A DNA stretch of 64,000 nt. It comes from Rhynchopus sp. YZ270_cl-10 (lineage: Eukaryota). Made by a program: the position numbers and the translations under genes. The stretch covers positions 1,054,001-1,118,000 of the forward strand of contig OZ037839.1 in NCBI GenBank assembly GCA_964035575.1, read 5' to 3'. Shown here one piece after another: positions 1-64,000 of this stretch (within the stretch, counting starts at the first letter, position 1; every line of letters starts with the position of its first letter). A model generated the notes under the pieces. It worked only from the letters and a program-made list of their open reading frames with translations, had not been told where the DNA came from and searched no databases.

Positions 1-374
1 GTTGTCTGGGGATGCTGTTCTGTTCTTTGCCAAGTCTTATCATGCACAGCGATGTGATCAGATATGGCGGAAAAAGGGGGGTGTTTCTATTATGATCACC
101 CGTGGTGGTGTGGAACCACTGGGGCAGAATATTACTACGTAAAACATCTTCCACACCAAAGTGTGGATTCGTGTTATCCTCGTTCGAGAAAAGGTAATTA
201 AGATTCTTCCCAAGTGTTCACAGGTGTATCCAAAAATGCAGTTCAATAGGTTCACCCAAGTGTCGTTCACACAAAATCACCACACCCCCCAAATCCTCCT
301 GCTTGCGTTGCCCCCGCTTGTCCTGCCCCAAACCCCCCAAACCCCTCTGTTCATCCAGCTTGTCCTGCTCCTGT

Positions 375-1530
375 TTATGCTGCCCCCAACTCTCCAAATC
401 CTCTTTTTGTTCCTCTTTTTTGTCCTCTTGTGCTTGCATCAATCCCTTCTCTCTCTTGTCCTGCTTTCAATGCAATACATTGTCTTGCACTTCCAGACAC
501 GTCTGTTCGTACTGCCTCAAAAGCTTCTATCCGCACATCTTCGAACTGTTCCGTAATAAACCTTGCGTAAATCTCACGCATACGTTCACGTAAGGTCCGC
601 TTGTCGTAGAGGGGTGGGTCTCCATTCGGGAGAGACAACATCTCGTTAATGTCAATGTTGCCTGGCAAGACGACTGTTGTGAATGCGTTGCAGTTGTGCA
701 GGAAGTCGTCCTCGATCTCTGTGTCCCTGCCAAAACCTGACATGTCCAGCGTGGTCAAGGATGTGCAATCTTGCAGGAAACGTTTATCAATCCGACTAAC
801 ATTGCTCATTCCTGAGAAGTCTGCTGTTGTCAACGCGGAGCACTCTTGCAGCCAGCCGCGCTTAATGTGCATGATGCTGCGCAACACTGATAAATCAACT
901 GTTTGCAATGATGTGCAGTCAGAAAGAAACTCTGGCCCAATGGCTGCGACCCTGCCAAAAGCTGAAAGGTCGATACTACCCAGCGAGGTGCAGCTCCTCA
1001 GAAAGCCGCTACCTACCTTCGCAACTCTGTGCAGTGCTGGCAAGTCAATGGTTGCCAACGAGGTGCAGTTCTGGAGGAAGCCTCTCTCAATGTGTGTGAT
1101 TCTGCGCCATCCTGAGATGTCAATCCTTTCCAACGACTTGCAGTCGCAAACAAAAGCTGCACCAACCTTCGTCACACTCGTCATATGGGATAAGTCAAGC
1201 TCTGTGACGCCACTTCCTGCGAGGAACCTGTTCCCTATCACCGTCACAGTGAACCCTGACACGTCAAGGCTTGTCAACGATGTGCAGTAAGAGAGACAGC
1301 CATACCCGATGTGCGTAACGTTGCACAATCCCGACAAGTCAACAGTTTCCACCGACGTACACTCGGAGAGGAAGCCGTCCTTAATTCGTGTCACACCAGA
1401 CACAGCAGAGAGATCAAGTCTCGTAAACGATGCTCCCCACAGGAAGTAGTCCGGAATAACAGTCGCAACCTCCGCCTGAAGAAGCAGAGAAGCCACCTCA
1501 GGATCCTTCACAGTCGCCAACCTCGCTTCG
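375..1530 (-). pseudogene. Ubiquitin-like/LRR gene copy 1, 3' (LRR) half, separated from its 5' half (19892-20169) by retroelements A and B
   Basis: 24-aa BspA-like repeats (IxxxFLxxCTSLxxxDLS), collinear with intact paralogs 21233-22726 and 40546-42111; homology stops at 1530 after EARL. Confidence 0.9.
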
Positions 1531-1981
1531 ATAAACGTTTTTAAAAATAGGATGGAGCACCCCGGTCCGAAAAGGAATGCAGCCACCCCTGGCTTCAGGC
1601 TCGCGAACCCAGCGTTGATGTAACACAGGGTTTCACGGGCCAAAAACCAGAAAGAAAAATGAAAAATTGAGGGTTCAACGACTGCGCCAACTGGTCTCAT
1701 GCGACGTTGAACCAACTTAAAATCTAGAATCTTGTGTCAACTTGTAAAGAAAAGCAATGAATATTAAAAGTTACCGGTTTCAGGCGTGGTGTACACGTCT
1801 GCTGCCATCTACGCTGGGATAGCAGTCCGGCTTGAACTTGGGGTCCAACAACAGTGCCAAGTGGACTTATGCGTCGCTGTGTCAACTGAAAAACAATGAA
1901 AAACAAGAATGTCGTTGAGGAAGATTGAAATGCATGAAAAAAACAAATGCATGAAAAAAACAAGAAGAACAAGGTAAATCT

Positions 1982-2578
1982 CTACAGAGGGTGCTGTCCT
2001 AGCTTGTCCTCTTTCGTTGTCTCGCCCACACTAAGCTTCTCAACGGCCGTGCAGGCGAGCTTTGTGGCGTTCACGTTGTTACTGCTGTCGATGTGCACCA
2101 ACGTGATGCTTCGGGTCGCTCTCAGCTTGTCAAGCTCACCCCGCGCCTCTTTCTGGAGGTGGGCGACTGCCGCGTATGGTCTGCAGTGCTCGTTCACCTG
2201 GTCAACCACGGTTCTACTGGATCCGTAGATGTTCAGTGGTGGGGTGTCTGTGTCGCTCTTCAGGTATTCGAGGCACATCAGCAGTCCTTCATACTCCGCG
2301 ACGTTCAGGGGTGTGTCCGCCAGGCGACTACTGGCTGTCCACCGCACCTCGCCGTCTATCTCGAGGCGTGCTCCAGCGCCCGATCCCTGGCAAGTGTTTT
2401 TCTTCACCCTCGCCCCCGGCTGCCTCACGTTGCAGTATCCGCCGAAGAAGATGCGAGTGTGTCCGGTGGGTTTCTTAGGCTTGCGTCGATCCTGCTTCTG
2501 CTGCTTCTGCTCAGCAGCCAAACGGATGTGCTTCGCAATTCTGTTCGCTCTCTCCTGTTTGCAGTCCTCTTCTAGGCA
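1982..2578 (-). CDS. C-terminal RNase H-fold domain of the retroelement ORF, predicted catalytically inactive
   Basis: RNase HI-like pattern IFFGG..PG..GAGA..NVAEYEGL..LNIYGSS..VVDQV..HI...N..ATKLA; in frame with the RT ORF once MITE 2581-3408 and one TA are removed. Confidence 0.8.
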   Translation of the reverse strand, partial: CLEEDCKQERANRIAKHIRLAAEQKQQKQDRRKPKKPTGHTRIFFGGYCNVRQPGARVKKNTCQGSGAGARLEIDGEVRWTASSRLADTPLNVAEYEGLLMCLEYLKSDTDTPPLNIYGSSRTVVDQVNEHCRPYAAVAHLQKEARGELDKLRATRSITLVHIDSSNNVNATKLACTAVEKLSVGETTKEDKLGQHPL

Positions 2579-2580
2579 TA

Positions 2581-3408
2581 CTGTGCAGGCGAGCCGTTTT
2601 TAGGCGAGTTTTTCGTTTTCCTGATTTTCAGGAAAAACTCGCCAAAAACTCGCCCTACTCGCCCATTACTCGCCTATTACTCGCCAAAACTCGCCAAAAA
2701 CTCGCCAAAACTCGCCTAAACTCGCCTAAACTCGCCTAAACTCGCCAAAAACTCGCCTAAACTCGCCCCAATTTGGGTGCAAATCCTGGTGCACATACGC
2801 ACCTTGGGGGTGAAAATGTGCACCAGGATGTGAAAATGGAGGGCGGGGGTGACTGATGACAACATGCCACTCGAAAACACACAAAAAAATTGAAATTGTG
2901 TCACTTGTACGTCTAAAGGCAACCATGTCACGGCAGTGGCTGACAGGCATGTATGTAAACATTTGCTCCAGGGGAAGATCCAGGCGTGCCATAGATCCCG
3001 GGGGACAAGACGTGCTACAATCCGGAGGATGACGAAGACATGAGCCGGGGCTACACTCGCTATACAACAATGTCCTCGCCATGCCGGTAAATGGCAACCC
3101 TGCAGGCCACCCCCACGACTACATCGCACCCATCTGTGCAAGCTTCATGGATCCGCAGAAGCTACAGCTGGACTGGTGGTACTGGTTGTGGAAGCCTACA
3201 AAGCAAACTGTAGAGGTCTTGTTCAAGTGGAACGAAAAAAATTTTCTCTTCAAAACTCAAATTTCCCTCATATTTTCGTGTGTACACTTTTCCCAAGGTA
3301 AAATCCCTACCAAAAAAAAAAAACTCGCCAAAACTCGCCCCCCAAAAATAGGCGAGTTTTAGGCGAGTTTTTGGCGAGTAGGCGAGTTTTTTTTACTCGC
3401 CCGCACAG
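2581..3408. mobile_element. MITE with TA target duplication (Tc1/mariner-like signature) inserted in the RT ORF
   Basis: TIRs CTGTGCAGGCGAG / CTCGCCCGCACAG; TA at 2579-2580 and 3409-3410; subterminal AAACTCGCC repeats. Confidence 0.88.
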
Positions 3409-6400
3409 TATGTCTAGGGGTGGGAGCTCTGTGTTCGTCCAGGATTTGTTTCCGTTGCAGAGGGTTGGCAGGGACCGGATCGTCTTGAGCACCTCAGCTG
3501 GTTCGGTGAGGATGGGTCGTCTCGTGATCGCTAGGGTTCCCCACTTGATGCCTAGGTCTAATGGGGCGAACACTTTGCTCTTGGGGTAGATGGTGCCCGA
3601 GAAGAGGTACGCGTTTGCTGCCACTATCTTTGCCTTAGCCATCCAGTTGCTGAACCAGGTGATTTTGTCGGTGATCATGGAGCTCTCTCGGGAATTGGGT
3701 TCCTCTGTGGTGAGCTTTGCTCCTGTGTGCGCTTCGAAGTCCAGCGCCAGCTCCAGGTGCGAGACGTGCTGTGATTTCCCATTGGACACCGTCGGCCACT
3801 TTAGGCTTTCCAGCCACTCCTTGAGTGCGAGGTATCCTTCCGCTTTGTACGGCCACGCGTCTGGCACCTCGTCAGGAAGTACTCCTATGTAGGTCTCGTA
3901 TGGGCCTTCTGGTTCCCATGTCCAGGGAAAATTGTCCATTTGGCTCGTCTTCGTTGTAGTGGTACCGCGTTTTCTCTTGTCCTCCCTCTCTAGGGCGATG
4001 TCTGAGTACATGAGAAGCAGCAGCTCTAGGGCTTCTCTGTTCGGCACTTCCGGAATCATCTGGAAGCCGGCGGGGAGAATGGCGTTGAGGCGCAGGCATT
4101 TCGGCCAGCTTTCTCTTACTGCTGGATCGGACACTCCTGCGTATTTGTGCTGTTCGCGTATGTGTGCGGTGTGGCTGCATTGTTCCCACATGTGTTCAAA
4201 GTCCTCCACACCTGTGCCGCAGTGCTCGCACGTGTCACTGGTGCTCATCTTCATTCTTTTGCGCCTGTCCTGTGTGAGCTCCGCTCCTGCAAGAATGTTC
4301 CTCATGTACCCTGCACGCAGTGGATCTGTGTTCTTGTAGCTGTTCCACACGGCGTTGATCGTGCGATAATCGATGCCATCTTTAACCCCTTGCATGTCCT
4401 CCCTCCTTGTCTCGAGTCTACGGCAAAAATCGTCCCTGATACCGTCTCGGAGTTGGTGTCGAAGAAGGTCACCCTCGGGTTCGTCGAGGTTCATCTGTGT
4501 TGTGTGCGGGGGCAGTAGGGTGTTGTTCTCCCAGCGCCAGTTCATGGATTGGGTGGTGCGGAGGAGGATGTCTACCGGTCCACAGTATTTTACTCTCGAC
4601 GTCCGCTTCAGGATACGGATCTCGTCTATTAGGGTTCTAATCTCCTGGTTCTTCCCCATGGTGTAGAGCGCGAGCAGGCGTTGGTACTTGAGGTAGGATG
4701 TTGGGTCTGTCCGGTGTAGCGGGTTCAGCACTCCCCTCACTATTTCACTGCATCTGCTAGGTAGGCCCCTCCAAATTGCCGCCGTCACTGCTTTGGTGAG
4801 CCTTCCAGCGGTGGTGGACAGCGGCTCGTACGTCTCGCAGCCGTAGAGTGCCATGGGCATTATTTTTGTCGCCACCAGTTCGGCTCTGCCTTCAAAGGGG
4901 ACGTTGAGGTGAGGGATACGTCGCGCACATGTCTCAGCTTTGCGCACTCGCTTGTCCAGCTTTGTCGCTGCTTCCTTTTTCTTGGCTACGGCCAGTCTGA
5001 TCACTGCGCCGAGATTGTCCAGTTCCTTCTTCTCCTGTCTCAGCTGGGTGTCTCCGAGCATGAGCTCCAGCTTTTCGGTCTTGGCTGTCGAGAAGGAGAA
5101 ACTACTTCCGTACGTGAGGTCAGTCTTGGTGGCGAAGTCGTGGGACACTGTGAGGCCTTTCCTCAATTGTACGGTGTTGTTCGAGGTCATGGTGGTGTCG
5201 TCCGCGTACAGGCTTGTCCGACATCTGGTTTCCGTCCGAACCGCCGCCTCCCACACTGCTAGGAGGGCGTTCAGCAGGATAATGCTCAGCGCACATCCCT
5301 GCAGAATGCCATTGTTCGCTTTGAACTCCTCACCGACCGTACCGTATAGTTTGAACCGCCTCTTCAGGTCCCTGTACATGCTCTTGAGGGGCCGCGTGAT
5401 CTTCATGTCGATCCCCATTTTCTCCACAAGACTGAAGGTTATGTCCCACGGTATGGTGTCGAAGCATTTCTTAATGTCCAGAAATACTCCTCGCAGCGTG
5501 TTCCCCGACACCATTGCTTTTTCGACCAGGAGTGCGGTGAGGTAGAAAGCGTCACGTGTTCCGTGCCCAGTCCTGAAGCCGTGCATGGATTCCGGTGCCC
5601 ATGTCTCTTGCCACACCATCAGGCTCGTCAACCTTGTCTTTGCCCATAGCCGATATACCGCCGACATCACGGAAATTGGTCGGTGGTCGAGTGGTTGTGG
5701 GTTCTCCACCTTGGCGATCATGCTCACGGTCGCGTGGAGGAGAGCTTCTGGCCATACGCCCGTCTCTTCTACTTGGTTGAGGATTGATGCCAGCCTGTCG
5801 AAGATCCCCGTTGGGAGAAGCGCAAGTTCTTCTGGGTGCCATCCGTCTGTGCTGGGGGCCTTGCCCTTCGGCATGCTCTCGGCCACGGCTTTCAGCATCC
5901 TTCCGGTGAGGGGTTCTACGTGCATCGGCCGTTGAGGTATGTGTGTGCCAAACCTTTCCTCGAACGCTTCCCACGTGGGTGTGTCACTCAGGGTGTTGTG
6001 CTTTTGGAGTATGGGAAGCCATGCCTCACGCAACCACGTGTCCATGTCCTCCACATTCGCGGTCTCTTCCGTCCCGCGCTTCATCGTGTTGCACCGCACT
6101 TTGGCTCCGTTGAGGCGCTTGTAGATGAGCCCTGGTGTGGTGTGCCATTGCGTGCGTATCATGCGGTATCTTTGCGTGGCCCTGTCCCTCTCCAGGTTCT
6201 TTCTGGCAGTTTCGAGTCTCTGGTGCAGGCGCTGTATCAGCTCCAGTGTCGTGCTGGCCTGCGGCTCCTCCTCTGGGGTAGCGTCGAGAATGCTCACCAG
6301 CCCTGCCTTCGCTTTGTCCCACGCCTTGCGTGCGCTGGGTGTGAGGGCTCCTTTGGTGCGTAGAGTGTTGCCGACCTCAGTTAGTCTGCGGATCGTCTTC

Positions 6401-6702
6401 CGGATGCGCGTCATCTTGAGGGTCTCTCCTGCGTCGCCTTCGCGAGACTGTCTGCTGCACAGCCAGGTGCGTCGAAGTTTGGGTGGTCGGCCTTTGCGGA
6501 AACATGCTGCTGAGTTGTCGTCTCCCTGCCGTGCCCAGAAGTTGGTCGCATCCTCATTCCATGCTTTCCACTTGTCCTCTACCAATGTGCTTGCGTGCCA
6601 TTGTGCTTTGGAACCATCGCAGATCTCTTCAGCCTCCTTTTCCAGGTCTGCCTTCGTTTTCTTCCTGCTCAGGTCATCCTGTTGTAGCATAGGGGGCCTT
6701 TC
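3409..6702 (-). CDS. Non-LTR reverse transcriptase with CCHC zinc finger (5'-truncated ORF)
   Basis: Motifs KAPSTDG, HRPISV, FLDIKKCFDTI, GILQGCALS, LYADD; CEHCGTGVEDFEHMWEQC; no endonuclease domain seen in the retained part. Confidence 0.95.
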
Positions 6703-7302
6703 CAGTCGCCAACCTCGCTTCGGTAAACGTTTTTTAAAAATAGGATGGAGCACCCCGGTCCGAAAAGGAATGCAGCCACCCCTGGCTTCAGGCTCGCGAA
6801 CCCAGTATTGCAGTAACACTGGGTCTCACGGGCCAAAAACCGAACAAAGAAAAGGAAAATGTTTGGGTTCAGCGACAGCGCCAATGGGCTGACGCGAGGC
6901 TGAACCAACTTAAAATAAAATAACACTCAATCCCAAATTTTTGTCCAAACTGGGTATTTTTTAAAATAAAGAACAACTATTCAAAACCGTAAAATTCTTG
7001 CTTTAATTGATTTTTCTGGTAAAACCTATGAACACGCAAAAAAAATCGACCAGATTCGTTGAGTGACTAAAACCCAATCACCCATAGAGAGAGAGACCCA
7101 AAACGGTGATTTTCCCTGTAATTCCTTAAGGAATTGCCTTTGCCATTTGAAAAAATATTATGACCGCAAAAATGGCAACATGTAATCTGTGATGCTCAAA
7201 AGTGCAAAATTCTTGCTCCAATGGATTCTCCGGGTATATATTGTACCTGGAGAATATGCTCATATCACTCTTCAGACCATCTGGGGTATGGTCACACACA
7301 GG

Positions 7303-8078
7303 TAGTATACACAGTATACACAGTATACACAGTATACACAGTATACACAGTATACACAGTATACACAGTATACACAGTATACACAGTATACACAGTATAC
7401 ACAGTATACACAGTATACACAGTATACACAGTATACACAGTATACACAGTATACACAGTATACACAGTATACACAGTATACACAGTATACACAGTATACA
7501 CAGTATACACAGTATACACAGTATACACAGTATACACAGTATACACAGTATACACAGTATACACAGTATACACAGTATACACAGTATACACAGTATACAC
7601 AGTATACACAGTATACACAGTATACACAGTATACACAGTATACACAGTATACACAGTATACACAGTATACACAGTATACACAGTATACACAGTATACACA
7701 GTATACACAGTATACACAGTATACACAGTATACACAGTATACACAGTATACACAGTATACACAGTATACACAGTATACACAGTATACACAGTATACACAG
7801 TATACACAGTATACACAGTATACACAGTATACACAGTATACACAGTATACACAGTATACACAGTATACACAGTATACACAGTATACACAGTATACACAGT
7901 ATACACAGTATACACAGTATACACAGTATACACAGTATACACAGTATACACAGTATACACAGTATACACAGTATACACAGTATACACAGTATACACAGTA
8001 TACACAGTATACACAGTATACACAGTATACACAGTATACACAGTATACACAGTATACACAGTATACACAGTATACACA
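7303..8078. repeat. (AGTATACAC)n 9-bp tandem repeat
   Basis: Pure tandem array read directly. Confidence 0.98.
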
Positions 8079-8101
8079 GGGGATTGGGAGTACAGTATAC
8101 T

Positions 8102-8887
8102 GTACAGTACAGTACAGTACAGTACAGTACAGTACAGTACAGTACAGTACAGTACAGTACAGTACAGTACAGTACAGTACAGTACAGTACAGTACAGTAC
8201 AGTACAGTACAGTACAGTACAGTACAGTACAGTACAGTACAGTACAGTACAGTACAGTACAGTACAGTACAGTACAGTACAGTACAGTACAGTACAGTAC
8301 AGTACAGTACAGTACAGTACAGTACAGTACAGTACAGTACAGTACAGTACAGTACAGTACAGTACAGTACAGTACAGTACAGTACAGTACAGTACAGTAC
8401 AGTACAGTACAGTACAGTACAGTACAGTACAGTACAGTACAGTACAGTACAGTACAGTACAGTACAGTACAGTACAGTACAGTACAGTACAGTACAGTAC
8501 AGTACAGTACAGTACAGTACAGTACAGTACAGTACAGTACAGTACAGTACAGTACAGTACAGTACAGTACAGTACAGTACAGTACAGTACAGTACAGTAC
8601 AGTACAGTACAGTACAGTACAGTACAGTACAGTACAGTACAGTACAGTACAGTACAGTACAGTACAGTACAGTACAGTACAGTACAGTACAGTACAGTAC
8701 AGTACAGTACAGTACAGTACAGTACAGTACAGTACAGTACAGTACAGTACAGTACAGTACAGTACAGTACAGTACAGTACAGTACAGTACAGTACAGTAC
8801 AGTACAGTACAGTACAGTACAGTACAGTACAGTACAGTACAGTACAGTACAGTACAGTACAGTACAGTACAGTACAGTACAGTACAG
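8102..8887. repeat. (AGTAC)n microsatellite
   Basis: Pure tandem array read directly. Confidence 0.98.
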
Positions 8888-9692
8888 TGCGATTCACATA
8901 TCAGACAAGATCTCGTTAGGCGTATACTTCTGGGCCTCGTTCACTTCATAAACCACAGATGCAATTTTTTGAGCCTACGACCCCACATTTAACTCATTTC
9001 GATCCGCTGATTTCAATCCCAAAAAATATTTCAAAAAAATATTTCTGGTGTGGCACCTTAACCGATTCTCCGTGGTTCTACCCGTTGTCCCTCCGTAAAG
9101 GGGGGGTATGGATGTTGGAAAACAGGCCTTCATATGCACCTTCGGTACAACGTCGCAGGCAGGCCAAACAGCGTTTTGAATTTGTTGTTTGTGAGCTACC
9201 CGCATGTGGAAGGCCCACTTCTCAGAATTCACGACATTTTTTCTCGACCCGATTGGTGGAGTACATATTTGTTATCACCCCCTGGTTACCCTACTGACAC
9301 ATTTTCAAAAGAATCGGCGTTAAAGAAAATCAGAATGCTCGATGTTCACGCGTGGGATAGTTTTTCACGAGTATAAAGTACGGTGTGAACAGCTCATGTA
9401 TTGGTGCACTCTCTCTGATCTCTTTGACCGGACATATGTGCAACACATGCACTCCTCCTCGCGTGTGCAGTTGATGAAGCTGTTGCAAGCGTCTTATCCA
9501 TTGCAGTCTCAAGAGAAATACGTCTGACAGCAGACGAGTTCGGGGCCGGACATCCACTCAAATGCAGGACATGTCTCTAATGTCCTAATCCTGTGCACCA
9601 AGCACCACCCCAGGCGCTTCGCGGCAAAGGGCAGGCTTAGCCCAGCCCTTAGCCGCGAAGCGACTGGGGGGTCTGGGGGGCGGAGCCCCCCA

Positions 9693-12600
9693 GCGAAATT
9701 TTTTGACTTAACACTGCTTGTGCTTAGAAAACCCGAATTTTTTACCCTTCAAAATTGCATTTGAGGAACTCACAACGCGTCAAAACGAAAAGGTCGTTTT
9801 TGGCACTTTTAAAACCGGGCTCCGCTGAGTTCACCATATTTTTGCTCGATTTATTTAGTGGAGTAACTAATTAGTAATCGTATTCTCGGACAAAAATTCG
9901 GGACGAGGTGTTAGATAATTCCCCTGTATTTTACTAAGGGAAAATCCCTAGTAAAATACAGGCAAAAATCCAGGTAAAAATCACTTTGTCTCGATTTTTT
10001 AGTAAAAATACAGGGTGCAACGAAACCAGAAAAAAACTTCGCCATTGGACGTTTCTGGGTTCCGAGCTTTTAACGCAAAAAAAATCTATTTTTTTTTCGC
10101 GAAATTTTTTGACTTAACACTGCTTGTGCTTAGAAAACCCGAATTTTTTACCCTTCAAAATTGCATTTGAGGAACTCACAACGCGTCAAAACGAAAAGGT
10201 CGTTTTTGGCACTTTTAAAACCGGGCTCCGCTGAGTTCACCATATTTTTGCTCGATTTATTTAGTGGAGTAACTAATTAGTAATCGTATTCTCGGACAAA
10301 AATTCGGGACGAGGTGTTAGATAATTCCCCTGTATTTTACTAAGGGAAAATCCCTAGTAAAATACAGGCAAAAATCCAGGTAAAAATCACTTTGTCTCGA
10401 TTTTTTAGTAAAAATACAGGGTGCAACGAAACCAGAAAAAAACTTCGCCATTGGACGTTTCTGGGTTCCGAGCTTTTAACGCAAAAAAAATCTATTTTTT
10501 TTTCGCGAAATTTTTTGACTTAACACTGCTTGTGCTTAGAAAACCCGAATTTTTTACCCTTCAAAATTGCATTTGAGGAACTCACAACGCGTCAAAACGA
10601 AAAGGTCGTTTTTGGCACTTTTAAAACCGGGCTCCGCTGAGTTCACCATATTTTTGCTCGATTTATTTAGTGGAGTAACTAATTAGTAATCGTATTCTCG
10701 GACAAAAATTCGGGACGAGGTGTTAGATAATTCCCCTGTATTTTACTAAGGGAAAATCCCTAGTAAAATACAGGCAAAAATCCAGGTAAAAATCACTTTG
10801 TCTCGATTTTTTAGTAAAAATACAGGGTGCAACGAAACCAGAAAAAAACTTCGCCATTGGACGTTTCTGGGTTCCGAGCTTTTAACGCAAAAAAAATCTA
10901 TTTTTTTTTCGCGAAATTTTTTGACTTAACACTGCTTGTGCTTAGAAAACCCGAATTTTTTACCCTTCAAAATTGCATTTGAGGAACTCACAACGCGTCA
11001 AAACGAAAAGGTCGTTTTTGGCACTTTTAAAACCGGGCTCCGCTGAGTTCACCATATTTTTGCTCGATTTATTTAGTGGAGTAACTAATTAGTAATCGTA
11101 TTCTCGGACAAAAATTCGGGACGAGGTGTTAGATAATTCCCCTGTATTTTACTAAGGGAAAATCCCTAGTAAAATACAGGCAAAAATCCAGGTAAAAATC
11201 ACTTTGTCTCGATTTTTTAGTAAAAATACAGGGTGCAACGAAACCAGAAAAAAACTTCGCCATTGGACGTTTCTGGGTTCCGAGCTTTTAACGCAAAAAA
11301 AATCTATTTTTTTTTCGCGAAATTTTTTGACTTAACACTGCTTGTGCTTAGAAAACCCGAATTTTTTACCCTTCAAAATTGCATTTGAGGAACTCACAAC
11401 GCGTCAAAACGAAAAGGTCGTTTTTGGCACTTTTAAAACCGGGCTCCGCTGAGTTCACCATATTTTTGCTCGATTTATTTAGTGGAGTAACTAATTAGTA
11501 ATCGTATTCTCGGACAAAAATTCGGGACGAGGTGTTAGATAATTCCCCTGTATTTTACTAAGGGAAAATCCCTAGTAAAATACAGGCAAAAATCCAGGTA
11601 AAAATCACTTTGTCTCGATTTTTTAGTAAAAATACAGGGTGCAACGAAACCAGAAAAAAACTTCGCCATTGGACGTTTCTGGGTTCCGAGCTTTTAACGC
11701 AAAAAAAATCTATTTTTTTTTCGCGAAATTTTTTGACTTAACACTGCTTGTGCTTAGAAAACCCGAATTTTTTACCCTTCAAAATTGCATTTGAGGAACT
11801 CACAACGCGTCAAAACGAAAAGGTCGTTTTTGGCACTTTTAAAACCGGGCTCCGCTGAGTTCACCATATTTTTGCTCGATTTATTTAGTGGAGTAACTAA
11901 TTAGTAATCGTATTCTCGGACAAAAATTCGGGACGAGGTGTTAGATAATTCCCCTGTATTTTACTAAGGGAAAATCCCTAGTAAAATACAGGCAAAAATC
12001 CAGGTAAAAATCACTTTGTCTCGATTTTTTAGTAAAAATACAGGGTGCAACGAAACCAGAAAAAAACTTCGCCATTGGACGTTTCTGGGTTCCGAGCTTT
12101 TAACGCAAAAAAAATCTATTTTTTTTTCGCGAAATTTTTTGACTTAACACTGCTTGTGCTTAGAAAACCCGAATTTTTTACCCTTCAAAATTGCATTTGA
12201 GGAACTCACAACGCGTCAAAACGAAAAGGTCGTTTTTGGCACTTTTAAAACCGGGCTCCGCTGAGTTCACCATATTTTTGCTCGATTTATTTAGTGGAGT
12301 AACTAATTAGTAATCGTATTCTCGGACAAAAATTCGGGACGAGGTGTTAGATAATTCCCCTGTATTTTACTAAGGGAAAATCCCTAGTAAAATACAGGCA
12401 AAAATCCAGGTAAAAATCACTTTGTCTCGATTTTTTAGTAAAAATACAGGGTGCAACGAAACCAGAAAAAAACTTCGCCATTGGACGTTTCTGGGTTCCG
12501 AGCTTTTAACGCAAAAAAAATCTATTTTTTTTTCGCGAAATTTTTTGACTTAACACTGCTTGTGCTTAGAAAACCCGAATTTTTTACCCTTCAAAATTGC

Positions 12601-15600
12601 ATTTGAGGAACTCACAACGCGTCAAAACGAAAAGGTCGTTTTTGGCACTTTTAAAACCGGGCTCCGCTGAGTTCACCATATTTTTGCTCGATTTATTTAG
12701 TGGAGTAACTAATTAGTAATCGTATTCTCGGACAAAAATTCGGGACGAGGTGTTAGATAATTCCCCTGTATTTTACTAAGGGAAAATCCCTAGTAAAATA
12801 CAGGCAAAAATCCAGGTAAAAATCACTTTGTCTCGATTTTTTAGTAAAAATACAGGGTGCAACGAAACCAGAAAAAAACTTCGCCATTGGACGTTTCTGG
12901 GTTCCGAGCTTTTAACGCAAAAAAAATCTATTTTTTTTTCGCGAAATTTTTTGACTTAACACTGCTTGTGCTTAGAAAACCCGAATTTTTTACCCTTCAA
13001 AATTGCATTTGAGGAACTCACAACGCGTCAAAACGAAAAGGTCGTTTTTGGCACTTTTAAAACCGGGCTCCGCTGAGTTCACCATATTTTTGCTCGATTT
13101 ATTTAGTGGAGTAACTAATTAGTAATCGTATTCTCGGACAAAAATTCGGGACGAGGTGTTAGATAATTCCCCTGTATTTTACTAAGGGAAAATCCCTAGT
13201 AAAATACAGGCAAAAATCCAGGTAAAAATCACTTTGTCTCGATTTTTTAGTAAAAATACAGGGTGCAACGAAACCAGAAAAAAACTTCGCCATTGGACGT
13301 TTCTGGGTTCCGAGCTTTTAACGCAAAAAAAATCTATTTTTTTTTCGCGAAATTTTTTGACTTAACACTGCTTGTGCTTAGAAAACCCGAATTTTTTACC
13401 CTTCAAAATTGCATTTGAGGAACTCACAACGCGTCAAAACGAAAAGGTCGTTTTTGGCACTTTTAAAACCGGGCTCCGCTGAGTTCACCATATTTTTGCT
13501 CGATTTATTTAGTGGAGTAACTAATTAGTAATCGTATTCTCGGACAAAAATTCGGGACGAGGTGTTAGATAATTCCCCTGTATTTTACTAAGGGAAAATC
13601 CCTAGTAAAATACAGGCAAAAATCCAGGTAAAAATCACTTTGTCTCGATTTTTTAGTAAAAATACAGGGTGCAACGAAACCAGAAAAAAACTTCGCCATT
13701 GGACGTTTCTGGGTTCCGAGCTTTTAACGCAAAAAAAATCTATTTTTTTTTCGCGAAATTTTTTGACTTAACACTGCTTGTGCTTAGAAAACCCGAATTT
13801 TTTACCCTTCAAAATTGCATTTGAGGAACTCACAACGCGTCAAAACGAAAAGGTCGTTTTTGGCACTTTTAAAACCGGGCTCCGCTGAGTTCACCATATT
13901 TTTGCTCGATTTATTTAGTGGAGTAACTAATTAGTAATCGTATTCTCGGACAAAAATTCGGGACGAGGTGTTAGATAATTCCCCTGTATTTTACTAAGGG
14001 AAAATCCCTAGTAAAATACAGGCAAAAATCCAGGTAAAAATCACTTTGTCTCGATTTTTTAGTAAAAATACAGGGTGCAACGAAACCAGAAAAAAACTTC
14101 GCCATTGGACGTTTCTGGGTTCCGAGCTTTTAACGCAAAAAAAATCTATTTTTTTTTCGCGAAATTTTTTGACTTAACACTGCTTGTGCTTAGAAAACCC
14201 GAATTTTTTACCCTTCAAAATTGCATTTGAGGAACTCACAACGCGTCAAAACGAAAAGGTCGTTTTTGGCACTTTTAAAACCGGGCTCCGCTGAGTTCAC
14301 CATATTTTTGCTCGATTTATTTAGTGGAGTAACTAATTAGTAATCGTATTCTCGGACAAAAATTCGGGACGAGGTGTTAGATAATTCCCCTGTATTTTAC
14401 TAAGGGAAAATCCCTAGTAAAATACAGGCAAAAATCCAGGTAAAAATCACTTTGTCTCGATTTTTTAGTAAAAATACAGGGTGCAACGAAACCAGAAAAA
14501 AACTTCGCCATTGGACGTTTCTGGGTTCCGAGCTTTTAACGCAAAAAAAATCTATTTTTTTTTCGCGAAATTTTTTGACTTAACACTGCTTGTGCTTAGA
14601 AAACCCGAATTTTTTACCCTTCAAAATTGCATTTGAGGAACTCACAACGCGTCAAAACGAAAAGGTCGTTTTTGGCACTTTTAAAACCGGGCTCCGCTGA
14701 GTTCACCATATTTTTGCTCGATTTATTTAGTGGAGTAACTAATTAGTAATCGTATTCTCGGACAAAAATTCGGGACGAGGTGTTAGATAATTCCCCTGTA
14801 TTTTACTAAGGGAAAATCCCTAGTAAAATACAGGCAAAAATCCAGGTAAAAATCACTTTGTCTCGATTTTTTAGTAAAAATACAGGGTGCAACGAAACCA
14901 GAAAAAAACTTCGCCATTGGACGTTTCTGGGTTCCGAGCTTTTAACGCAAAAAAAATCTATTTTTTTTTCGCGAAATTTTTTGACTTAACACTGCTTGTG
15001 CTTAGAAAACCCGAATTTTTTACCCTTCAAAATTGCATTTGAGGAACTCACAACGCGTCAAAACGAAAAGGTCGTTTTTGGCACTTTTAAAACCGGGCTC
15101 CGCTGAGTTCACCATATTTTTGCTCGATTTATTTAGTGGAGTAACTAATTAGTAATCGTATTCTCGGACAAAAATTCGGGACGAGGTGTTAGATAATTCC
15201 CCTGTATTTTACTAAGGGAAAATCCCTAGTAAAATACAGGCAAAAATCCAGGTAAAAATCACTTTGTCTCGATTTTTTAGTAAAAATACAGGGTGCAACG
15301 AAACCAGAAAAAAACTTCGCCATTGGACGTTTCTGGGTTCCGAGCTTTTAACGCAAAAAAAATCTATTTTTTTTTCGCGAAATTTTTTGACTTAACACTG
15401 CTTGTGCTTAGAAAACCCGAATTTTTTACCCTTCAAAATTGCATTTGAGGAACTCACAACGCGTCAAAACGAAAAGGTCGTTTTTGGCACTTTTAAAACC
15501 GGGCTCCGCTGAGTTCACCATATTTTTGCTCGATTTATTTAGTGGAGTAACTAATTAGTAATCGTATTCTCGGACAAAAATTCGGGACGAGGTGTTAGAT

Positions 15601-17218
15601 AATTCCCCTGTATTTTACTAAGGGAAAATCCCTAGTAAAATACAGGCAAAAATCCAGGTAAAAATCACTTTGTCTCGATTTTTTAGTAAAAATACAGGGT
15701 GCAACGAAACCAGAAAAAAACTTCGCCATTGGACGTTTCTGGGTTCCGAGCTTTTAACGCAAAAAAAATCTATTTTTTTTTCGCGAAATTTTTTGACTTA
15801 ACACTGCTTGTGCTTAGAAAACCCGAATTTTTTACCCTTCAAAATTGCATTTGAGGAACTCACAACGCGTCAAAACGAAAAGGTCGTTTTTGGCACTTTT
15901 AAAACCGGGCTCCGCTGAGTTCACCATATTTTTGCTCGATTTATTTAGTGGAGTAACTAATTAGTAATCGTATTCTCGGACAAAAATTCGGGACGAGGTG
16001 TTAGATAATTCCCCTGTATTTTACTAAGGGAAAATCCCTAGTAAAATACAGGCAAAAATCCAGGTAAAAATCACTTTGTCTCGATTTTTTAGTAAAAATA
16101 CAGGGTGCAACGAAACCAGAAAAAAACTTCGCCATTGGACGTTTCTGGGTTCCGAGCTTTTAACGCAAAAAAAATCTATTTTTTTTTCGCGAAATTTTTT
16201 GACTTAACACTGCTTGTGCTTAGAAAACCCGAATTTTTTACCCTTCAAAATTGCATTTGAGGAACTCACAACGCGTCAAAACGAAAAGGTCGTTTTTGGC
16301 ACTTTTAAAACCGGGCTCCGCTGAGTTCACCATATTTTTGCTCGATTTATTTAGTGGAGTAACTAATTAGTAATCGTATTCTCGGACAAAAATTCGGGAC
16401 GAGGTGTTAGATAATTCCCCTGTATTTTACTAAGGGAAAATCCCTAGTAAAATACAGGCAAAAATCCAGGTAAAAATCACTTTGTCTCGATTTTTTAGTA
16501 AAAATACAGGGTGCAACGAAACCAGAAAAAAACTTCGCCATTGGACGTTTCTGGGTTCCGAGCTTTTAACGCAAAAAAAATCTATTTTTTTTTCGCGAAA
16601 TTTTTTGACTTAACACTGCTTGTGCTTAGAAAACCCGAATTTTTTACCCTTCAAAATTGCATTTGAGGAACTCACAACGCGTCAAAACGAAAAGGTCGTT
16701 TTTGGCACTTTTAAAACCGGGCTCCGCTGAGTTCACCATATTTTTGCTCGATTTATTTAGTGGAGTAACTAATTAGTAATCGTATTCTCGGACAAAAATT
16801 CGGGACGAGGTGTTAGATAATTCCCCTGTATTTTACTAAGGGAAAATCCCTAGTAAAATACAGGCAAAAATCCAGGTAAAAATCACTTTGTCTCGATTTT
16901 TTAGTAAAAATACAGGGTGCAACGAAACCAGAAAAAAACTTCGCCATTGGACGTTTCTGGGTTCCGAGCTTTTAACGCAAAAAAAATCTATTTTTTTTTC
17001 GCGAAATTTTTTGACTTAACACTGCTTGTGCTTAGAAAACCCGAATTTTTTACCCTTCAAAATTGCATTTGAGGAACTCACAACGCGTCAAAACGAAAAG
17101 GTCGTTTTTGGCACTTTTAAAACCGGGCTCCGCTGAGTTCACCATATTTTTGCTCGATTTATTTAGTGGAGTAACTAATTAGTAATCGTATTCTCGGACA
17201 AAAATTCGGGACGAGGTG
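9693..17218. repeat. 406-bp tandem satellite, about 18.5 units, each containing the transposon right TIR
   Basis: GGACGAGGTG recurs at 9901, 10307, ... 17209 (18 x 406); units look identical by eye. Confidence 0.97.
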
Positions 17219-17384
17219 TAAAAGATCTTGTATCAACTTGAAAAGGAAAAGCAATGAACAGCAACAGAGCCATTTGGGCTTACGCGTCGCTATAGTAACT
17301 GAAAAACAATGTTTTAAAAACAAGAATGTCGTTGACCAAGATTGAAATACACGAAAAAGGTAAAATACTAAGAATTGCCTCATA

Positions 17385-19800
17385 TTCCATGGGCATCGTT
17401 GCTGATGTTGTAGTTTGTCTGCTGAGTGATCACGCGCCCCCCCTACTAGGGAGGTCTTAGGTTCAGGCTTCGGCTAGCACGTAAAAGCTACCATGTCGCC
17501 GAAGTTAGCGGTCCTCGTATTCCATGAGGTCTTTCAGATGTTGTTGTTTGACTGCTGAGTGATCACGCGCCCCCCCTACTAGGGAGGTCTTAGGTTCAGG
17601 CTTCGGCTTGCACGTAAAGAACTACCATGTAGTCGAAGTTAGCGGTCCTCGTATTCCATGAGGCATTTCTGATGATGTTGTTTGTCTGCTGAGTGATCAC
17701 GCGCCCCCCCTACTAGGGAGGTCTTAGGATCATGCTTCGGCTTGCACGTAAAGAACTACCATGTCGCCGAAGTTAGCGGTCCTCGTATTCCATGAGGTCT
17801 TTCAGATGTTGTTGTTTGACTGCTGAGTGATCACGCGCCCCCCCTACTAGGGAGGTCTTAGGTTCATGCTTCGGCTTGCACGAAAAAAGCTACCATGTCG
17901 CCGAAGTTAGCGGTCCTCGTATTCCATGAGGTCTTTCAGATGTAGTTTGTCTGCTGAGTGATCACGCGCCCCCCCTACTAGGGAGGTCTTAGGTTCAGGC
18001 TTCGGCTTGCACGTAAAAGCTACCATGTCGTCGAAGTTAGCGGTCCTCGTATTCCATGAGGTCTTTCAGATGTTGTTGTTTGACTGCTGAGTGATCACGC
18101 GCCCCCCCTACTAGGGAGGTCTTAGGTTCATGCTTCGGCTTGCACGTAAAAGCTACCATGTCGTCGAAGTTAGCGGTCCTCGTATTCCATGAGGTCTTTC
18201 AGATGTTGTTGTTTGTCTGCTGAGTGATCACGCGCCCCCCCTACTAGGGAGGTCTTAGGTTCATGCTTCGGCTAGCACGTAAAAGCTACCATGTCGCCGA
18301 AGTTAGCGGTCCTCGTATTCCATGAGGTCTTTCAGATGTTGTTGTTTGACTGCTGAGTGATCACGCGCCCCCCCTACTAGGGAGGTCTTAGGTTCATGCT
18401 TCGGCTTGCACGAAAAAAGCTACCATGTCGTCGAAGTTAGCGGTCCTCGTATTCCATGAGGTCTTTCAGATGTTGTTGTTTGACTGCTGAGTGATCACGC
18501 GCCCCCCCTACTAGGGAGGTCTTAGGTTCATGCTTCGGCTTGCACGTAAAGAACTACCATGTCGCCGAAGTTAGCGGTCCTCGTATTCCATGAGGTCTTT
18601 CAGATGTTGTTGTTTGTCTGCTGAGTGATCACGCGCCCCCCCCTACTAGGGAGGTCTTAGGTTCATGCTTCGGCTAGCACGTAAAAGCTACCATGTCGCC
18701 GAAGTTAGCGGTCCTCGTATTCCATGAGGTCTTTCAGATGTAGTTTGTCTGCTGAGTGATCACGCGCCCCCCCTACTAGGGAGGTCTTAGGTTCAGGCTT
18801 CGGCTTGCACGTAAAAGCTACCATGTCGTCGAAGTTAGCGGTCCTCGTATTCCATGAGGTCTTTCAGATGTTGTTGTTTGACTGCTGAGTGATCACGCGC
18901 CCCCCCTACTAGGGAGGTCTTAGGTTCATGCTTCGGCTTGCACGTAAAAGCTACCATGTCGTCGAAGTTAGCGGTCCTCGTATTCCATGAGGTCTTTCAG
19001 ATGTTGTTGTTTGTCTGCTGAGTGATCACGCGCCCCCCCTACTAGGGAGGTCTTAGGTTCATGCTTCGGCTTGCACGTAAAGAACTACCATGTCGCCGAA
19101 GTTAGCGGTCCTCGTATTCCATGAGGTCTTTCAGATGTTGTTGTTTGTCTGCTGAGTGATCACGCGCCCCCCCCTACTAGGGAGGTCTTAGGTTCATGCT
19201 TCGGCTAGCACGTAAAAGCTACCATGTCGCCGAAGTTAGCGGTCCTCGTATTCCATGAGGTCTTTCAGATGTTGTTGTTTGACTGCTGAGTGATCACGCG
19301 CCCCCCCTACTAGGGAGGTCTTAGGTTCATGCTTCGGCTTGCACGAAAAAAGCTACCATGTCGTCGAAGTTAGCGGTCCTCGTATTCCATGAGGCATTTC
19401 TGATGTAGTTTGTCTGCTGAGTGATCACGCGCCCCCCCTACTAGGGAGGTCTTAGGTTCAGGCTTCGGTTTGCACGTAAAAGCTACCATGTCGTCGAAGT
19501 TAGCGGTCCTCGTATTCCATGAGGCATTTCTGATGATGTAGTTTGTCTGCTGAGTGATCACGCGCCCCCCCTACTAGGGAGGTCTTAGGTTCATGCTTCG
19601 GCTTGCACGTAAAAGCTACCATGTCGTCGAAGTTAGCGGTCCTCGTATTCCATGAGGTCTTTCAAATGTTGTTGTTTGACTGCTGAGTGATCACGCGCCC
19701 CCCCTACTAGGGAGGTCTTGGGTTCAGGCTTCGGCTAGCACGTAAAAAGCTACCATGTCGCGAAGTTAGCGGTCCTCGTATTCCATGAGGCACTTCAGAT
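17385..19800. repeat. About 133-bp tandem repeat (about 18 units) in retroelement B
   Basis: Recurrent GTGATCACGCGCCCCCCCTACTAGGGAGGTC with a few alternating variant blocks. Confidence 0.96.
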
Positions 19801-19822
19801 GTTGTTCTTCTTTTTCTTCTTG

Positions 19823-19890
19823 TTCCGAGTCTTTGCCGCAGTCCACTGCGTTGCCCGGGGTCACCTCGTGGAGGTGCTCGGTAAAACCCC
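19823..19890 (-). ncRNA. Predicted HDV-like self-cleaving ribozyme at the 5' end of element B
   Basis: GGGGUU-UUA-CCGAGC-ACC-UCCACGA-GGU-GACCCC-GG-GCAA-CGCAG-UGGA-CUGCG-GCAAA-GACUCGG fits P1/P2/P3/L3/P1.1/P4/J4-2; predicted cleavage site 1 nt from the TSD. Confidence 0.8.
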
Positions 19891-19891
19891 T

Positions 19892-20169
19892 GTCGCCAAC
19901 CTCGCTTCGGAAATGTCTGTCTCACCCAAGGCACGAAGTGCCTCAACAGATGCGTACTTAGTAGTTTTCGTCAACACGACTGTGTCTCCAGCACTCAGTT
20001 CTGTGATGTCCTCTCCTTCCTCCTTCCCTCCGAAGCCCATGCGGAAGCTGTCTTCGCCCAACCCTGTTGCAGACGCCACCTTCTGCCGCATCGTCTCCGT
20101 TGTGTCGTTCTCACCCACCTCAATCACGTATTTGGTGTCATCATCATATCCCTGCACACACAGTTCCAT
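19892..20169 (-). pseudogene. Ubiquitin-like/LRR gene copy 1, 5' (ubiquitin-like) half
   Basis: MELCVQGY...IEVGENDTTETMRQKVASATGL...FRMGFGGK...GDTVVL...EARLAT, as in intact paralogs. Confidence 0.9.
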
Positions 20170-21232
20170 TGTTTCGAGTGACGTGTTGCACTGTTGTGGG
20201 TAAGTGTTGAGAAGGAGGAGGGGAGGTACATTTTGTACTTTCTTCTGCATCTCCGTTATTGTGTTGTCGTGCAGCGAGCACATCCTCACGACAGAGCTAA
20301 GCATTGCTCCCGACACAAAACCCACAGGTTCGGGCTCTCACGGTTGGTCACATCCACATCACAACCGTTGTCGGCACAAATCAAAATTGTGAGGAAAAGG
20401 CCTGGGGGAAGTGGGAAGTGAGGGAAGTGAGGGAACGCTTGTTCAGAACGATTGTCCTAACTTGGAGAGACGAAGAACTGCACTGAGGGAGATGCACTGA
20501 AGCAGTCATAGAGGAGAAGTGCACCGGCGCTGAGATGCGTAACTTCGCGGGAATGCACCTCACGACCGGGTACGGCGCGGAATTTTTGTCGTGTTTTTGG
20601 TGGTCACATGCTGCAGGCCCAAGGAGATGTGGGGAATTGAGAGACGAGGTGACTATTCAGCCGGACGGTTCCGTGAAAGTGAAAGCACACAGTGACCTTC
20701 GCGAGCAAAGTATCGGGAATACACCAAGTGTACACTGCTCCACGATTCCAAGCAGAGCACCGTGGGGAATAGAAAGTGCTTGTCTGAAGGAAGCAAATGA
20801 AAGATAGGAGAAGGAAAGAAGAAGAAGGTTGTACAAGGCGGGAAGTGGGTTGTCTGGGGATGCTGTTCTGTTCTTTGCCAAGTCTTATCATGCACAGCGA
20901 TGTGATCAGATATGGCGATAAAGGGGGGTGGTTGTTTCTATTATTCTCACTACTCAAATCTTTGTTTGCTCTGATGTTTCCCAAATTCTTCAAAACACAC
21001 TCCTGTCCGTTGTGCACCAAACCCTCAAACCTCTCCTGCTTGTCACCTGTTAGTGTTTGCTGGTGTTGGCAGTGTAGTGGCAGGGGTGATAACGTTGTCC
21101 CATCACGTGGTGGTGTGGAACTACTGGGGCAGAATCACCACACCCTCCAAATCCTCCTGCTTGCGTTGCTCCTGTTTGTCCTGCCCCAAACCCTCCAAAC
21201 CCCTCTGTTCATCCAGCTTGTCCTGCGCCTGT

Positions 21233-22726
21233 TTATGCTGCCCCCAACTCTCCAAATCCTCTTTTTGTTCCTCTTTTTTGTCCTCTTGTGCTTGCATCAA
21301 TCTCTTCTCTCTCTTGTCCTGCTTTCAATTCAATACATTGTCTTGCACTTCCAGACACGTCTGTTCGTACTGCCTCAAAAGCTTCTATCCGCACATCCCC
21401 GAACTGTTCCGTAAACCTTGCGTAAATCTCACGCACACGTGCATAGAAGGCCTCCTTGTAGGTGCTCATTCTAGGGTCTCCATTCGGGAGAGACAACATC
21501 TCGTCAATGTCGATGTTGCCTGGCAAGACGACTGTTGTGAGTGCGTTGCAGTTGAGCAGGAAGTTGCGCTGCGGGATCTCTGTGTCCCTGCCAAAACCTG
21601 ACATGTCCAGCGTGGTCAAGGATGTGCAATCTTGCAGGAAACGTCCATCAATCCGACTAACATTGCTCATTCCTGAGAAGTCTGCTGTTGTCAACGCGGA
21701 GCACTCTTGCAGCCAGCCGCGCTTAATGTGCATGATGCTGCGCAACACTGATAAATCAACTGTTTGCAATGATGTGCAGTGATAAAGAAACTCTGGCCCA
21801 ATGGCTGCGACCCTGCCAAAAGCTGAAAGGTCGATACTCTCCAACGAGGTGCAGTCCGAACAAAAGTCGCTACCAATTTCCGTCACATTCGTCATCCCTG
21901 AAAAGCTGATGGTGGTCAACGACTCGCAGTTGGAGAGAAAGTTGGAGTCGATCTTCGTGACACTGCAAAAAGCTGACAAATCAATGGTTGCCAACGAGGT
22001 GCAGTTCTGGAGGAAGCCGTCCTCAATGTGCGTGATTCTGCGCCATCCTGAGATGTCAATCCTTTTCAACGACTGGCAGAATTCAAGAAAGCTTGTACCA
22101 ACCTCCGTCACACTCGTCATATGGGATAAGTCAAGATTTGTGACGCCACTTCCTGCGAGGAACCTGTTCCCTATCACCGTCACACCAGTGAACCCTGACA
22201 CGTCAAGGCTTGTCAACGATGTGCAGCAAGAGAGACAGCCATACTCGATGTGCGTAACGTTGCACAATCCCGACAAGTCAACGGTTGTAACCGACGTACA
22301 CCCGGAGAGGAAGCCGTCCTCAATTCGTGTCACACCAGACACAGCAGAGAGATCAAGTCTCGTAAACGATGCATCGCACAAGAAGTAGTCCGGAATAACA
22401 GTCGCAACCTCCGCCTGAAGAAGCAGAGAAGCCACCTCAGGATCCTCCACAGTCGCCAACCTCGCTTCGGAAATGTCTGTCTCACCCAAGGCACGAAGTG
22501 CCTCAACAGATTGGTACTTCGTCGACTTCGTCAACACGACTGTGTCTCCAGCACTCAGTTCTGTGATGTCCTCTCCTTCCTCCTTCCCTCCGAAGCCCAT
22601 GCGGAAGCTGTCTTCGCACAACCCTGTTGCAGACGCCACCTTCTGCCGCATCGTCTCCGTTGTGTCGTTCTCACCCACCTCAATCACGTATTTGGTATCA
22701 TCATATCCCTGCACACACAGTTCCAT
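21233..22726 (-). CDS. Ubiquitin-like domain + BspA-type LRR protein (copy 2, intact)
   Basis: Open frame from MELCVQGY; N-terminal Ubl-like pattern, 24-aa LRRs, charged C-terminal tail; empty target site around 22450-22480. Confidence 0.9.
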   Translation of the reverse strand: MELCVQGYDDTKYVIEVGENDTTETMRQKVASATGLCEDSFRMGFGGKEEGEDITELSAGDTVVLTKSTKYQSVEALRALGETDISEARLATVEDPEVASLLLQAEVATVIPDYFLCDASFTRLDLSAVSGVTRIEDGFLSGCTSVTTVDLSGLCNVTHIEYGCLSCCTSLTSLDVSGFTGVTVIGNRFLAGSGVTNLDLSHMTSVTEVGTSFLEFCQSLKRIDISGWRRITHIEDGFLQNCTSLATIDLSAFCSVTKIDSNFLSNCESLTTISFSGMTNVTEIGSDFCSDCTSLESIDLSAFGRVAAIGPEFLYHCTSLQTVDLSVLRSIMHIKRGWLQECSALTTADFSGMSNVSRIDGRFLQDCTSLTTLDMSGFGRDTEIPQRNFLLNCNALTTVVLPGNIDIDEMLSLPNGDPRMSTYKEAFYARVREIYARFTEQFGDVRIEAFEAVRTDVSGSARQCIELKAGQEREEIDASTRGQKRGTKRGFGELGAA

Positions 22727-23472
22727 TGTTTCGAGTGAAGTGTTGCACTGTTGTGGGGTGAGTGTTGAGAAGGAGGAGGAGGGAGGCAAGATACAACACA
22801 AATACTTTCTTTTTTTTCCATTTATCCGGGTACTCTTCCCTTATGAGCAAGAACTAACAGGTGTGTTTTTTTTTTTTTTTTTTTTTTTTTTTTCCATATG
22901 AAAGGAAACGTGGTCCTTACCGGGTCCTGTATATCCACAGCGTTGTTTTGACTGAGAACAAGATAGGTACTAAAATAGAACACAAAAAGAACGACACTGT
23001 AAAGCGTTCCTTTTTACTGGCCGGGAAGGGGAAACAGAGGTCGTGTCAGGGGCACGCCTGGTCCGCAGGATCCATGCTATCTGTGACCTGGGCGAGCACC
23101 GCGCCCCACCGCTTCCGCGCCGTTGCCCCACGCGATGTCTTCGTCTGGCTGTGCGGTGGAGACGGCAGCCTCTGTCCGAGGCTGTGCGGCAGCTGTCTGC
23201 ATGCTGGATGCTGTGTCGGGTTGAATGTTGGGGACAACTTCAGCTTCGGGTGACATCAACTCAATTTCAGCTCCGTGTTCGGGTACAGCTTTGGATGCGA
23301 AGTGAGACTCTGGTTCGGGTGTGAGTTCAGCTTGTGGCGCACCTTCGACCTCTGCTTCTGAAGAGAGGTGAATGCGGTGCATGGTAACATCCTGGTGTGC
23401 GACATCAGCAGTGTCGGCACACTCGCCTTCTCCCTCCTGGCCCTCCTGCCCCTCTTCACCCTCAGGGACGAA

Positions 23473-23882
23473 ACGTCGTGCACCACGGCAGTCACGCCGA
23501 TGCTGTCCATGTACTTCGCGACGTCGTCGCTGACGGCGTGCACGGCGCGTGCCTTGTAGCTTTCCACAACATCGGAAAAGGTGTCAGAAAAGGAGCTGTA
23601 CTCAAAGGGCTCGTTCGATGACGGAGGTGGCACCTCGCCTGTAACACATAGTACTAAGAGAAGGGTGCAAGTTGTTTTTAACATAATGCTCTGTTGGAAG
23701 GGTGAGGTGGGGAGGCGGGTAGGGTGGGTGAGTGGGGATATGTGGAAGTACTGGGGCAGAATATATTCGTTGACTTGTGAATCAATGATGTGCACCCCAG
23801 AAGAAACTCTGACCCCATGACTGCGACATTGCCAAAGCTGTCAGGTCAATAGTTTCCAACGAGGTTGCTGTGGGTGTTTGGT
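23473..23882 (-). pseudogene. Duplicated 5' fragment and upstream region of the large secreted-protein gene
   Basis: Near-identical to 37184-37593 (MLKTTCTLLLVL...AVVHDV), then diverges abruptly. Confidence 0.88.
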
Positions 23883-24387
23883 GAGGAGCATTGACAAGCC
23901 TCATTGTGGGCGAAATACAGGCGCCACTTCTCGAGAAGGCTTTGATGTACAATGGGGTGATTGGGGGGCTTTCTTTTTCAGGAAAATTCACTTGAGGTTC
24001 GCATAAATCCACAAAGCCTCCACAAAATATTCACTATCGATATCATAAATTACTTTGGTTTTGGTTGAGACACACCAAAGGTGTCGCTTCTGTGGAATCA
24101 CTGAACCACCCATATCCTGGACCACATCGTGGATTCTTCAATGTTATGCACTTCGCATGTTGTTCAAATATACACCACAACCTACTCGACGTGCTACACC
24201 ATGAAGGAAATAAACAAAATCAATCGAAAAGGCTGAACAATTTTTGTGCAAATGAAGTTAGATATTTTCACCGAAGTGTTCTTCACACAAGTCACCAAAC
24301 CCTCCAAATAGTCCTGCCTTCCCTACTCCTGTTTGTCCTTGCTTTTTTGTGATTTTTGTCCCTCTTTTTTGTCCTCTTGTGCTTGCA

Positions 24388-25893
24388 TCAAAACCCTTCT
24401 CTCTCTTGTCCTGCTTTCAATGCAATACATTGTCTTGCACTTCCAGACACGTCTGTTCGTACTGCCTCAAAAGCTTCTATCCGCACACCTCCGAACTGTT
24501 TCGTAAACCTTTCGTAAATCCCCCTCGCAAACCAATAGGCGTCACCCTTGTATGTGCTCATTCTTGGGTCTCCATTCGGGAGAGACAACATCTCGTCAAT
24601 GTCGATGTTGCCTGGCAAGACGACTGTTGTGAGTGCGTTGCAGTTGAGCAGGAAGTCATTCTGGATCTCTGTGTCCCTGCCAAAACCTGACATGTCCAGC
24701 GTCGTCAAGGATGTGCAATCTCGCAGGAAATTTGCATCAATCTGCGTAACGTTGCTCATTCCTGATAAGTCTGCTGTTGTCAACGTGTAGCAGTCTTGCA
24801 GCCAGTTTTGCTCAATGTGTATGATGCTGCGCAACACTGATATATCAACTGTTTTCAATGATGTGCAGTCAAAAAGAAACCCTGACCCAATGGCTGCGAC
24901 ATTGCCAAAAGCTGACAGGTCGATACTTGCCAGCGAGGTGCAGCTCTTAAGAAAGCGGTGTCCTACCTTCACAACTTTGTGCAGTGCTGTCAAGTCAATC
25001 GTTTCCAACGAGGTGCAGCACGAACAAAACTGGTTCCCAATTTCCGTCACATTCGTCATCCCTGAAAAGCTGATGGTGGTCAACGACGAGCAGTTGAAGA
25101 GAAATTGGGAATCGATCTTCGTGACACTGCAAAAAGCTGACAAATCAATGGTTGCCAACGAGGTGCAGTTCCGGAGGAAGCCGTCCTCAATGTGCGTGAT
25201 TCTGCGCCATCCTGAGATGTCAAGACTTTCCAACGACTCGCATTGGGAAAGAAAGTATGTACCAACCTTCGTCACACTCGTCATATGGGATAAGTCAAGA
25301 TTTGTGACGCCACTTCCTCCTAGGAACGACTCCCCTATCACCGTCACACCAGTGAACCCTGACACGTCAAGGCTTGTCAACGATGTGCAGTAAGAGAGAC
25401 AGTCATCCTCAATGTGCGTAACGTTGCACAATCCCGACAAGTCAACGGTTGTAACCGACCTACACTCGGAGAGGAAGTAGCTCTCAATTCGTGTCACACC
25501 AGACACAGCAGAGAGATCAAGTCTCGTAAACGATGCTTGGTACAAGAACAGCTCCGGAATAACAGTCGCAACCTCCGCCTGAAGAAGCAGAGAAGCCACC
25601 TCAGGATCCTCCACAGTCACCAACCTCGCTTCGGAAATGTCTGTCTCACCCAAGGCACGAAGTTCCTCAACAGATTGGTACTTGGTAGTTTTCGTCAACA
25701 CGACTGTGTCTCCAGCACTCAGTTCTGTGATGTCCTCTCCTTCCTCCTTCCCTCCGAAGCCCATGCGGAAGCTGTCTTCGCACAACCCTGTTGCAGACGC
25801 CACCTTCTGCCGCATCGTCTCCGTTGTGTCGTTCTCACCCACCTCAATCACGTATTTGGTTTCATCATCGTATCCCTGCACACACAGTTCCAT
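24388..25893 (-). CDS. Ubiquitin-like domain + BspA-type LRR protein (copy 3, intact)
   Basis: Open frame collinear with paralogs; shorter tail ending QEREGF. Confidence 0.9.
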   Translation of the reverse strand: MELCVQGYDDETKYVIEVGENDTTETMRQKVASATGLCEDSFRMGFGGKEEGEDITELSAGDTVVLTKTTKYQSVEELRALGETDISEARLVTVEDPEVASLLLQAEVATVIPELFLYQASFTRLDLSAVSGVTRIESYFLSECRSVTTVDLSGLCNVTHIEDDCLSYCTSLTSLDVSGFTGVTVIGESFLGGSGVTNLDLSHMTSVTKVGTYFLSQCESLESLDISGWRRITHIEDGFLRNCTSLATIDLSAFCSVTKIDSQFLFNCSSLTTISFSGMTNVTEIGNQFCSCCTSLETIDLTALHKVVKVGHRFLKSCTSLASIDLSAFGNVAAIGSGFLFDCTSLKTVDISVLRSIIHIEQNWLQDCYTLTTADLSGMSNVTQIDANFLRDCTSLTTLDMSGFGRDTEIQNDFLLNCNALTTVVLPGNIDIDEMLSLPNGDPRMSTYKGDAYWFARGIYERFTKQFGGVRIEAFEAVRTDVSGSARQCIALKAGQEREGF

Positions 25894-26226
25894 TGTTTCG
25901 AGTGAAGTGTTGCTCTGTTGTGGGGTGGTGTTGAGAAGGAGGAGGAGGGAGACAAAGTACAACAAAATAGCTTTCTTGTTTGTTTTCACTTATCCTCACC
26001 CTGACACATATGTGGAGTAGAAAAGACTTTGGGCTGACAGGTTGTTCATAAAAAGTGGTGGGGACACTCCGGTTTGTCAGAGTTGTGCACCAAACCTGCC
26101 AAATGTTTTACCCCAGTTCAAAAGTGTATCCCAAAAATGAAGTTCAATACGTTCACCGAAGTGTTCTTCACACAAATCACCAAACCCCCCAAACCCCTCT
26201 GTTCATCCAGCTTGTCCTGCGCCTGT

Positions 26227-27294
26227 TTATGCTGCCCCCAACTCTCCAAATCCTCTTTTTGTTCCTCTTTTTTGTCCTCTTGTGCTTGCATCAATCCCTT
26301 CTCTCTCTTGTCCTGCTTTCAATGCAATACATTGTCTTGCACTTCCAGACACGTCTGTTTGTACTGCCTCAAAAGCTTCTATCCGCACACCTCTGAACTG
26401 TTCCGCAAACCTTGCGTAAATCTCACGCACACGTACATAGAAGGCCTCCTTGTAGGTGCTCATTCTTGGGTCTCCATTCGGGAGAGACAACATCTCGTCA
26501 ATGTCGATGTTGCCTGGCAAGACGACTGTTGTGAGTGCGTTGCAGTTGATCAGGAAGTTGCGCTGCTGGATCTCTGTGTCCCTGCCAAAACCTGACATGT
26601 CCAGCGTGGTCAAGGATGTGCAATCTTGCAGGAAACAACTATCAATCAGCGTAACATTGCTCATTCCTGAGAAGTTTGCTGTTGTCAACGCGGAACACCC
26701 TTGCAGCCAGTTTTGCTCAATGTGTATGATGCTGCGCAACACTGATAAATCAACTGTTTTCAATGATGTGCACTTCCTAAGAAACTCTGACTCAATAAAT
26801 GCGACATTGCCAAAAGCTGAGAGGTCGATACTCTCCAGCGAGGTGCAGCTCTCAAGAAAGCCGTACTTTACCTTCACAACCCTGTGCAGTGCTGTCAAGT
26901 CAATCGTTTTCAACGAGGTGCAGGACGAACAAAACTGGTTCCCAATTTTCGTCACACTCGTCATCTCGGATAAGTCAAGATTTGTGACGCCACTTTGTGC
27001 GAGGAACGAGCTCCCTATCACCGTCACACCAGTGAACCCTGACACGTCAAGGCAGAGAGACAGCCATCCCCGATGTGCGTAACGTTGCACAATCCCGACA
27101 AGTCAACGGTTTCCACTGACCCACACCCGCGGAGGAAGTAGCGCTCAATTCGTGTCACACCAGACACAGCAGAGAGATCAAGTCTCGTAAACGATGCTTG
27201 CGCCAAGAAGTAGTCCGGAATAACAGTCGCAACCTCCGCCTGAAGAAGCAGAGAAGCCACCTCAGGATCCTTCACAGTCGCCAACCTCGCTTCG
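26227..27294 (-). pseudogene. Ubiquitin-like/LRR gene copy 4, 3' half (split by element C; frameshifting deletion near 27053)
   Basis: LRR homology spread over two frames (ORFs 26227-27090 and 27024-27284); about 19 nt missing relative to paralogs. Confidence 0.88.
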
Positions 27295-27654
27295 GTAAAC
27301 GTTTTTTAAAAATAGGATGGAGCACCCCGGTCCGAAAAGGAATGCAGCCACCCCTGGCTTCAGGCTCGCGAACCCAGTATTGCAGTAACACTGGGTCTCA
27401 CGGGCCAAAAACCGAACAAAGAAAAGTAAAATGTTTGGGTTCAGCGACAGCGCCAATGGGCTGACGCGAGGCTGAACCAACTTAAAATAAAATAAAAAAA
27501 TCTTGTATCAACTTGAAAAGGAAAAGCAATGAACAGCAACAGAGCCATTTGGGCTTACGCGTCGCTATAGTAACTGAAAAACAATGTTCTAAAAACAAGA
27601 ATGTCGTTGACCAAGATTGAAATACACGAAAAAGGTAAAATACTAAGAATTGCC

Positions 27655-30345
27655 TCATATTCCATGGGCATCGTTTCTGATGTTGTAGTTTGTCTGCTGA
27701 GTGATCACGCGCCCCCCCTACTAGGGAGGTCTTAGGTTCATGCTTCGGCTAGCACGTAAAAGCTACCATGTCGTCGAAGTTAGCGGTCCTCGTATTCCAT
27801 GAGGTCTTTCAGATGTTGTTGTTTGTCTGCTGAGTGATCACGCGCCCCCCCTACTAGGGAGGTCTTAGGTTCAGGCTTCGGCTTGCACGTAAAAGCTACC
27901 ATGTCGTCGAAGTTAGCGGTCCTCGTATTCCATGAGGTCTTTCAGATGTTGTTGTTTGTCTGCTGAGTGATCACGCGCCCCCCCTACTAGGGAGGTCTTA
28001 GGTTCAGGCTTCGGCTAGCACGTAAAAGCTACCATGTCGTCGAAGTTAGCGGTCCTCGTATTCCATGAGGCATTTCTGATGATGTAGTTTGTCTGCTGAG
28101 TGATCACGCGCCCCCCCTACTAGGGAGGTCTTAGGTTCATGCTTCGGCTTGCACGTAAAAGCTACCATGTCGTCGAAGTTAGCGGTCCTCGTATTCCATG
28201 AGGTCTTTCAGATGTTGTTGTTTGACTGCTGAGTGATCACGCGCCCCCCCTACTAGGGAGGTCTTAGGTTCAGGCTTCGGCTTGCACGTAAAGAACTACC
28301 ATGTAGTCGAAGTTAGCGGTCCTCGTATTCCATGAGGCATTTCTGATGATGTAGTTTGTCTGCTGAGTGATCACGCGCCCCCCCTACTAGGGAGGTCTTA
28401 GGTTCATGCTTCGGCTTGCACGTAAAGAACTACCATGTCGCCGAAGTTAGCGGTCCTCGTATTCCATGAGGTCTTTCAGATGTTGTTGTTTGTCTGCTGA
28501 GTGATCACGCGCCCCCCCTACTAGGGAGGTCTTAGGTTCGGGCTTCGGCTTGCACGTAAAAGCTACCATGTCGTCGAAGTTAGCGGTCCTCGTATTCCAT
28601 GAGGCATTTCTGATGATGTAGTTTGTCTGCTGAGTGATCACGCGCCCCCCCTACTAGGGAGGTCTTAGGTTCATGCTTCGGCTTGCACGTAAAGAACTAC
28701 CATGTCGCCGAAGTTAGCGGTCCTCGTATTCCATGAGGCATTTCTGATGATGTAGTTTGTCTGCTGAGTGATCACGCGCCCCCCCTACTAGGGAGGTCTT
28801 AGGTTCGGGCTTCGGCTTGCACGTAAAAGCTACCATGTCGTCGAAGTTAGCGGTCCTCGTATTCCATGAGGCATTTCTGATGATGTAGTTTGTCTGCTGA
28901 GTGATCACGCGCCCCCCCTACTAGGGAGGTCTTAGGTTCATGCTTCGGCTTGCACGTAAAGAACTACCATGTCGCCGAAGTTAGCGGTCCTCGTATTCCA
29001 TGAGGTCTTTCAGATGTTGTTGTTTGACTGCTGAGTGATCACGCGCCCCCCCTACTAGGGAGGTCTTAGGTTCGGGCTTCGGCTTGCACGTAAAAGCTAC
29101 CATGTCGCCGAAGTTAGCGGTCCTCGTATTCCATGAGGTCTTTCAGATGTTGTTGTTTGACTGCTGAGTGATCACGCGCCCCCCCTACTAGGGAGGTCTT
29201 AGGTTCATGCTTCGGCTAGCACGTAAAAGCTACCATGTCGTCGAAGTTAGCGGTCCTCGTATTCCATGAGGTCTTTCAGATGTTGTTGTTTGTCTGCTGA
29301 GTGATCACGCGCCCCCCCTACTAGGGAGGTCTTAGGTTCATGCTTCGGCTTGCACGTAAAAGCTACCATGTCGCCGAAGTTAGCGGTCCTCGTATTCCAT
29401 GAGGCATTTCTGATGATGTAGTTTGTCTGCTGAGTGATCACGCGCCCCCCCTACTAGGGAGGTCTTAGGTTCATGCTTCGGCTTGCACGTAAAAGCTACC
29501 ATGTCGTCGAAGCTAGCGGTCCTCGTATTCCATGAGGCATTTCTGATGATGTAGTTTGTCTGCTGAGTGATCACGCGCCCCCCCTACTAGGGAGGTCTTA
29601 GGTTCATGCTTCGGCTTGCACGTAAAAGCTACCATGTCGCCGAAGTTAGCGGTCCTCGTATTCCATGAGGCATTTCTGATGATGTAGTTTGTCTGCTGAG
29701 TGATCACGCGCCCCCCCTACTAGGGAGGTCTTAGGTTCATGCTTCGGCTTGCACGTAAAAGCTACCATGTCGCCGAAGTTAGCGGTCCTCGTATTCCATG
29801 AGGCATTTCTGATGATGTAGTTTGTCTGCTGAGTGATCACGCGCCCCCCCTACTAGGGAGGTCTTAGGTTCGGGCTTCGGCTTGCACGTAAAAGCTACCA
29901 TGTCGTCGAAGTTAGCGGTCCTCGTATTCCATGAGGTCTTTCAGATGTTGTTGTTTGACTGCTGAGTGATCACGCGCCCCCCCTACTAGGGAGGTCTTAG
30001 GTTCATGCTTCGGCTTGCACGTAAAAGCTACCATGTCGTCGAAGTTAGCGGTCCTCGTATTCCATGAGGCATTTCTGATGATGTAGTTTGTCTGCTGAGT
30101 GATCACGCGCCCCCCCTACTAGGGAGGTCTTAGGTTCATGCTTCGGCTTGCACGTAAAAGCTACCATGTCGTCGAAGTTAGCGGTCCTCGTATTCCATGA
30201 GGTCTTTCAGATGTTGTTGTTTGACTGCTGAGTGATCACGCGCCCCCCCTACTAGGGAGGTCTTGGGTTCAGGCTTCGGCTAGCACGTAAAAAGCTACCA
30301 TGTCGCGAAGTTAGCGGTCCTCGTATTCCATGAGGCACTTCAGAT
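27655..30345. repeat. About 133-bp tandem repeat (about 20 units) in retroelement C
   Basis: Same unit as 17385-19800 with a different order of variants. Confidence 0.96.
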
Positions 30346-30367
30346 GTTGTTCTTCTTTTTCTTCTTG

Positions 30368-30435
30368 TTCCGAGTCTTTGCCGCAGTCCACTGCGTTGCC
30401 CGGGGTCACCTCGTGGAGGTGCTCGGTAAAACCCC
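30368..30435 (-). ncRNA. Predicted HDV-like ribozyme at the 5' end of element C
   Basis: Same sequence as 19823-19890; abuts the TSD with one extra G. Confidence 0.8.
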
Positions 30436-30436
30436 C

Positions 30437-30714
30437 GTCGCCAACCTCGCTTCGGAAATGTCTGTCTCACCCAAGGCACGAAGTTCCTCAACAGATTGGT
30501 ACTTGGTAGTTTTCGCCAACACGACTGTGTCTCCAGCACTCAGTTCTGTGATGTCCTCTCCTTCCTCCTTCCCTCCGAAGCCCATGCGGAAGCTGTCTTC
30601 GCACAACCCTGTTGCAGACGCCACCTTCTGCCGCATCGTCTCCGTTGTGTCGTTCTCACCCACCTCAATCACGAATTTGTTTTCATCATCATATCCCTGC
30701 ACACACAGTTCCAT
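30437..30714 (-). pseudogene. Ubiquitin-like/LRR gene copy 4, 5' half
   Basis: MELCVQGY...EARLAT, then element C. Confidence 0.9.
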
Positions 30715-31866
30715 TGTTTCGAGTGACGTGTTGCTCTGTTGTGGGTCGGTGTTGAGAAGGAGGAGGAGGGGAGGTACATTTTGTACTTTCTTCTGTATCT
30801 CCGTTATTGTGTTGTCGTGCAGCGAGCACATCCTCACGACAGAGCTAAGCATTGCTCCCGACACAAAACCCACAGGTTCGGGCTCTCGTGGTTGGTCACA
30901 TCCACATCACAACCGTTGTCGGCACAGCATCGGCACCAATCAAAACTGTGCGGTATAAAAATAAAGGAAGGAAAATTTCTGGTAATTTCAAAAACTGTAA
31001 AAAGGTGCAGGGGGTGACTTTTTTCTTTTGTTTGTCTTTTGATAAATAAATTTGAGGGGAGAAAATAAGAATTGAGGTGGGCATGACCTGAGACAGGAGA
31101 TGGCACCTCGAGGAAGGCATCCGTTTGTCATGTGAGCATCTGCATTTGATGGAAAACAAGCACAATGTGAAACCACCAAAAAGGTTAAGATATTAGATGC
31201 TCCGCAACTGCGGGGAAAAGGATTGGCATGCAAGGGCATGTCCAACATTGGGTCTGAAGAAAACTGAAGAAAAGAAAGAAAAAGGGAGAAGGAGAAATGA
31301 GGAACTTCCCGGGAGGGGTTTATTTGAAAAGAAAGATAAAGTTGAAATTTTAATGTGTCTTCCCGGGAGGGGGAGGAAGGGGAGGAAGGGAAGGGGGGAG
31401 AGATAAGAGGTAAGGGATCGAGGCGATGTGTCTCCACACAGCGCCTGAGCAACCTTTTTGAATGCTGCTGATCCAATGAGTGAGGCCTTGTTTTTCCTTC
31501 CTTCAAAACTTCACACACAAAAGAAAAGAAAAGAAAAGAAAAGGGGGAAAACGCAATAAAAAGTATATGAAGTAATTTTTCTATTCTACTGAATAGAAAG
31601 CATAAGAGGGTGCACTAAATGTACCCAAACTCACAAAAAAATTGAAAAAAAAGGAGCAAAAGAAAGTGAAGTTATTAATGCAGGCACCTCCGACTGACCC
31701 ACGTACGATGCCAGCCATCCGGATGAAAGCACAAGTACCCTGCGGCCAACAACAGAAGATGTAAAAGGAAACCTAATGACTGGCCCGTACCGTAAGAGAA
31801 CGAGGGCGGTTCACAACCGCTCGACAGCCGGCGGCCCACCTTCCGTTGAAGAGTTGTGAGCTTACA

Positions 31867-32041
31867 GAAAAGAAAAGAAAAGAAAAGAAAAGAAAAGAAA
31901 AGAAAAGAAAAGAAAAGAAAAGAAAAGAAAAGAAAAGAAAAGAAAAGAAAAGAAAAGAAAAGAAAAGAAAAGAAAAGAAAAGAAAAGAAAAGAAAAGAAA
32001 AGAAAAGAAAAGAAAAGAAAAGAAAAGAAAAGAAAAGAAAA
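31867..32041. repeat. (GAAAA)n microsatellite
   Basis: Pure tandem array. Confidence 0.97.
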
Positions 32042-32367
32042 GACAAAGAAAGCGGTTTCTTGCGACCCCTTTCTTGAAAAAGGAAAAAGGAAAAGACGAA
32101 TAAATGGACGCGTTTTGAATGTCTACAAGCACCTGTTTATTTAAAACCAAAACAGATTCTGTACATTGAACGCTGCGTGTTGCTTTTATTTTGAAAAATA
32201 AAAAAGAAAAGAACATTGTTGTATTAGTGAGACAACCGAGATGTATACCTAAATCTCATCCCAAGGCTATTGCACTTAAAGGTTTGTCTGCAATCCTTGA
32301 CTCAACGTTTTATGTATTTTCACCCACCTCTATTTATTTGACATGTGTTTCAAAGCAAATGGTCGCA

Positions 32368-35300
32368 TCAGCACGACCCCACTTTGTCCTGCACTTCAAG
32401 AGAGAGGTCGCTGTGCGGGCTGGTGCACGACATCAGCGCCACGACTGCTGTTGAAGGGTCCACTCCTACGCACCATTCACCTACCTGCATGTGCAGAAAC
32501 TCGGCAGTGGCACCGCCCATGTCTTTGCGCCCTCCCTCTGCCAGCACTATCTTGGCGCCTGCGTCGTCACCACCCACACAGGCAAGACGCCCACCGTCAC
32601 CCACACCCAGATGACAGCCACCACTGCTGAAACCCCACACATCGCCATGCTTCATGCACCACACTGCGTGCACCACGCTGTCTTCCAGCTCGAGGTAGCC
32701 CCCAGAACGGAAGGCCACACGCACCGGTGTGTTCGCACTGGCATCCCCAAGACGCAGCTGCGGTACAGAGGCGGCCACGGCCCCCGACATGCCAATGACA
32801 ATCGTCTGTGTCTGCGAGACGGACGGAACCTCGCTGCAGCCAGGCAGGCGCAGCGATGCAGTCCATGTCCTCTCCAAGACCCAGAACGCTCCCACCCCTT
32901 GCCGCACTGTGCTGTCTGTGTAGCTGATGTCCACACCATTGCCGCAAGGGGAGTATGCACCAGCCTGCCCAGCAACACGGGGCGAAACGTCCTCCGTAAG
33001 AGACGCCGCAGTGTACAGGCCAGGGACCTGCACAAAGACAGGCGCAGTGTGCGTGCGGTACAGCGTCGTCGTCAGCGGAACACCCTCCTCACCGCAGGCA
33101 TCCACACCGCGCCACGTGACCTGCTCCTTCGCAGCATAGCGGCAGGTGTCGAAGCTGTCGGCCATCTCAATCCCCGCAAGAAACACAAAGGCGTCCTTGC
33201 CACGGCAGTGTTTGTCAATGTATTCGAACTGTGGCTTCTGTGCGTCCAAAGCCTCATCAACATCTGTGCACTCACTGATGGAAACGGGGTTGGTGTGTGC
33301 GAGGACAGGTGGTGTCAGGACAGGGAAGAAGTTGTCAGTATCAGCATCAGCATCATCACCATCAACATCACCATCACCATCATCTGTTACGTTCGCCGCC
33401 AGAAGGGTTGCGTCCCGTCCAAGCGCAGCCTCGCTGTGGCTGCTGATGTGGTGACGGACAAGCGTGACCTCCTCCCCGACGTATTCCTGCAGCTTTTGCA
33501 TCGCCTCGGAGATCTCACGTTGGATCCGCGAGCGTTCGGAGCTGGACATCTCACCGCTGTTGCCTTCATGGTTGGACACGAAGGTTGCGGCGTGCTTGGC
33601 GAGCCCTGCTGTGCCCGACGTGCTGCTTGCGTGCAGTGAATCCTCGGAGCTGAGATCAAGCTTCACACTGGAGTGCATCGCTTGCCCATGCTCAATCCCA
33701 TTCGAGGTCAGCTTCGGCAACGTCACCTTTGCGGGAAACTCTACAGGCATCGTCGCGTGCATAGGGAAGTCTGCCACGTACGGCTCCACGACAGGGTCGG
33801 GCAGGGTTGCACCCTTCACAAAGTCGTGCAGCCCTTTGTTGCGTGCCTGCGACGCCTTCAGGTGGCCCTGCAGGAGCTGTGCCTTGAGCGACTGCAGACG
33901 CACCTTCTGCGCATTGATCCCCACCTCCACCATGCACAGCTTGTCAGCATAGCGCGCACCGTTGTGGTAGTGGCACGATGTTGTGAAGAACAGAAAGTGG
34001 TGGCACGTCTTCGTCCGCACATACTGGTACCGACACCCATACTCATTCCGGTGGCTTTCTGTCACAATGTGCGACGACGACGTTGACCCAAAGGCAGAGT
34101 TCCACACCTGAGATATCGCATGGCCAATGTCCTTCAGAAGGTCCCCCAAAATCGGGATCTTCTCCAAAAAGTGCACCACATCCTCAAGACCGTGCACCAT
34201 AGCGTCAAACCCCTTCGCCAGGTACTTCAGCGCAGTCGCGAAGACGTGCTTCACTGCAGCGACAGCAACCTCCACACCCTTCTTCAGCCCGTCCCAGACC
34301 GCGACCGCCGCCTTCCCAATGGCTTCCACAGCAGCCTTCGCAACCTTGCCGATCTCCTTCGCCACGCCGCCGGGCTCGATTTTAACATGAAGATGGAACG
34401 ATGAGTCTGAAAAGGGGGTCGCAATCTGCGCAGTCCCTGACACATCTATTGCGATGAGTGCAAGGTCCGCAGACACATCGAAGGCGATGGTGTTCCCGGT
34501 GATGCGCAGCTCTGCCGCAATGGAGATGAGACGCAGCACCGAAATCTTCACTCCAAAGTCGACGGACGATGCCTTCTCGTCGTACGAAAAGTGCACATCC
34601 TTCACAACAATGATGTCCGCGAAGCTGATGTCCGAAAGCTCCGCCTTGAAGTACGTCAGGTCCCAGTTCCATTCGACAAGGGTCTTCGAGGTCAGCGCGC
34701 CATCAAACAGGTGCATATCAGTTTCGAACCGGAACGTCGATTTGTCAAGCGTCAGCTGCAGCTCCCCATACGAACGCAACACGGGAATCGAGAACGCACC
34801 ATAGACGCCGACCAAGATGTCCCCCTTCTTGCTGTCCGCAGCAACATGGAAGGTCGCACCACCCTTCACCTCCGACCCGTCCAAGTACTTCCCAATCTCA
34901 ATGATGCTTGTCGCCCCGATTTTAATGTCCACCTTATCCATCTCCGCCTTGATGTCAAAAGCAGACTCCGACACGCTTGCCTGGACACCAAATTTCCATC
35001 CAAAGAAGTCGATCTTACCCGAAAAGGCGATGCCGTTCGGGATCACCACGTCGCCGTCGCGGAAGCTAATCGTTTTCGCACTGCCTTCGCCGTTGAACGA
35101 CATGTACGCATAGCATGAGAGGTCTACTGATGCTGGTGGTGTGTCTGTGGCTGTGGCTGTCGTGGAGCACGCAGCGTCGGGGCTGAAGGGATATATCCCT
35201 GACTCGGCGAGGAAAGGTGCGTTACGTGCAATGTCAAGCTTTTTGACAAATGGCGAGTATTCACCGATGAGGCCAAAGATCTCCCCGACAGTGAGCTTGC

Positions 35301-37395
35301 TGACCATGGTGATGTAGTAGCTCTTCTCAGGCGCATCAATGTCGAGGCCAACGTACGCGCGCGCTTCGATGTAGGTCCCGGTTTTGTGCTCGCAGTCCGA
35401 CCACGTGCCCAGGCAGACCGTGCCGCCAATGTCGAGTTTCGTGGGCACCATGGTCTCAAGGTTCATGGCAAGGCCCAGTTTGATGTCCGCAATGTTGACA
35501 AAGGGGATCCCAAAGGCTTCGCTCCACCAGCCGTCCATCACCAGCCCGCCTTCGACCACCTGCTCCTCGCCACTCAAGGACACCTCAAGGTCGCCAAGGA
35601 GGTAGAGGAACCGTGCCGACGAGGTGCCGCAGTGCTCGACACAGAGGCGCACCGGAAGCGACACACCCACATCAAGCTCGCCGGACGTTGCGGCCTTTGC
35701 AAACAGCGTGAACCCTTCCTTCCCATCCTCGCTCCGAATCGCAATCTTGCTTCCATCCGTCGGCTTTGTCCCAATGTCAAGCTCAAAGGTCGCAACCTCA
35801 CTGCTTTTGCTGGCTTTGATCTCCACCTCTGCATCCGAGATTGTACGCAGAACGGCTTCAAACGCACTGCTCTTTGTGTCCGTAGGCAATGCAGGGCTTC
35901 CTGCAGCGGTAAGCTTCGCTGTCTCCTTCGTCACAACCACTTTGATCGAGGACGCACCAAGACCAAGGTGGCTGATGGGGGTCAGCATCCCAAGGAACAC
36001 GTTCTTTGCCGCTGTCGGCAGGGTTGCAGCAAGCACCGACGCAGTCCCGCCAAAGGTCACACCGTCCACATAGATATCCACCTCACCTCCATCATGGTCG
36101 TCTGTGAACTTCAGGGTCGCGTTTCCAGAGATAGAGGACGCAGTGCTGACCTTCCCACTGCAGGACCCAAGGCAGAAGGGTACTGTGTAATGTGCCTTCA
36201 GCACCATCGTCTCCGTCGCCTCAAGAAACGCCACCATGTCGGTTACCTTTCCCACCGCATCGTGCACAACCACGCCTGCTGCGTTGTGTGTCGAGGAGTG
36301 TCCCACCCAGCACGCAGCACTGTCGAACTTTGGGATGCTCGCTGTTCCCAGCGTCAGTGAGTCTCCAATCATATAGGTCCCCTTCCCCCATGCAGAACCC
36401 TTCAGCGCAGCCACCTCTGCCGCAGCCAGCTTCAACTCCGCCCACAACCCTTTCGCGCCTGAGAGAAGCCCCGAAGGAGCGCCTTCGTACAGCGTCATCC
36501 CCCATCCGATCATCGTCGGTTCGAACATTGCTTTCGGGTTCACCGAGAGACAGCCCCAGTTTGGATGGCGGAGGTGGACGTGGATTGACTTGATGTGTGT
36601 GAAGGAGGGGAGGCGGATCGAAACTTTGTATGCAAACCCGGACACTGCCGCAGTGGAGGAGGTGAAGTCGACCGACAACGTTGCGTCGAGGTCTGCGTCG
36701 AGGCGTTCCAGCAGCCCTGTGTCTGTCTTTGTCTTTGTCTTTGTCTTTGTTGTTGTTGTTGTGTCCTCAACACCCATCCCCACAGAGGCCCCTCCACCCA
36801 ACGCAACCACAGCATCCTTCCCCGTAGCAACATCCACACCAAACTGAAAGTGAAACCCCGCCGAAGCAGAAGCCGCCACCTCCTCCCCGCCAACCACCAC
36901 CTTCGTCCCCGCCGCCTTCAACCCCAACCCCGCAGTCACAACCACAACATCTCCAATCGTCCCCGACTGTGCCTCCCCGCTCCGGTCCGCATTAACAAAA
37001 GTGCCCGCGTGCTTCACAGCGTCAGTCAGCCCCGCCAAAGCAGACAGCGTCCCAGAAAGACTCTCCTCCAGACCTGAGATCCTGGACTCAAGGCGTGGCA
37101 TGTCTGTCGAGGAGAGGTGTGCGATCATCGCCTCAATGCCTTCTGCCGTTTTGTTCAGGTACTGCGCAGTGTGCGACTCGAGGACGTCGTGCACCACGGC
37201 AGTCACGCCGATGCTGTCCATGTACTTCGCGACGTCGTCGCTGACGGCGTGCACGGCGCGTGCCTTGTAGCTTTCCACAACATCGGAAAAGGTGTCAGAA
37301 AAGGAGCTGTACTCAAAGGGCTCGTTCGATGACGGAGGTGGCACCTCGCCTGTAACACATAGTACTAAGAGAAGGGTGCAAGTTGTTTTTAACAT
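32368..37395 (-). CDS. Large predicted secreted protein (about 1675 aa), function unknown
   Basis: Uninterrupted 5-kb ORF; signal-peptide-like MLKTTCTLLLVLCVTG; beta-rich middle, amphipathic helices, C-terminal DACG/SYTDS/RTWTA motifs reminiscent of HYR-like repeats. Confidence 0.85.
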   Translation of the reverse strand: MLKTTCTLLLVLCVTGEVPPPSSNEPFEYSSFSDTFSDVVESYKARAVHAVSDDVAKYMDSIGVTAVVHDVLESHTAQYLNKTAEGIEAMIAHLSSTDMPRLESRISGLEESLSGTLSALAGLTDAVKHAGTFVNADRSGEAQSGTIGDVVVVTAGLGLKAAGTKVVVGGEEVAASASAGFHFQFGVDVATGKDAVVALGGGASVGMGVEDTTTTTKTKTKTKTDTGLLERLDADLDATLSVDFTSSTAAVSGFAYKVSIRLPSFTHIKSIHVHLRHPNWGCLSVNPKAMFEPTMIGWGMTLYEGAPSGLLSGAKGLWAELKLAAAEVAALKGSAWGKGTYMIGDSLTLGTASIPKFDSAACWVGHSSTHNAAGVVVHDAVGKVTDMVAFLEATETMVLKAHYTVPFCLGSCSGKVSTASSISGNATLKFTDDHDGGEVDIYVDGVTFGGTASVLAATLPTAAKNVFLGMLTPISHLGLGASSIKVVVTKETAKLTAAGSPALPTDTKSSAFEAVLRTISDAEVEIKASKSSEVATFELDIGTKPTDGSKIAIRSEDGKEGFTLFAKAATSGELDVGVSLPVRLCVEHCGTSSARFLYLLGDLEVSLSGEEQVVEGGLVMDGWWSEAFGIPFVNIADIKLGLAMNLETMVPTKLDIGGTVCLGTWSDCEHKTGTYIEARAYVGLDIDAPEKSYYITMVSKLTVGEIFGLIGEYSPFVKKLDIARNAPFLAESGIYPFSPDAACSTTATATDTPPASVDLSCYAYMSFNGEGSAKTISFRDGDVVIPNGIAFSGKIDFFGWKFGVQASVSESAFDIKAEMDKVDIKIGATSIIEIGKYLDGSEVKGGATFHVAADSKKGDILVGVYGAFSIPVLRSYGELQLTLDKSTFRFETDMHLFDGALTSKTLVEWNWDLTYFKAELSDISFADIIVVKDVHFSYDEKASSVDFGVKISVLRLISIAAELRITGNTIAFDVSADLALIAIDVSGTAQIATPFSDSSFHLHVKIEPGGVAKEIGKVAKAAVEAIGKAAVAVWDGLKKGVEVAVAAVKHVFATALKYLAKGFDAMVHGLEDVVHFLEKIPILGDLLKDIGHAISQVWNSAFGSTSSSHIVTESHRNEYGCRYQYVRTKTCHHFLFFTTSCHYHNGARYADKLCMVEVGINAQKVRLQSLKAQLLQGHLKASQARNKGLHDFVKGATLPDPVVEPYVADFPMHATMPVEFPAKVTLPKLTSNGIEHGQAMHSSVKLDLSSEDSLHASSTSGTAGLAKHAATFVSNHEGNSGEMSSSERSRIQREISEAMQKLQEYVGEEVTLVRHHISSHSEAALGRDATLLAANVTDDGDGDVDGDDADADTDNFFPVLTPPVLAHTNPVSISECTDVDEALDAQKPQFEYIDKHCRGKDAFVFLAGIEMADSFDTCRYAAKEQVTWRGVDACGEEGVPLTTTLYRTHTAPVFVQVPGLYTAASLTEDVSPRVAGQAGAYSPCGNGVDISYTDSTVRQGVGAFWVLERTWTASLRLPGCSEVPSVSQTQTIVIGMSGAVAASVPQLRLGDASANTPVRVAFRSGGYLELEDSVVHAVWCMKHGDVWGFSSGGCHLGVGDGGRLACVGGDDAGAKIVLAEGGRKDMGGATAEFLHMQVGEWCVGVDPSTAVVALMSCTSPHSDLSLEVQDKVGSC

Positions 37396-38035
37396 AATGC
37401 TCTGTTGGAAGGGTGAGGTGGGGAGGCGGGTAGGGTGGGTGAGTGGGGATATGTGGAAGTACTGGGGCAGAATATATTCGTTGACTTGTGAATCAATGAT
37501 GTGCACCCCAGAAGAAACTCTGACCCCATGACTGCGACATTGCCAAAGCTGTCAGGTCAATAGTTTCCAACGAGGTTGCTGTGGGTGTTTGGTGGGAGGC
37601 GGGTAACGTGGGTGGAGTGGGTAAGGAGGGAGGTGGAGGTCTAAGATAGATTGAGATTACCTAAAAGACCCGAGAGGGGTGAATAGTACTGAAAAATAAC
37701 AAACAGAGAGGAGGGAAGGGGATACTTTGTATCTCGAAAAGAGTCGCTACGATGAAGGGGGCGAAACAACGCAAAACAAAAACACAACAAAACATCTGAT
37801 AAAGATGAAGCAAAACCACACAAAACAGCTCCCCACACCACAGCTTCAATATTCTTCCCATCACACGACGGGAAAGAGTAAATAACGTTTTCCCCAAGTG
37901 TTCACAGGTGTATCCAAAAATGCAGTTCAATAGGTTCACCAAAGTGTTCTTCAAATCCTCCTGTTTGTCCTTCCCCAAACCCGTCAAATCCTCCTGCTTG
38001 TCGCACCCGTTTGTGCTGGTCTTTTTGTGCTTGCA

Positions 38036-39281
38036 TCAAAACCCTTCTCTCTCTTGTCCTGCTTTCAATGCAATACATTGTCTTGCACTTCCAGACACGT
38101 CTGTTCGTACTGCCTCAAAAGCTTCTATCCGCACATCCCCGAACTGTTCCGTAAACCTTGCGTAAATGTCACGCACACGTACATAGAAGGCCTCCTTGTA
38201 GGTGCTCATTCTAGGGTCTCCATTCGGGAGAGACAACATCTCGTCAATGCCGATGTTGCCTGGCAAGACGACTGTTGTGAGTGCGTTGCAGTTGAGCAGG
38301 AAGTCGTCCTGGATCCCTGTGTCCCTGCCAAAACCTGACATGTCCAGCGTCGTCAAGGATGTGCAATCTCGCAGGAAACCACGATCAATCTGCGTAACAT
38401 TGCTCAGTCCTGAGAAGTCTGCTGTTGTCAACGCGGAGCACCCTTGCAACCAGTCGCGCTTAATGTGTGTGATAGTGAGCAACTTTGATAAATCAACTGT
38501 TTTCAATGATGAGCACTGAAAAATAAATTTGTGCCCGATGTCTGCGACATTGCCAAAAGCTGAAAGGTCGATACTTCCCAGCGAGGTGCAGCTCGTAAGA
38601 AATTCGTCGCCCACCTTCACAACTCTGTGCAGTGCTGTCAAATCAATCGTTTCCAACGAGGTGCAGCCCGAACAAAAGTCGCTACGAAGTTCCGTCACAT
38701 TCGTCATCCCTGAAAAGCTGATGGTGGTCAACGACTTGCAGTTGGAGAGAAAGTTGGATCCGATCTTCGTGACACTGCAAAAAGCTGACAAATCAATGGT
38801 TGCCAACGAGGTGCAGTTCCAGAGGAAGCCGTCCTCAATGTGTGTGATTCTGCGCCATCCTGAGATGTCAATCCTTTCCAACGACTCGCAGTAGGCAAGA
38901 AAGTATGCACCAACCTTCGTCACACTCGTCATATGGGATAAGTCAAGATTTGTGACGCCAGTTCCTGCGAGGAACGAGCTCCCTATCACCGTCACACCAG
39001 TGAACCCTGACACGTCAAGGCTTGTCAACGATTTGCAGCTATGGAGACAGTTATGCCCAATGTACGTAACGTTGCACAATCCCGACAAGTCAACGGTTTC
39101 CAGCGACTCACACGCGGAGAGGAATCCGATCTCAATTCGTGTCACACCAGACACAGCAGAGAGATCAAGTCTCGTAAACGATGCTCCCCACAAGAACCCA
39201 TCCGGAATAACAGTCGCAACCTCCGCCTGAAGAAGCAGAGAAGCCACCTCAGGATCCTTCACAGTCGCCAACCTCGCTTCG
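38036..39281 (-). pseudogene. Ubiquitin-like/LRR gene copy 5, 3' half (frame still open; split by element D)
   Basis: Collinear with paralogs up to the target site at 39281. Confidence 0.88.
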
Positions 39282-39884
39282 TAAACGTTTTTAAAAATAG
39301 GATGGAACACCCCGTTCCGAAGAGGAATGCAGCCACCCCGAAAAAGTGGGGGGTGTGTCGCCAGTCTGCGGTGAGAAACTCCTCCCTGAGTCAAAACTGC
39401 CGCTGGTTAGCGCTGGCTAAGGTTCCCTTTTCACCCGGTCACAATCGAGTCTCGCTCCGTCGGCGTTGACTGCACTGCAAAGCCCCTTGGTCCACCGTCG
39501 TAAAAGACACCACAAAAAGCGTAGGTAGGTGGGGGACCGGCAGGTTACAGACAGAGGCAGTACGGAGCTAAGGTGTCGGCGGTCGCGGGTTACCGTGGAG
39601 GCCTGCCCCCCGTGGAGGTCTTGGGATCTGGGAGTTTTGTGGAAGTAATCGGCTCAGAGTACCCTGCATTCCATGCACGACTCGAGCTCCTTGTGGTAGG
39701 ATATTGGGGTCCAGGGAAGCACCCTTCGCCCCGAGGTCCCACCACCCCAGACAGTTTGTAGGTCTAAAAGCACAACGTACTTGTCCAGGACCTGGCCGCT
39801 CTTGGGTTCTCTCGAAAAAAAGATACTAATCCCGTACGCCCGTGCACCGCAAAAATGTGCTATGGGGGGCGGTCCGCCGTCGGG
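39282..39884 (-). mobile_element. Short SINE-like or truncated element D at the same target site
   Basis: 19-bp TSD AGTC(G/A)CCAACCTCGCTTCG at 39263-39281 and 39885-39903; visibly shares only the terminal about 60 nt with A-C. Confidence 0.88.
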
Positions 39885-40163
39885 AGTCACCAACCTCGCT
39901 TCGGAAATGTCTGTCTCACCCAAGGCACGAAGTGTTTCAACAGATGCGTACTTAGTAGTTTTCGTCAACACGACTGTGTCTCCAGCACTCAGTTCTGTGA
40001 TGTCCTCTCCTTCCTCCTTCCCTCCGAAGCCCATGCGGAAGCTGTCTTCGCACAACCCTGTTGCAGACGCCACCTTCTCCCGCATCGTCTCCGTTGTGTC
40101 GTTCTCACCCACCTCAATCACGTATTTGGTATCATCATCATATCCCTGCACACACAGTTGCAT
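39885..40163 (-). pseudogene. Ubiquitin-like/LRR gene copy 5, 5' half
   Basis: MQLCVQGY...EARLVT, then element D. Confidence 0.9.
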
Positions 40164-40545
40164 TGTTTCGAGTGACGTGTTGCTCTGTTGTGGGGTGGTG
40201 TTGAGAAGGACGAGGAGGGAGGCAAGATACAACAAAATAGCTTTCTTGTTTGTTTTTCACTTATCCTCACCCTGCCACATATGTGGAGTAGAAAAGACTT
40301 TGTGCTGACAGGTTGTTCATAAAAAGTGGTGGGGACACTCCGGTTTGTCAGAGTTGTGCACCAAACCTGCCAAATAATTTACCCCAGTTCAAAAGTGTAT
40401 CCAAAATTGCAGTTCAATAGGTTCACCGAAGTGTTCTTCACACAAAATCACCACACCCTCCAAATCCTCCTGCTTGCGTTGCTCCTGTTTGTCCTGCCCC
40501 AAACCCCCCAAACCCCTCTGTTCATCCAGCTTGTCCTGCTCCTGT

Positions 40546-42111
40546 TTATGCTGCCCCCAACTCTCCAAATCCTCTTTTTGTTCCTCTTTTTTGTCCTCTT
40601 GTGCTTGCATCAATCCCTTCTCTCTCTTGTCCTGCTTTCAATGCAATACATTGTCTTGCACTTCCAGACACGTCTGTTCGTACTGCCTCAAAAGCTTCTA
40701 TCCGCACATCTTCGAACTGTTCCGTAAACCTTGCGTAAATCTCACGCACACGTACATAGAAGGCCTCCTTGTAGGTGCTCATTCTAGGGTCTCCATTCGG
40801 GAGAGACAACATCTCGTCAATGCCGATGTTGCCTGGCAAGACGACTGTTGTGAGTGCGTTGCAGTTGAGCAGGAAGTCATCCTGGATCTCTGTGTCCCTG
40901 CCAAAACCTGACATGTCCAGCGTGGTCAAGGATGTGCAATCTTGCAGGAAACGTGGATCAATCTGCGTGACATTGCTCATTCCTGATAAGTCTGCTGTTG
41001 TCAACGCGGAACACCCTTCCATCCAGCAGTTCTCAATGCGAGTGATGCTGCGCAACACTGATAAATCAACTGTTTTCAATGATGTGCATTGCCTCAGAAA
41101 CCCTGACTCAATAGATGCGACATTGCCAAAAGCTGAAAGGTCGATACTACCCAGCGAGGTGCACCTCATGAGAAAGTCGTCTCCTACCTTCACAACCCTG
41201 TGCAGTGCTGTCAAGTCAATCGTTTCCAACGAGGTGCAGTCCGAACATAAGCCGTTCCCCAGTTCTGTCACATTGGTCATCCCTGAAAAGCTGATGGTGG
41301 TCAACGAGATGCAGTCGAAGAGAAAAAAGAAGCCGATCTTCGTGACACTGCAAAAAGCTGACAAATCAATGGTTGCCAACGAGCTGCAGTCCGAGAGGAA
41401 GTAGTTCTCAATGTGCGTGATTCTGCGCCATCCTGAGATGTCAATCCTTTTCAACGACTTGCAGCTGAGAACAAAGCTTGCACCAACCTTCGTCACACTC
41501 GTCATCGCGGATAAGTCAAGATTTGTGACACCACTTTCTTGGAGGAACGAGTGCCCTATCATCATCACACCAGTGAACCCTGACACGTCAAGGCTTGTCA
41601 ACGATGTGCAGCCAGAGAGACAGTCATGCCCGATGTGCGTAACGTTGCACAATCCCGACAAGTCAACGGTTTCCACCGACGCACACCTGTGGAGGAAGTT
41701 GTCCTCAATTCGTGTCACACCAGACACAGCAGAGAGATCAAGTCTCGTAAACGATGCTTCGTACAAGAACTCGTCAGGAATAACAGTCGCAACCTCCGCC
41801 TGAAGAAGCAGAGAAGCCACCTCAGGATCCTTCACAGTCACCAACCTCGCTTCGGAAATGTCTGTCTCACCCAAGGCACGAAGTGTTTCAACAGATTGGT
41901 ACTTCGTCGACTTCGTCAACACGACTGTGTCTCCAGCACTCAGTTCTGTGATGTCCTCTCCTTCCTCCTTCCCTCCGAAGCCCATGCGGAAGCTGTCTTC
42001 GCACAACCCTGTTGCAGACGCCACCTTCTGCCGCATCGTCTCCGTTGTGTCCTTCTCACCCACCTCAATCACGTATTTGTTTTCATCATATCCCTGCACA
42101 CACAGTTCCAT
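40546..42111 (-). CDS. Ubiquitin-like domain + BspA-type LRR protein (copy 6, intact)
   Basis: Open frame collinear with paralogs; empty target site around 41835-41860. Confidence 0.9.
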   Translation of the reverse strand: MELCVQGYDENKYVIEVGEKDTTETMRQKVASATGLCEDSFRMGFGGKEEGEDITELSAGDTVVLTKSTKYQSVETLRALGETDISEARLVTVKDPEVASLLLQAEVATVIPDEFLYEASFTRLDLSAVSGVTRIEDNFLHRCASVETVDLSGLCNVTHIGHDCLSGCTSLTSLDVSGFTGVMMIGHSFLQESGVTNLDLSAMTSVTKVGASFVLSCKSLKRIDISGWRRITHIENYFLSDCSSLATIDLSAFCSVTKIGFFFLFDCISLTTISFSGMTNVTELGNGLCSDCTSLETIDLTALHRVVKVGDDFLMRCTSLGSIDLSAFGNVASIESGFLRQCTSLKTVDLSVLRSITRIENCWMEGCSALTTADLSGMSNVTQIDPRFLQDCTSLTTLDMSGFGRDTEIQDDFLLNCNALTTVVLPGNIGIDEMLSLPNGDPRMSTYKEAFYVRVREIYARFTEQFEDVRIEAFEAVRTDVSGSARQCIALKAGQEREGIDASTRGQKRGTKRGFGELGAA

Positions 42112-42170
42112 TGTTTCGAGTGAAGTGTTGCTCTGTTGTGGGGTGGTGTTGAGAAGGAGGAGGAGGGAGG
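42112..42170 (-). promoter_or_regulatory. Putative trans-splice acceptor (C/T-rich tract + ACAG) upstream of the ATG; conserved before copies 1-6
   Basis: Minus strand CTCCCTCCTCCTCCTTCTCAACACCACCCCACAACAG about 22 nt before ATG; function inferred. Confidence 0.5.
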
Positions 42171-43061
42171 CAAGATACAACAAAATAGCTTTCTTTGTTT
42201 TGTTTTGTTCACTTATCCAGGTACTCTCCTCATATACAGTTGTAAACAAGAACTGACGGGTACATGGCATGTCTGTGTGGAAACAACAGGGGCGCCGCTG
42301 TCCAGAACCCTAAAAGCTCCAAACTGAAATACTGTCCAGCATGTGTACCTTGTGGGGCAGCTTTATTTACTCGACCAGGTATCAGTCGAGATGAACAAGA
42401 ACCGACATGTACACACACCACCCAGAGGACCATCGGGTGCACACACACTGCAAGAGATGCACATCATGATGCCCATCCCTGCAACACTCTATGGTGCCTT
42501 AGGTGCTCAACACATCGCTACCGCACAGGTGGCTGAAGTACATCTCCAGTGCACGCTGTGGTGCTGCGCTGAGACCACAGCCCTTTACCACGTATGGCGG
42601 ACGCAGTGTGTCGAGGGCGAACACTGCTGGGGTGACCGCGCCTGGGCTGCTGCCGTGCACTGCGACACCTGCGACGGTGTCACCAACACAGGCACCTGCT
42701 TCTCTTCCCTCTCCACCCTCTGCCTCTCTCTGCATCTGCACAGAAGTGCCGTCCATCCACCCACACGAGCCTCTGGCATGACACATGCTTCGAGATAAAA
42801 AAAAATCCATTATATTATACATAAACGACTTTAGAAAACAGCACTCAAATCGTGTAACAGATAAAATAGAAAACTGCGGAAGCTGAACCTAAGCCTCCCA
42901 GCTTAGTGACCTCCTCCCTAACATATTGGTGTCTGCATGGCGTATGATAATACACTGTGTGGACACCACTGCTGATAAAAGACTGTGTTAGGGGTTGGCA
43001 CGCTACCCATGTCATGTGCCCCACGGTTGTTAGCAATGTCACACCACGATTTGCTCACTGG

Positions 43062-44927
43062 CTAATGATCAACACCGTAGCATTCTATGGGCGTTTGTGT
43101 CGAGTCAGGTGGCGGGTCCGCACTCCGTTGTCCAGTACTGCTCAAGCTCACTCCTGTCCACTGCAGAAAGAGCGACTGTGTCGAAGCGGGGTCGTATGTG
43201 CTCTGTGCACGTGCAGGCAGGTGCAGTGTCTCGCGTCCCACTGTGCTCATCACGCTGTGTGGTACACTAACCAGCCTCGCTGCAGCCGTCAACTCCTCGA
43301 CACTGACGTCACCACGAAGGTACGCACGCACAGAGCTGTTGAAGTCGTCAAACGGCTTCTTCTCGCCAATCATGTACATCCACTCGTCGGCTTCTTGTTC
43401 AGTACCTACATTTTCATCTGGCACCACCAGCTCGGCCACCACCTCCTCGTCACACCCCGCGTCCACCTCCACCTTGCGTGGGATAAGGCGCAGCTGGTGC
43501 TCCAGCTCCCCGTCGCTGAAGCAGAGGCGGTTGCAGAGCACATCGCAGCCGAGGATGCGCCCCGCACGTTCCATCCCGTTCACGTCGCGCACGAGAGTGC
43601 CGATCATGCTGAAGCGGCGCATCATCTCACAGCCCATGTCGCCACGGAGCACCTTCCCTGTTGCGATGCCGATGTTGAAGAAGGACTCGCAGCGGCCGAT
43701 GCCCTTCAGCAGTAGCGTCGCCGTGTGGAGCGCTGAGGTGGCGTGGCTGGCACATGGCCGTGATGTGTTGAAGGAGCAGTGGATGCGGTCACCGATGAAC
43801 ACGTCCACCATGCCACGCTGCGACTCTGTTGCACTGAGCGCCCTCAGCAGAAGAGCTGTGAACAGTTCACTGAAGCGCGCGCTGTCCTCCAGGAGGTGCA
43901 GTGTCTCCTTCACGTTCAGCATCAGCAGCGTTGCCTTCACGTGGCTCAGCCCCAAGGAACGTGCTGTTGCGAGTGTTGCCAAAAGAGTGCTGCCCGACCT
44001 ATCCAGCGTGGACTCCATGTCTGATGCTTCCGTCTGGCTGTCGGTGTCCGTTCCGACCTGAGAGGTGTCCAGGGTGGCGTCCATCGCAAAAGGCAGACAC
44101 GTCTGCGGGAGGTACGCCTTGTACACACGCAGGTTCGCCTCCAACGTACTGAGTGCAAGAAGCATCCCCTCGGGCAGGTCCGCTCCATGCGCCTCCAGCA
44201 GCTCCGCCACCTTCTCCACGTCGTAGCCAGCTAGGAGGGAGGCGATCTCCTGCACGGTGCTGATTGTCTGTGCCATGGACGCCTGCTCCTTCAGCACGTC
44301 GCGTGCAAAGCCTCGTGTTGCGAGAAAATCAATCCCGAAGACAATCATCCCAACAATGCCTGCAGTCCTGAAGTTGACCGGGCAAGGCGGTGATGCGCAC
44401 GCCCCCATGTCGTAGATCACCTCACGTCGTTTCTCCAGACTCCATAGCCCAGGCATGTCCAGCACACCGAACCTGAAGCTCTCCTCAAGCATCATGAGCG
44501 CAAGCCAGCCTATTATCACACAGACTATCACCACGCTGTACGAGGACGGCACCTTCATCACCAGCAGCAGGTCCACAAGCAGCACGGCATACGGCCACAG
44601 AGAATAGCTAAGTGCACGCGCCATGAGGTCGCCCACTAAGATCGCAAAGGCATAACCCAACACGACCAACATAATCAGGAACGAGGTGAGCTTGCACTTC
44701 AAGAGCACTGCACCAATCGCAAGCAGGGAGGAGACAGCGTAAGCCATCTGCACCAGCACATACAGTGGCATGGTGAAGACCAGGGAGCGCAGCATAAAAG
44801 TGTACAGCACATTGACGACCAAGACACCCAAGTTGAAGTAGAAGAACATCCGCCTCCGTAAGTACTCCTGCTTGCCGAGGGTCCCATCCAGGGAGAAGGC
44901 GGCATCGAGCCACTTCCAACAGCCCAT
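43062..44927 (-). CDS. Multi-pass membrane protein with class III nucleotidyl cyclase-like domain (probably degenerate)
   Basis: About six hydrophobic N-terminal segments; VDVFIGD, NIGIATGKVLRGDMG, RFSMIG cyclase-like motifs. Confidence 0.82.
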   Translation of the reverse strand: MGCWKWLDAAFSLDGTLGKQEYLRRRMFFYFNLGVLVVNVLYTFMLRSLVFTMPLYVLVQMAYAVSSLLAIGAVLLKCKLTSFLIMLVVLGYAFAILVGDLMARALSYSLWPYAVLLVDLLLVMKVPSSYSVVIVCVIIGWLALMMLEESFRFGVLDMPGLWSLEKRREVIYDMGACASPPCPVNFRTAGIVGMIVFGIDFLATRGFARDVLKEQASMAQTISTVQEIASLLAGYDVEKVAELLEAHGADLPEGMLLALSTLEANLRVYKAYLPQTCLPFAMDATLDTSQVGTDTDSQTEASDMESTLDRSGSTLLATLATARSLGLSHVKATLLMLNVKETLHLLEDSARFSELFTALLLRALSATESQRGMVDVFIGDRIHCSFNTSRPCASHATSALHTATLLLKGIGRCESFFNIGIATGKVLRGDMGCEMMRRFSMIGTLVRDVNGMERAGRILGCDVLCNRLCFSDGELEHQLRLIPRKVEVDAGCDEEVVAELVVPDENVGTEQEADEWMYMIGEKKPFDDFNSSVRAYLRGDVSVEELTAAARLVSVPHSVMSTVGRETLHLPARAQSTYDPASTQSLFLQWTGVSLSSTGQRSADPPPDSTQTPIECYGVDH

Positions 44928-45739
44928 CTTGCTTCCTCGCTCTGTGGTTGGCGTGGTGTTTGTATGGGGAGAGAAACGAAGACACGAGATCTTTGCAAAA
45001 ATAAACCCAGGCTCAGCGAGCCGTGTAAAGAAAGGGGTGCTAGAGGGAAACCGACAACGTGGCGGGGGGTGAGGGTGGCCCCTACATTAGGGCAATTCAC
45101 CTTCGGGCGAATGATTGCCTATCTTGGCTGAAACCAGATTATCGGCAGGAGAATCACCATTATTGCCCATTGAAGCCCATTGAAGCCCACCCTTTGCTTT
45201 TCCGTGTGTTGAAAGCCCTTTCCCCCCCCCCTCTATACTTACCTCTTTTCCTTGCGGCCACCTCCCGAAGTCCCAAGCCCCTCCTCCACATGTTCTACGT
45301 ATCCCTTCTTCGGTGCTGATAAACTCGCGGATCGCGGGGTCAGTAAATCAAGGATAACACTCCATCACTGTGGAGAGCCGAGATACCGTCCTAGGATTCT
45401 GGGACAACAAAACTGGGACACCCCCCCAAAAAAAAATCCTCGATTGTCCCAGTCAGAGCTCGCGCTAAAGTCCATCCCTCATCCCGGGATTTTTGGGGGT
45501 TTTGGTAGGAACGTTTTTTTTTTGCAGTACGGGGATTTCATTAAGAAACCAGAAGTTCTAATATTGTTGAGTAAGACCACCACATAGTGGACTTGCATAT
45601 ACATGTGACCCCGCCGTGGAACGCAATTGGCTCGGAAAGTCAAAAGAAAGAGGAGAAAAAAAAAAAAAAGAGAAAAAAAAAAAAAGTTGGTTACCGTGCG
45701 CCTGCGGCGCTGCCTGTTCCCTTCCAGTTTCTACAGGCA

Positions 45740-46060
45740 AACACTTGCCCCCTTTACCTTACACTGACGGGTTTTGACCAAAACCAAGAACTTGTCCATT
45801 TCGGCAAATTGACCCCACCACAGAACGGACGGATTCCGGAAATGCAAATGCCGGTGTTTTCGCGCATTTTCATGTTTCAAGACGTCAGGATCAGGGAGAG
45901 AAAATCTGGTTGTGGGATTTACCTTGGCCCTCTTTACCCACATGGATTTTGACCAAAACCAAAAAATTGGCCATTTCGGCAAAGTGACCCCACCACAGCG
46001 CGGACGGATTCCGGAAATTCCAATCGCGGTATGTTTTGGGGCTGAAAACCCACTGATTTT
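45740..46060. repeat. Fragment of a dispersed repeat (reverse-complement match to 59095-59310 and related to 51110-51340)
   Basis: Shared TTTTGACCAAAACCAAGAACTTG and TGACCCCACCACAG blocks. Confidence 0.7.
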
Positions 46061-46671
46061 CAGGAGAAAAATTGCTTCCAAATCTCGGAATTTTCCGAAT
46101 TTTCCTGAAAATGACCCTTGTTTACGAGTATGGGTTCATATTTTGCGAAAATTTAAGTCACTAAAATTTTGTCCATTTTTCCGTATATACCCCACCACAA
46201 GCCGGGATTGGCCCGGAAATGCCACAAAACGGGGTTTCCGGGCCTCCCCAGCTAACCTTTTCAAGGAACGTTTTTCCGTACCCGAAATCCATTTTTTCCC
46301 CATTTTTTCCCATAATTAGCGCGACCACTGGTCCCAGTTTTGGGCTACGTCAGTATTGTTTTGGTGGGGTTTTCCGCATGCTGCGTATCGAGAGGGGAGC
46401 GACGTAAAATGCCGTTGCCCAAATAGCACTCCCCTATGTACTGGGGTGAGTGGGGGTGTCGAAGCCTTCCAAGTGATAACTCAAGATCGCCCTCAGGTAG
46501 CAGAACAAATGTGAAGGGGGACAGTAAGAGACAGTGGGGGGTTGATTACAAAGTCGCAGAAAGAAAAAAAAAACAAAACAAAAGGGGTTTGCAAACGGCA
46601 CTACTCGACCCGCCCAAACACACAGAATAATCCCAACACCCCAATTCCCACTCCCGCTTTCTTTACTGCCG

Positions 46672-47673
46672 CTAAAAACCAACGTCACCTAGTCTGCTGC
46701 GTACAACGTTGCTACACTTGTCCCTTCCGTCGACTTTCGACAACGTTGTGCAGTTGTAGAGAAACCAGTCACCAATCGTGGTGACTGCGTGCAGGCCGGT
46801 GAAGTCCATTTTCGACAACGATGTGCAGTTGTAGAGAAACTTGGTACCGATCGTGATGACTGCTTGCAGGCCGGTCAGGTCTACTTCCGACAACGATGTG
46901 CAGTCAGAGAGAAAATCATCACCAATCGTGGTGACTGCTTGCAAGCCGGTGAAGTCCACTTTCGACAACATTTCGCAGTCGGAGAGAAACCCGTGACCAA
47001 TCGTTGTGACTGATTGCAGGCCGGTGAAGTCCACTTTCGACAACGATGTGCAGGAGGAGAGGAACCGGTCACCAATCGTGGTGACTGCTTGCAGGCCGGT
47101 GAAGTCCACTTTCGACAACGTTGTGCAGTAGGAAAGAACCCAGTCACCAATCGTGGTAACTGCTTGCAATCCGGTGAGGTCGACTTCCGACAACGATGTG
47201 CAGTTGCAGAGAAAATCGTCACCAATCGTGGTGACGCAGGGTAATGCAGGCAGGTGCAGTGTGATGCCACAGTTGTCATCCACATTGGGTACGCAACTGA
47301 AACCAATGCGCGTTACGTCACTACGTGAGAAGAAGTCTTCTGGAATCTCAGTCACAACTTCTGCCTGAAGAAGCAAGCTGGCCACCTTCGGATCCTCCAC
47401 CTGCTGCAACCTTTCTGCTGTGATGTTTGTCTCACCCAATGCATGAAGAGCTGATATGGCTTCGTACTTCTTTGTATTCGTCAACACGACTGTGTCTCCA
47501 GCACTCAGTTCTGTGATGTCCTCTCCTTCCTCCTTCCCTCCGAAGCCCATGCGGAAGCTGTCTTCGCCCAACCCTGTTGCAGACGCCACCTTCTCCCGCA
47601 TCGTCTCCGTTGTGTCGTTCTCACCCACCTCAATCACGAGGTCCTTCCCCAAGCCCTGAATAGTCAGTTCCAT
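46672..47673 (-). CDS. Ubiquitin-like + LRR protein, divergent subfamily (copy 7)
   Basis: MELTIQGLG; Ubl segment near-identical in DNA to copies 1-6; LRR unit TTIGDxFLxxCTSLSKVDxTGLQAV. Confidence 0.9.
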   Translation of the reverse strand: MELTIQGLGKDLVIEVGENDTTETMREKVASATGLGEDSFRMGFGGKEEGEDITELSAGDTVVLTNTKKYEAISALHALGETNITAERLQQVEDPKVASLLLQAEVVTEIPEDFFSRSDVTRIGFSCVPNVDDNCGITLHLPALPCVTTIGDDFLCNCTSLSEVDLTGLQAVTTIGDWVLSYCTTLSKVDFTGLQAVTTIGDRFLSSCTSLSKVDFTGLQSVTTIGHGFLSDCEMLSKVDFTGLQAVTTIGDDFLSDCTSLSEVDLTGLQAVITIGTKFLYNCTSLSKMDFTGLHAVTTIGDWFLYNCTTLSKVDGRDKCSNVVRSRLGDVGF

Positions 47674-48318
47674 TTTATGTGTCTCTTGATGTATCACTGC
47701 GGGTGGGGTGTCGGGTAAGGAAGAGCACGGCTCCTCGAAGTGTCACGCCTGCCAGTCCATTGCTCCCAGGCGGTTCCCACCGTGCAAGCAGGCCGTTTAG
47801 ACCACCAGGTAGCGTTTGCAATCAATGCAGGAGCGCCTGCGGACCGGAGGCCCTTTGAATTGGAGACGGGAGTAGGCGGGAACAGAAATGTGTCCTTCCA
47901 AGCATGTTCCCAGATCACGTGATTTTGACCAAAAAAATTTGGGGTCCAAATTTGGGGAGTGATTACAGAGTCTCAGAAACATAAAACAAAAGGGGATTGC
48001 GAACGGCAGTTCTTGACCATGTGTTGGGTCTGTGGTATGGAGCGCAGGTATTCTAAGTAAGGCAGCTGAGTAAGAAACTGACAGAATAAATGACCCATGC
48101 TGCATGCGCACGCGTACGCAGCGAATTCTAAGAAAGTGCGTACAGCATACCACCGTATGCGTACGGCAGTGCTTGTTGTGGAAGAGAAAATGTCCAATGA
48201 AGGTGGGTGGTACAGTGGGGATGATTTCTTGCTCGCTCAACAAAACACTACTCGACCCGCCCAAACACACAGAATAATCCTAACACCCCAATTCCCACTC
48301 CCGCTTTCTTTACTGCCG

Positions 48319-49245
48319 CTAAAAACCAACGTCACCTAGTCTGCTGCGTACAACGTTGCTACACTTGTCCCTTCCGTCGACTTTCGACAACGATGTGCAG
48401 GAGGAGAGAAACCCGTCACCAATCGTGGTGACTGATTGCAAGCCTGTGAGGTCCAGTTTCGACAACGTTGTGCAGTTGAAGAGAAAATTGTCACCAATCG
48501 CGGTGACTGCGTGCAGGCCGGTGAGGTCCAATTTCGACAACGACTTGCAGGAGGAGAGAAACCCGTTACCGATCGTGGTGACTGCTTGCAGGCCGCTCAG
48601 GTCTACTTCTGACAACAATTTGCAGTTGTGGAGAAACCCGTTACCAATCGTGGTGACTGCTTGCAGGCCGGTCAGGTCGACTTTCGACAACGATTTGCAG
48701 TTGGAGAGAAACCAGTCACCAATCGTGGTGACTGATTGCAGGCCTGTGACGTCGACTTCCGACAACGATGTGCAGTTGCAGAAAACCCAGTCACCAATCC
48801 TGGTGACGCAGGGTAATGCAGGCAGGTGCAGTGTGATGCCACAGTTGTCATCCACATTGGGTACGCAACTGAAACCAATGCGCGTTACGTCACTACCTAA
48901 GAAGAAGCTTTCTGGAATCGCAGTCGCAACTTCTGCCTGAAGAAGAAAGCTGGCCACCTTCGGATCCTCCACCTGCTTCAACCTTTCTGCTGTGATGTTT
49001 GTCTCACCCAATGCATGAAGAGCTGATATGGCTTCGTACTTCTTTGTATTCGTCAACACGACTGTGTCTCCAGCACTCAGTTCTGTGATGTCCTCTCCTT
49101 CCTCCTTCCCTCCGAAGCCCATGCGGAAGCTGTCTTCGCACAACTCTGTTGCAGACGCCACCTTCTGCCGCATCGTCTCCGTTGTGTCCTTCTCACCCAC
49201 CTCAATCACGAAGTCCTTCCCCAAGCCCTGGATAGTCAGTTCCAT
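48319..49245 (-). CDS. Ubiquitin-like + LRR protein, divergent subfamily (copy 8; one repeat fewer than copy 7)
   Basis: Tandem duplicate of copy 7 including flanks. Confidence 0.9.
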   Translation of the reverse strand: MELTIQGLGKDFVIEVGEKDTTETMRQKVASATELCEDSFRMGFGGKEEGEDITELSAGDTVVLTNTKKYEAISALHALGETNITAERLKQVEDPKVASFLLQAEVATAIPESFFLGSDVTRIGFSCVPNVDDNCGITLHLPALPCVTRIGDWVFCNCTSLSEVDVTGLQSVTTIGDWFLSNCKSLSKVDLTGLQAVTTIGNGFLHNCKLLSEVDLSGLQAVTTIGNGFLSSCKSLSKLDLTGLHAVTAIGDNFLFNCTTLSKLDLTGLQSVTTIGDGFLSSCTSLSKVDGRDKCSNVVRSRLGDVGF

Positions 49246-50814
49246 TTTATGTGTCTCTTGATGTATCTCTGCGGGTGGGTTGTTGGGTAAGGAAGAGCAC
49301 GGCTCCTCGAAGTGTCACGCCTGCCAGTCCATTGCTCCCAGGCAGTTCCCACCATGGAAGCAGGCCGTTTAGACACCAGGTAGCGTTTGCAATCAATGCA
49401 GGAGCGCCTGCGAACCGGAGGCCCTTTGAATTGGAGACGGGAGTAGGCGGGAACAGAAATGTGTCCTTCCAAGCATGTTCCCAGATCACGTGATTTTGAC
49501 CAAAAAAAATTGGGGTCCAGATCACGGAAAAAAAAGCGGGGTGGAGAGGCGTTTTTGTCCGTCGCATCGTCCGATGCGGTGCGATTGCAGAAAGTGATGG
49601 GGTCATTTTTGGGTGATCTATGATCGTCTCCGTGAGACACGTAACAGGCTGTGAGAGCTTAGAGAGAGTTAGCTGAGCAGGACCCCAAGGGTACAGTCAT
49701 TGGACACTGCTACACAGCAGTAAGGTCGCCTGGCTGCCCTCATTGAAAGCATCCTCGCCTTTGACATCAACAGATGAAAGTAACTGGCAGTACGACCATA
49801 ATAGAAGACACACCAGTGTCTATGGCAAGACAAGCTTCCCCCCAGCCCCAAGTCCCAAACCGAATGAGAGTGCCGCAGGTGGCTCTCCCACAGCCAGTAC
49901 CACACCCCAAAGAGAGAGAACTCAGTAAGGACCCTGCCGTCCCAGTTGCCCCTCGGTGTCTTGATCCTCTCGCTCTCCTCACGCTTGCCCATTGTTCACC
50001 CAGTTTCCACCAAAATGTCGTGTCCACTCGAACACCTGTCGCCTGACCACACCTCCCCATCCCTCGGCCGTCCTCCAACCGCACTGCACGACGCTCTGTG
50101 CCAGTCGCAGTTGTCGACAACGAATGCGAAGAGATGCTGTGCACAGCGTGAATGCCACATCCTGTGTAGATGAACTCTACCCAAGGCTGCTGACGGGGTG
50201 TCAGCAGGCAGACACAAAAGAAGCAACCTTGCAACACCAACGAGCCTCACGCAAAAGAAAGACCGGGACAAAAAGCACCAAGCCATCACGAGTTGAAAGC
50301 TCTGCTTTGACCCACCACAGACCCGCTGTGTCCCTCCCATGCTGTCCACAGCACTGCCCCCACCCTCAGCAATACTCCCAATGCTCTCCTGCATCTGCCG
50401 TACACTGCGTCACATTCCTGTCCTTGCATGGAATCGCTGTTCGTGTGTTGTGGCCACATCCTCCCCATATTCCTTCCTCCCAACCCTGGCAGCGATACAG
50501 CCGCACTGCCAAGAGAGCCACGCCTTGTAGTGATGGGTGAGGAACCCCACACCACAAAGCACTGTCCCGCGAAGCCGCAGCACCACTGCCTCCACCTGCA
50601 CACTCCGCTGTCTCCACCCACCCCACGCAAGGAAGAACGCTAAAGGTGCTCTCGTGCTGCAACCACAGACAAGCTGAGGTGCCAGACAATGCACGAAAGC
50701 ACCCCACGGCCAGCCACAGCTTCCCCTCTCCCATCACCACACCACAAACGGTGGAGGCGCCTCACCCCATATGTCCTATCCTTAATTATAGACTCTAGCC
50801 CTATCAGTCCGAGC

Positions 50815-51340
50815 AGGGCCATTTCTAAATATGGGGTCCGGGGGGTACAAAATCCAATCTGGGAGGCAAATTTTCTGGCAGATTTATTTTGTGCCAAAAA
50901 CGTCCTTATTTGCATTTTTGGGATTCATCCGTGCAGGTGGTGGGGTCAATCTCGAAATTGGACAATTTTTTGACCACTTAAATTTTGAGAAATATGAGCC
51001 CGGTTGATTATACGTGGGGCCCATTTTCGGCCAAAATTTTCCTCAAAATCGGGGTTTGTAAAATTGACCCTTCTGTGAAGGAAGGTTGTGGAGGGTCCTT
51101 ATTTGCAGTGGTGGGGTCAATTTGCTGAAATGGACAAGTTCTGGGTTATGGTTAAAATGAGTGTAAGGTAAAGAGGGCCAAGGAGAAGTCAAAGAAGTCC
51201 AAATTTAACCAGATTTTCTATGAGAACCCAAAACTCAAAAATGTTCGAAAACGTCTCTATTTGCGTTTTTTTGGAATCCGTCCGCACTGTGGTGGGGTCA
51301 ATTTGCAGAATTGGGCAAGTTCTTGGTTTTTGCTAAAATG
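50815..51340. mobile_element. Truncated copy of the CAGGGC-ended hAT-like family
   Basis: Starts CAGGGCCATTTCTAAA; matches 54975-55200; no right TIR seen. Confidence 0.7.
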
Positions 51341-51614
51341 AGTACGGTGTCAGTGTGATGTTAGTGTAGAGAACAAGTTTTCTAAAAAACCCCCTCATAA
51401 CTCCGGCACGCGGCCTGGTACGACCTCTATCAAAAGATTCCTCCCTCTTCTCCTCTCCCCTTTTATTTGCTTTTATTTGATTTCTTTTGACCTCTAAGAG
51501 TACGATCATAAACCCCACAAACTACACAATTTTCGGTTCCGGCAAATTTTTGGAGTACCAACTATTTTGCAAAAAAAAATTCGATTTTTTTTGGCGTCGT
51601 CCCTGGGGGAATGT

Positions 51615-52701
51615 TAAGGGTCCCCCTTTTCAGCTTTCGAAATAATAAAAGACATAAAAGACATAAAAGACATGTTAAAAGACATGTAGTACACTTCCGG
51701 CTGTGCCTTGCTGTTGGCCTGAATGACACGGCTGCTGCATACCCCCTCGTCCGTGAGGAAGTGACCCAACTCAGCAAGAACGCCTTCGTCCTCCTCCTTG
51801 AACAACTCGTAACGGCTGTCTCTGGCTTTGCCAGCAGGTCTGTCTGTTACCTGTTAGAACATCAGGATGTGGGCCTGAAGCGCAGGCTTTGTCTTCTCGT
51901 TCATATCTGACTCGAACGCGTACGTCGTCGCTAACACCACTGTGTCATTTCTCAGGTACTGCTTGTTGTTTCTGTCTTGAACCACGGTGAGAAGTGTCAC
52001 TTCGAGACACTTCTTACCGGGGTTTGGGTTGAACCTCGTGGTTTCTGGTGAAAAACGCCGGGTTTCCCATAGAACCCTTAAGAAACGCACGTTCTAAGGC
52101 ATTTTACACCAAAAATCGCTACACGAAAAGAGGAATAAAGTTGAATTCTAAACACCTCGATTTTTGGCCCAATCTTTCGGTTAGTTTCCAACGCCGAAAA
52201 AATCTGAGACTTTGGTGCCTTTGCGTAAGTCGATTTTTGGTGAACCATGTATGGGCGAAGGGGTGAGGGGACGATAGCGGAAGCAATTTAGTTTTGCGAA
52301 TCCTAAAACTCTCTGCCTCGTGGAGTTAACACAAACGAACGGAACTCAACGAACCGAACCGATCTGAACGCATGGTAAGCTAGATAAAACACGTGCGTGG
52401 TGACAAAACGCAACGCTGTTCATAGGTTTCGTTGGCCGTTTTTGCTCACAAACAACCCAAAAACGACCTTCTGTGTGACCACACATGGTTCTGACACCCC
52501 AGAATCGCTATTCCCAGCGCACATAGCCAGGTATGGACCCAAAAAACCACCCAAAAAGGTGAAAATCCCGGGTTTACAAACGCTGTATGTCTTTTATGTG
52601 TCTTCTATGTCTTTTAAGCGAAAAAGTGGAATTTTAAAAGACGATAAAAGACATAAAAGACGTCTTTTAAAAGACATGATAAAAGACAAGGGGGACCCTT
52701 A
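51615..52701 (-). mobile_element. Non-autonomous hAT element
   Basis: TIR TAAGGGTCCCCCTT; 8-bp TSD GGGAATGT at 51607-51614 and 52702-52709; residual LAELGHFLTDEG resembles transposase LSELANFLTKEG near 62330. Confidence 0.9.
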
Positions 52702-53151
52702 GGGAATGTGTGGGACACATCTCGTTAGTAAAAACCAAAACACCAAGGTGTTGTAATGGGGGTGTAATTAAGGGTCCCTTTCGTCTTTTATATAAAAGAC
52801 GTCTTTTACGCCTTTTACGTCTTTTATTGTCTTTTAAAATCTTGGGTTTTTGTGGATAAAAGATATAAAAGACATTGTTTTGACGTCAGCTGCAGAACAC
52901 CACCCTAACCCCAACCCTACACTTCATTTCACACCACAGAAGGGTATTGAGGAACACTTAATTTAAGAAAAAAAGATGCCGAAGGCAAAATGTTGGACTG
53001 GGGATCTGTTGAAGATTGTCGCGGGGAAGCTGGAGAGACAATGGGGAAATCGTCGAACGCAGAACGAAGGAAGGGCCATATCATAAATTGTGACAAGGCC
53101 ACGGACTCGCAGAAGTAGAGAGCGAAGGACGAGAACGCGGCACTGGAGAGA

Positions 53152-53375
53152 AAGAGGAAAAGGAAAAGGAAGAGGAAGAGGAAGAGGAAGAGGAAGAGGA
53201 AGAGGAAGAGGAAGAGGAAGAGGAAGAGGAAGAGGAAGAGGAAGAGGAAGAGGAAGAGGAAGAGGAAGAGGAAGAGGAAGAGGAAGAGGAAGAGGAAGAG
53301 GAAGAGGAAGAGGAAGAGGAAGAGGAAGAGGAAGAGGAAGAGGAAGAGGAAGAGGAAGAGGAAGAGGAAGAGGAG
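53152..53375. repeat. (GAGGAA)n microsatellite
   Basis: Nearly pure array. Confidence 0.96.
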
Positions 53376-53677
53376 GAGTCTTTACAAGATAAAGACGAGT
53401 ATACAAGTAAACTAAAAAAGGGGGGCGGGGGGAGATTCTTTTTTCCGTAGATGAGGAGAGGAGTACGTACAGAGGGCGATACTGGGGAAGCAAAAGACAA
53501 AATTCTGATTCGTGAATGTGTGTTTGTGTGTTTTGTGTGTTTTGGGTTCCCCATCGATCCTCGTTCCAACCTTACTAACCGTAAGTGGTAAGCCCATGAG
53601 GGGCATGCTGCATTAGTCATTCTATATCTTGAAAGACTCCTGAGTCGAAGCAAAGCTTCTTAAACAAGTTTACTGTA

Positions 53678-53965
53678 GAAGAGGAAGAGGAAGAGGAAGA
53701 GGAAGAGGAAGAGGAAGAGGAAGAGGAAGAGGAAGAGGAAGAGGAAGAGGAAGAGGAAGAGGAAGAGGAAGAGGAAGAGGAAGAGGAAGAGGAAGAGGAA
53801 GAGGAAGAGGAAGAGGAAGAGGAAGAGGAAGAGGAAGAGGAAGAGGAAGAGGAAGAGGAAGAGGAAGAGGAAGAGGAAGAGGAAGAGGAAGAGGAAGAGG
53901 AAGAGGAAGAGGAAGAGGAAGAGGAAGAGGAAGAGGAAGAGGAAGAGGAAGAGGAAGAGGAAGAG
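53678..53965. repeat. (GAGGAA)n microsatellite
   Basis: Pure array running into acidic codons. Confidence 0.96.
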
Positions 53966-55696
53966 GGATGAAGCCGACGCAGAGGACGACGAAGACGGAG
54001 AGGAAGAGGGAGAGGAAGCTGCTCCAGCGCAGGGGAACGAAGTCGCAGCTGCCAACCCAGTGCCAGGGGCAGAACCACCAGCACCACCTACCGTGATCGA
54101 TGCGGACGCACCCCGCTTGTCCTTACGTCGAAGCAGGACATCCAGACACTAGTCCCGCCCCCTCCAGAAAAAAAGGGGCAGAAACAGAGCCGCTTCCAGG
54201 TCATCGCCCCACCTCCTCCGACGACAGCAGAACAACGTGCGCTTGACCTCGCACAAGCCTGCTTTTGGTACTCGGGCAATATCCCCTTCCAGCAAACACG
54301 AAATCCACATTTTCGGGATTTCGTGCATGCCCTGAGGAAGAATGTCAAGCACATACCCTCTGACACCATGCTCAGTGGGAACTGCTGGACGCTGTGTATG
54401 AGGAAGCGACACCCCTCCTGCTAAAGCTCCAGGACGAGCCCTTTGTTGTGTTGCACTCGGATGCTTGGCTGTCGAAAGAAGGCAAAAATCACGTTATACC
54501 TTTTACGTGCACTTGCCCTTGACGTTTGAACGTCAAAACCGCCGTGATGCCGGAGAAGTCATTCACAGCAGCAGTATTGTTAAAGTACTTCGACGCAGTG
54601 GACACGGAGAACAACTCGCCGAAGTGGGTCGCTGTTGTTGTGGATGGCGGCTCCAACATCTGGGCTGCTGCTTCGAAATGGGCCGAACAGAAGGGCATCG
54701 TTGCCATTCTTTGCACCTGCCACTGTCTTAACCGATACTTGAACGACATCATTGGTTACAGACAACAAGGGAATAAACCCTTGAAGATGCCGTTCACCGA
54801 GGTATGTAGCTCTCTCCCGTCTCCGTGACAGGGTTGGAGGTGCATCTACTGACCTGGTCAAAAAAATAAATGGGATGTTGGCGAAAAACCCGGTCTGCAC
54901 GGTGGAGTCTGACCAGCTTGGCCTGAGGCCAAACCGGACTCACCCCCTGGCCGGACCCCGAGTCCGGTTGGCCGCAGGGCTATTTCTAAATATGGGGTCC
55001 GGGGGGTCCAAAATCCAATCCGGGACACATTTTTTTTGGCAGATTTATTTCGTGCCAAAAACGTCCTTATTTGCATTTTTGGGATCCACCCGTGCAGTGG
55101 TGGGGTCAATCTCGAAAATTGGACAATTTTTTGACCAATTAAATTTTTGAAAATATGAGCCCGGTCACTAATACGTGGGGCCCATTTTCGGCCAAAAAAT
55201 GCTGCTCAAAAAAAATTTCCCCTGATGGTGTGGCTGTATAGGGCTAGGGTGTATACCCTAGAAGGACCCAAGAAGTACCCAATTTACACCTAATTTTAAG
55301 GGGGGTGCAAAAATAATTTTGTGTATTTTTTTTTTGGTGGTTTTTTGTGGCCAGAAATTTTCCCCCAGAAATTTTTACCCCAAAAAATCAAAAAAAAAAG
55401 GGCAAATTGCGATAACACGTATACTTTTTGTTTCCATTTGCGATAACACGTACACAAAAAGTATACGTGTTATCGCGAAAAAGTGTACGTGTTATCGCGA
55501 AAAGTGGTCAAAAAAAGTATACGTGTTATCGCGAACAAAAATGTACGTGTTTTCTTCTTCTAAGGTGCTCGCTCTCCATACCTGGACCCTCGATTTTTTT
55601 TTTTTTGGGCCCCAAAAAAGGGCTAATTTCGACGATTTGAGGCCATTAAAAGCAAAATTTGGCACTTTTGAGCATCTGTGGGGGTCTAAAACGAGG

Positions 55697-56356
55697 TACA
55701 CGTACACGTACACGTACACGTACACGTACACGTACACGTACACGTACACGTACACGTACACGTACACGTACACGTACACGTACACGTACACGTACACGTA
55801 CACGTACACGTACACGTACACGTACACGTACACGTACACGTACACGTACACGTACACGTACACGTACACGTACACGTACACGTACACGTACACGTACACG
55901 TACACGTACACGTACACGTACACGTACACGTACACGTACACGTACACGTACACGTACACGTACACGTACACGTACACGTACACGTACACGTACACGTACA
56001 CGTACACGTACACGTACACGTACACGTACACGTACACGTACACGTACACGTACACGTACACGTACACGTACACGTACACGTACACGTACACGTACACGTA
56101 CACGTACACGTACACGTACACGTACACGTACACGTACACGTACACGTACACGTACACGTACACGTACACGTACACGTACACGTACACGTACACGTACACG
56201 TACACGTACACGTACACGTACACGTACACGTACACGTACACGTACACGTACACGTACACGTACACGTACACGTACACGTACACGTACACGTACACGTACA
56301 CGTACACGTACACGTACACGTACACGTACACGTACACGTACACGTACACGTACACG
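55697..56356. repeat. (TACACG)n microsatellite
   Basis: Pure array. Confidence 0.98.
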
Positions 56357-57252
56357 GTACTGGGTACTGGGTACTGGGTACTGGGTACTGGGTACTGGGT
56401 ACTGGGTACTGGGTACTGGGTACTGGGTACTGGGTACTGGGTACTGGGTACTGGGTACTGGGTACTGGGTACTGGGTACTGGGTACTGGGTACTGGGTAC
56501 TGGGTACTGGGTACTGGGTACTGGGTACTGGGTACTGGGTACTGGGTACTGGGTACTGGGTACTGGGTACTGGGTACTGGGTACTGGGTACTGGGTACTG
56601 GGTACTGGGTACTGGGTACTGGGTACTGGGTACTGGGTACTGGGTACTGGGTACTGGGTACTGGGTACTGGGTACTGGGTACTGGGTACTGGGTACTGGG
56701 TACTGGGTACTGGGTACTGGGTACTGGGTACTGGGTACTGGGTACTGGGTACTGGGTACTGGGTACTGGGTACTGGGTACTGGGTACTGGGTACTGGGTA
56801 CTGGGTACTGGGTACTGGGTACTGGGTACTGGGTACTGGGTACTGGGTACTGGGTACTGGGTACTGGGTACTGGGTACTGGGTACTGGGTACTGGGTACT
56901 GGGTACTGGGTACTGGGTACTGGGTACTGGGTACTGGGTACTGGGTACTGGGTACTGGGTACTGGGTACTGGGTACTGGGTACTGGGTACTGGGTACTGG
57001 GTACTGGGTACTGGGTACTGGGTACTGGGTACTGGGTACTGGGTACTGGGTACTGGGTACTGGGTACTGGGTACTGGGTACTGGGTACTGGGTACTGGGT
57101 ACTGGGTACTGGGTACTGGGTACTGGGTACTGGGTACTGGGTACTGGGTACTGGGTACTGGGTACTGGGTACTGGGTACTGGGTACTGGGTACTGGGTAC
57201 TGGGTACTGGGTACTGGGTACTGGGTACTGGGTACTGGGTACTGGGTACTGG
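56356..57252. repeat. (GGTACTG)n 7-bp repeat; further tracts at about 57850-58110 and 58700-58866
   Basis: Pure arrays. Confidence 0.98.
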
Positions 57253-58866
57253 AAAACACGTACGTTTTTGTTCGCGATAACACGTATACTTTTTGTGTAC
57301 GTGTTATCGCAAATCGAAAAAAAAAGTATACGTGTTATCGCAATTTACCCAAAAAAAAAATATATTTCAGTGTCCGGAGCCTCTGCGTGCTGTGATGGGG
57401 TCACTTTGCGCTCAGAACTGAGTATTTTTGACCTAAAATGCATGTATCAGTTTTTACAGGCCATTTTCAGGTTTTGTGTGTAATATGGTCAGTACTTGAC
57501 CACTGAGGGTAAAGTGCAAAGTAAACGTGAGGGCAGTTTGCATAGCTGCGAACTTTGCTGCACGTTGTGACCCCCCACAATTTGACGGTCGGAGCTCGTA
57601 GAACCCAACGAGGAGTGAGAAAAGGATATGGCGAAATAATAAAAGTAGCGTACCGTGCGCCTGCGGCGCAAGCTTTGCAACCCACCCCTCCCATGACATA
57701 GTTTGGCTGCAGCAACCTGAACACCTGGTAGTGGTCCTCCCAGGCCACTGTCGTCTCGGACCCCCCCATATTCGACCATCATCCCACGATTTCCCAAAAA
57801 CTCAAAAGTTACCGTCAGGCCTGGTCATGACAGGTAAAATGCACTGGGGTACTGGTGGGTACTGGGTACTGGGTACTGGGTACTGGGTACTGGGTACTGG
57901 GTACTGGGTACTGGGTACTGGGTACTGGGTACTGGGTACTGGGTACTGGGTACTGGGTACTGGGTACTGGGTACTGGGTACTGGGTACTGGGTACTGGGT
58001 ACTGGGTACTGGGTACTGGGTACTGGGTACTGGGTACTGGGTACTGGGTACTGGGTACTGGGTACTGGGTACTGGGTACTGGGTACTGGGTACTGGGTAC
58101 TGGGTACTGGAAAACACGTACGTTTTTGTTCGCGATAACACGTATACTTTTTGTGTACGTGTTATCGCAAATCGAAAAAAAAAGTATACGTGTTATCGCA
58201 ATTTACCCAAAAAAAAAATATATTTCAGTGTCCGGAGCCTCTGCGTGCTGTGATGGGGTCACTTTGCGCTCAGAACTGAGTATTTTTGACCTAAAATGCA
58301 TGTATCAGTTTTTACAGGCCATTTTCAGGTTTTGTGTGTAATATGGTCAGTACTTGACCACTGAGGGTAAAGTGCAAAGTAAACGTGAGGGCAGTTTGCA
58401 TAGCTGCGAACTTTGCTGCACGTTGTGACCCCCCACAATTTGACGGTCGGAGCTCGTAGAACCCAACGAGGAGTGAGAAAAGGATATGGCGAAATAATAA
58501 AAGTAGCGTACCGTGCGCCTGCGGCGCAAGCTTTGCAACCCACCCCTCCCATGACATAGTTTGGCTGCAGCAACCTGAACACCTGGTAGTGGTCCTCCCA
58601 GGCCACTGTCGTCTCGGACCCCCCCATATTCCATCCCACGATTTCCCAAAAACTCAAAAGTTACCGTCAGGCCTGGTCATGACAGGTAAAATGCACTGGG
58701 GTACTGGTGGGTACTGGGTACTGGGTACTGGGTACTGGGTACTGGGTACTGGGTACTGGGTACTGGGTACTGGGTACTGGGTACTGGGTACTGGGTACTG
58801 GGTACTGGGTACTGGGTACTGGGTACTGGGTACTGGGTACTGGGTACTGGGTACTGGGTACTGGGT
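57251..58866. repeat. Two-copy tandem duplication, period about 858 bp
   Basis: GGAAAACACGTACG at 57251 and 58109; near-identical downstream sequence. Confidence 0.93.
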
Positions 58867-59325
58867 GCCAACCCCGGATTTTGAGAAAATTTCCACCACC
58901 GAACACGTGGGGCTCTCGGATGTACCAACTTTTTGCGAAAACAAGGCTACTAACCACAGGGAAAGCTCGGGAAAAAATCAGTTGTTTTCCTTAAGGAAGT
59001 GCCCTAAGGAAAATCACTATACCCTAGAAGGACCCAAGAAGTACCCAATTTACACCTAATTTTTAGGAAAATCACACCAGGCCCCTGAAAATTTTTTTCA
59101 GCCCCAAAACATACTGCCATTGGCATTTCCGGAATCTGTCCGCACTGTGGTGGGGTCAATTTGACGAAATGGCCAAGTTCTTGGTTTTGGTCAAAATGAG
59201 TGTAAGGTAAAGGGGCCAAGGTAAATCCCACAACCCAGATTTTCTCACCCTGATGCTGAAACATGAAAATGCGCGAAAACACCGGCATTTGCATTTCCGG
59301 AATCCGTCCCGTCTCTTGGTAAGTA

Positions 59326-59503
59326 CACGACGCGGTCCAGAGGGACCTGACAAGTGAAATCACTTGTCATAAAAGTGACAAGTGAAATGACATGTAAATC
59401 ACTTGTCATGACAAGTGATGTTCTATTGGGCTATAGGCTATTCACTTGTCATGAATTTCACTTGTCACTATGACAAGTGAAATTGGTCCTGGACCGCGTC
59501 GTG
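59326..59503. mobile_element. 178-bp MITE with TA flanks
   Basis: TIR CACGACGCGGTCCAG; internal TGACAAGTGA repeats in both orientations. Confidence 0.8.
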
Positions 59504-60485
59504 TACTGTAGTACGTGCAAATTTTTTGGCAGCCCTGTATATAAGCCCCATGCAAATTTTTTGGCAACTTTCATTTTCCAAAAATCAGGGACAGGACAGG
59601 TCTTTAGAAATAGCCCTGGTTGGCCGGACCCAAAAAAATTTTTGACCGAATTTTTTTCCGGCCGAGTCCGGCCTACCAGACTCGGGGTCCGGCCAGGCGG
59701 ACTCAGGGGTCTGGCCAACCAGACTCAGGGGTCCGCCTGGCCGGACTCAGGGGTCCGTCCTTTAGTCCGGCCAAAAGGGTCCGGCCATTTTGGTCAGACT
59801 CCACCGTGTGAAGGGGGGAAAAGGATTCCAATTTTGGGAGAAAATCAGTTATTTTGGTTCCTCAGATCTGAGAGTGACCAGAAGTGGCCTCATTAACAAA
59901 GTGACCCCGTCACAGCCAGAACGCGACTCAATTAGTCAAACGCCGAAGCAAAAGGAAGCATGCAGCATGGCGAAAGGAAAACAGTAGCGTACCGTGCGCC
60001 TGCGGCGCAAGCTTGCAACCCACCCAAAATGTACAATTTTAAGCGCAATTTTTTGAAATGTTGTGTACCGTGGCTTCGCCAGGAACCTTTGGGCATGACC
60101 GCCGAGAAATCCAATTTCGCCGAGTGTTTGAAGCCTTACGGTGTGCTGAACAAAAGGGGGGATGACCCTCCTTCATCAAGGCACAAACGCTGTTGCGCAA
60201 GTTCCCCGCCAAAGAAGTGTCCAACAACCAGGTCGTATGTACCAGTGTCACTTTCTCGCGCAGCGCGAAAAAAAAAAATTTGCCCCCAAAAAGCTCAGAC
60301 GGGGTCTTTTTTGAAAACCCCAAATCTATCTCAATCTCTGCTCCGTGAGCCAGTGTTTTTTATAGAGGGGGTGCGCGCGCACCCCCGTCAGACTTTTTTG
60401 AAATTTCAAGGTGGTGCGCGCACCCCCTAGTGCACCCCCTAGCGGTGCCTGGGCGGAGGGAGACGGGAGGGCAGGGTGGTTGGGG

Positions 60486-61328
60486 CAGTGTTGGCAGAGT
60501 ACGTGTCCAATTTCAAAAAGTACGTAAAAAGTACAATAGTACAATAGTACAAAAAGTACGTAAAAAGTACAAAAAATACACAAAAAGTACATCTGGGTTT
60601 GTGGCCGGGTATGTGCAGCTGGTGTACCAGTGTGGGGGCAAAAAAAAAAGGTTTGATGGCAGTGTTGGCATAGTACGGCACAAAGCTGTAAACGGCTTCT
60701 CAAGAATGTGCGCGGTCTCGCAGGTTCACAGACAGCGGCACCTGGTTCTCGAACAGCGACGCCTCGGAGTCAAGAAGCAATGGGAGATGGTGTTTCCTGT
60801 CGGTCACGTGTGATCACGTGTGGTCCAACAAAGTCGGGATACAGTAGGGGGTACGTGTAGATGACTACACCTCGAACAGTTGGGAGGGGGAAAAGGGATG
60901 GGGTGATGGGGTTCACAGAATGGTAGTAAAGTCAATCTCGCTTACGGGCACGTCATCAGTCTTCTTACTCCGCTTCGTCGGTGGTTCGTTCTCCCCCTCC
61001 GGATTCTCCGCCCCCCACCAGCACTCCTCCCTGTTCACCCTCAGTTTTTTGTACAGCGAGGTGGCGCGGTGAATGTTCACAGGTCCCATATTGTGCCGAC
61101 GTGCACAAGTGACGAACCCCATATCGGAGAATTTTACCTCGCACTGGCACGAGTGAGGGGGGATGCGGGTCAGCTTCACAGCGGTCAGCCAAAACGGACT
61201 TCTTGTGTCGAATTCCCAGGGTAAAATATAGGGTCATAAAGTACGGATTTGGGCGCCAAAAAGTACGTCAAAAAGTACAAAAGTACAAAGTACAAAAAGT
61301 ACAACGTACACGTACTCTGCCAACACTG
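60486..61328 (-). mobile_element. Non-autonomous hAT element with a transposase C-terminal remnant
   Basis: 21-bp TIR CAGTGTTGGCAGAGTACGTGT; 8-bp TSD GGTTGGGG at 60478-60485 and 61329-61336; SCQCEVKFSDMG..RRHNM resembles the hAT dimerisation motif. Confidence 0.88.
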
Positions 61329-62418
61329 GGTTGGGGGGTGGGGGACCCACCCCCCTACCACTCTGCCCCCCCCTTCACCTTCCCCATCATGCTCTCGCGA
61401 GCCTCACCAGGAAGTAAGGGGAGTTGGCGTTTCCGAGCTGCAAACATAACTGTTTTGCGTCCCAGGTGCTGTAAGTGTAGCTCTTCTCTGTTTGGCAGTA
61501 AAAATGTGCAAATTTAAGCGCAATTTTTTTTGAAATGTTGCGTACCGTGGCTTCGCCAGAAACTGCCGATGACCGCCGTTCTTTTGTTTCAACCGCGGGG
61601 GGAAAAAATGTGCATTTTTTTGCCCTGTGCACCCCCGTCCAAAAACCCTGAATCCTAGAAAAAACACTGCCGTGAGCACAAAAAAAAAAAAATGCAGATA
61701 TCGGAATGGGTGCACTACGCCGTATCATCGAAACACAGAGTCTCTCCGCAAGGCCTACTTGGGTGCGCAAGAGACGCTCAACACAGCGAAAAAGGGGCTC
61801 CCGCACTCCCCGTGCGAGACGAGGTGGCGTTCGAGGACATCGCAGCCAACGTAGAAGTCATCCGCACTGTGTTAAATGACCCCGACCAAGCGGCGCTGTC
61901 GCGCCAATTCCCCAACCTCCGCCGCATCCTGGACAACATGGTTTTCTACCAAGAATTCCAGTTCACCCTCAAGGTGCTCCGTCCTGTAAGCGCAGGAGTC
62001 CGGCTCCTCAAAAAAGATGACACGCGGCTCGGGGAGGTCATCCCAATCATGTGGGCGATCGGGAAGTACACCGAGAACCTGCTCGTGCCGGCCGACCTGC
62101 AAGTGAAGGTGGACGCAGTGAAAGCATCACTTAATAAACGTCGGGAGCGGTACGAACAGTGCCCCGCGACGTTGGTGGCGATGATCCTCCATCCACTACG
62201 TCGAAGAAGAGCCAGGAGACGCGCCCCAGTGTCTCACGCCTTTCCTCTTTCCTGAAGGCGTTTGACCCGAGGGATTACCTCGTGAAGGCTGAAGCAGCCG
62301 TCAAGACCTTAGGAGGACAAGAAGCACTCTCCGAGTTGGCGAACTTCTTGACGAAGGAGGGGCAGTACCAGTCTCAGTCAATCTGGTCTAGCGCTCCTAA
62401 CAAGAAGGTGTGGTTTTG

Positions 62419-62451
<33 letters not shown>

Positions 62452-63674
62452 GGTATTTACTCTCGTCTCTTTAGCGCTGCCGAAGCAGTGTGGCTGCTCT
62501 TTTTTTGTTCTATCCAGAGTAAACCCGGGACCGTGTCCCGGGTTTTTTCTTATCCTTTTTGATTAAATTCATACAGCCCGAAGACTGGTGGTGCATTACA
62601 GGGAAGCTGCTGAAGGGAGTACACCTGCCAAAACTAGGGGGGAAAATATTGCAGAATTGTTCCGCATTCTGCGAATCAGGAGAGATTCTTCTCCACAATC
62701 GGGAGGATAAGTGGCGGTAGGGAATCCCTACAGATCCCCCGGCTCCACAAGCTGGGAGCGGTGAGCACTTGCCTGAAGGACAAGCTGAACAGGGCAAAGT
62801 GATTAAAATTGTGTTTCCTTTTTTTTGAAAAAAAGGAGGGAGAGGGTCGGGGGAACTGTGACTATCAATAACCATCAATAAACGCCACTCTCTTTGTATG
62901 GTGGTGTTATGTGCGAAAACTCAGTGTGAAGTGTACGTCTTTTATCGGTCTTTTATGTCTTTTATTATTTCTTTTTTCGATTTTCAGGGACCCTCAGGTG
63001 TAATGGGGTGAAAGTATGTGAAGGTGGGTGTTAGTGCGGTACCCAATACAGAAATATATCCGTTCCGCTTTATCAGATCTCGACGTTTGTTGCATTGCAC
63101 GCTTCCACAGGGGTTGGGAGACTCGCAGTAGGATCAGTCTTTCTCATGCACAATATTAATATTCAATCCCACTACGTGGCGAGTTCCTTGAGTCATCGGA
63201 TCCTTAAACGCAGGAGCCTGAAACTCACCAGGGACCGGAGCACCACCGATGAAGCTTGCCATTTGGTTTATGTTCTGAGCAGAGTTGTCCACGTAGAGCG
63301 ACACAGTTTTCTCACTTTGCCATCCGTAATGTCTCTTCAACTGTGACGTCGCACCGGCATCTGCTGCAAGGCACGCACTTGTACGTCTCAGTGTGTGGTG
63401 AGGGACAAAAGCAGTTCCTCGTGCTGTATGGATCCCGCGGGAAAAATGACATTATTTTTATCGGTAAAAAATAGTCGTTTTTGTGAGTGGAACAAAAGTT
63501 TTTTGCCTGGCTGACATTGGCGAAGGAATTTTGCATTTTTGACCACCACAGATTACACGTTGTTTTACGTGTTTGTGTCTGCACTTATGCGTACAAGAAG
63601 CATGCCACCGGTGTTAACTTTTTACTGGCGTGGCTGCATAACCGATTCCCCATGGTTCTACCGTGTTTCTACCA

Positions 63675-64000
63675 GTACACAGGTACACAGGTACACAGGT
63701 ACACAGGTACACAGGTACACAGGTACACAGGTACACAGGTACACAGGTACACAGGTACACAGGTACACAGGTACACAGGTACACAGGTACACAGGTACAC
63801 AGGTACACAGGTACACAGGTACACAGGTACACAGGTACACAGGTACACAGGTACACAGGTACACAGGTACACAGGTACACAGGTACACAGGTACACAGGT
63901 ACACAGGTACACAGGTACACAGGTACACAGGTACACAGGTACACAGGTACACAGGTACACAGGTACACAGGTACACAGGTACACAGGTACACAGGTACAC
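63675..64000. repeat. (ACACAGGT)n 8-bp repeat running off the window end
   Basis: Pure array. Confidence 0.98.

Follow-up and report, generated by a model that had tools for sequence, protein, structure and literature searches.

Several genes of a Ubl-LRR multigene array in Rhynchopus sp. YZ270_cl-10 are split by insertions at the same position. The question is whether a retrotransposon family is repeatedly directed to one codon of a protein-coding gene family, or whether the insertions share their position for another reason. The analysed window is a 64-kb stretch of contig OZ037839.1, and its features are listed in Table 1. The host proteins showed weak matches to Pfam ubiquitin (E 2e-5 to 2e-3) and strong matches to LRR_5. 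Insertions split three of the window's six close paralogs, but none of its diverged ones (0 of 2).

Table 1. Features of the Ubl-LRR array and its insertions in the 64-kb window.
Feature	Position	Strand	Remarks
Host gene 1, LRR half, downstream of A	375..1530	-	Pfam LRR_5 E 1e-24
3' copy of A's 20-bp target duplication	1511..1530	-	5' copy 6703-6722
Element A, 5'-truncated coding copy	1531..6702	-	RT, CCHC, degenerate RNase H, 3' UTR
Shared 3' tail	1531..1590	-	predicted stem-loop, then T5/A5-6 and CGTTTA
Inverted-repeat element, interrupts A's ORF	2576..3413	.	838 bp; CTAG duplication
Element B, non-coding, tandem upstream of A	6723..19891	-	ribozyme + 133-bp array + 3' UTR; 18-bp duplication
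Nested insertion in B	6924..17218	.	10.3 kb; CAC...GTG ends, TAA duplication
133-bp tandem array of B	17404..19806	-	18 units
HDV-like ribozyme, exact 5' end of B	19823..19890	-	
Host gene 1, Ubl half	19910..20169	-	ends at conserved upstream motif
Intact Ubl-LRR paralog	21233..22726	-	empty site 22469/22470
Intact Ubl-LRR paralog	24388..25893	-	empty site 25633/25634
C's host, LRR half	26227..27294	-	internal deletion
Element C, B-type passenger without nested insertion	27295..30436	-	18-bp duplication
133-bp tandem array of C	27653-30350		20 units
HDV-like ribozyme, exact 5' end of C	30368..30435	-	
C's host, Ubl half	30455..30714	-	
D's host, LRR half	38036..39281	-	
Element D, SINE-like passenger	39282..39884	-	603 bp; fixed 5' end; only ~58-nt tail shared; 19-bp duplication
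D's host, Ubl half	39904..40163	-	
Intact Ubl-LRR paralog	40546..42111	-	empty site 41854/41855
Diverged paralog	46672..47673	-	empty site, motif 47420-47439
Diverged paralog	48319..49245	-	empty site, motif 48992-49011

The window junctions confirm the original prediction of four co-oriented non-LTR insertions at one Ubl-LRR site. Insertions A, B, C and D all lie on the minus strand, in the orientation of the host gene. Within the window there are 10 copies of the target motif CTCGCTTCG, four followed by the shared element end and six by GAAATG. Three of these six are 5' junctions, and three lie in intact genes (22469, 25633 and 41854) with an uninterrupted motif, as expected of the predicted empty sites. 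Junction comparison also confirmed target duplications of 18-20 bp and a 3' junction that varies by 1 nt. The two copies of D's duplication differ by one mismatch, an A/G allele difference among the paralogs; the 5' junctions of B and C each have one additional non-target base. All four element ends consist of a hairpin and CGTTTA, without poly(A); the folding z of the shared tail was -2.06 in A and -1.98 in D, with the same stems in both. Target duplication, a fixed 3' end, variable 5' truncation and absence of an LTR, as in non-LTR elements, were all observed.

Judged from its domains, the coding family is an APE-type non-LTR retrotransposon. A full-length protein from elsewhere, P0002 (1753 aa), is near-identical to A and contains OTU, APE endonuclease, RT, CCHC and degenerate RNase H domains; recovery of a full-length copy and identification of its endonuclease had been proposed as a check. 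P0002 matched RVT_1 (E 5e-22) and Exo_endo_phos (27.9 bits, cut-off 24.5) and has motifs at 204-445 and 960, with APE (domain at about 195-450) upstream of an RT that has a YADD-type motif. The R2/CRE layout, with a C-terminal restriction-like endonuclease and no APE, does not fit: APE is N-terminal to the RT and the C-terminus is RNase H-like. This RNase H lacks three of the four acidic residues that P0004 and P0011 keep; the P0004 family belongs to another genome, in which its putative host is a DUF4116 gene. The best solved-structure matches of the element protein were human L1 ORF2p (52 bits) and then R2 (42 bits). Upstream of the main ORF, ORF1 carries its own ubiquitin-like domain ending in LRGG; it had no usable match in the Atlas, and its single-sequence model reached a pLDDT of 47.7. 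Element A is a dead, 5'-truncated copy, which starts at residue 461 of P0002 without ORF1, OTU and APE; contigs of four runs skip 842 bp at the inverted-repeat element within it. A coding master with two classes of non-coding passengers had been predicted. The coding family and both classes were found, but A, truncated and interrupted, is not a working master.

The 5' HDV-like ribozyme sequence, which the original description lacked, is common to the master and to B and C. By predicted pairing, the 5' ends of B and C fit the HDV-like nested double pseudoknot P1-P4. In B, P1, P1.1, P2, P3 and P4 all pair (22 of 22 expected pairs, P1 of 6 bp), the catalytic C is present, and the predicted G1 coincides with the 5' junction. 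The match to RF02682 was 37.7 bits, under the gathering threshold of 44 (E 5e-6 locally), and the HDV descriptor used is loose, also matching the 406-bp array and host genes. A ribozyme-coded peptide was found at the junctions of P0056 and P0059. The 133-bp unit had no Rfam match and a folding z of about 0. B's nested insertion, composed of microsatellites and the 406-bp array, is a later event and is missing from C. The unique parts of C and B are identical at 200/201, 180/183 and 131/131 positions. Their hosts are alike at 191 of 197 upstream bases, which would suit descent of B and C from one insertion via duplication, but D's host resembles an empty paralog to a similar extent (192/199 upstream bases), and B-type starts are present in four other paralog records. 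D's 5' end matched neither an Rfam family nor the HDV descriptor, and no tRNA was recognised there.

The host side of the junctions was analysed in protein records. The host Ubl part joins an element start at one codon in 28 of 29 records, always after R-L-x-x; in P0289, D adjoins the Ubl part about 40 codons before this point. These 28 junctions comprise 17 distinct flanks and 21 flank-by-start pairs, and two of them are those of B and, judged by sequence, D in the window; all were collected from the host side, from which the share of on-target copies is not derivable. As few as three of nine flank residues are alike, and an identical empty paralog was present among the records for eight of the 17 flanks. 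The copies in P0055, P0145, P0146 and A are truncated to different extents at the 5' end and all adjoin this codon; P0055 and P0050 contain the same truncated copy, which in one of the two records is preceded 5' by a second element. P0154 keeps the junction although one codon is missing between LGE and DI, which places the register close to the cut. R-L is present at every one of the 28 filled sites and at 45 of the 53 without an insertion (Fisher p 0.03, with records that are not independent). Use of one codon next to 17 different flanks indicates repeated independent targeting, with far more events than the minimum of three originally predicted.

The same genes apparently also receive a second family, as read from the junction sequences. 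This second APE-RT family joins them 22 codons upstream in three of four visible junctions; P0337/P0350 and P0208 represent elements at this site, and 16 short Ubl-family records breaking near it had no in-frame match to 11 element proteins. A tentative extension, for which the odds seem rather poor, is that the Ubl-LRR family forms an rDNA-like habitat divided between at least two unrelated APE lineages, each codon-exact. The first lineage would borrow the host start codon: its full-length copies would join host Ubl, ribozyme-coded peptide and ORF1 in a continuous reading frame, and its own Ubl-LRGG and OTU protease would free ORF1 from any host piece ahead of it.

Copies of the tail were also found elsewhere. 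Tail-only contigs (52-63 nt, with unlike sequence on both sides) numbered at least 8-14 per run in four runs. Their flank agreement was 0.51-0.56, with one group of three at 0.68. Random flanks in groups of equal size agreed at 0.44-0.53, and the paralogs of the window at 0.9. Contig depths were not taken as copy numbers, and most tail depth stops before the junction, so the flanks of the many young copies lie outside this view. In metagenome contigs, the exact tail pattern gave 0 matches; 80 related loci kept of 95 were distant and short with uninformative flanks, and Rfam on 10 found no ribozyme. The flank evidence is divided, with 28 of 29 host-side junctions on site and tails in unrelated flanks as well. 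Strict site specificity is not supported, and the site is likely a strong hot spot rather than an exclusive one.

The most likely explanation is that an APE-type family, together with short passengers of two classes, inserts at one Ubl-LRR codon because the endonuclease recognises the surrounding DNA and primes reverse transcription there. The dispersed tails in every run examined and the large tail depth left unplaced might instead reflect relative specificity as for ingi/L1Tc, with a loose consensus cut genome-wide and Ubl-LRR as the commonest perfect match but a minority of copies; about half of the L1Tc copies are described as associated with RHS genes (PMC6967402). However, the dispersed tails appear older, because 3-8 of about 55-62 letters differ in the listed pieces, and a Ubl-LRR flank was found in 4/4 coding-family records whose frame crosses the 5' junction (15 listed among 19 members), although open host frames favour such records. 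Relative specificity alone is thus considered unlikely.

Two further explanations have much smaller chances. The shared position could be mimicked by one or few old insertions spread by duplication or gene conversion, since the paralogs are mosaics that resemble each other pairwise in their upstream regions, an allelic base distinguishes the two copies of D's duplication, and P0050 and P0055 have one truncated copy in common. The 17 different flanks directly at the junction, eight exactly matching empty paralogs, have largely refuted this spread already, and the use of the site by three element classes with several truncation points makes it extremely improbable. The site might also be chosen by tethering of ORF1 or OTU to a protein or RNA there, or by pairing of read-through RNA, rather than mainly by the endonuclease. 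Within the duplication the flanks are highly variable in sequence, the tail end ACGTTTA resembles ACATTTC just upstream of the cut (5/7 alike), and entry of an unrelated family into the same genes hints at a shared attraction. Nevertheless, the register is kept to the exact codon from paralog to paralog, which together with the R-L bias indicates reading of DNA sequence, and the two families use two different sites; tethering or pairing is accordingly rated as very unlikely.

Under recognition by the endonuclease, the elements would be co-transcribed with host genes, and the ribozyme would trim the 5' end. The RT protein would bind the 3' stem-loop, so that passengers bearing that tail are carried along. 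One nick would fall in the antisense strand at TTCG^GAAATG, the other in the sense strand at a distance of about 19 nt. Recognition is likely via a short stretch coding D/N-I/L-x-x-x-R-L, with change in between tolerated; such tolerance would make most paralog subfamilies usable and allow some off-target insertion. Redundancy of the gene family would make gene losses tolerable.

Comparisons with known systems refer to excerpts of the cited papers. Most known APE retrotransposons with a specific target use RNA genes and repeats. A protein-coding multigene niche nevertheless has precedents, which the original prediction did not mention: the RHS genes of trypanosomes receive ingi/RIME and L1Tc at a single site, and TcTREZO is found in MASP (PMC7563717, PMC6967402, PMC5814959). 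As in ingi/RIME of Trypanosoma brucei and L1Tc/NARTc of T. cruzi, a host that is probably diplonemid, and hence euglenozoan, carries an APE-RT element with a short non-coding passenger. The insertions likewise fall at a single position within the 5' part of the coding sequence in a multigene family and split the gene into two halves, at times with several elements present; a 5' HDV-like ribozyme and relative specificity are also in common (PMC7563717, PMC6967402, PMC5814959, PMC12278014). Of the Ingi-clade Pr77 hallmark with a ribozyme at the 5' end, the HDV-like fold is present here. APE, RT and RNase H domains, which make up the Ingi-clade coding region, are present in the coding family, yet with a degenerate RNase H, an added OTU and a separate ORF1. 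It differs from ingi/L1Tc in its two ORFs (Ubl-headed ORF1; OTU-APE-RT-CCHC-degenerate RNase H), a 3' hairpin instead of a poly(A) tail (PMC12278014), an 18-20 bp duplication, a Ubl-LRR rather than RHS host, and a junction kept across paralogs with very different flanks.

The R2/R1 elements of 28S rDNA and their SIDE passengers are also co-oriented with a multicopy host, with a ribozyme that frees the element from the co-transcript and passengers composed of ribozyme and 3' end (PMC3414825); two families there also use two nearby sites of one gene. However, the target here is protein-coding and variable, and the endonuclease is APE, whereas that of R2 is restriction-like (PMC4640811). R1 and the Tx1 clade share APE-type sequence-specific insertion with a fixed-length duplication, but their listed targets are rRNA, SL, tRNA/snRNA genes, transposons, microsatellites and telomeres (PMC4640811). 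TcTREZO in MASP of T. cruzi is a site-specific repeat tied to a protein-coding multigene family; it is a composite non-coding element, for which the excerpts describe no such master (PMC5814959, PMC6967402). RT polyproteins of Diplonema papillatum (e.g. KAJ9440002.1, automatic label 'R2DM') have the OTU-APE-RT-RNase H layout at 36% identity, and fell into the same RT group as P0002 in a quick tree of 45 of 54 rows without named clade references (nine left out, with too little RT core matched). In contrast to P0002, they retain the acidic residues of the RNase H. No recognisable host fusion was found among 14 listed members, and the excerpt of the genome paper describes no target (PMC10161547).

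What is new is the element architecture, the precision across diverged paralogs, the two sites in one coding family, and the in-frame host-ORF1 fusions. The codon-exact aim across paralogs that differ at most flank residues is a natural mutagenesis series for DNA reading by APE, and the coding family offers a candidate integrase with new specificity. The ubiquitin-like and OTU domains in a LINE offer a testable role. These findings suggest that the RHS genes of trypanosomes exemplify a habit more widespread among euglenozoans, and that such elements shape the turnover of LRR gene arrays.

Eight Ubl-LRR genes are present in the window, all intronless and on the minus strand, with an N-terminal ubiquitin-like (Ubl) domain and BspA-type leucine-rich repeats. 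Six copies are close (Ubl parts 95-98% identical) and two are diverged. Three close copies are split by four insertions, A to D, at one common bond, TTCG^GAAATG (+ strand); the site is empty in the other three close copies and both diverged ones. The original prediction of shared-site insertions, co-oriented with the host and having target duplications and empty paralogous sites, was accurate. The two copies of D's duplication carry differing alleles, which suggests recombination between filled paralogs. The motif CAGACAT, found in the upstream target flank, also lies inside the nine-base L1Tc/RHS site quoted in the accessible part of PMC6967402. This overlap is probably chance; by eye, the longer L1Tc consensus is mismatched. 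Further features are listed in the table.

Positions of the insertions and other features within the window
Feature	Position	Description
Insertion A	1531-6702	5'-truncated coding copy; 20-bp target duplication
Element within A	2576-3413	terminal inverted repeats, 10-bp subterminal repeats, CTAG duplication
Insertion B	6723-19891	non-coding; 18-bp target duplication
Nested insertion in B	6924-17218	10.3 kb; CAC...GTG ends, presumably CACTA-like; TAA duplication; 9-bp and 5-bp microsatellites, 18.5 identical 406-bp units
Insertion C	27295-30436	non-coding; 18-bp target duplication
Insertion D	39282-39884	603 bp, SINE-like; 19-bp target duplication (one mismatch)
D duplication copies	39263-39281, 39885-39903	differing paralog alleles
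CAGACAT (- strand)	19913-19919	also in paralogs
Site 2, intact paralog	about 22515	end of Ubl domain
Duplicate of 416 bp (99.8%)	23473-23888, 37184-37598	includes 84-bp LRR gene fragment
Long minus-strand frames	32368-37551 (1727 aa), 43062-45086 (674 aa)	no Pfam match
Element-like region	55400-58866	97-bp inverted repeats flanking 6-/7-bp microsatellite arrays; 590-bp duplication

Insertion A encodes an RT, a CCHC motif, and an RNase H-like end. It is interrupted by an 838-bp inverted-repeat element absent from other copies; contig cover on this element is much deeper than on the RT region. A protein search identified the full-length master protein P0002 (1753 aa; P-numbers denote records outside the window), which is 99% identical to A over the region searched, with A starting at residue 461. 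P0002 has OTU, APE, RT, and zf-RVT domains, and the APE, OTU (Cys/His), and YADD motifs were found. By eye, its RNase H has lost three acidic residues kept by P0004 and P0011. The P0002 cluster has 19 members, with four full-length frames among the 15 listed; the upstream ORF1 is represented by P0052, P0056, and P0059. ORF1 contains a ubiquitin-like domain of 74 aa with LRGG at its end (Pfam E 2e-9), followed by long helices predicted at low confidence. The named relatives are Diplonema papillatum proteins (34-38% identity), which makes a diplonemid host probable.

All four insertions share a 3' tail (~58 nt) and have no poly(A); the predicted folds of the A and D tails have their stems in common (z about -2). 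B and C open, one base past the duplication, with a putative HDV-like ribozyme (37.7 bits against Rfam, short of the gathering score), in which every helix pairs and the catalytic C is present. Its translated sequence is the opening peptide of ORF1 in P0056 and P0059; B and C are therefore read as ribozyme, 133-bp array, and 3' UTR (about 340 nt, 82-85% like that of A). R2 SIDEs are similarly built, as described in the accessible part of PMC3414825. D has only the tail in common with A to C and a fixed 5' end, at which no ribozyme or tRNA match was found.

Beyond the window, junctions were taken from protein records in which the called frame extends from host Ubl into an element, a source biased toward short frames and 50% or 90% representatives. 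The junction lies exactly after the R-L-x-x codon (site 1) in 28 of 29 records with a recognisable element start, a figure that is no on-target share; P0289 joins the host earlier. The 28 comprise 18 full-length and 2 truncated D, 5 B-type, 2 full-length and 1 truncated master junctions, including the window's own B and D. They lie on contigs of many differing sizes, presumably from one assembly. Seventeen distinct flanks were found; the least similar agree at 3 of 9 residues, and eight are matched by an identical empty paralog; judged from these flanks, the insertions are therefore independent events, not one copied. In P0154 one codon is missing just upstream, and the junction is unchanged. 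Every filled site has R-L, compared with 45 of the 53 empty sites (p 0.03, records non-independent). One truncated copy occurs with and without a further element 5' of it (P0055 versus P0050), resembling the window's own B 5' of A. Repeated insertion at this site in Ubl-LRR genes is real and well supported.

Strict specificity is counted against by off-target tail copies. When contigs of four runs were aligned to the B 3' junction, the tail alone matched, with both sides unlike, on at least 12, 11, 14, and 8 contigs. Flank agreement of these dispersed tails was 0.51-0.56 (0.68 in one group of three), compared with 0.44-0.56 for random flanks and 0.9 for the window's paralogs. Most tail depth ends inside the T-run, so the flanks compared are not those of the abundant young copies. 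The dispersed tails have up to 8 mismatches per about 55-63 letters (listed pieces) and therefore look older. The Ubl-LRR genes thus offer a strong hot spot, probably not an exclusive one.

Of the 134 Ubl-family records, 78 continue unbroken beyond residue 112; breaks fall at site 1 in 26 and at other positions in 30. Eight of these 30 break at a single residue (site 2, a probable second insertion site; LTKxxK), 22 codons upstream of site 1, a clustering with a probability of about 3e-6 under uniform breaks; records P0243, P0331, P0344, and P0208 represent this site. Three records join site 2 to 5'-truncated copies of another APE-RT family, P0337/P0350 (1666/1664 aa, about 30% like A), whose N-terminal peptide ends DVEENPGP, which we take to be 2A-like; P0208 joins an OTU-bearing ORF there. 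P0330, a fourth family member, has an unrelated flank. An intron or deletion could lie behind some site 2 breaks: no target duplication is discernible in the protein records, the Ubl domain itself stops at this position, and the remaining tails are not assigned to any element. In the related P0004 family (40% identity), one contig carries 11 of the 14 members, and the member P0068, from a separate record set, is an in-frame fusion with a DUF4116-repeat host gene; these features hint that arrays may be targeted in another genome too.

The anatomy and the junctions are observed; the steps leading to them are inferred from target-primed reverse transcription, an established mechanism. The element would be co-transcribed with its host gene, the ribozyme would cleave at G1, and the 3' hairpin would be recognised; the antisense strand would be nicked first, with the second nick about 19 nt away. 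Since full-length 5' junctions lie between two codons and the reading frame stays open through the ribozyme into ORF1, the two full-length master junctions found (P0056, P0059) keep the frame of the host start. ORF1 has no Met ahead of its Ubl domain. We hypothesize that ORF1 is fused to the host start and released by the element OTU, which would cut after LRGG and define the ORF1 end whichever start is used. The in-frame junctions could also be accidental, since a fixed junction keeps the frame in one case out of three, and gene calling favours such records. Against host-start use, ribozyme cleavage would part the host start from ORF1.

The accessible parts of PMC7563717, PMC6967402, PMC5814959, and PMC12278014 describe an ingi/RIME and L1Tc hot spot in the 5' coding part of trypanosome RHS genes, with insertions reportedly disrupting over half of members; L1Tc carries an HDV-like ribozyme at its 5' end and is site-specific in relative terms, and TcTREZO is tied to MASP. 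The present family works like ingi/RIME in RHS. However, it lacks their poly(A) and differs in layout, and is therefore not filed as Ingi. In the parts of these sources available, none of the usual targets is protein-coding (PMC4640811), the D. papillatum genome paper mentions LINE, SLACS, R2, and jockey-like ORFs but names no target for them (PMC10161547), and OTU domains are known in Helentrons (PMC4067079). A search of full-text literature, with few subscription papers and outside Repbase, turned up neither this family nor its target, nor any such element with Ubl or OTU. Interest in the finding is reduced by the precedent in RHS genes and by off-target copies, and upheld by how precisely diverged paralogs are hit, by the probable second site, and by the possible fusion and protease cleavage.

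Follow-up and report, generated by a model that had tools for sequence, protein, structure and literature searches.

In the receptors of plants (NLR) and lampreys (VLR), positively selected residues recur at set positions of the repeat while the scaffold is conserved, sequence is exchanged between copies, and the xLxLx strand is the variable part. The Ubl-LRR family described here resembles them in its positive selection at fixed repeat positions and in its sequence exchange, but its xLxLx strand is conserved while a predicted loop segment varies, there is no sign of somatic assembly, and no NB-ARC, NACHT or TIR domain was found by Pfam in four window copies or, for the 120 best database matches, among their precomputed domains. 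By repeat class (LRR_5), the family falls with the BspA-like (TpLRR) families, for which the consulted part of one paper gives 911 entries in Trichomonas vaginalis and 124-298 in Entamoeba (PMC2843621); it shares with them a large lineage-specific expansion, tandem and dispersed copies and pseudogenes, and with the Entamoeba proteins also CAAX tails. In that paper, BspA-like proteins are read as surface or secreted parasite adhesins, “ubiquitin” is not mentioned and “positive selection” appears only in a reference (PMC2843621), whereas the present family has an N-terminal Ubl, nuclear-type tails, an omega of about 19 and a site-specific LINE. The Tetrahymena LRR genes with 90-bp exons are likewise a young protist repertoire in which unequal crossing over changes repeat number, and the LINE-like element REP favors them; REP enters introns beside the repeats and the genes stay functional (PMC6564038, a paper whose text has no mention of “positive selection”), whereas here the window genes are intronless, and one coding position is hit and the gene broken. 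The FNIP/FGxxFN LRRs of Dictyostelium and giant viruses also form large repertoires, with the two residues flanking conserved aromatics most variable, but they are of another repeat class, have no Ubl, and have no targeting retroelement described in the sections consulted (PMC9525666).

It is rare for an APE-type LINE to choose a single codon in a family of protein-coding genes, and the precedent that we found is the RHS family of trypanosomes with its ingi/RIME and L1Tc/NARTc elements. As portrayed in excerpts of PMC7563717, the RHS genes too form a protein-coding multigene family that is hit at a single position in the 5' coding region, with LINEs and SINEs as partners, and one or more elements can lie between the gene halves; members of the L1Tc/ingi clade have a 5' HDV-like ribozyme (PMC4035085, in excerpt), for which there is a candidate at the 5' end of the elements described here. 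Unlike RHS genes, the target here is a Ubl-LRR gene without the ATP/GTP-binding RHS domain, and unlike ingi/L1Tc, the LINE has predicted ubiquitin-like and OTU domains, an RNase H after the zinc finger and duplications of 19-21 bp. NeSL and Utopia-1_TSP (Ulp1-like) share sequence-specific insertion, tandem copies, some duplications of ~20 bp and an N-terminal ubiquitin/SUMO-type protease, but their endonuclease is restriction-like, ours being APE, and the targets of target-specific non-LTR elements named in the sections consulted are rRNA, spliced leader, tRNA, snRNA, transposons, microsatellites and telomeres (PMC4640811). Among the papers listed by a literature search, none was on the Ubl-LRR family or on its LINE.

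The window, that is, the whole stretch of 64,000 nucleotides that we analyzed from Rhynchopus sp. YZ270_cl-10, a marine protist and probable diplonemid, contains the following features, listed in the direction of the minus strand.

48319..49245, minus strand: copy H, second subfamily, intact, 308 aa
46672..47673, minus strand: copy G, intact member of the second subfamily, 333 aa; its 75-nt repeats are near-identical and vary at the same offsets as in copies A-F
40546..42111, minus strand: copy F, intact, 521 aa; Ubl at 1-67, a linker of three helices, then 13 TpLRR repeats, a C-terminal cap and a basic tail
39885..40163, minus strand: copy E 5' half, Ubl and linker up to the target codon; the final 19 nt are the first copy of the target-site duplication
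39282..39884, minus strand: SINE-like insert in copy E, ~600 bp, with only the last ~55 bp in common with the LINE
38036..39281, minus strand: copy E 3' half, second duplication copy and 13 repeats, frame open
30437..30714, minus strand: copy C 5' half, 19-nt target duplication at its end
27296..30436, minus strand: non-autonomous LINE derivative in copy C; LINE 5' end, 133-bp tandem array (27653-30350), LINE 3' UTR
30368..30435, minus strand: candidate HDV-like ribozyme at the 5' end of the copy C element (Rfam RF02682, E=8.7e-6, match over the full length of the model; 37.7 bits, short of the gathering score, 44)
26227..27295, minus strand: copy C 3' half, 19-nt frameshifting deletion; three repeats missing in register
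24388..25893, minus strand: copy D, intact, 501 aa, 13 repeats
21233..22726, minus strand: copy B, intact, 497 aa, 12 repeats
19892..20169, minus strand: copy A 5' half, target duplication at its end
6724..19891, minus strand: first copy A insert, non-autonomous LINE derivative, 133-bp array at 17404-19806
6703..6723, minus strand: middle copy of the target sequence, LRR-gene sequence between two tandem inserts
1531..6702, minus strand: second copy A insert, 5'-truncated LINE; RT and zinc finger at 3307-6690, RNase H-like at 1985-2575, 3' UTR
375..1530, minus strand: copy A 3' half, 11 repeats

The preliminary description of this DNA had reported six paralogous copies that are hypervariable at fixed positions on a near-invariant scaffold, and all twelve motifs that it quoted are present in the six minus-strand copies A-F. 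Three of these are intact (F, D and B), and the other three (A, C and E) are split by retroelements at one codon, which it had missed. Copies G and H lie outside the range that it covered (375..42111).

We counted offsets within the 25-residue repeat from the F of I-x-x-x-F-L-x-x-C-x, and defined as variable the 65 codons at offsets -2, -1, +2, +3 and +5, leaving 291 others. Among the six copies, pairwise differences at codon positions 1/2/3 were 0.41/0.40/0.17 in the variable codons and 0.046/0.040/0.060 in the remainder, and offsets +6..+16, which hold the xLxLx strand, are conserved (pN 0.033). Variability at fixed offsets is therefore confirmed, but what marks the scaffold is youth rather than strong constraint (pS 0.068, dN/dS 0.46-0.67). 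The same five offsets are also the most variable in 69 nearest-neighbor pairs from other subfamilies, an independent definition, and in contigs of other public runs they account for 18 of the 24 listed differences from copy F in the LRR part (in 40 of 575 table rows).

Codon models were fitted to the six sequences with our own implementation. M2a returned an omega of 19.0 on 15% of codons (LRT 252), with LRTs of 253 for M7/M8 and 252 for M8a/M8, and 31 of the 36 sites with a posterior >0.95 fell on the five offsets. The estimate was 20 on a star tree, 30 for the intact copies only, and 16.3 (LRT 121) when double and triple hits were allowed; in other words, replacement changes at the five offsets occur at ~16-20 times the silent rate. 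Recombination is present among the copies (p=0.006), and the nominal p-values of the codon tests are inflated, because recombination without selection was enough to reach nominal significance at 5% in 11 of the 14 no-selection simulations (13 with recombination). These simulations gave LRTs of 2.6-38 and omega values ≤5.6, and third positions were always the most divergent, the opposite of the real data. The strong diversifying selection suggested beforehand, for which a codon-level dN/dS analysis had been proposed as the check, is thus borne out in the six copies: omega is 16-20, far above 1, on ~15% of codons, mostly on the five offsets, with an LRT of 252 (121 with multi-base changes) against a simulated maximum of 38. 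Patchwork gene conversion had been offered as the alternative to selection; both occur here and do not exclude each other, and the pattern cannot arise from recombination alone.

We also considered that no selection acts and that a targeted mutational or templated process is responsible, be it DGR-like, hypermutation or conversion homogenizing the scaffold alone. Besides recombination, such a process could draw on the many multi-base changes inside single codons, on the reverse transcriptase located in the locus, and on the 3.3-fold increase in the silent rate of the fast class when multi-hit terms are left out. However, a class with silent and replacement rates jointly raised was rejected (LRT 36, or 28 with multi-hits). 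Where variable codons differ at positions 1-2, silent C/T differences numbered 12/223, compared with a background of 71/1869 and a saturation of 28%; since silent third positions in variable codons stand at background level, old sites on a homogenized scaffold and a mutation hot spot are excluded. Scaffold-only homogenization, regional hypermutation and a DGR were all rejected. The adenine-specific mutagenesis of a DGR is not seen either, as 188 A columns are invariant and A is the majority in only 48 of 207 variable columns, and the RT of the locus is not a DGR-type RT beside its target: it belongs to a non-LTR element that also has APE, a zinc finger and RNase H. Borrowing across repeats is rare, with only 1 of 66 five-residue cassettes closer to another repeat than to its own. 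We regard this explanation as very unlikely and already largely refuted.

Family-wide tests on database proteins showed that the family exceeds 119 paralogs, the Ubl-linker-LRR layout being present in 119 of the 120 best database matches. In 650 repeats there are 614 distinct five-residue cassettes, and the tails are NLS-like in 38 of the 119 paralogs, CaaX in 25, hydrophobic in 1 and other in 55. Paralogs duplicate, and whole repeats are swapped or lost.

The repeats match the BspA-type/TpLRR consensus (LRR_5, PF13306; 105.7 bits against a cut-off of 27.7), and the best solved matches of the AlphaFold model (pLDDT 88.9) in Foldseek are BspA-like LRRs: 4FS7 (TM 0.66 on target, rmsd 2.9), 4GT6 and 4H09. 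DSSP assigns two strands per repeat to the model and places the variable offsets in coil; on this prediction, the variable sites are in a loop segment and not in the xLxLx strand used by classical LRR receptors. The earlier proposal of one binding surface like that of immune-type LRRs is consequently upheld in part: repeat register and predicted secondary structure support a single surface, though a different one from the beta-strand face used in classical immune LRRs. The data point to a binding surface of BspA-type LRRs other than the classical strand.

At the N-terminus, the Ubl adopts a beta-grasp fold (Z 10.8, rmsd 1.5 over 66 residues against ubiquitin). The matches of the fold search cover the Ubl (residues 1-74) and include proteasome- and p97-linked UBLs. 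The ESM Atlas gave only sub-0.9 leads, including ubiquitin + DUF285 clusters. Pfam scans of the four window copies detected no UBA domain and no signaling or effector domain. The residue aligned with ubiquitin Ile44 is Gly in 61% and Ser in 30%, and the Ubl continues into a helix without a terminal Gly-Gly. Coupling of variable recognition to the ubiquitin machinery, as put forward in the preliminary description, is therefore confirmed for the Ubl fold and stays an inference for the coupling itself, because the Ile44 patch and the Gly-Gly are lacking.

How single-celled eukaryotes recognize intracellular invaders is an open question, and the Ubl-LRR family is a concrete, testable candidate, with one scaffold, five variable positions per repeat, a replacement rate close to 20-fold the silent rate and address tags that can be exchanged. 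On balance, we favor as reasonably probable that these genes form an intracellular recognition repertoire under arms-race selection, parasitized by site-specific LINE/SINEs like the trypanosome RHS genes. The proteins would likely be intracellular sensors that bind fast-changing invader proteins. The five offsets may stack as one ladder that forms the binding surface; the alternative tails (nuclear-signal-like, CaaX or none) could send the same sensor to nucleus, membranes or cytosol; and the Ubl might pass the bound target on, by a face distinct from the Ile44 patch, to a partner in degradation or signaling.

The same architecture bears on two other functions. In the classical BspA role, the proteins would be adhesins of the surface or feeding apparatus, diversified for the recognition of prey, substrate or self/non-self. 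In bacteria and Trichomonas, BspA-type repeats act as adhesins on the surface, 25 of the 119 tails are CaaX, and a CaaX tail is no proof of an intracellular face, because one CAAX BspA of Entamoeba is surface-exposed according to the consulted part of PMC2843621. However, the conserved protein begins at the Ubl Met with no signal peptide by inspection, 38 of the 119 tails look nuclear, and the hydrophobic-tail filter was passed by 1 of the 119; we hold adhesins to be improbable. Alternatively, the proteins could serve the cell's own proteolysis or trafficking as variable adaptors for substrates, an F-box-like repertoire shaped by sub-functionalization and not by conflict. By analogy, Ubl plus LRR is similar to adaptor layouts, the tails include several address tags, and the Ubl fold matches proteasome- and p97-linked UBLs. 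Yet an omega of ~19, the death of half of the local copies and the high turnover fit conflict better than stable self substrates, and adaptors seem to us unlikely, if slightly less so than adhesins.

Turning to the insertions, copies A, C and E are interrupted at one linker codon (~residue 92), with target duplications of 19-21 bp. An intron reading of the three interruptions was rejected: each is flanked by duplications of the gene's own sequence, with the common element tail at its end. The candidate ribozyme sequence of the copy C element also opens the copy A insert (~19823-19890, by direct reading). The first copy A insert contains a nested unrelated block (~6924-17219), and the second is split by a MITE at 2572-3417. 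At the gathering score, Rfam has no match in the 64-kb window, and the 133-bp array corresponds to no known RNA family; the copy E SINE belongs to no Rfam family and folds no better than shuffles. The insertion point separates the Ubl from the LRR.

The same site is used elsewhere. Of 29 truncated family ORFs, 9 end at residue 92, 8 of which run into element sequence, and in all four LINE copies whose 5' junction can be read, the insertion is at the residue-92 codon (among 15 listed of 19 members). LINE and SINEs interrupt genes from several subfamilies at that codon, and the targets overall span at least 5 of them. The APE and RT together with target-site duplications agree with a site-specific non-LTR element, and the independent insertions at one site, tandem copies and non-autonomous partners agree with an RHS-type hot spot. 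Most likely, by analogy with ingi/RIME in the trypanosome RHS genes, the retroelement would treat the Ubl-LRR genes, multicopy and redundant as they are, as a safe place to land. An APE that is sequence-specific and has a short, defined target is interesting on its own account.

Judged from its sequence, the LINE has a candidate HDV-like ribozyme and codes for a ubiquitin-like domain, OTU, APE, RT and RNase H. The ubiquitin-like domain of ORF1 ends in LRGG (Pfam E 1.7e-9), and the OTU, a predicted deubiquitinase, has Cys and His motifs (E 1.4e-7). Ubiquitin-system parts in both target and element make a direct conflict testable: the Ubl-LRR proteins could restrict the LINE or elements related to it, and the LINE would counter with its OTU deubiquitinase, a ubiquitin decoy and knockouts that split Ubl from LRR. 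The two LINE domains, the position of the cut and the nuclear-signal-like tails of 38 of the 119 paralogs accord with such an arms race, and RHS genes have been suggested to control their own retroelements (PMC7563717, in excerpt). On the other hand, related LINEs from Diplonema papillatum and from a further genome (P0130, P0123, P0147) have an OTU as well; OTU and ubiquitin could merely process the element's own polyprotein; the LINE copies are mutually 98-99.8% identical and hence too uniform to drive 614 cassettes; and multicopy targeting is a general survival strategy (PMC4640811, in excerpt). We therefore rate an arms race with the LINE as an unlikely explanation. About equally unlikely is a broader form, in which a free-living euglenozoan has in its germline hundreds of intracellular Ubl-TpLRR immune receptors, which are sent to nucleus, membranes and cytosol and direct recognized foreign proteins to degradation, and the LINE, with a ubiquitin and a deubiquitinase of its own, counters both biochemically and by insertion exactly at the Ubl/LRR boundary; if true, the target site of a retrotransposon would be a host immune-receptor family.

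Targeting is not exclusive for all tail-bearing elements, since diverged copies of the element tail also occur in unlike flanks (agreement 0.5-0.6). In a contig of run X6, an element tail, the LRR target and the start of a SINE are joined.

The minus strand of the window carries eight related genes, six of a long type (copies A to F) and two shorter:

40546-42111, minus strand: copy F, long type
24388-25893, minus strand: copy D, long type
21233-22726, minus strand: copy B, long type
minus strand: copies E, C and A, long type, each interrupted by one or more inserts
46672-47673, minus strand: first shorter gene
48319-49245, minus strand: second shorter gene

In Pfam, BspA-type LRR_5 lies far over the cut-off in these genes, and the ubiquitin match at the N-terminus is weak. 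The combination of a ubiquitin-like domain (Ubl) with LRRs proposed in the preliminary description is borne out by the AlphaFold model of copy F (pLDDT 88.9), which contains a beta-grasp fold at residues 1-67, three helices, a cap, and 13 repeats that each have two short strands; a model of the N-terminus fits ubiquitin at Z 10.8. The closest solved structures are bacterial BspA-like LRRs, and the family belongs to the BspA/TpLRR repeat class. Because Ile44 of ubiquitin is replaced by Gly or Ser in the family Ubl and Gly-Gly is absent from it, the sequence suggests that the domain is an integral part of the protein and is probably not recognised by the usual ubiquitin receptors.

All motifs quoted when hypervariability at fixed positions on a near-invariant scaffold was first described are present in the copies. 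Counting from the Phe of I-x-x-x-F-L-x-x-C-x in each 25-residue repeat, about 3.0-3.2 different residues occur across the six copies at offsets -2, -1, +2 and +3, 2.0 at +5, and 1.0-1.2 at core and strand positions. Pairwise difference at codon positions 1/2/3 is 0.41/0.40/0.17 in the 65 variable-offset codons and 0.046/0.040/0.060 in the remaining 291. The fixed-position hypervariability stands, but the scaffold is only moderately constrained (omega 0.46 in the core, 0.67 in all other codons). Since the five offsets were picked on window data, we re-examined them outside the window, where the five most variable offsets were the same in 69 nearest-neighbour pairs of other subfamilies (variability 0.59-0.79). 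Contigs of four public sequencing runs, aligned to copies E and F, also vary chiefly at five-offset codons, which argues against an assembly artefact; in the LRR part of copy F these codons hold 18 of 24 differing places among the differences listed (40 of 575 rows).

In the copy F model, the five offsets are coil: the short second strand (-5, -4) precedes them and the main strand follows at about +8 to +11; because equal offsets stack in a solenoid, they likely build one ladder along it. The xLxLx strand is the variable face in NLRs and VLRs, whereas here it is conserved (pN 0.033 in the window copies) and the coil offsets vary. In TpLRR proteins the curvature is reportedly flipped and this irregular segment lies on the concave side. 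The family would work like immune LRR repertoires, yet is not NLR, TLR or VLR.

Codon models written in Python were applied to 356 codons of the six copies, with the divergent C-terminal stretch excluded and copy C gapped. Under M2a, 15% of codons fell in a class with omega 19.0 (LRT 252 versus M1a), and LRTs were 253 for M7/M8 and 252 for M8a/M8. Allowing double and triple changes gave omega 16.3 (LRT 121); a star tree gave 20, the intact copies alone 30 and the disrupted copies alone 22. Diversifying selection or patchwork gene conversion had been offered as alternatives; selection is supported, and recombination is present as well (incompatibility test p=0.006, 30 informative sites, scaffold only). 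Copies B and A have a tract of 33 polymorphic sites in common (p=0.0045, one of 15 pairs, uncorrected), and repeats are missing in register from copies B (one), A (two) and C (three). Recombination inflates codon-model tests, and 14 data sets free of positive selection were therefore simulated, 13 of them with 12-120 segments on random trees. The nominal threshold was exceeded in 11 of the 14, with LRTs of 2.6-38 and omega at most 5.6. Third codon positions were the most divergent in every simulation, versus 0.111/0.104/0.081 at positions 1/2/3 in the real data.

A purely mutational origin of the variation, with no selection, finds some encouragement in a free silent multiplier of 3.3 in the fast class when multi-hit terms are omitted, but is very improbable. 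A class with silent and replacement rates both raised is rejected (LRT 36 and 28), which rules out a mutation hot spot at the variable codons. A tree-free test took pairs of variable codons that are unlike at positions 1-2 and both have C or T as their last base (pairs non-independent): the silent base differs in 12/223 of them versus 71/1869 elsewhere, far below the 28% saturation. The variable codons therefore cannot be ancient sites surviving on a scaffold that was homogenised around them. Adenine-specific DGR mutagenesis is ruled out by 188 invariant A columns.

Copy F as query retrieved 1211 proteins at E<=0.001 out of 7995 scored candidates. Among the best 120, the layout Ubl, linker, LRR occurs in 119, and 650 matched repeats hold 614 different five-residue cassettes; the window's own contig is among the ENA contigs encoding them, which have about 35 different lengths, and we infer that all 120 belong to one genome. 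By our own pattern rules, and with automatic ORF ends that may be wrong, the tails of 119 paralogs comprise 38 nuclear-signal-like, 25 CaaX (CVCM, CSVS), 1 hydrophobic and 55 other. In ESM Atlas, clusters that pair ubiquitin and DUF285 repeats point to a comparable Ubl + BspA-like design elsewhere (scores <0.9, leads only).

It is established here that the genes duplicate and exchange repeats, that replacement changes alone are accelerated at five positions, and that copies are disrupted at a specific site. As the explanation we lean towards a repertoire of intracellular binders whose diversity would be maintained by conflict with fast-changing ligands (candidates are symbionts, viruses or mobile elements), whose tails may send the proteins to different compartments, and whose Ubl could act as a common output handle. 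That they are adaptors for self substrates seems doubtful, and surface adhesins are improbable.

The preliminary description overlooked that copies E, C and A are all cut at one linker codon, about residue 92. Every insert is bordered by a 19-21 bp duplication of host gene sequence, and a tail of ~55 bp is common to the ends of all inserts. Copy A has two tandem inserts separated by a third copy of the target, the second being a 5'-truncated LINE (non-LTR retrotransposon); the other insert of A and that of C are internally deleted derivatives retaining the LINE 5' end, with a whole-model HDV-like ribozyme match (E 8.7e-6, under the gathering score). The first of copy A's inserts contains a nested 10.3-kb block (6924-17219) with imperfect terminal inverted ends, likely a DNA transposon derivative, which holds a 406-bp array (18.5 copies, 100% identical, with a palindrome) as well as 9-bp and 5-bp microsatellites placed back to back. 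A MITE at 2572-3417 lies in LINE ORF2, its 22-nt terminal inverted repeats starting CTAG, with internal AAAACTCGCC repeats.

The LINE family (19 members) encodes OTU, APE, RT and zinc-finger domains and an end that resembles RNase H, and at the start of its ORF1 is a ubiquitin-like domain whose last residues are LRGG; ubiquitin-system parts on both target and element sides are an unusual pairing. The named relatives of the window RT (28-36% identity) come from Diplonema papillatum and from a transcriptome with the label 'Rhum', which makes a diplonemid the likely host. Among 15 listed of the 19 members, all four readable 5' junctions (P0165, P0170, P0171, P0174) fall at the residue-92 codon. 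In P0174 and P0170 the host Ubl is fused in frame, via the target-codon insertion, to a full-length or truncated LINE polyprotein. From 85 short family ORFs we kept 29 that end before position 145 without LRRs (our own list), excluding longer-running ORFs and one internal deletion. Nine of the 29, window copy A included, end at residue 92; five run into the ~600-bp SINE-like insert type of copy E (tblastn) and three further ones into SINE or LINE 5' sequence (direct reading). Nine others (P0355, P0360, P0399, P0404, P0407, P0408, P0410, P0411, P0413) break within residues 68-75, in many cases just behind Lys-Val or Lys-Gly; some paralogs probably have an intron there, or the element may have a second site of insertion. 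The nearest intact paralogs of broken genes span at least five subfamilies, NLS and CaaX types included. Direct conflict between LINE and Ubl-LRR receptors is unlikely; most simply, the LINE would use a redundant multicopy family as target. A contig of public run X6 links the element tail with an LRR target and the start of a SINE, and in run X9 a contig joins the tail to the identical codon in another paralog; tails 90-95% identical sit in unlike flanks on several long contigs, which counts against exclusive targeting. A related OTU-APE-RT-RNase H LINE (P0123 cluster, 14 members) has 11/14 on one 3.49-Mb contig, perhaps of another genome, which suggests a tandem or clustered target there.

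We are dealing with a protist LRR repertoire combined with an RHS-type hot spot, an observation that is real, strong and partly richer than first reported. The closest known systems include Trichomonas and Entamoeba BspA families (PMC2843621), Tetrahymena LRR genes with REP (PMC6564038), RHS with ingi/RIME (PMC7563717; ribozyme PMC4035085), FNIP repertoires (PMC9525666) and protease-bearing target-specific LINEs (PMC4640811). 'LRR', 'BspA' and 'ubiquitin' are absent from the main text of the Diplonema genome paper (PMC10161547), and a search of openly accessible main texts found no publication on the Ubl-LRR family or the LINE.

Elsewhere in the window, a single 1675-aa ORF (32368-37395, minus strand) with a predicted signal-like N-terminus has no Pfam family better than E 0.05; its 5' 416 bp recur at 23473-23888. 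In a 621-aa ORF (43062-44927, minus strand) without a Pfam match, the N-terminal half is hydrophobic and the C-terminal part resembles, by eye, a nucleotide-cyclase fold. The stretch 61659-62255 resembles a transposase fragment by eye, without Pfam support. Long paired microsatellites (GTACAC adjoining GGTACTG, and others) at 55696-58866, 53147-54018 and 63675-64000 recur with common flanks.

What the first reader, a model, noticed from the sequence alone, without database searches (positions are those of the whole stretch)
19823..19891. HDV-like ribozyme defines the 5' end of the non-autonomous elements (also 30368-30436)
Seen: the minus strand can form P1 GGGGUU/GACCCC, P2 CCGAG/CUCGG, P3 ACC/GGU, L3 UCCACGA, P1.1 CC/GG, P4 CGCAG/CUGCG and J4/2 GCAAA with a candidate catalytic C. 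The GGGCAAC after P1 matches the HDV genomic ribozyme, and the predicted cut lies one nucleotide from the TSD in both copies. Known: R2 and L1Tc use 5' HDV-like ribozymes to release themselves from co-transcripts. Inference: the element is cut out of the host LRR transcript, which would explain the strict co-orientation.
Basis: partly seen in the sequence, partly recalled or inferred. Interest (0 to 1): 0.8.

Follow-up and report, generated by a model that had tools for sequence, protein, structure and literature searches.

The report
Ribozyme-headed retroelement targeting host LRR genes
A jumping-gene family that always lands at one 19-base site in a repeated host gene starts with a hepatitis-delta-type RNA fold that likely cuts the element's RNA out of the host transcript, and in coding copies the same stretch reads in frame with the host gene, so the element may also borrow the host's start codon.

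Summary
Both copies form an HDV-like nested double pseudoknot: Rfam RF02682 at 37.7 bits, below the gathering score of 44; my descriptor found 2 hits in the window and 1 in 200 shuffles. G1 lies one base inside a 19-bp target-site duplication. The two elements are non-autonomous derivatives: 83 nt of 5' end, a 133-bp array, and a 3' tail shared with a reverse-transcriptase element at the same site. Four insertions in the window use this site in ubiquitin-like/LRR genes. Protein records show the autonomous partner (ORF2: OTU protease, AP endonuclease, RT, RNase H-like) carries the same ribozyme. In 5 of 7 ORF1 records it reads as protein in the host frame, into a ubiquitin domain lacking Met1 and ending LRGG. 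Release from the host transcript is likely (0.8) and has precedents (L1Tc/NARTc, R2). Cleavage is untested, and no two-sided covariation was seen. Co-orientation is not evidence, because ribozyme-less insertions share it. The most novel reading (0.35): uncut transcripts supply host-started ORF1 fusion protein trimmed at LRGG, and cut RNA serves as template.

The parts
19823..19890 (-). HDV-like ribozyme fold, copy 1 (G1 = 19890, candidate catalytic C = 19835, P2 ends 19825)
30368..30435 (-). HDV-like ribozyme fold, copy 2 (G1 = 30435); core identical to copy 1
19891..19891 (-). single extra base (A) between TSD and G1; copy 2 has G at 30436, the empty site has T; likely non-templated
   Evidence: interpretation inferred
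19808..19890 (-). 5' 83 nt shared with the autonomous element (ribozyme plus start of acidic linker); contigs branch off into ORF1 at 19808
6724..19891 (-). non-autonomous element 1 (13,168 bp including a nested insert of about 10.3 kb at about 6921-17220)
27296..30436 (-). non-autonomous element 2 (3,141 bp)
17404..19806 (-). 133-bp tandem array, 18.1 copies, body of element 1; non-coding, origin unknown
27653..30350 (-). 133-bp tandem array, 20.2 copies, body of element 2
27296..27650 (-). 3' tail homologous to the RT element's 3' untranslated region, ending in a predicted stem-loop shared by all four insertions; no poly(A)
19892..19910 (-). 19-bp target-site copy 5' of element 1
6705..6723 (-). 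target-site copy between element 1 and the tandem RT element
1513..1531 (-). target-site copy 3' of the RT element (1 mismatch); host LRR gene resumes
30437..30455 (-). target-site copy 5' of element 2
27277..27295 (-). target-site copy 3' of element 2
1532..6704 (-). 5'-truncated autonomous-type element: RT and zf-RVT, RNase H-like domain (1985-2575), interrupted by a MITE-like insert at 2577-3412
39283..39885 (-). 603-nt insertion at the same site; shares only the last 57 nt; no HDV fold found
19892..20169 (-). 5' part of host ubiquitin-like/LRR gene (ATG at 20169; G1 lies 279 nt = 93 codons downstream)
30437..30714 (-). 5' part of the second host gene (ATG at 30714; G1 279 nt downstream)
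22452..22470 (-). empty target site in an uninterrupted paralog (also 25616-25634 and 41837-41855)

Best explanation
The stretch is an HDV-type ribozyme fold that starts one base inside the 5' end of two copies of a non-autonomous, site-specific retroelement in ubiquitin-like/LRR genes, and it likely cuts the element's RNA out of the host read-through transcript so that the partner element's endonuclease and reverse transcriptase would copy it into another gene of the family. Shown: the fold; 4 insertions at one 19-bp site with duplications and a common 3' end; an autonomous partner with the same ribozyme ahead of ORF1 and an ORF2 with OTU, AP endonuclease, RT, zinc-binding and RNase H-like domains. 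Inferred: host transcription runs into the element; C56 catalyses cleavage 5' of G1; ORF2 protein binds the shared 3' stem-loop, nicks the target and primes reverse transcription; the cDNA ends at G1 and gains one extra base. The elements in the window are internal-replacement derivatives (5' 83 nt + 133-bp array + 3' tail), moved in trans.
For: Fold and chance level. A 6-bp P1 is within the family norm, and 3-nt spacers were active though slow (PMC4908430, Results section). Boundary coincides with the predicted cut. The elements differ at 4 of 469 unique bases while their host 5' flanks differ at 10 of 300 (Fisher p = 0.023; all 15 paralog pairs differ at 6-15 of about 300), and the extra base differs (A vs G). 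This favours two separate full-length insertions. The autonomous partner carries the same ribozyme: 7 ORF1 records, and run contigs branch at 19808 into ORF1 codons in 3 of 4 runs laid. All variants seen spare the fold: one J1/2 length change and A16>G (A-U to G.U in P3) in runs X1 and X3, and amino-acid changes in only 3 of 23 ribozyme codons, all over J1/2 or the P4 loop (p = 0.024 if counted as two events). The ribozyme peptide is 20-22 of 23 identical between subfamilies while the adjoining linker is 1-6 of 10. Precedent: L1Tc/NARTc and R2 (PMC3185411, PMC3774820, PMC6765202; passages).
Against: No cleavage data. The score is below Rfam's gathering threshold. No change on both sides of any pair was seen. 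Nested folding gives P1 probabilities from 0.01 to 0.96 depending on context, over-pairs L3, and lets the host target sequence pair with the 3' strand of P2, so folding may be attenuated; that program cannot model the pseudoknot. The window copies have one U fewer in J1/2 than the coding copies and could be slower. Run X4 covered only the 3' part of the fold and run X6 none of it (a filter can cause such holes). Relatives L001-L005 showed no HDV fold (0 of 5), but most lack their 5' end. An internal promoter, as in Pr77, would give the same boundary.
Confidence: 0.8

Rival explanations
1. The first 70-80 bp act mainly as an internal promoter (Pr77-like dual element); the ribozyme only trims or protects the 5' end, and host transcription is not needed.
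For: L1Tc/NARTc in a related protist group have this dual system, and the cut coincides with the transcription start (PMC3185411, PMC5814959; passages). The 83 nt kept by the non-autonomous copies is close to the 77 nt shared by NARTc.
Against: The element sits inside genes that all lie on one strand, so read-through is available. P1 polarity and P1.1 differ from Pr77 (G1 and two pairs here; C1 and one pair in PMC3185411). No promoter test was possible.
Confidence: 0.12
2. The fold is an inactive relic in these two copies, which spread as DNA (paralog duplication, gene conversion or unequal crossing-over) after one old insertion.
For: The two host genes share 5' sequence further upstream (alignment to 20378 and 30926) than other paralogs do. 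The two target copies around the 603-nt insertion differ at one base, a sign of exchange between paralogs. J1/2 is one base shorter than in coding copies.
Against: Elements are closer to each other than their flanks are. The extra base differs. The 4-U form dominates summed contig depth in X1 and X3 and joins at least one further host flank (depth is no copy number).
Confidence: 0.07
3. Chance resemblance to an HDV fold.
For: Below Rfam gathering score; descriptor written after seeing the sequence.
Against: E = 0.0022; 1 hit in 200 shuffles; exact coincidence with the element boundary; variants confined to free positions.
Confidence: 0.01

Closest known systems
L1Tc/NARTc and ingi/RIME of trypanosomes (Pr77 / L1TcRz), with the RHS hot spot
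   Same: AP endonuclease, RT and RNase H order; 5' HDV-like ribozyme shared by autonomous and non-autonomous partners; proposed release from polycistronic RNA; repeated and tandem insertion at one site of a multicopy protein gene family (PMC3185411, PMC12278014, PMC7563717; passages).
   Different: Cut at G1 with 2-bp P1.1 rather than C1 with 1 bp; two ORFs rather than one; OTU and ubiquitin domains; no 2A motif in the 4 family proteins scanned; 19-bp TSD and no poly(A). RHS insertions are described as causing nonsense or frameshift (PMC7563717), whereas coding copies here read on in the host frame.
R2 and its SIDE non-autonomous derivatives
   Same: Strictly site-specific, co-transcribed with the target gene, 5' HDV-like ribozyme, extra bases at 5' junctions, derivatives that keep only the two ends (PMC3774820 passages; PMC3414825 search listing only).
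   Different: R2 targets 28S rDNA and uses a C-terminal endonuclease; this family has an AP endonuclease and targets a protein-coding gene family.
Rfam RF02682 (F. prausnitzii HDV-like ribozyme)
   Same: Best Rfam match; same P3/L3 pattern, GGCAAC junction and bulged A in P2.
   Different: 6-bp P1, shorter J1/2, 37.7 bits against a gathering score of 44; retroelement rather than bacterial gene context.
Organellar group II introns whose RT is translated in frame with the upstream exon and then processed (recalled; search found no paper to cite)
   Same: Analogy for the novel case: the mobile element's protein starts at the host start codon and is trimmed.
   Different: Those elements splice out and restore the host gene; this one disrupts it.

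Membership tests
HDV-like ribozymes | Nested double pseudoknot P1, P2, P3, P1.1, P4 in the right order | tested here: met
HDV-like ribozymes | P1 of 6-7 bp, P3 of 3 bp, 7-nt L3 starting UCC with CG, J1/2 spacer present | tested here: met
   6, 3, 7 and 3 nt; P1 norm from PMC4908430; other norms from the Rfam alignment and recall
HDV-like ribozymes | Catalytic C in J4/2 (C-N-R-A pattern) | tested here: met
   C56 at 19835 aligns with the model's conserved C
HDV-like ribozymes | Rfam gathering score | tested here: not met
   37.7 < 44 bits for RF02682; this lowers membership of that subfamily, not of the fold class
HDV-like ribozymes | Covariation across family members | tested here: inconclusive
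   one one-sided change (A-U to G.U) and loop changes only; no two-sided change
HDV-like ribozymes | Mg2+-dependent self-cleavage at G1 | not testable with these tools
   needs a bench assay
Non-autonomous non-LTR retrotransposon | Target-site duplication, no coding capacity, both ends shared with an RT-coding partner | tested here: met
Ingi clade (L1Tc/ingi) | AP endonuclease, RT, RNase H domain order | tested here: met
   Pfam PF03372, PF00078, PF13456; the RNase H-like domain has Gly where its first acidic catalytic residue is expected (recalled motif)
Ingi clade (L1Tc/ingi) | Pr77-type ribozyme (cut at C1, one-pair P1.1) | tested here: not met
   G1 and two-pair P1.1 against PMC3185411 passages
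Ingi clade (L1Tc/ingi) | Single ORF with 2A motif; poly(A) tail | tested here: not met
   ORF1 ends in a stop in P0008, P0012, P0024, P0030, P0031; only P0015 is fused; no 2A motif in 4 of 4 proteins scanned; no poly(A)
Ingi clade (L1Tc/ingi) | RT phylogeny groups with ingi | not tested
   no named ingi reference came from any call; homologs are unnamed except one Eupelagonema protein
R2 / CRE (restriction-like endonuclease, site-specific) | C-terminal restriction-like endonuclease instead of AP endonuclease | tested here: not met
   AP endonuclease at residues 221-425 of P0001; no such family in the Pfam scans

The most novel reading that the evidence does not exclude
The ribozyme is both catalyst and coding linker, and the element splits one host transcript into two jobs. 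Uncut RNA keeps the host's cap and start codon and is translated through host ubiquitin-like domain, ribozyme peptide and acidic linker into the element's Met-less ubiquitin domain. A deubiquitinase (the element's own OTU or the host's) then cuts after LRGG to free ORF1 protein, with ORF2 reached through a -1 overlap. Cut RNA is the template for insertion. The target site would thus be chosen for its reading frame as well as its copy number: start-codon capture by a LINE.
Probability: 0.35. Interest if true: 0.85.

Novelty: new variant of a known kind. Interest (0 to 1): 0.64.

Why it matters
How ribozyme-cut, uncapped retroelement RNA is translated is open; IRES-like starts are proposed for R2 and L1Tc (PMC6765202, PMC5814959; passages). 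This family makes the question directly testable. One base in J1/2 switches the host frame on (coding copies) or off (these non-coding copies) without touching any pair of the fold, and ORF1 begins with a ubiquitin domain that has no Met1. It also adds a site-specific, AP-endonuclease LINE with a 19-bp target in protein genes, a compact 68-nt ribozyme and natural non-autonomous cargo (83-nt head, about 360-nt tail), of possible use as an insertion tool. I found no description in the library searched, nor the words ribozyme, HDV or site-specific in 7 supplement files of the Diplonema genome paper. Subscription papers and Repbase were not searched.

Tried and rejected
No whole genome is held, so no genome-wide census. 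Viral contigs: 0 of 7 pattern matches confirmed. Metagenomes with ORF1: 0 of 587. With the RT profile: 5 of 131, all 30-38% identical, with no HDV fold by Rfam or a looser descriptor. The ORF1 profile against 1.84 billion representatives returned only P0024 as a full-length match among the best 150; the others have best stretches centred on the ubiquitin domain. No RNA holder listed in the run search; this is no evidence on expression. Only 4 of 17 listed runs were laid; other runs remain unexamined. 133-bp unit: no tRNA, no hammerhead core motif, no Rfam row, no match to family proteins. Atlas searches gave generic RT and cyclase clusters and did not fix clade or organism. Earlier findings: 0 in 3 look-ups. 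No OTU-ubiquitin complex prediction was run, since a pass would follow from likeness to solved structures. No covariance model was built, since the two cores are identical. Ruminski 2011 and Bringaud 2002 are not held and are known here only through citing papers. Searches found no paper for the group II intron analogy or for non-AUG starts in R2. PMC9940879 and the 2A preprint had nothing relevant. Rejected: co-orientation as evidence; P0015's ORF1-ORF2 fusion as the norm (1 record, against 5 with an ORF1 stop).

Full report
Observation. The minus strand at 19823-19890 and 30368-30435 forms an HDV-like nested double pseudoknot. P1 has 6 bp, J1/2 3 nt, P2 6 bp with a bulged A, P3 3 bp, L3 7 nt, P1.1 2 bp and P4 5 bp; J4/2 holds C56 at 19835. 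Rfam matched RF02682 at both places with 37.7 bits and E = 0.0022, below the gathering score of 44; these are the only 2 ribozyme rows of 75. My descriptor, written after seeing the sequence, found these 2 sites and 1 hit in 200 shuffles of 46,406 non-tandem bases. A 6-bp P1 is normal, and 3-nt spacers were active but slow in one tested ribozyme (PMC4908430, passages and Results section). Nested folding supports P3 (0.91-0.99) and P4 (0.69-1.0), gives P1 0.01-0.96 by context, cannot show P1 and P2 together, and lets the host target pair with the 3' strand of P2.

Setting. The window holds a family of ubiquitin-like/LRR genes, all on the minus strand. A 19-bp motif just after the ubiquitin-like domain occurs 10 times with up to 3 mismatches: 3 empty sites and 7 copies flanking 4 insertions. 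The insertions are element 1 (19891-6724, with a nested insert of about 10.3 kb), a 5'-truncated RT element in tandem behind it (6704-1532), element 2 (30436-27296) and a 603-nt piece (39885-39283). All four share a 3' end of about 57 nt that folds as a stem-loop, and none has poly(A). In elements 1 and 2, one base that differs between them and from the empty site separates the duplication from G1. Their unique parts differ at 4 of 469 bases and their host 5' flanks at 10 of 300 (p = 0.023), which favours separate insertions, though the two hosts are close paralogs. The nearest named RT relative is from the diplonemid Eupelagonema (32% identity). With the one-strand gene cluster this suggests a diplonemid host (inference; polycistronic clusters and trans-splicing are described in PMC10161547, passages).

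Autonomous partner. The RT frame matches P0001 (1753 aa) at 100% over the region searched. P0001 has OTU, AP endonuclease, RT and zf-RVT domains and the RNase H-like end found in the window. The OTU catalytic Cys and His motifs align with OTU1. I saw 15 of 19 members of its cluster, plus P0024 (3 of 3) and P0025. These records probably come from the same assembly as the window, so they are further copies and not independent organisms. Seven contain the ribozyme translated as a peptide at the start of ORF1. Contigs of 3 of 4 runs laid branch from the window at 19808 into codons for the ORF1 linker and ubiquitin start (read by eye). Elements 1 and 2 therefore keep the first 83 nt of the autonomous element, then 18-20 copies of a 133-bp unit of unknown origin, then a tail homologous to its 3' untranslated region.

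Variation. Runs X1 and X3 each show one contig with A16>G (P3 A-U to G.U) and one with an extra U in J1/2, both minor by depth. X4 covers only the 3' part of the fold and X6 none. Among 5 protein records with the whole peptide, 3 of 23 codons vary, all over J1/2 or the P4 loop. Between subfamilies the ribozyme peptide is 20-22 of 23 identical and the ubiquitin domain 71-73 of 74, while the linker between them is 1-6 of 10 and the next 200 residues about 60%. Both modules look constrained. No two-sided change was seen, so covariation is not shown.

Mechanism. Most likely (0.8) host transcription enters the element, the ribozyme cuts before G1, and ORF2 protein uses the shared 3' stem-loop to prime reverse transcription at the 19-bp site of another paralog, adding one extra base at the 5' junction. 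L1Tc/NARTc and R2 work this way (PMC3185411, PMC3774820, PMC6765202; passages). Cleavage, 5' ends in vivo and trans-mobilisation are inferred. Co-orientation does not test this: the two insertions without a ribozyme point the same way.

The reading-frame finding. G1 lies exactly 93 codons behind the host ATG in both window copies, where the 4-U J1/2 leads to a stop. In 5 of 7 ORF1 records the host frame runs through the ribozyme into ORF1: P0015 and P0031 from a host-type Met, P0025 at a different site in a host ubiquitin-like domain, P0012 with its host frame broken upstream, and P0024 behind another element. The other 2 (P0008, P0030) were called from a GTG inside the ribozyme and their junctions are unseen. 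ORF1's ubiquitin domain has Arg at the Met1 position, its first Met at residue 50, and ends RLRGG. The linker differs by 8 whole codons in P0025, and 3 of 5 differences between the X1 and X3 loose ends are synonymous (by eye). So ORF1 is likely translated from upstream of its first ATG. Whether it starts at the host ATG is open. Only in-frame junctions show up as fused proteins, copies at the fixed site share one frame (prior chance 1 in 3), and IRES-like or GUG starts on cut RNA are the established proposal for R2 and L1Tc. I put host-start use at 0.35. ORF2 overlaps the end of ORF1 in the -1 frame in both subfamilies (compatible runs of 37 and 19 codons against at most 6 in cross-pair controls).

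Comparison. It works like L1Tc/NARTc in the RHS hot spot and like R2 with its SIDEs. It fails ingi membership on ribozyme type, ORF number, 2A motif and tail, and R2/CRE membership on endonuclease type; RT phylogeny was not tested. RHS insertions are reported to break the host frame (PMC7563717, passages). No description turned up in searches, or in 7 supplement files of PMC10161547 (8 are listed in the paper); subscription papers and repeat databases could hold one.

Verdict. A real HDV-like ribozyme fold at the 5' end of a site-specific LINE family and its non-autonomous derivatives: a new variant of a known kind, with a testable and more unusual in-frame link to the host gene. Interest 0.64.

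Noticed in passing
window 6921-17220: Insert of about 10.3 kb nested in element 1, with imperfect terminal inverted repeats, an 18.5-copy 406-bp array at 100% identity and two long microsatellites; likely a DNA transposon, and the perfect array may be an assembly product.
   Followed up: partly
window 2577-3412: 836-bp MITE-like insert with terminal inverted repeats and a 6-bp duplication splits the RT element's ORF2 ahead of the RNase H-like domain.
   Followed up: partly
window 39283-39885: 603-nt insertion at the same site sharing only the last 57 nt, perhaps a second non-autonomous family; its two target copies differ at one base.
   Followed up: partly
window 17404-19806 and 27653-30350: The 133-bp unit has several predicted hairpins; run X6 holds it without covering the ribozyme, so it may also occur in other settings.
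   Followed up: partly
   Followed up: partly
L001:447 and L002:2069: Distant relatives carry a 2A-like E-x-x-N-P-G motif just before the AP endonuclease, where this family has OTU instead.
   Followed up: no
P0011, P0006: A 5'-truncated copy lies in frame with a host ubiquitin-like domain, and another sits in tandem behind a prior insertion, at the homologous site.
   Followed up: no
window 32368-37551 and 23473-23888: 1727-codon frame without Pfam match; its 5' 416 bp are duplicated at 99.8%.
   Followed up: no
window 43062-45086: Membrane protein resembling adenylate/guanylate cyclases by Atlas features; no Pfam match.
   Followed up: no
window 45744-46048, 51105-51338, 59095-59309; 55400-58208: Further dispersed inverted repeats and microsatellite-filled elements, likely other transposon families.
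   Followed up: no
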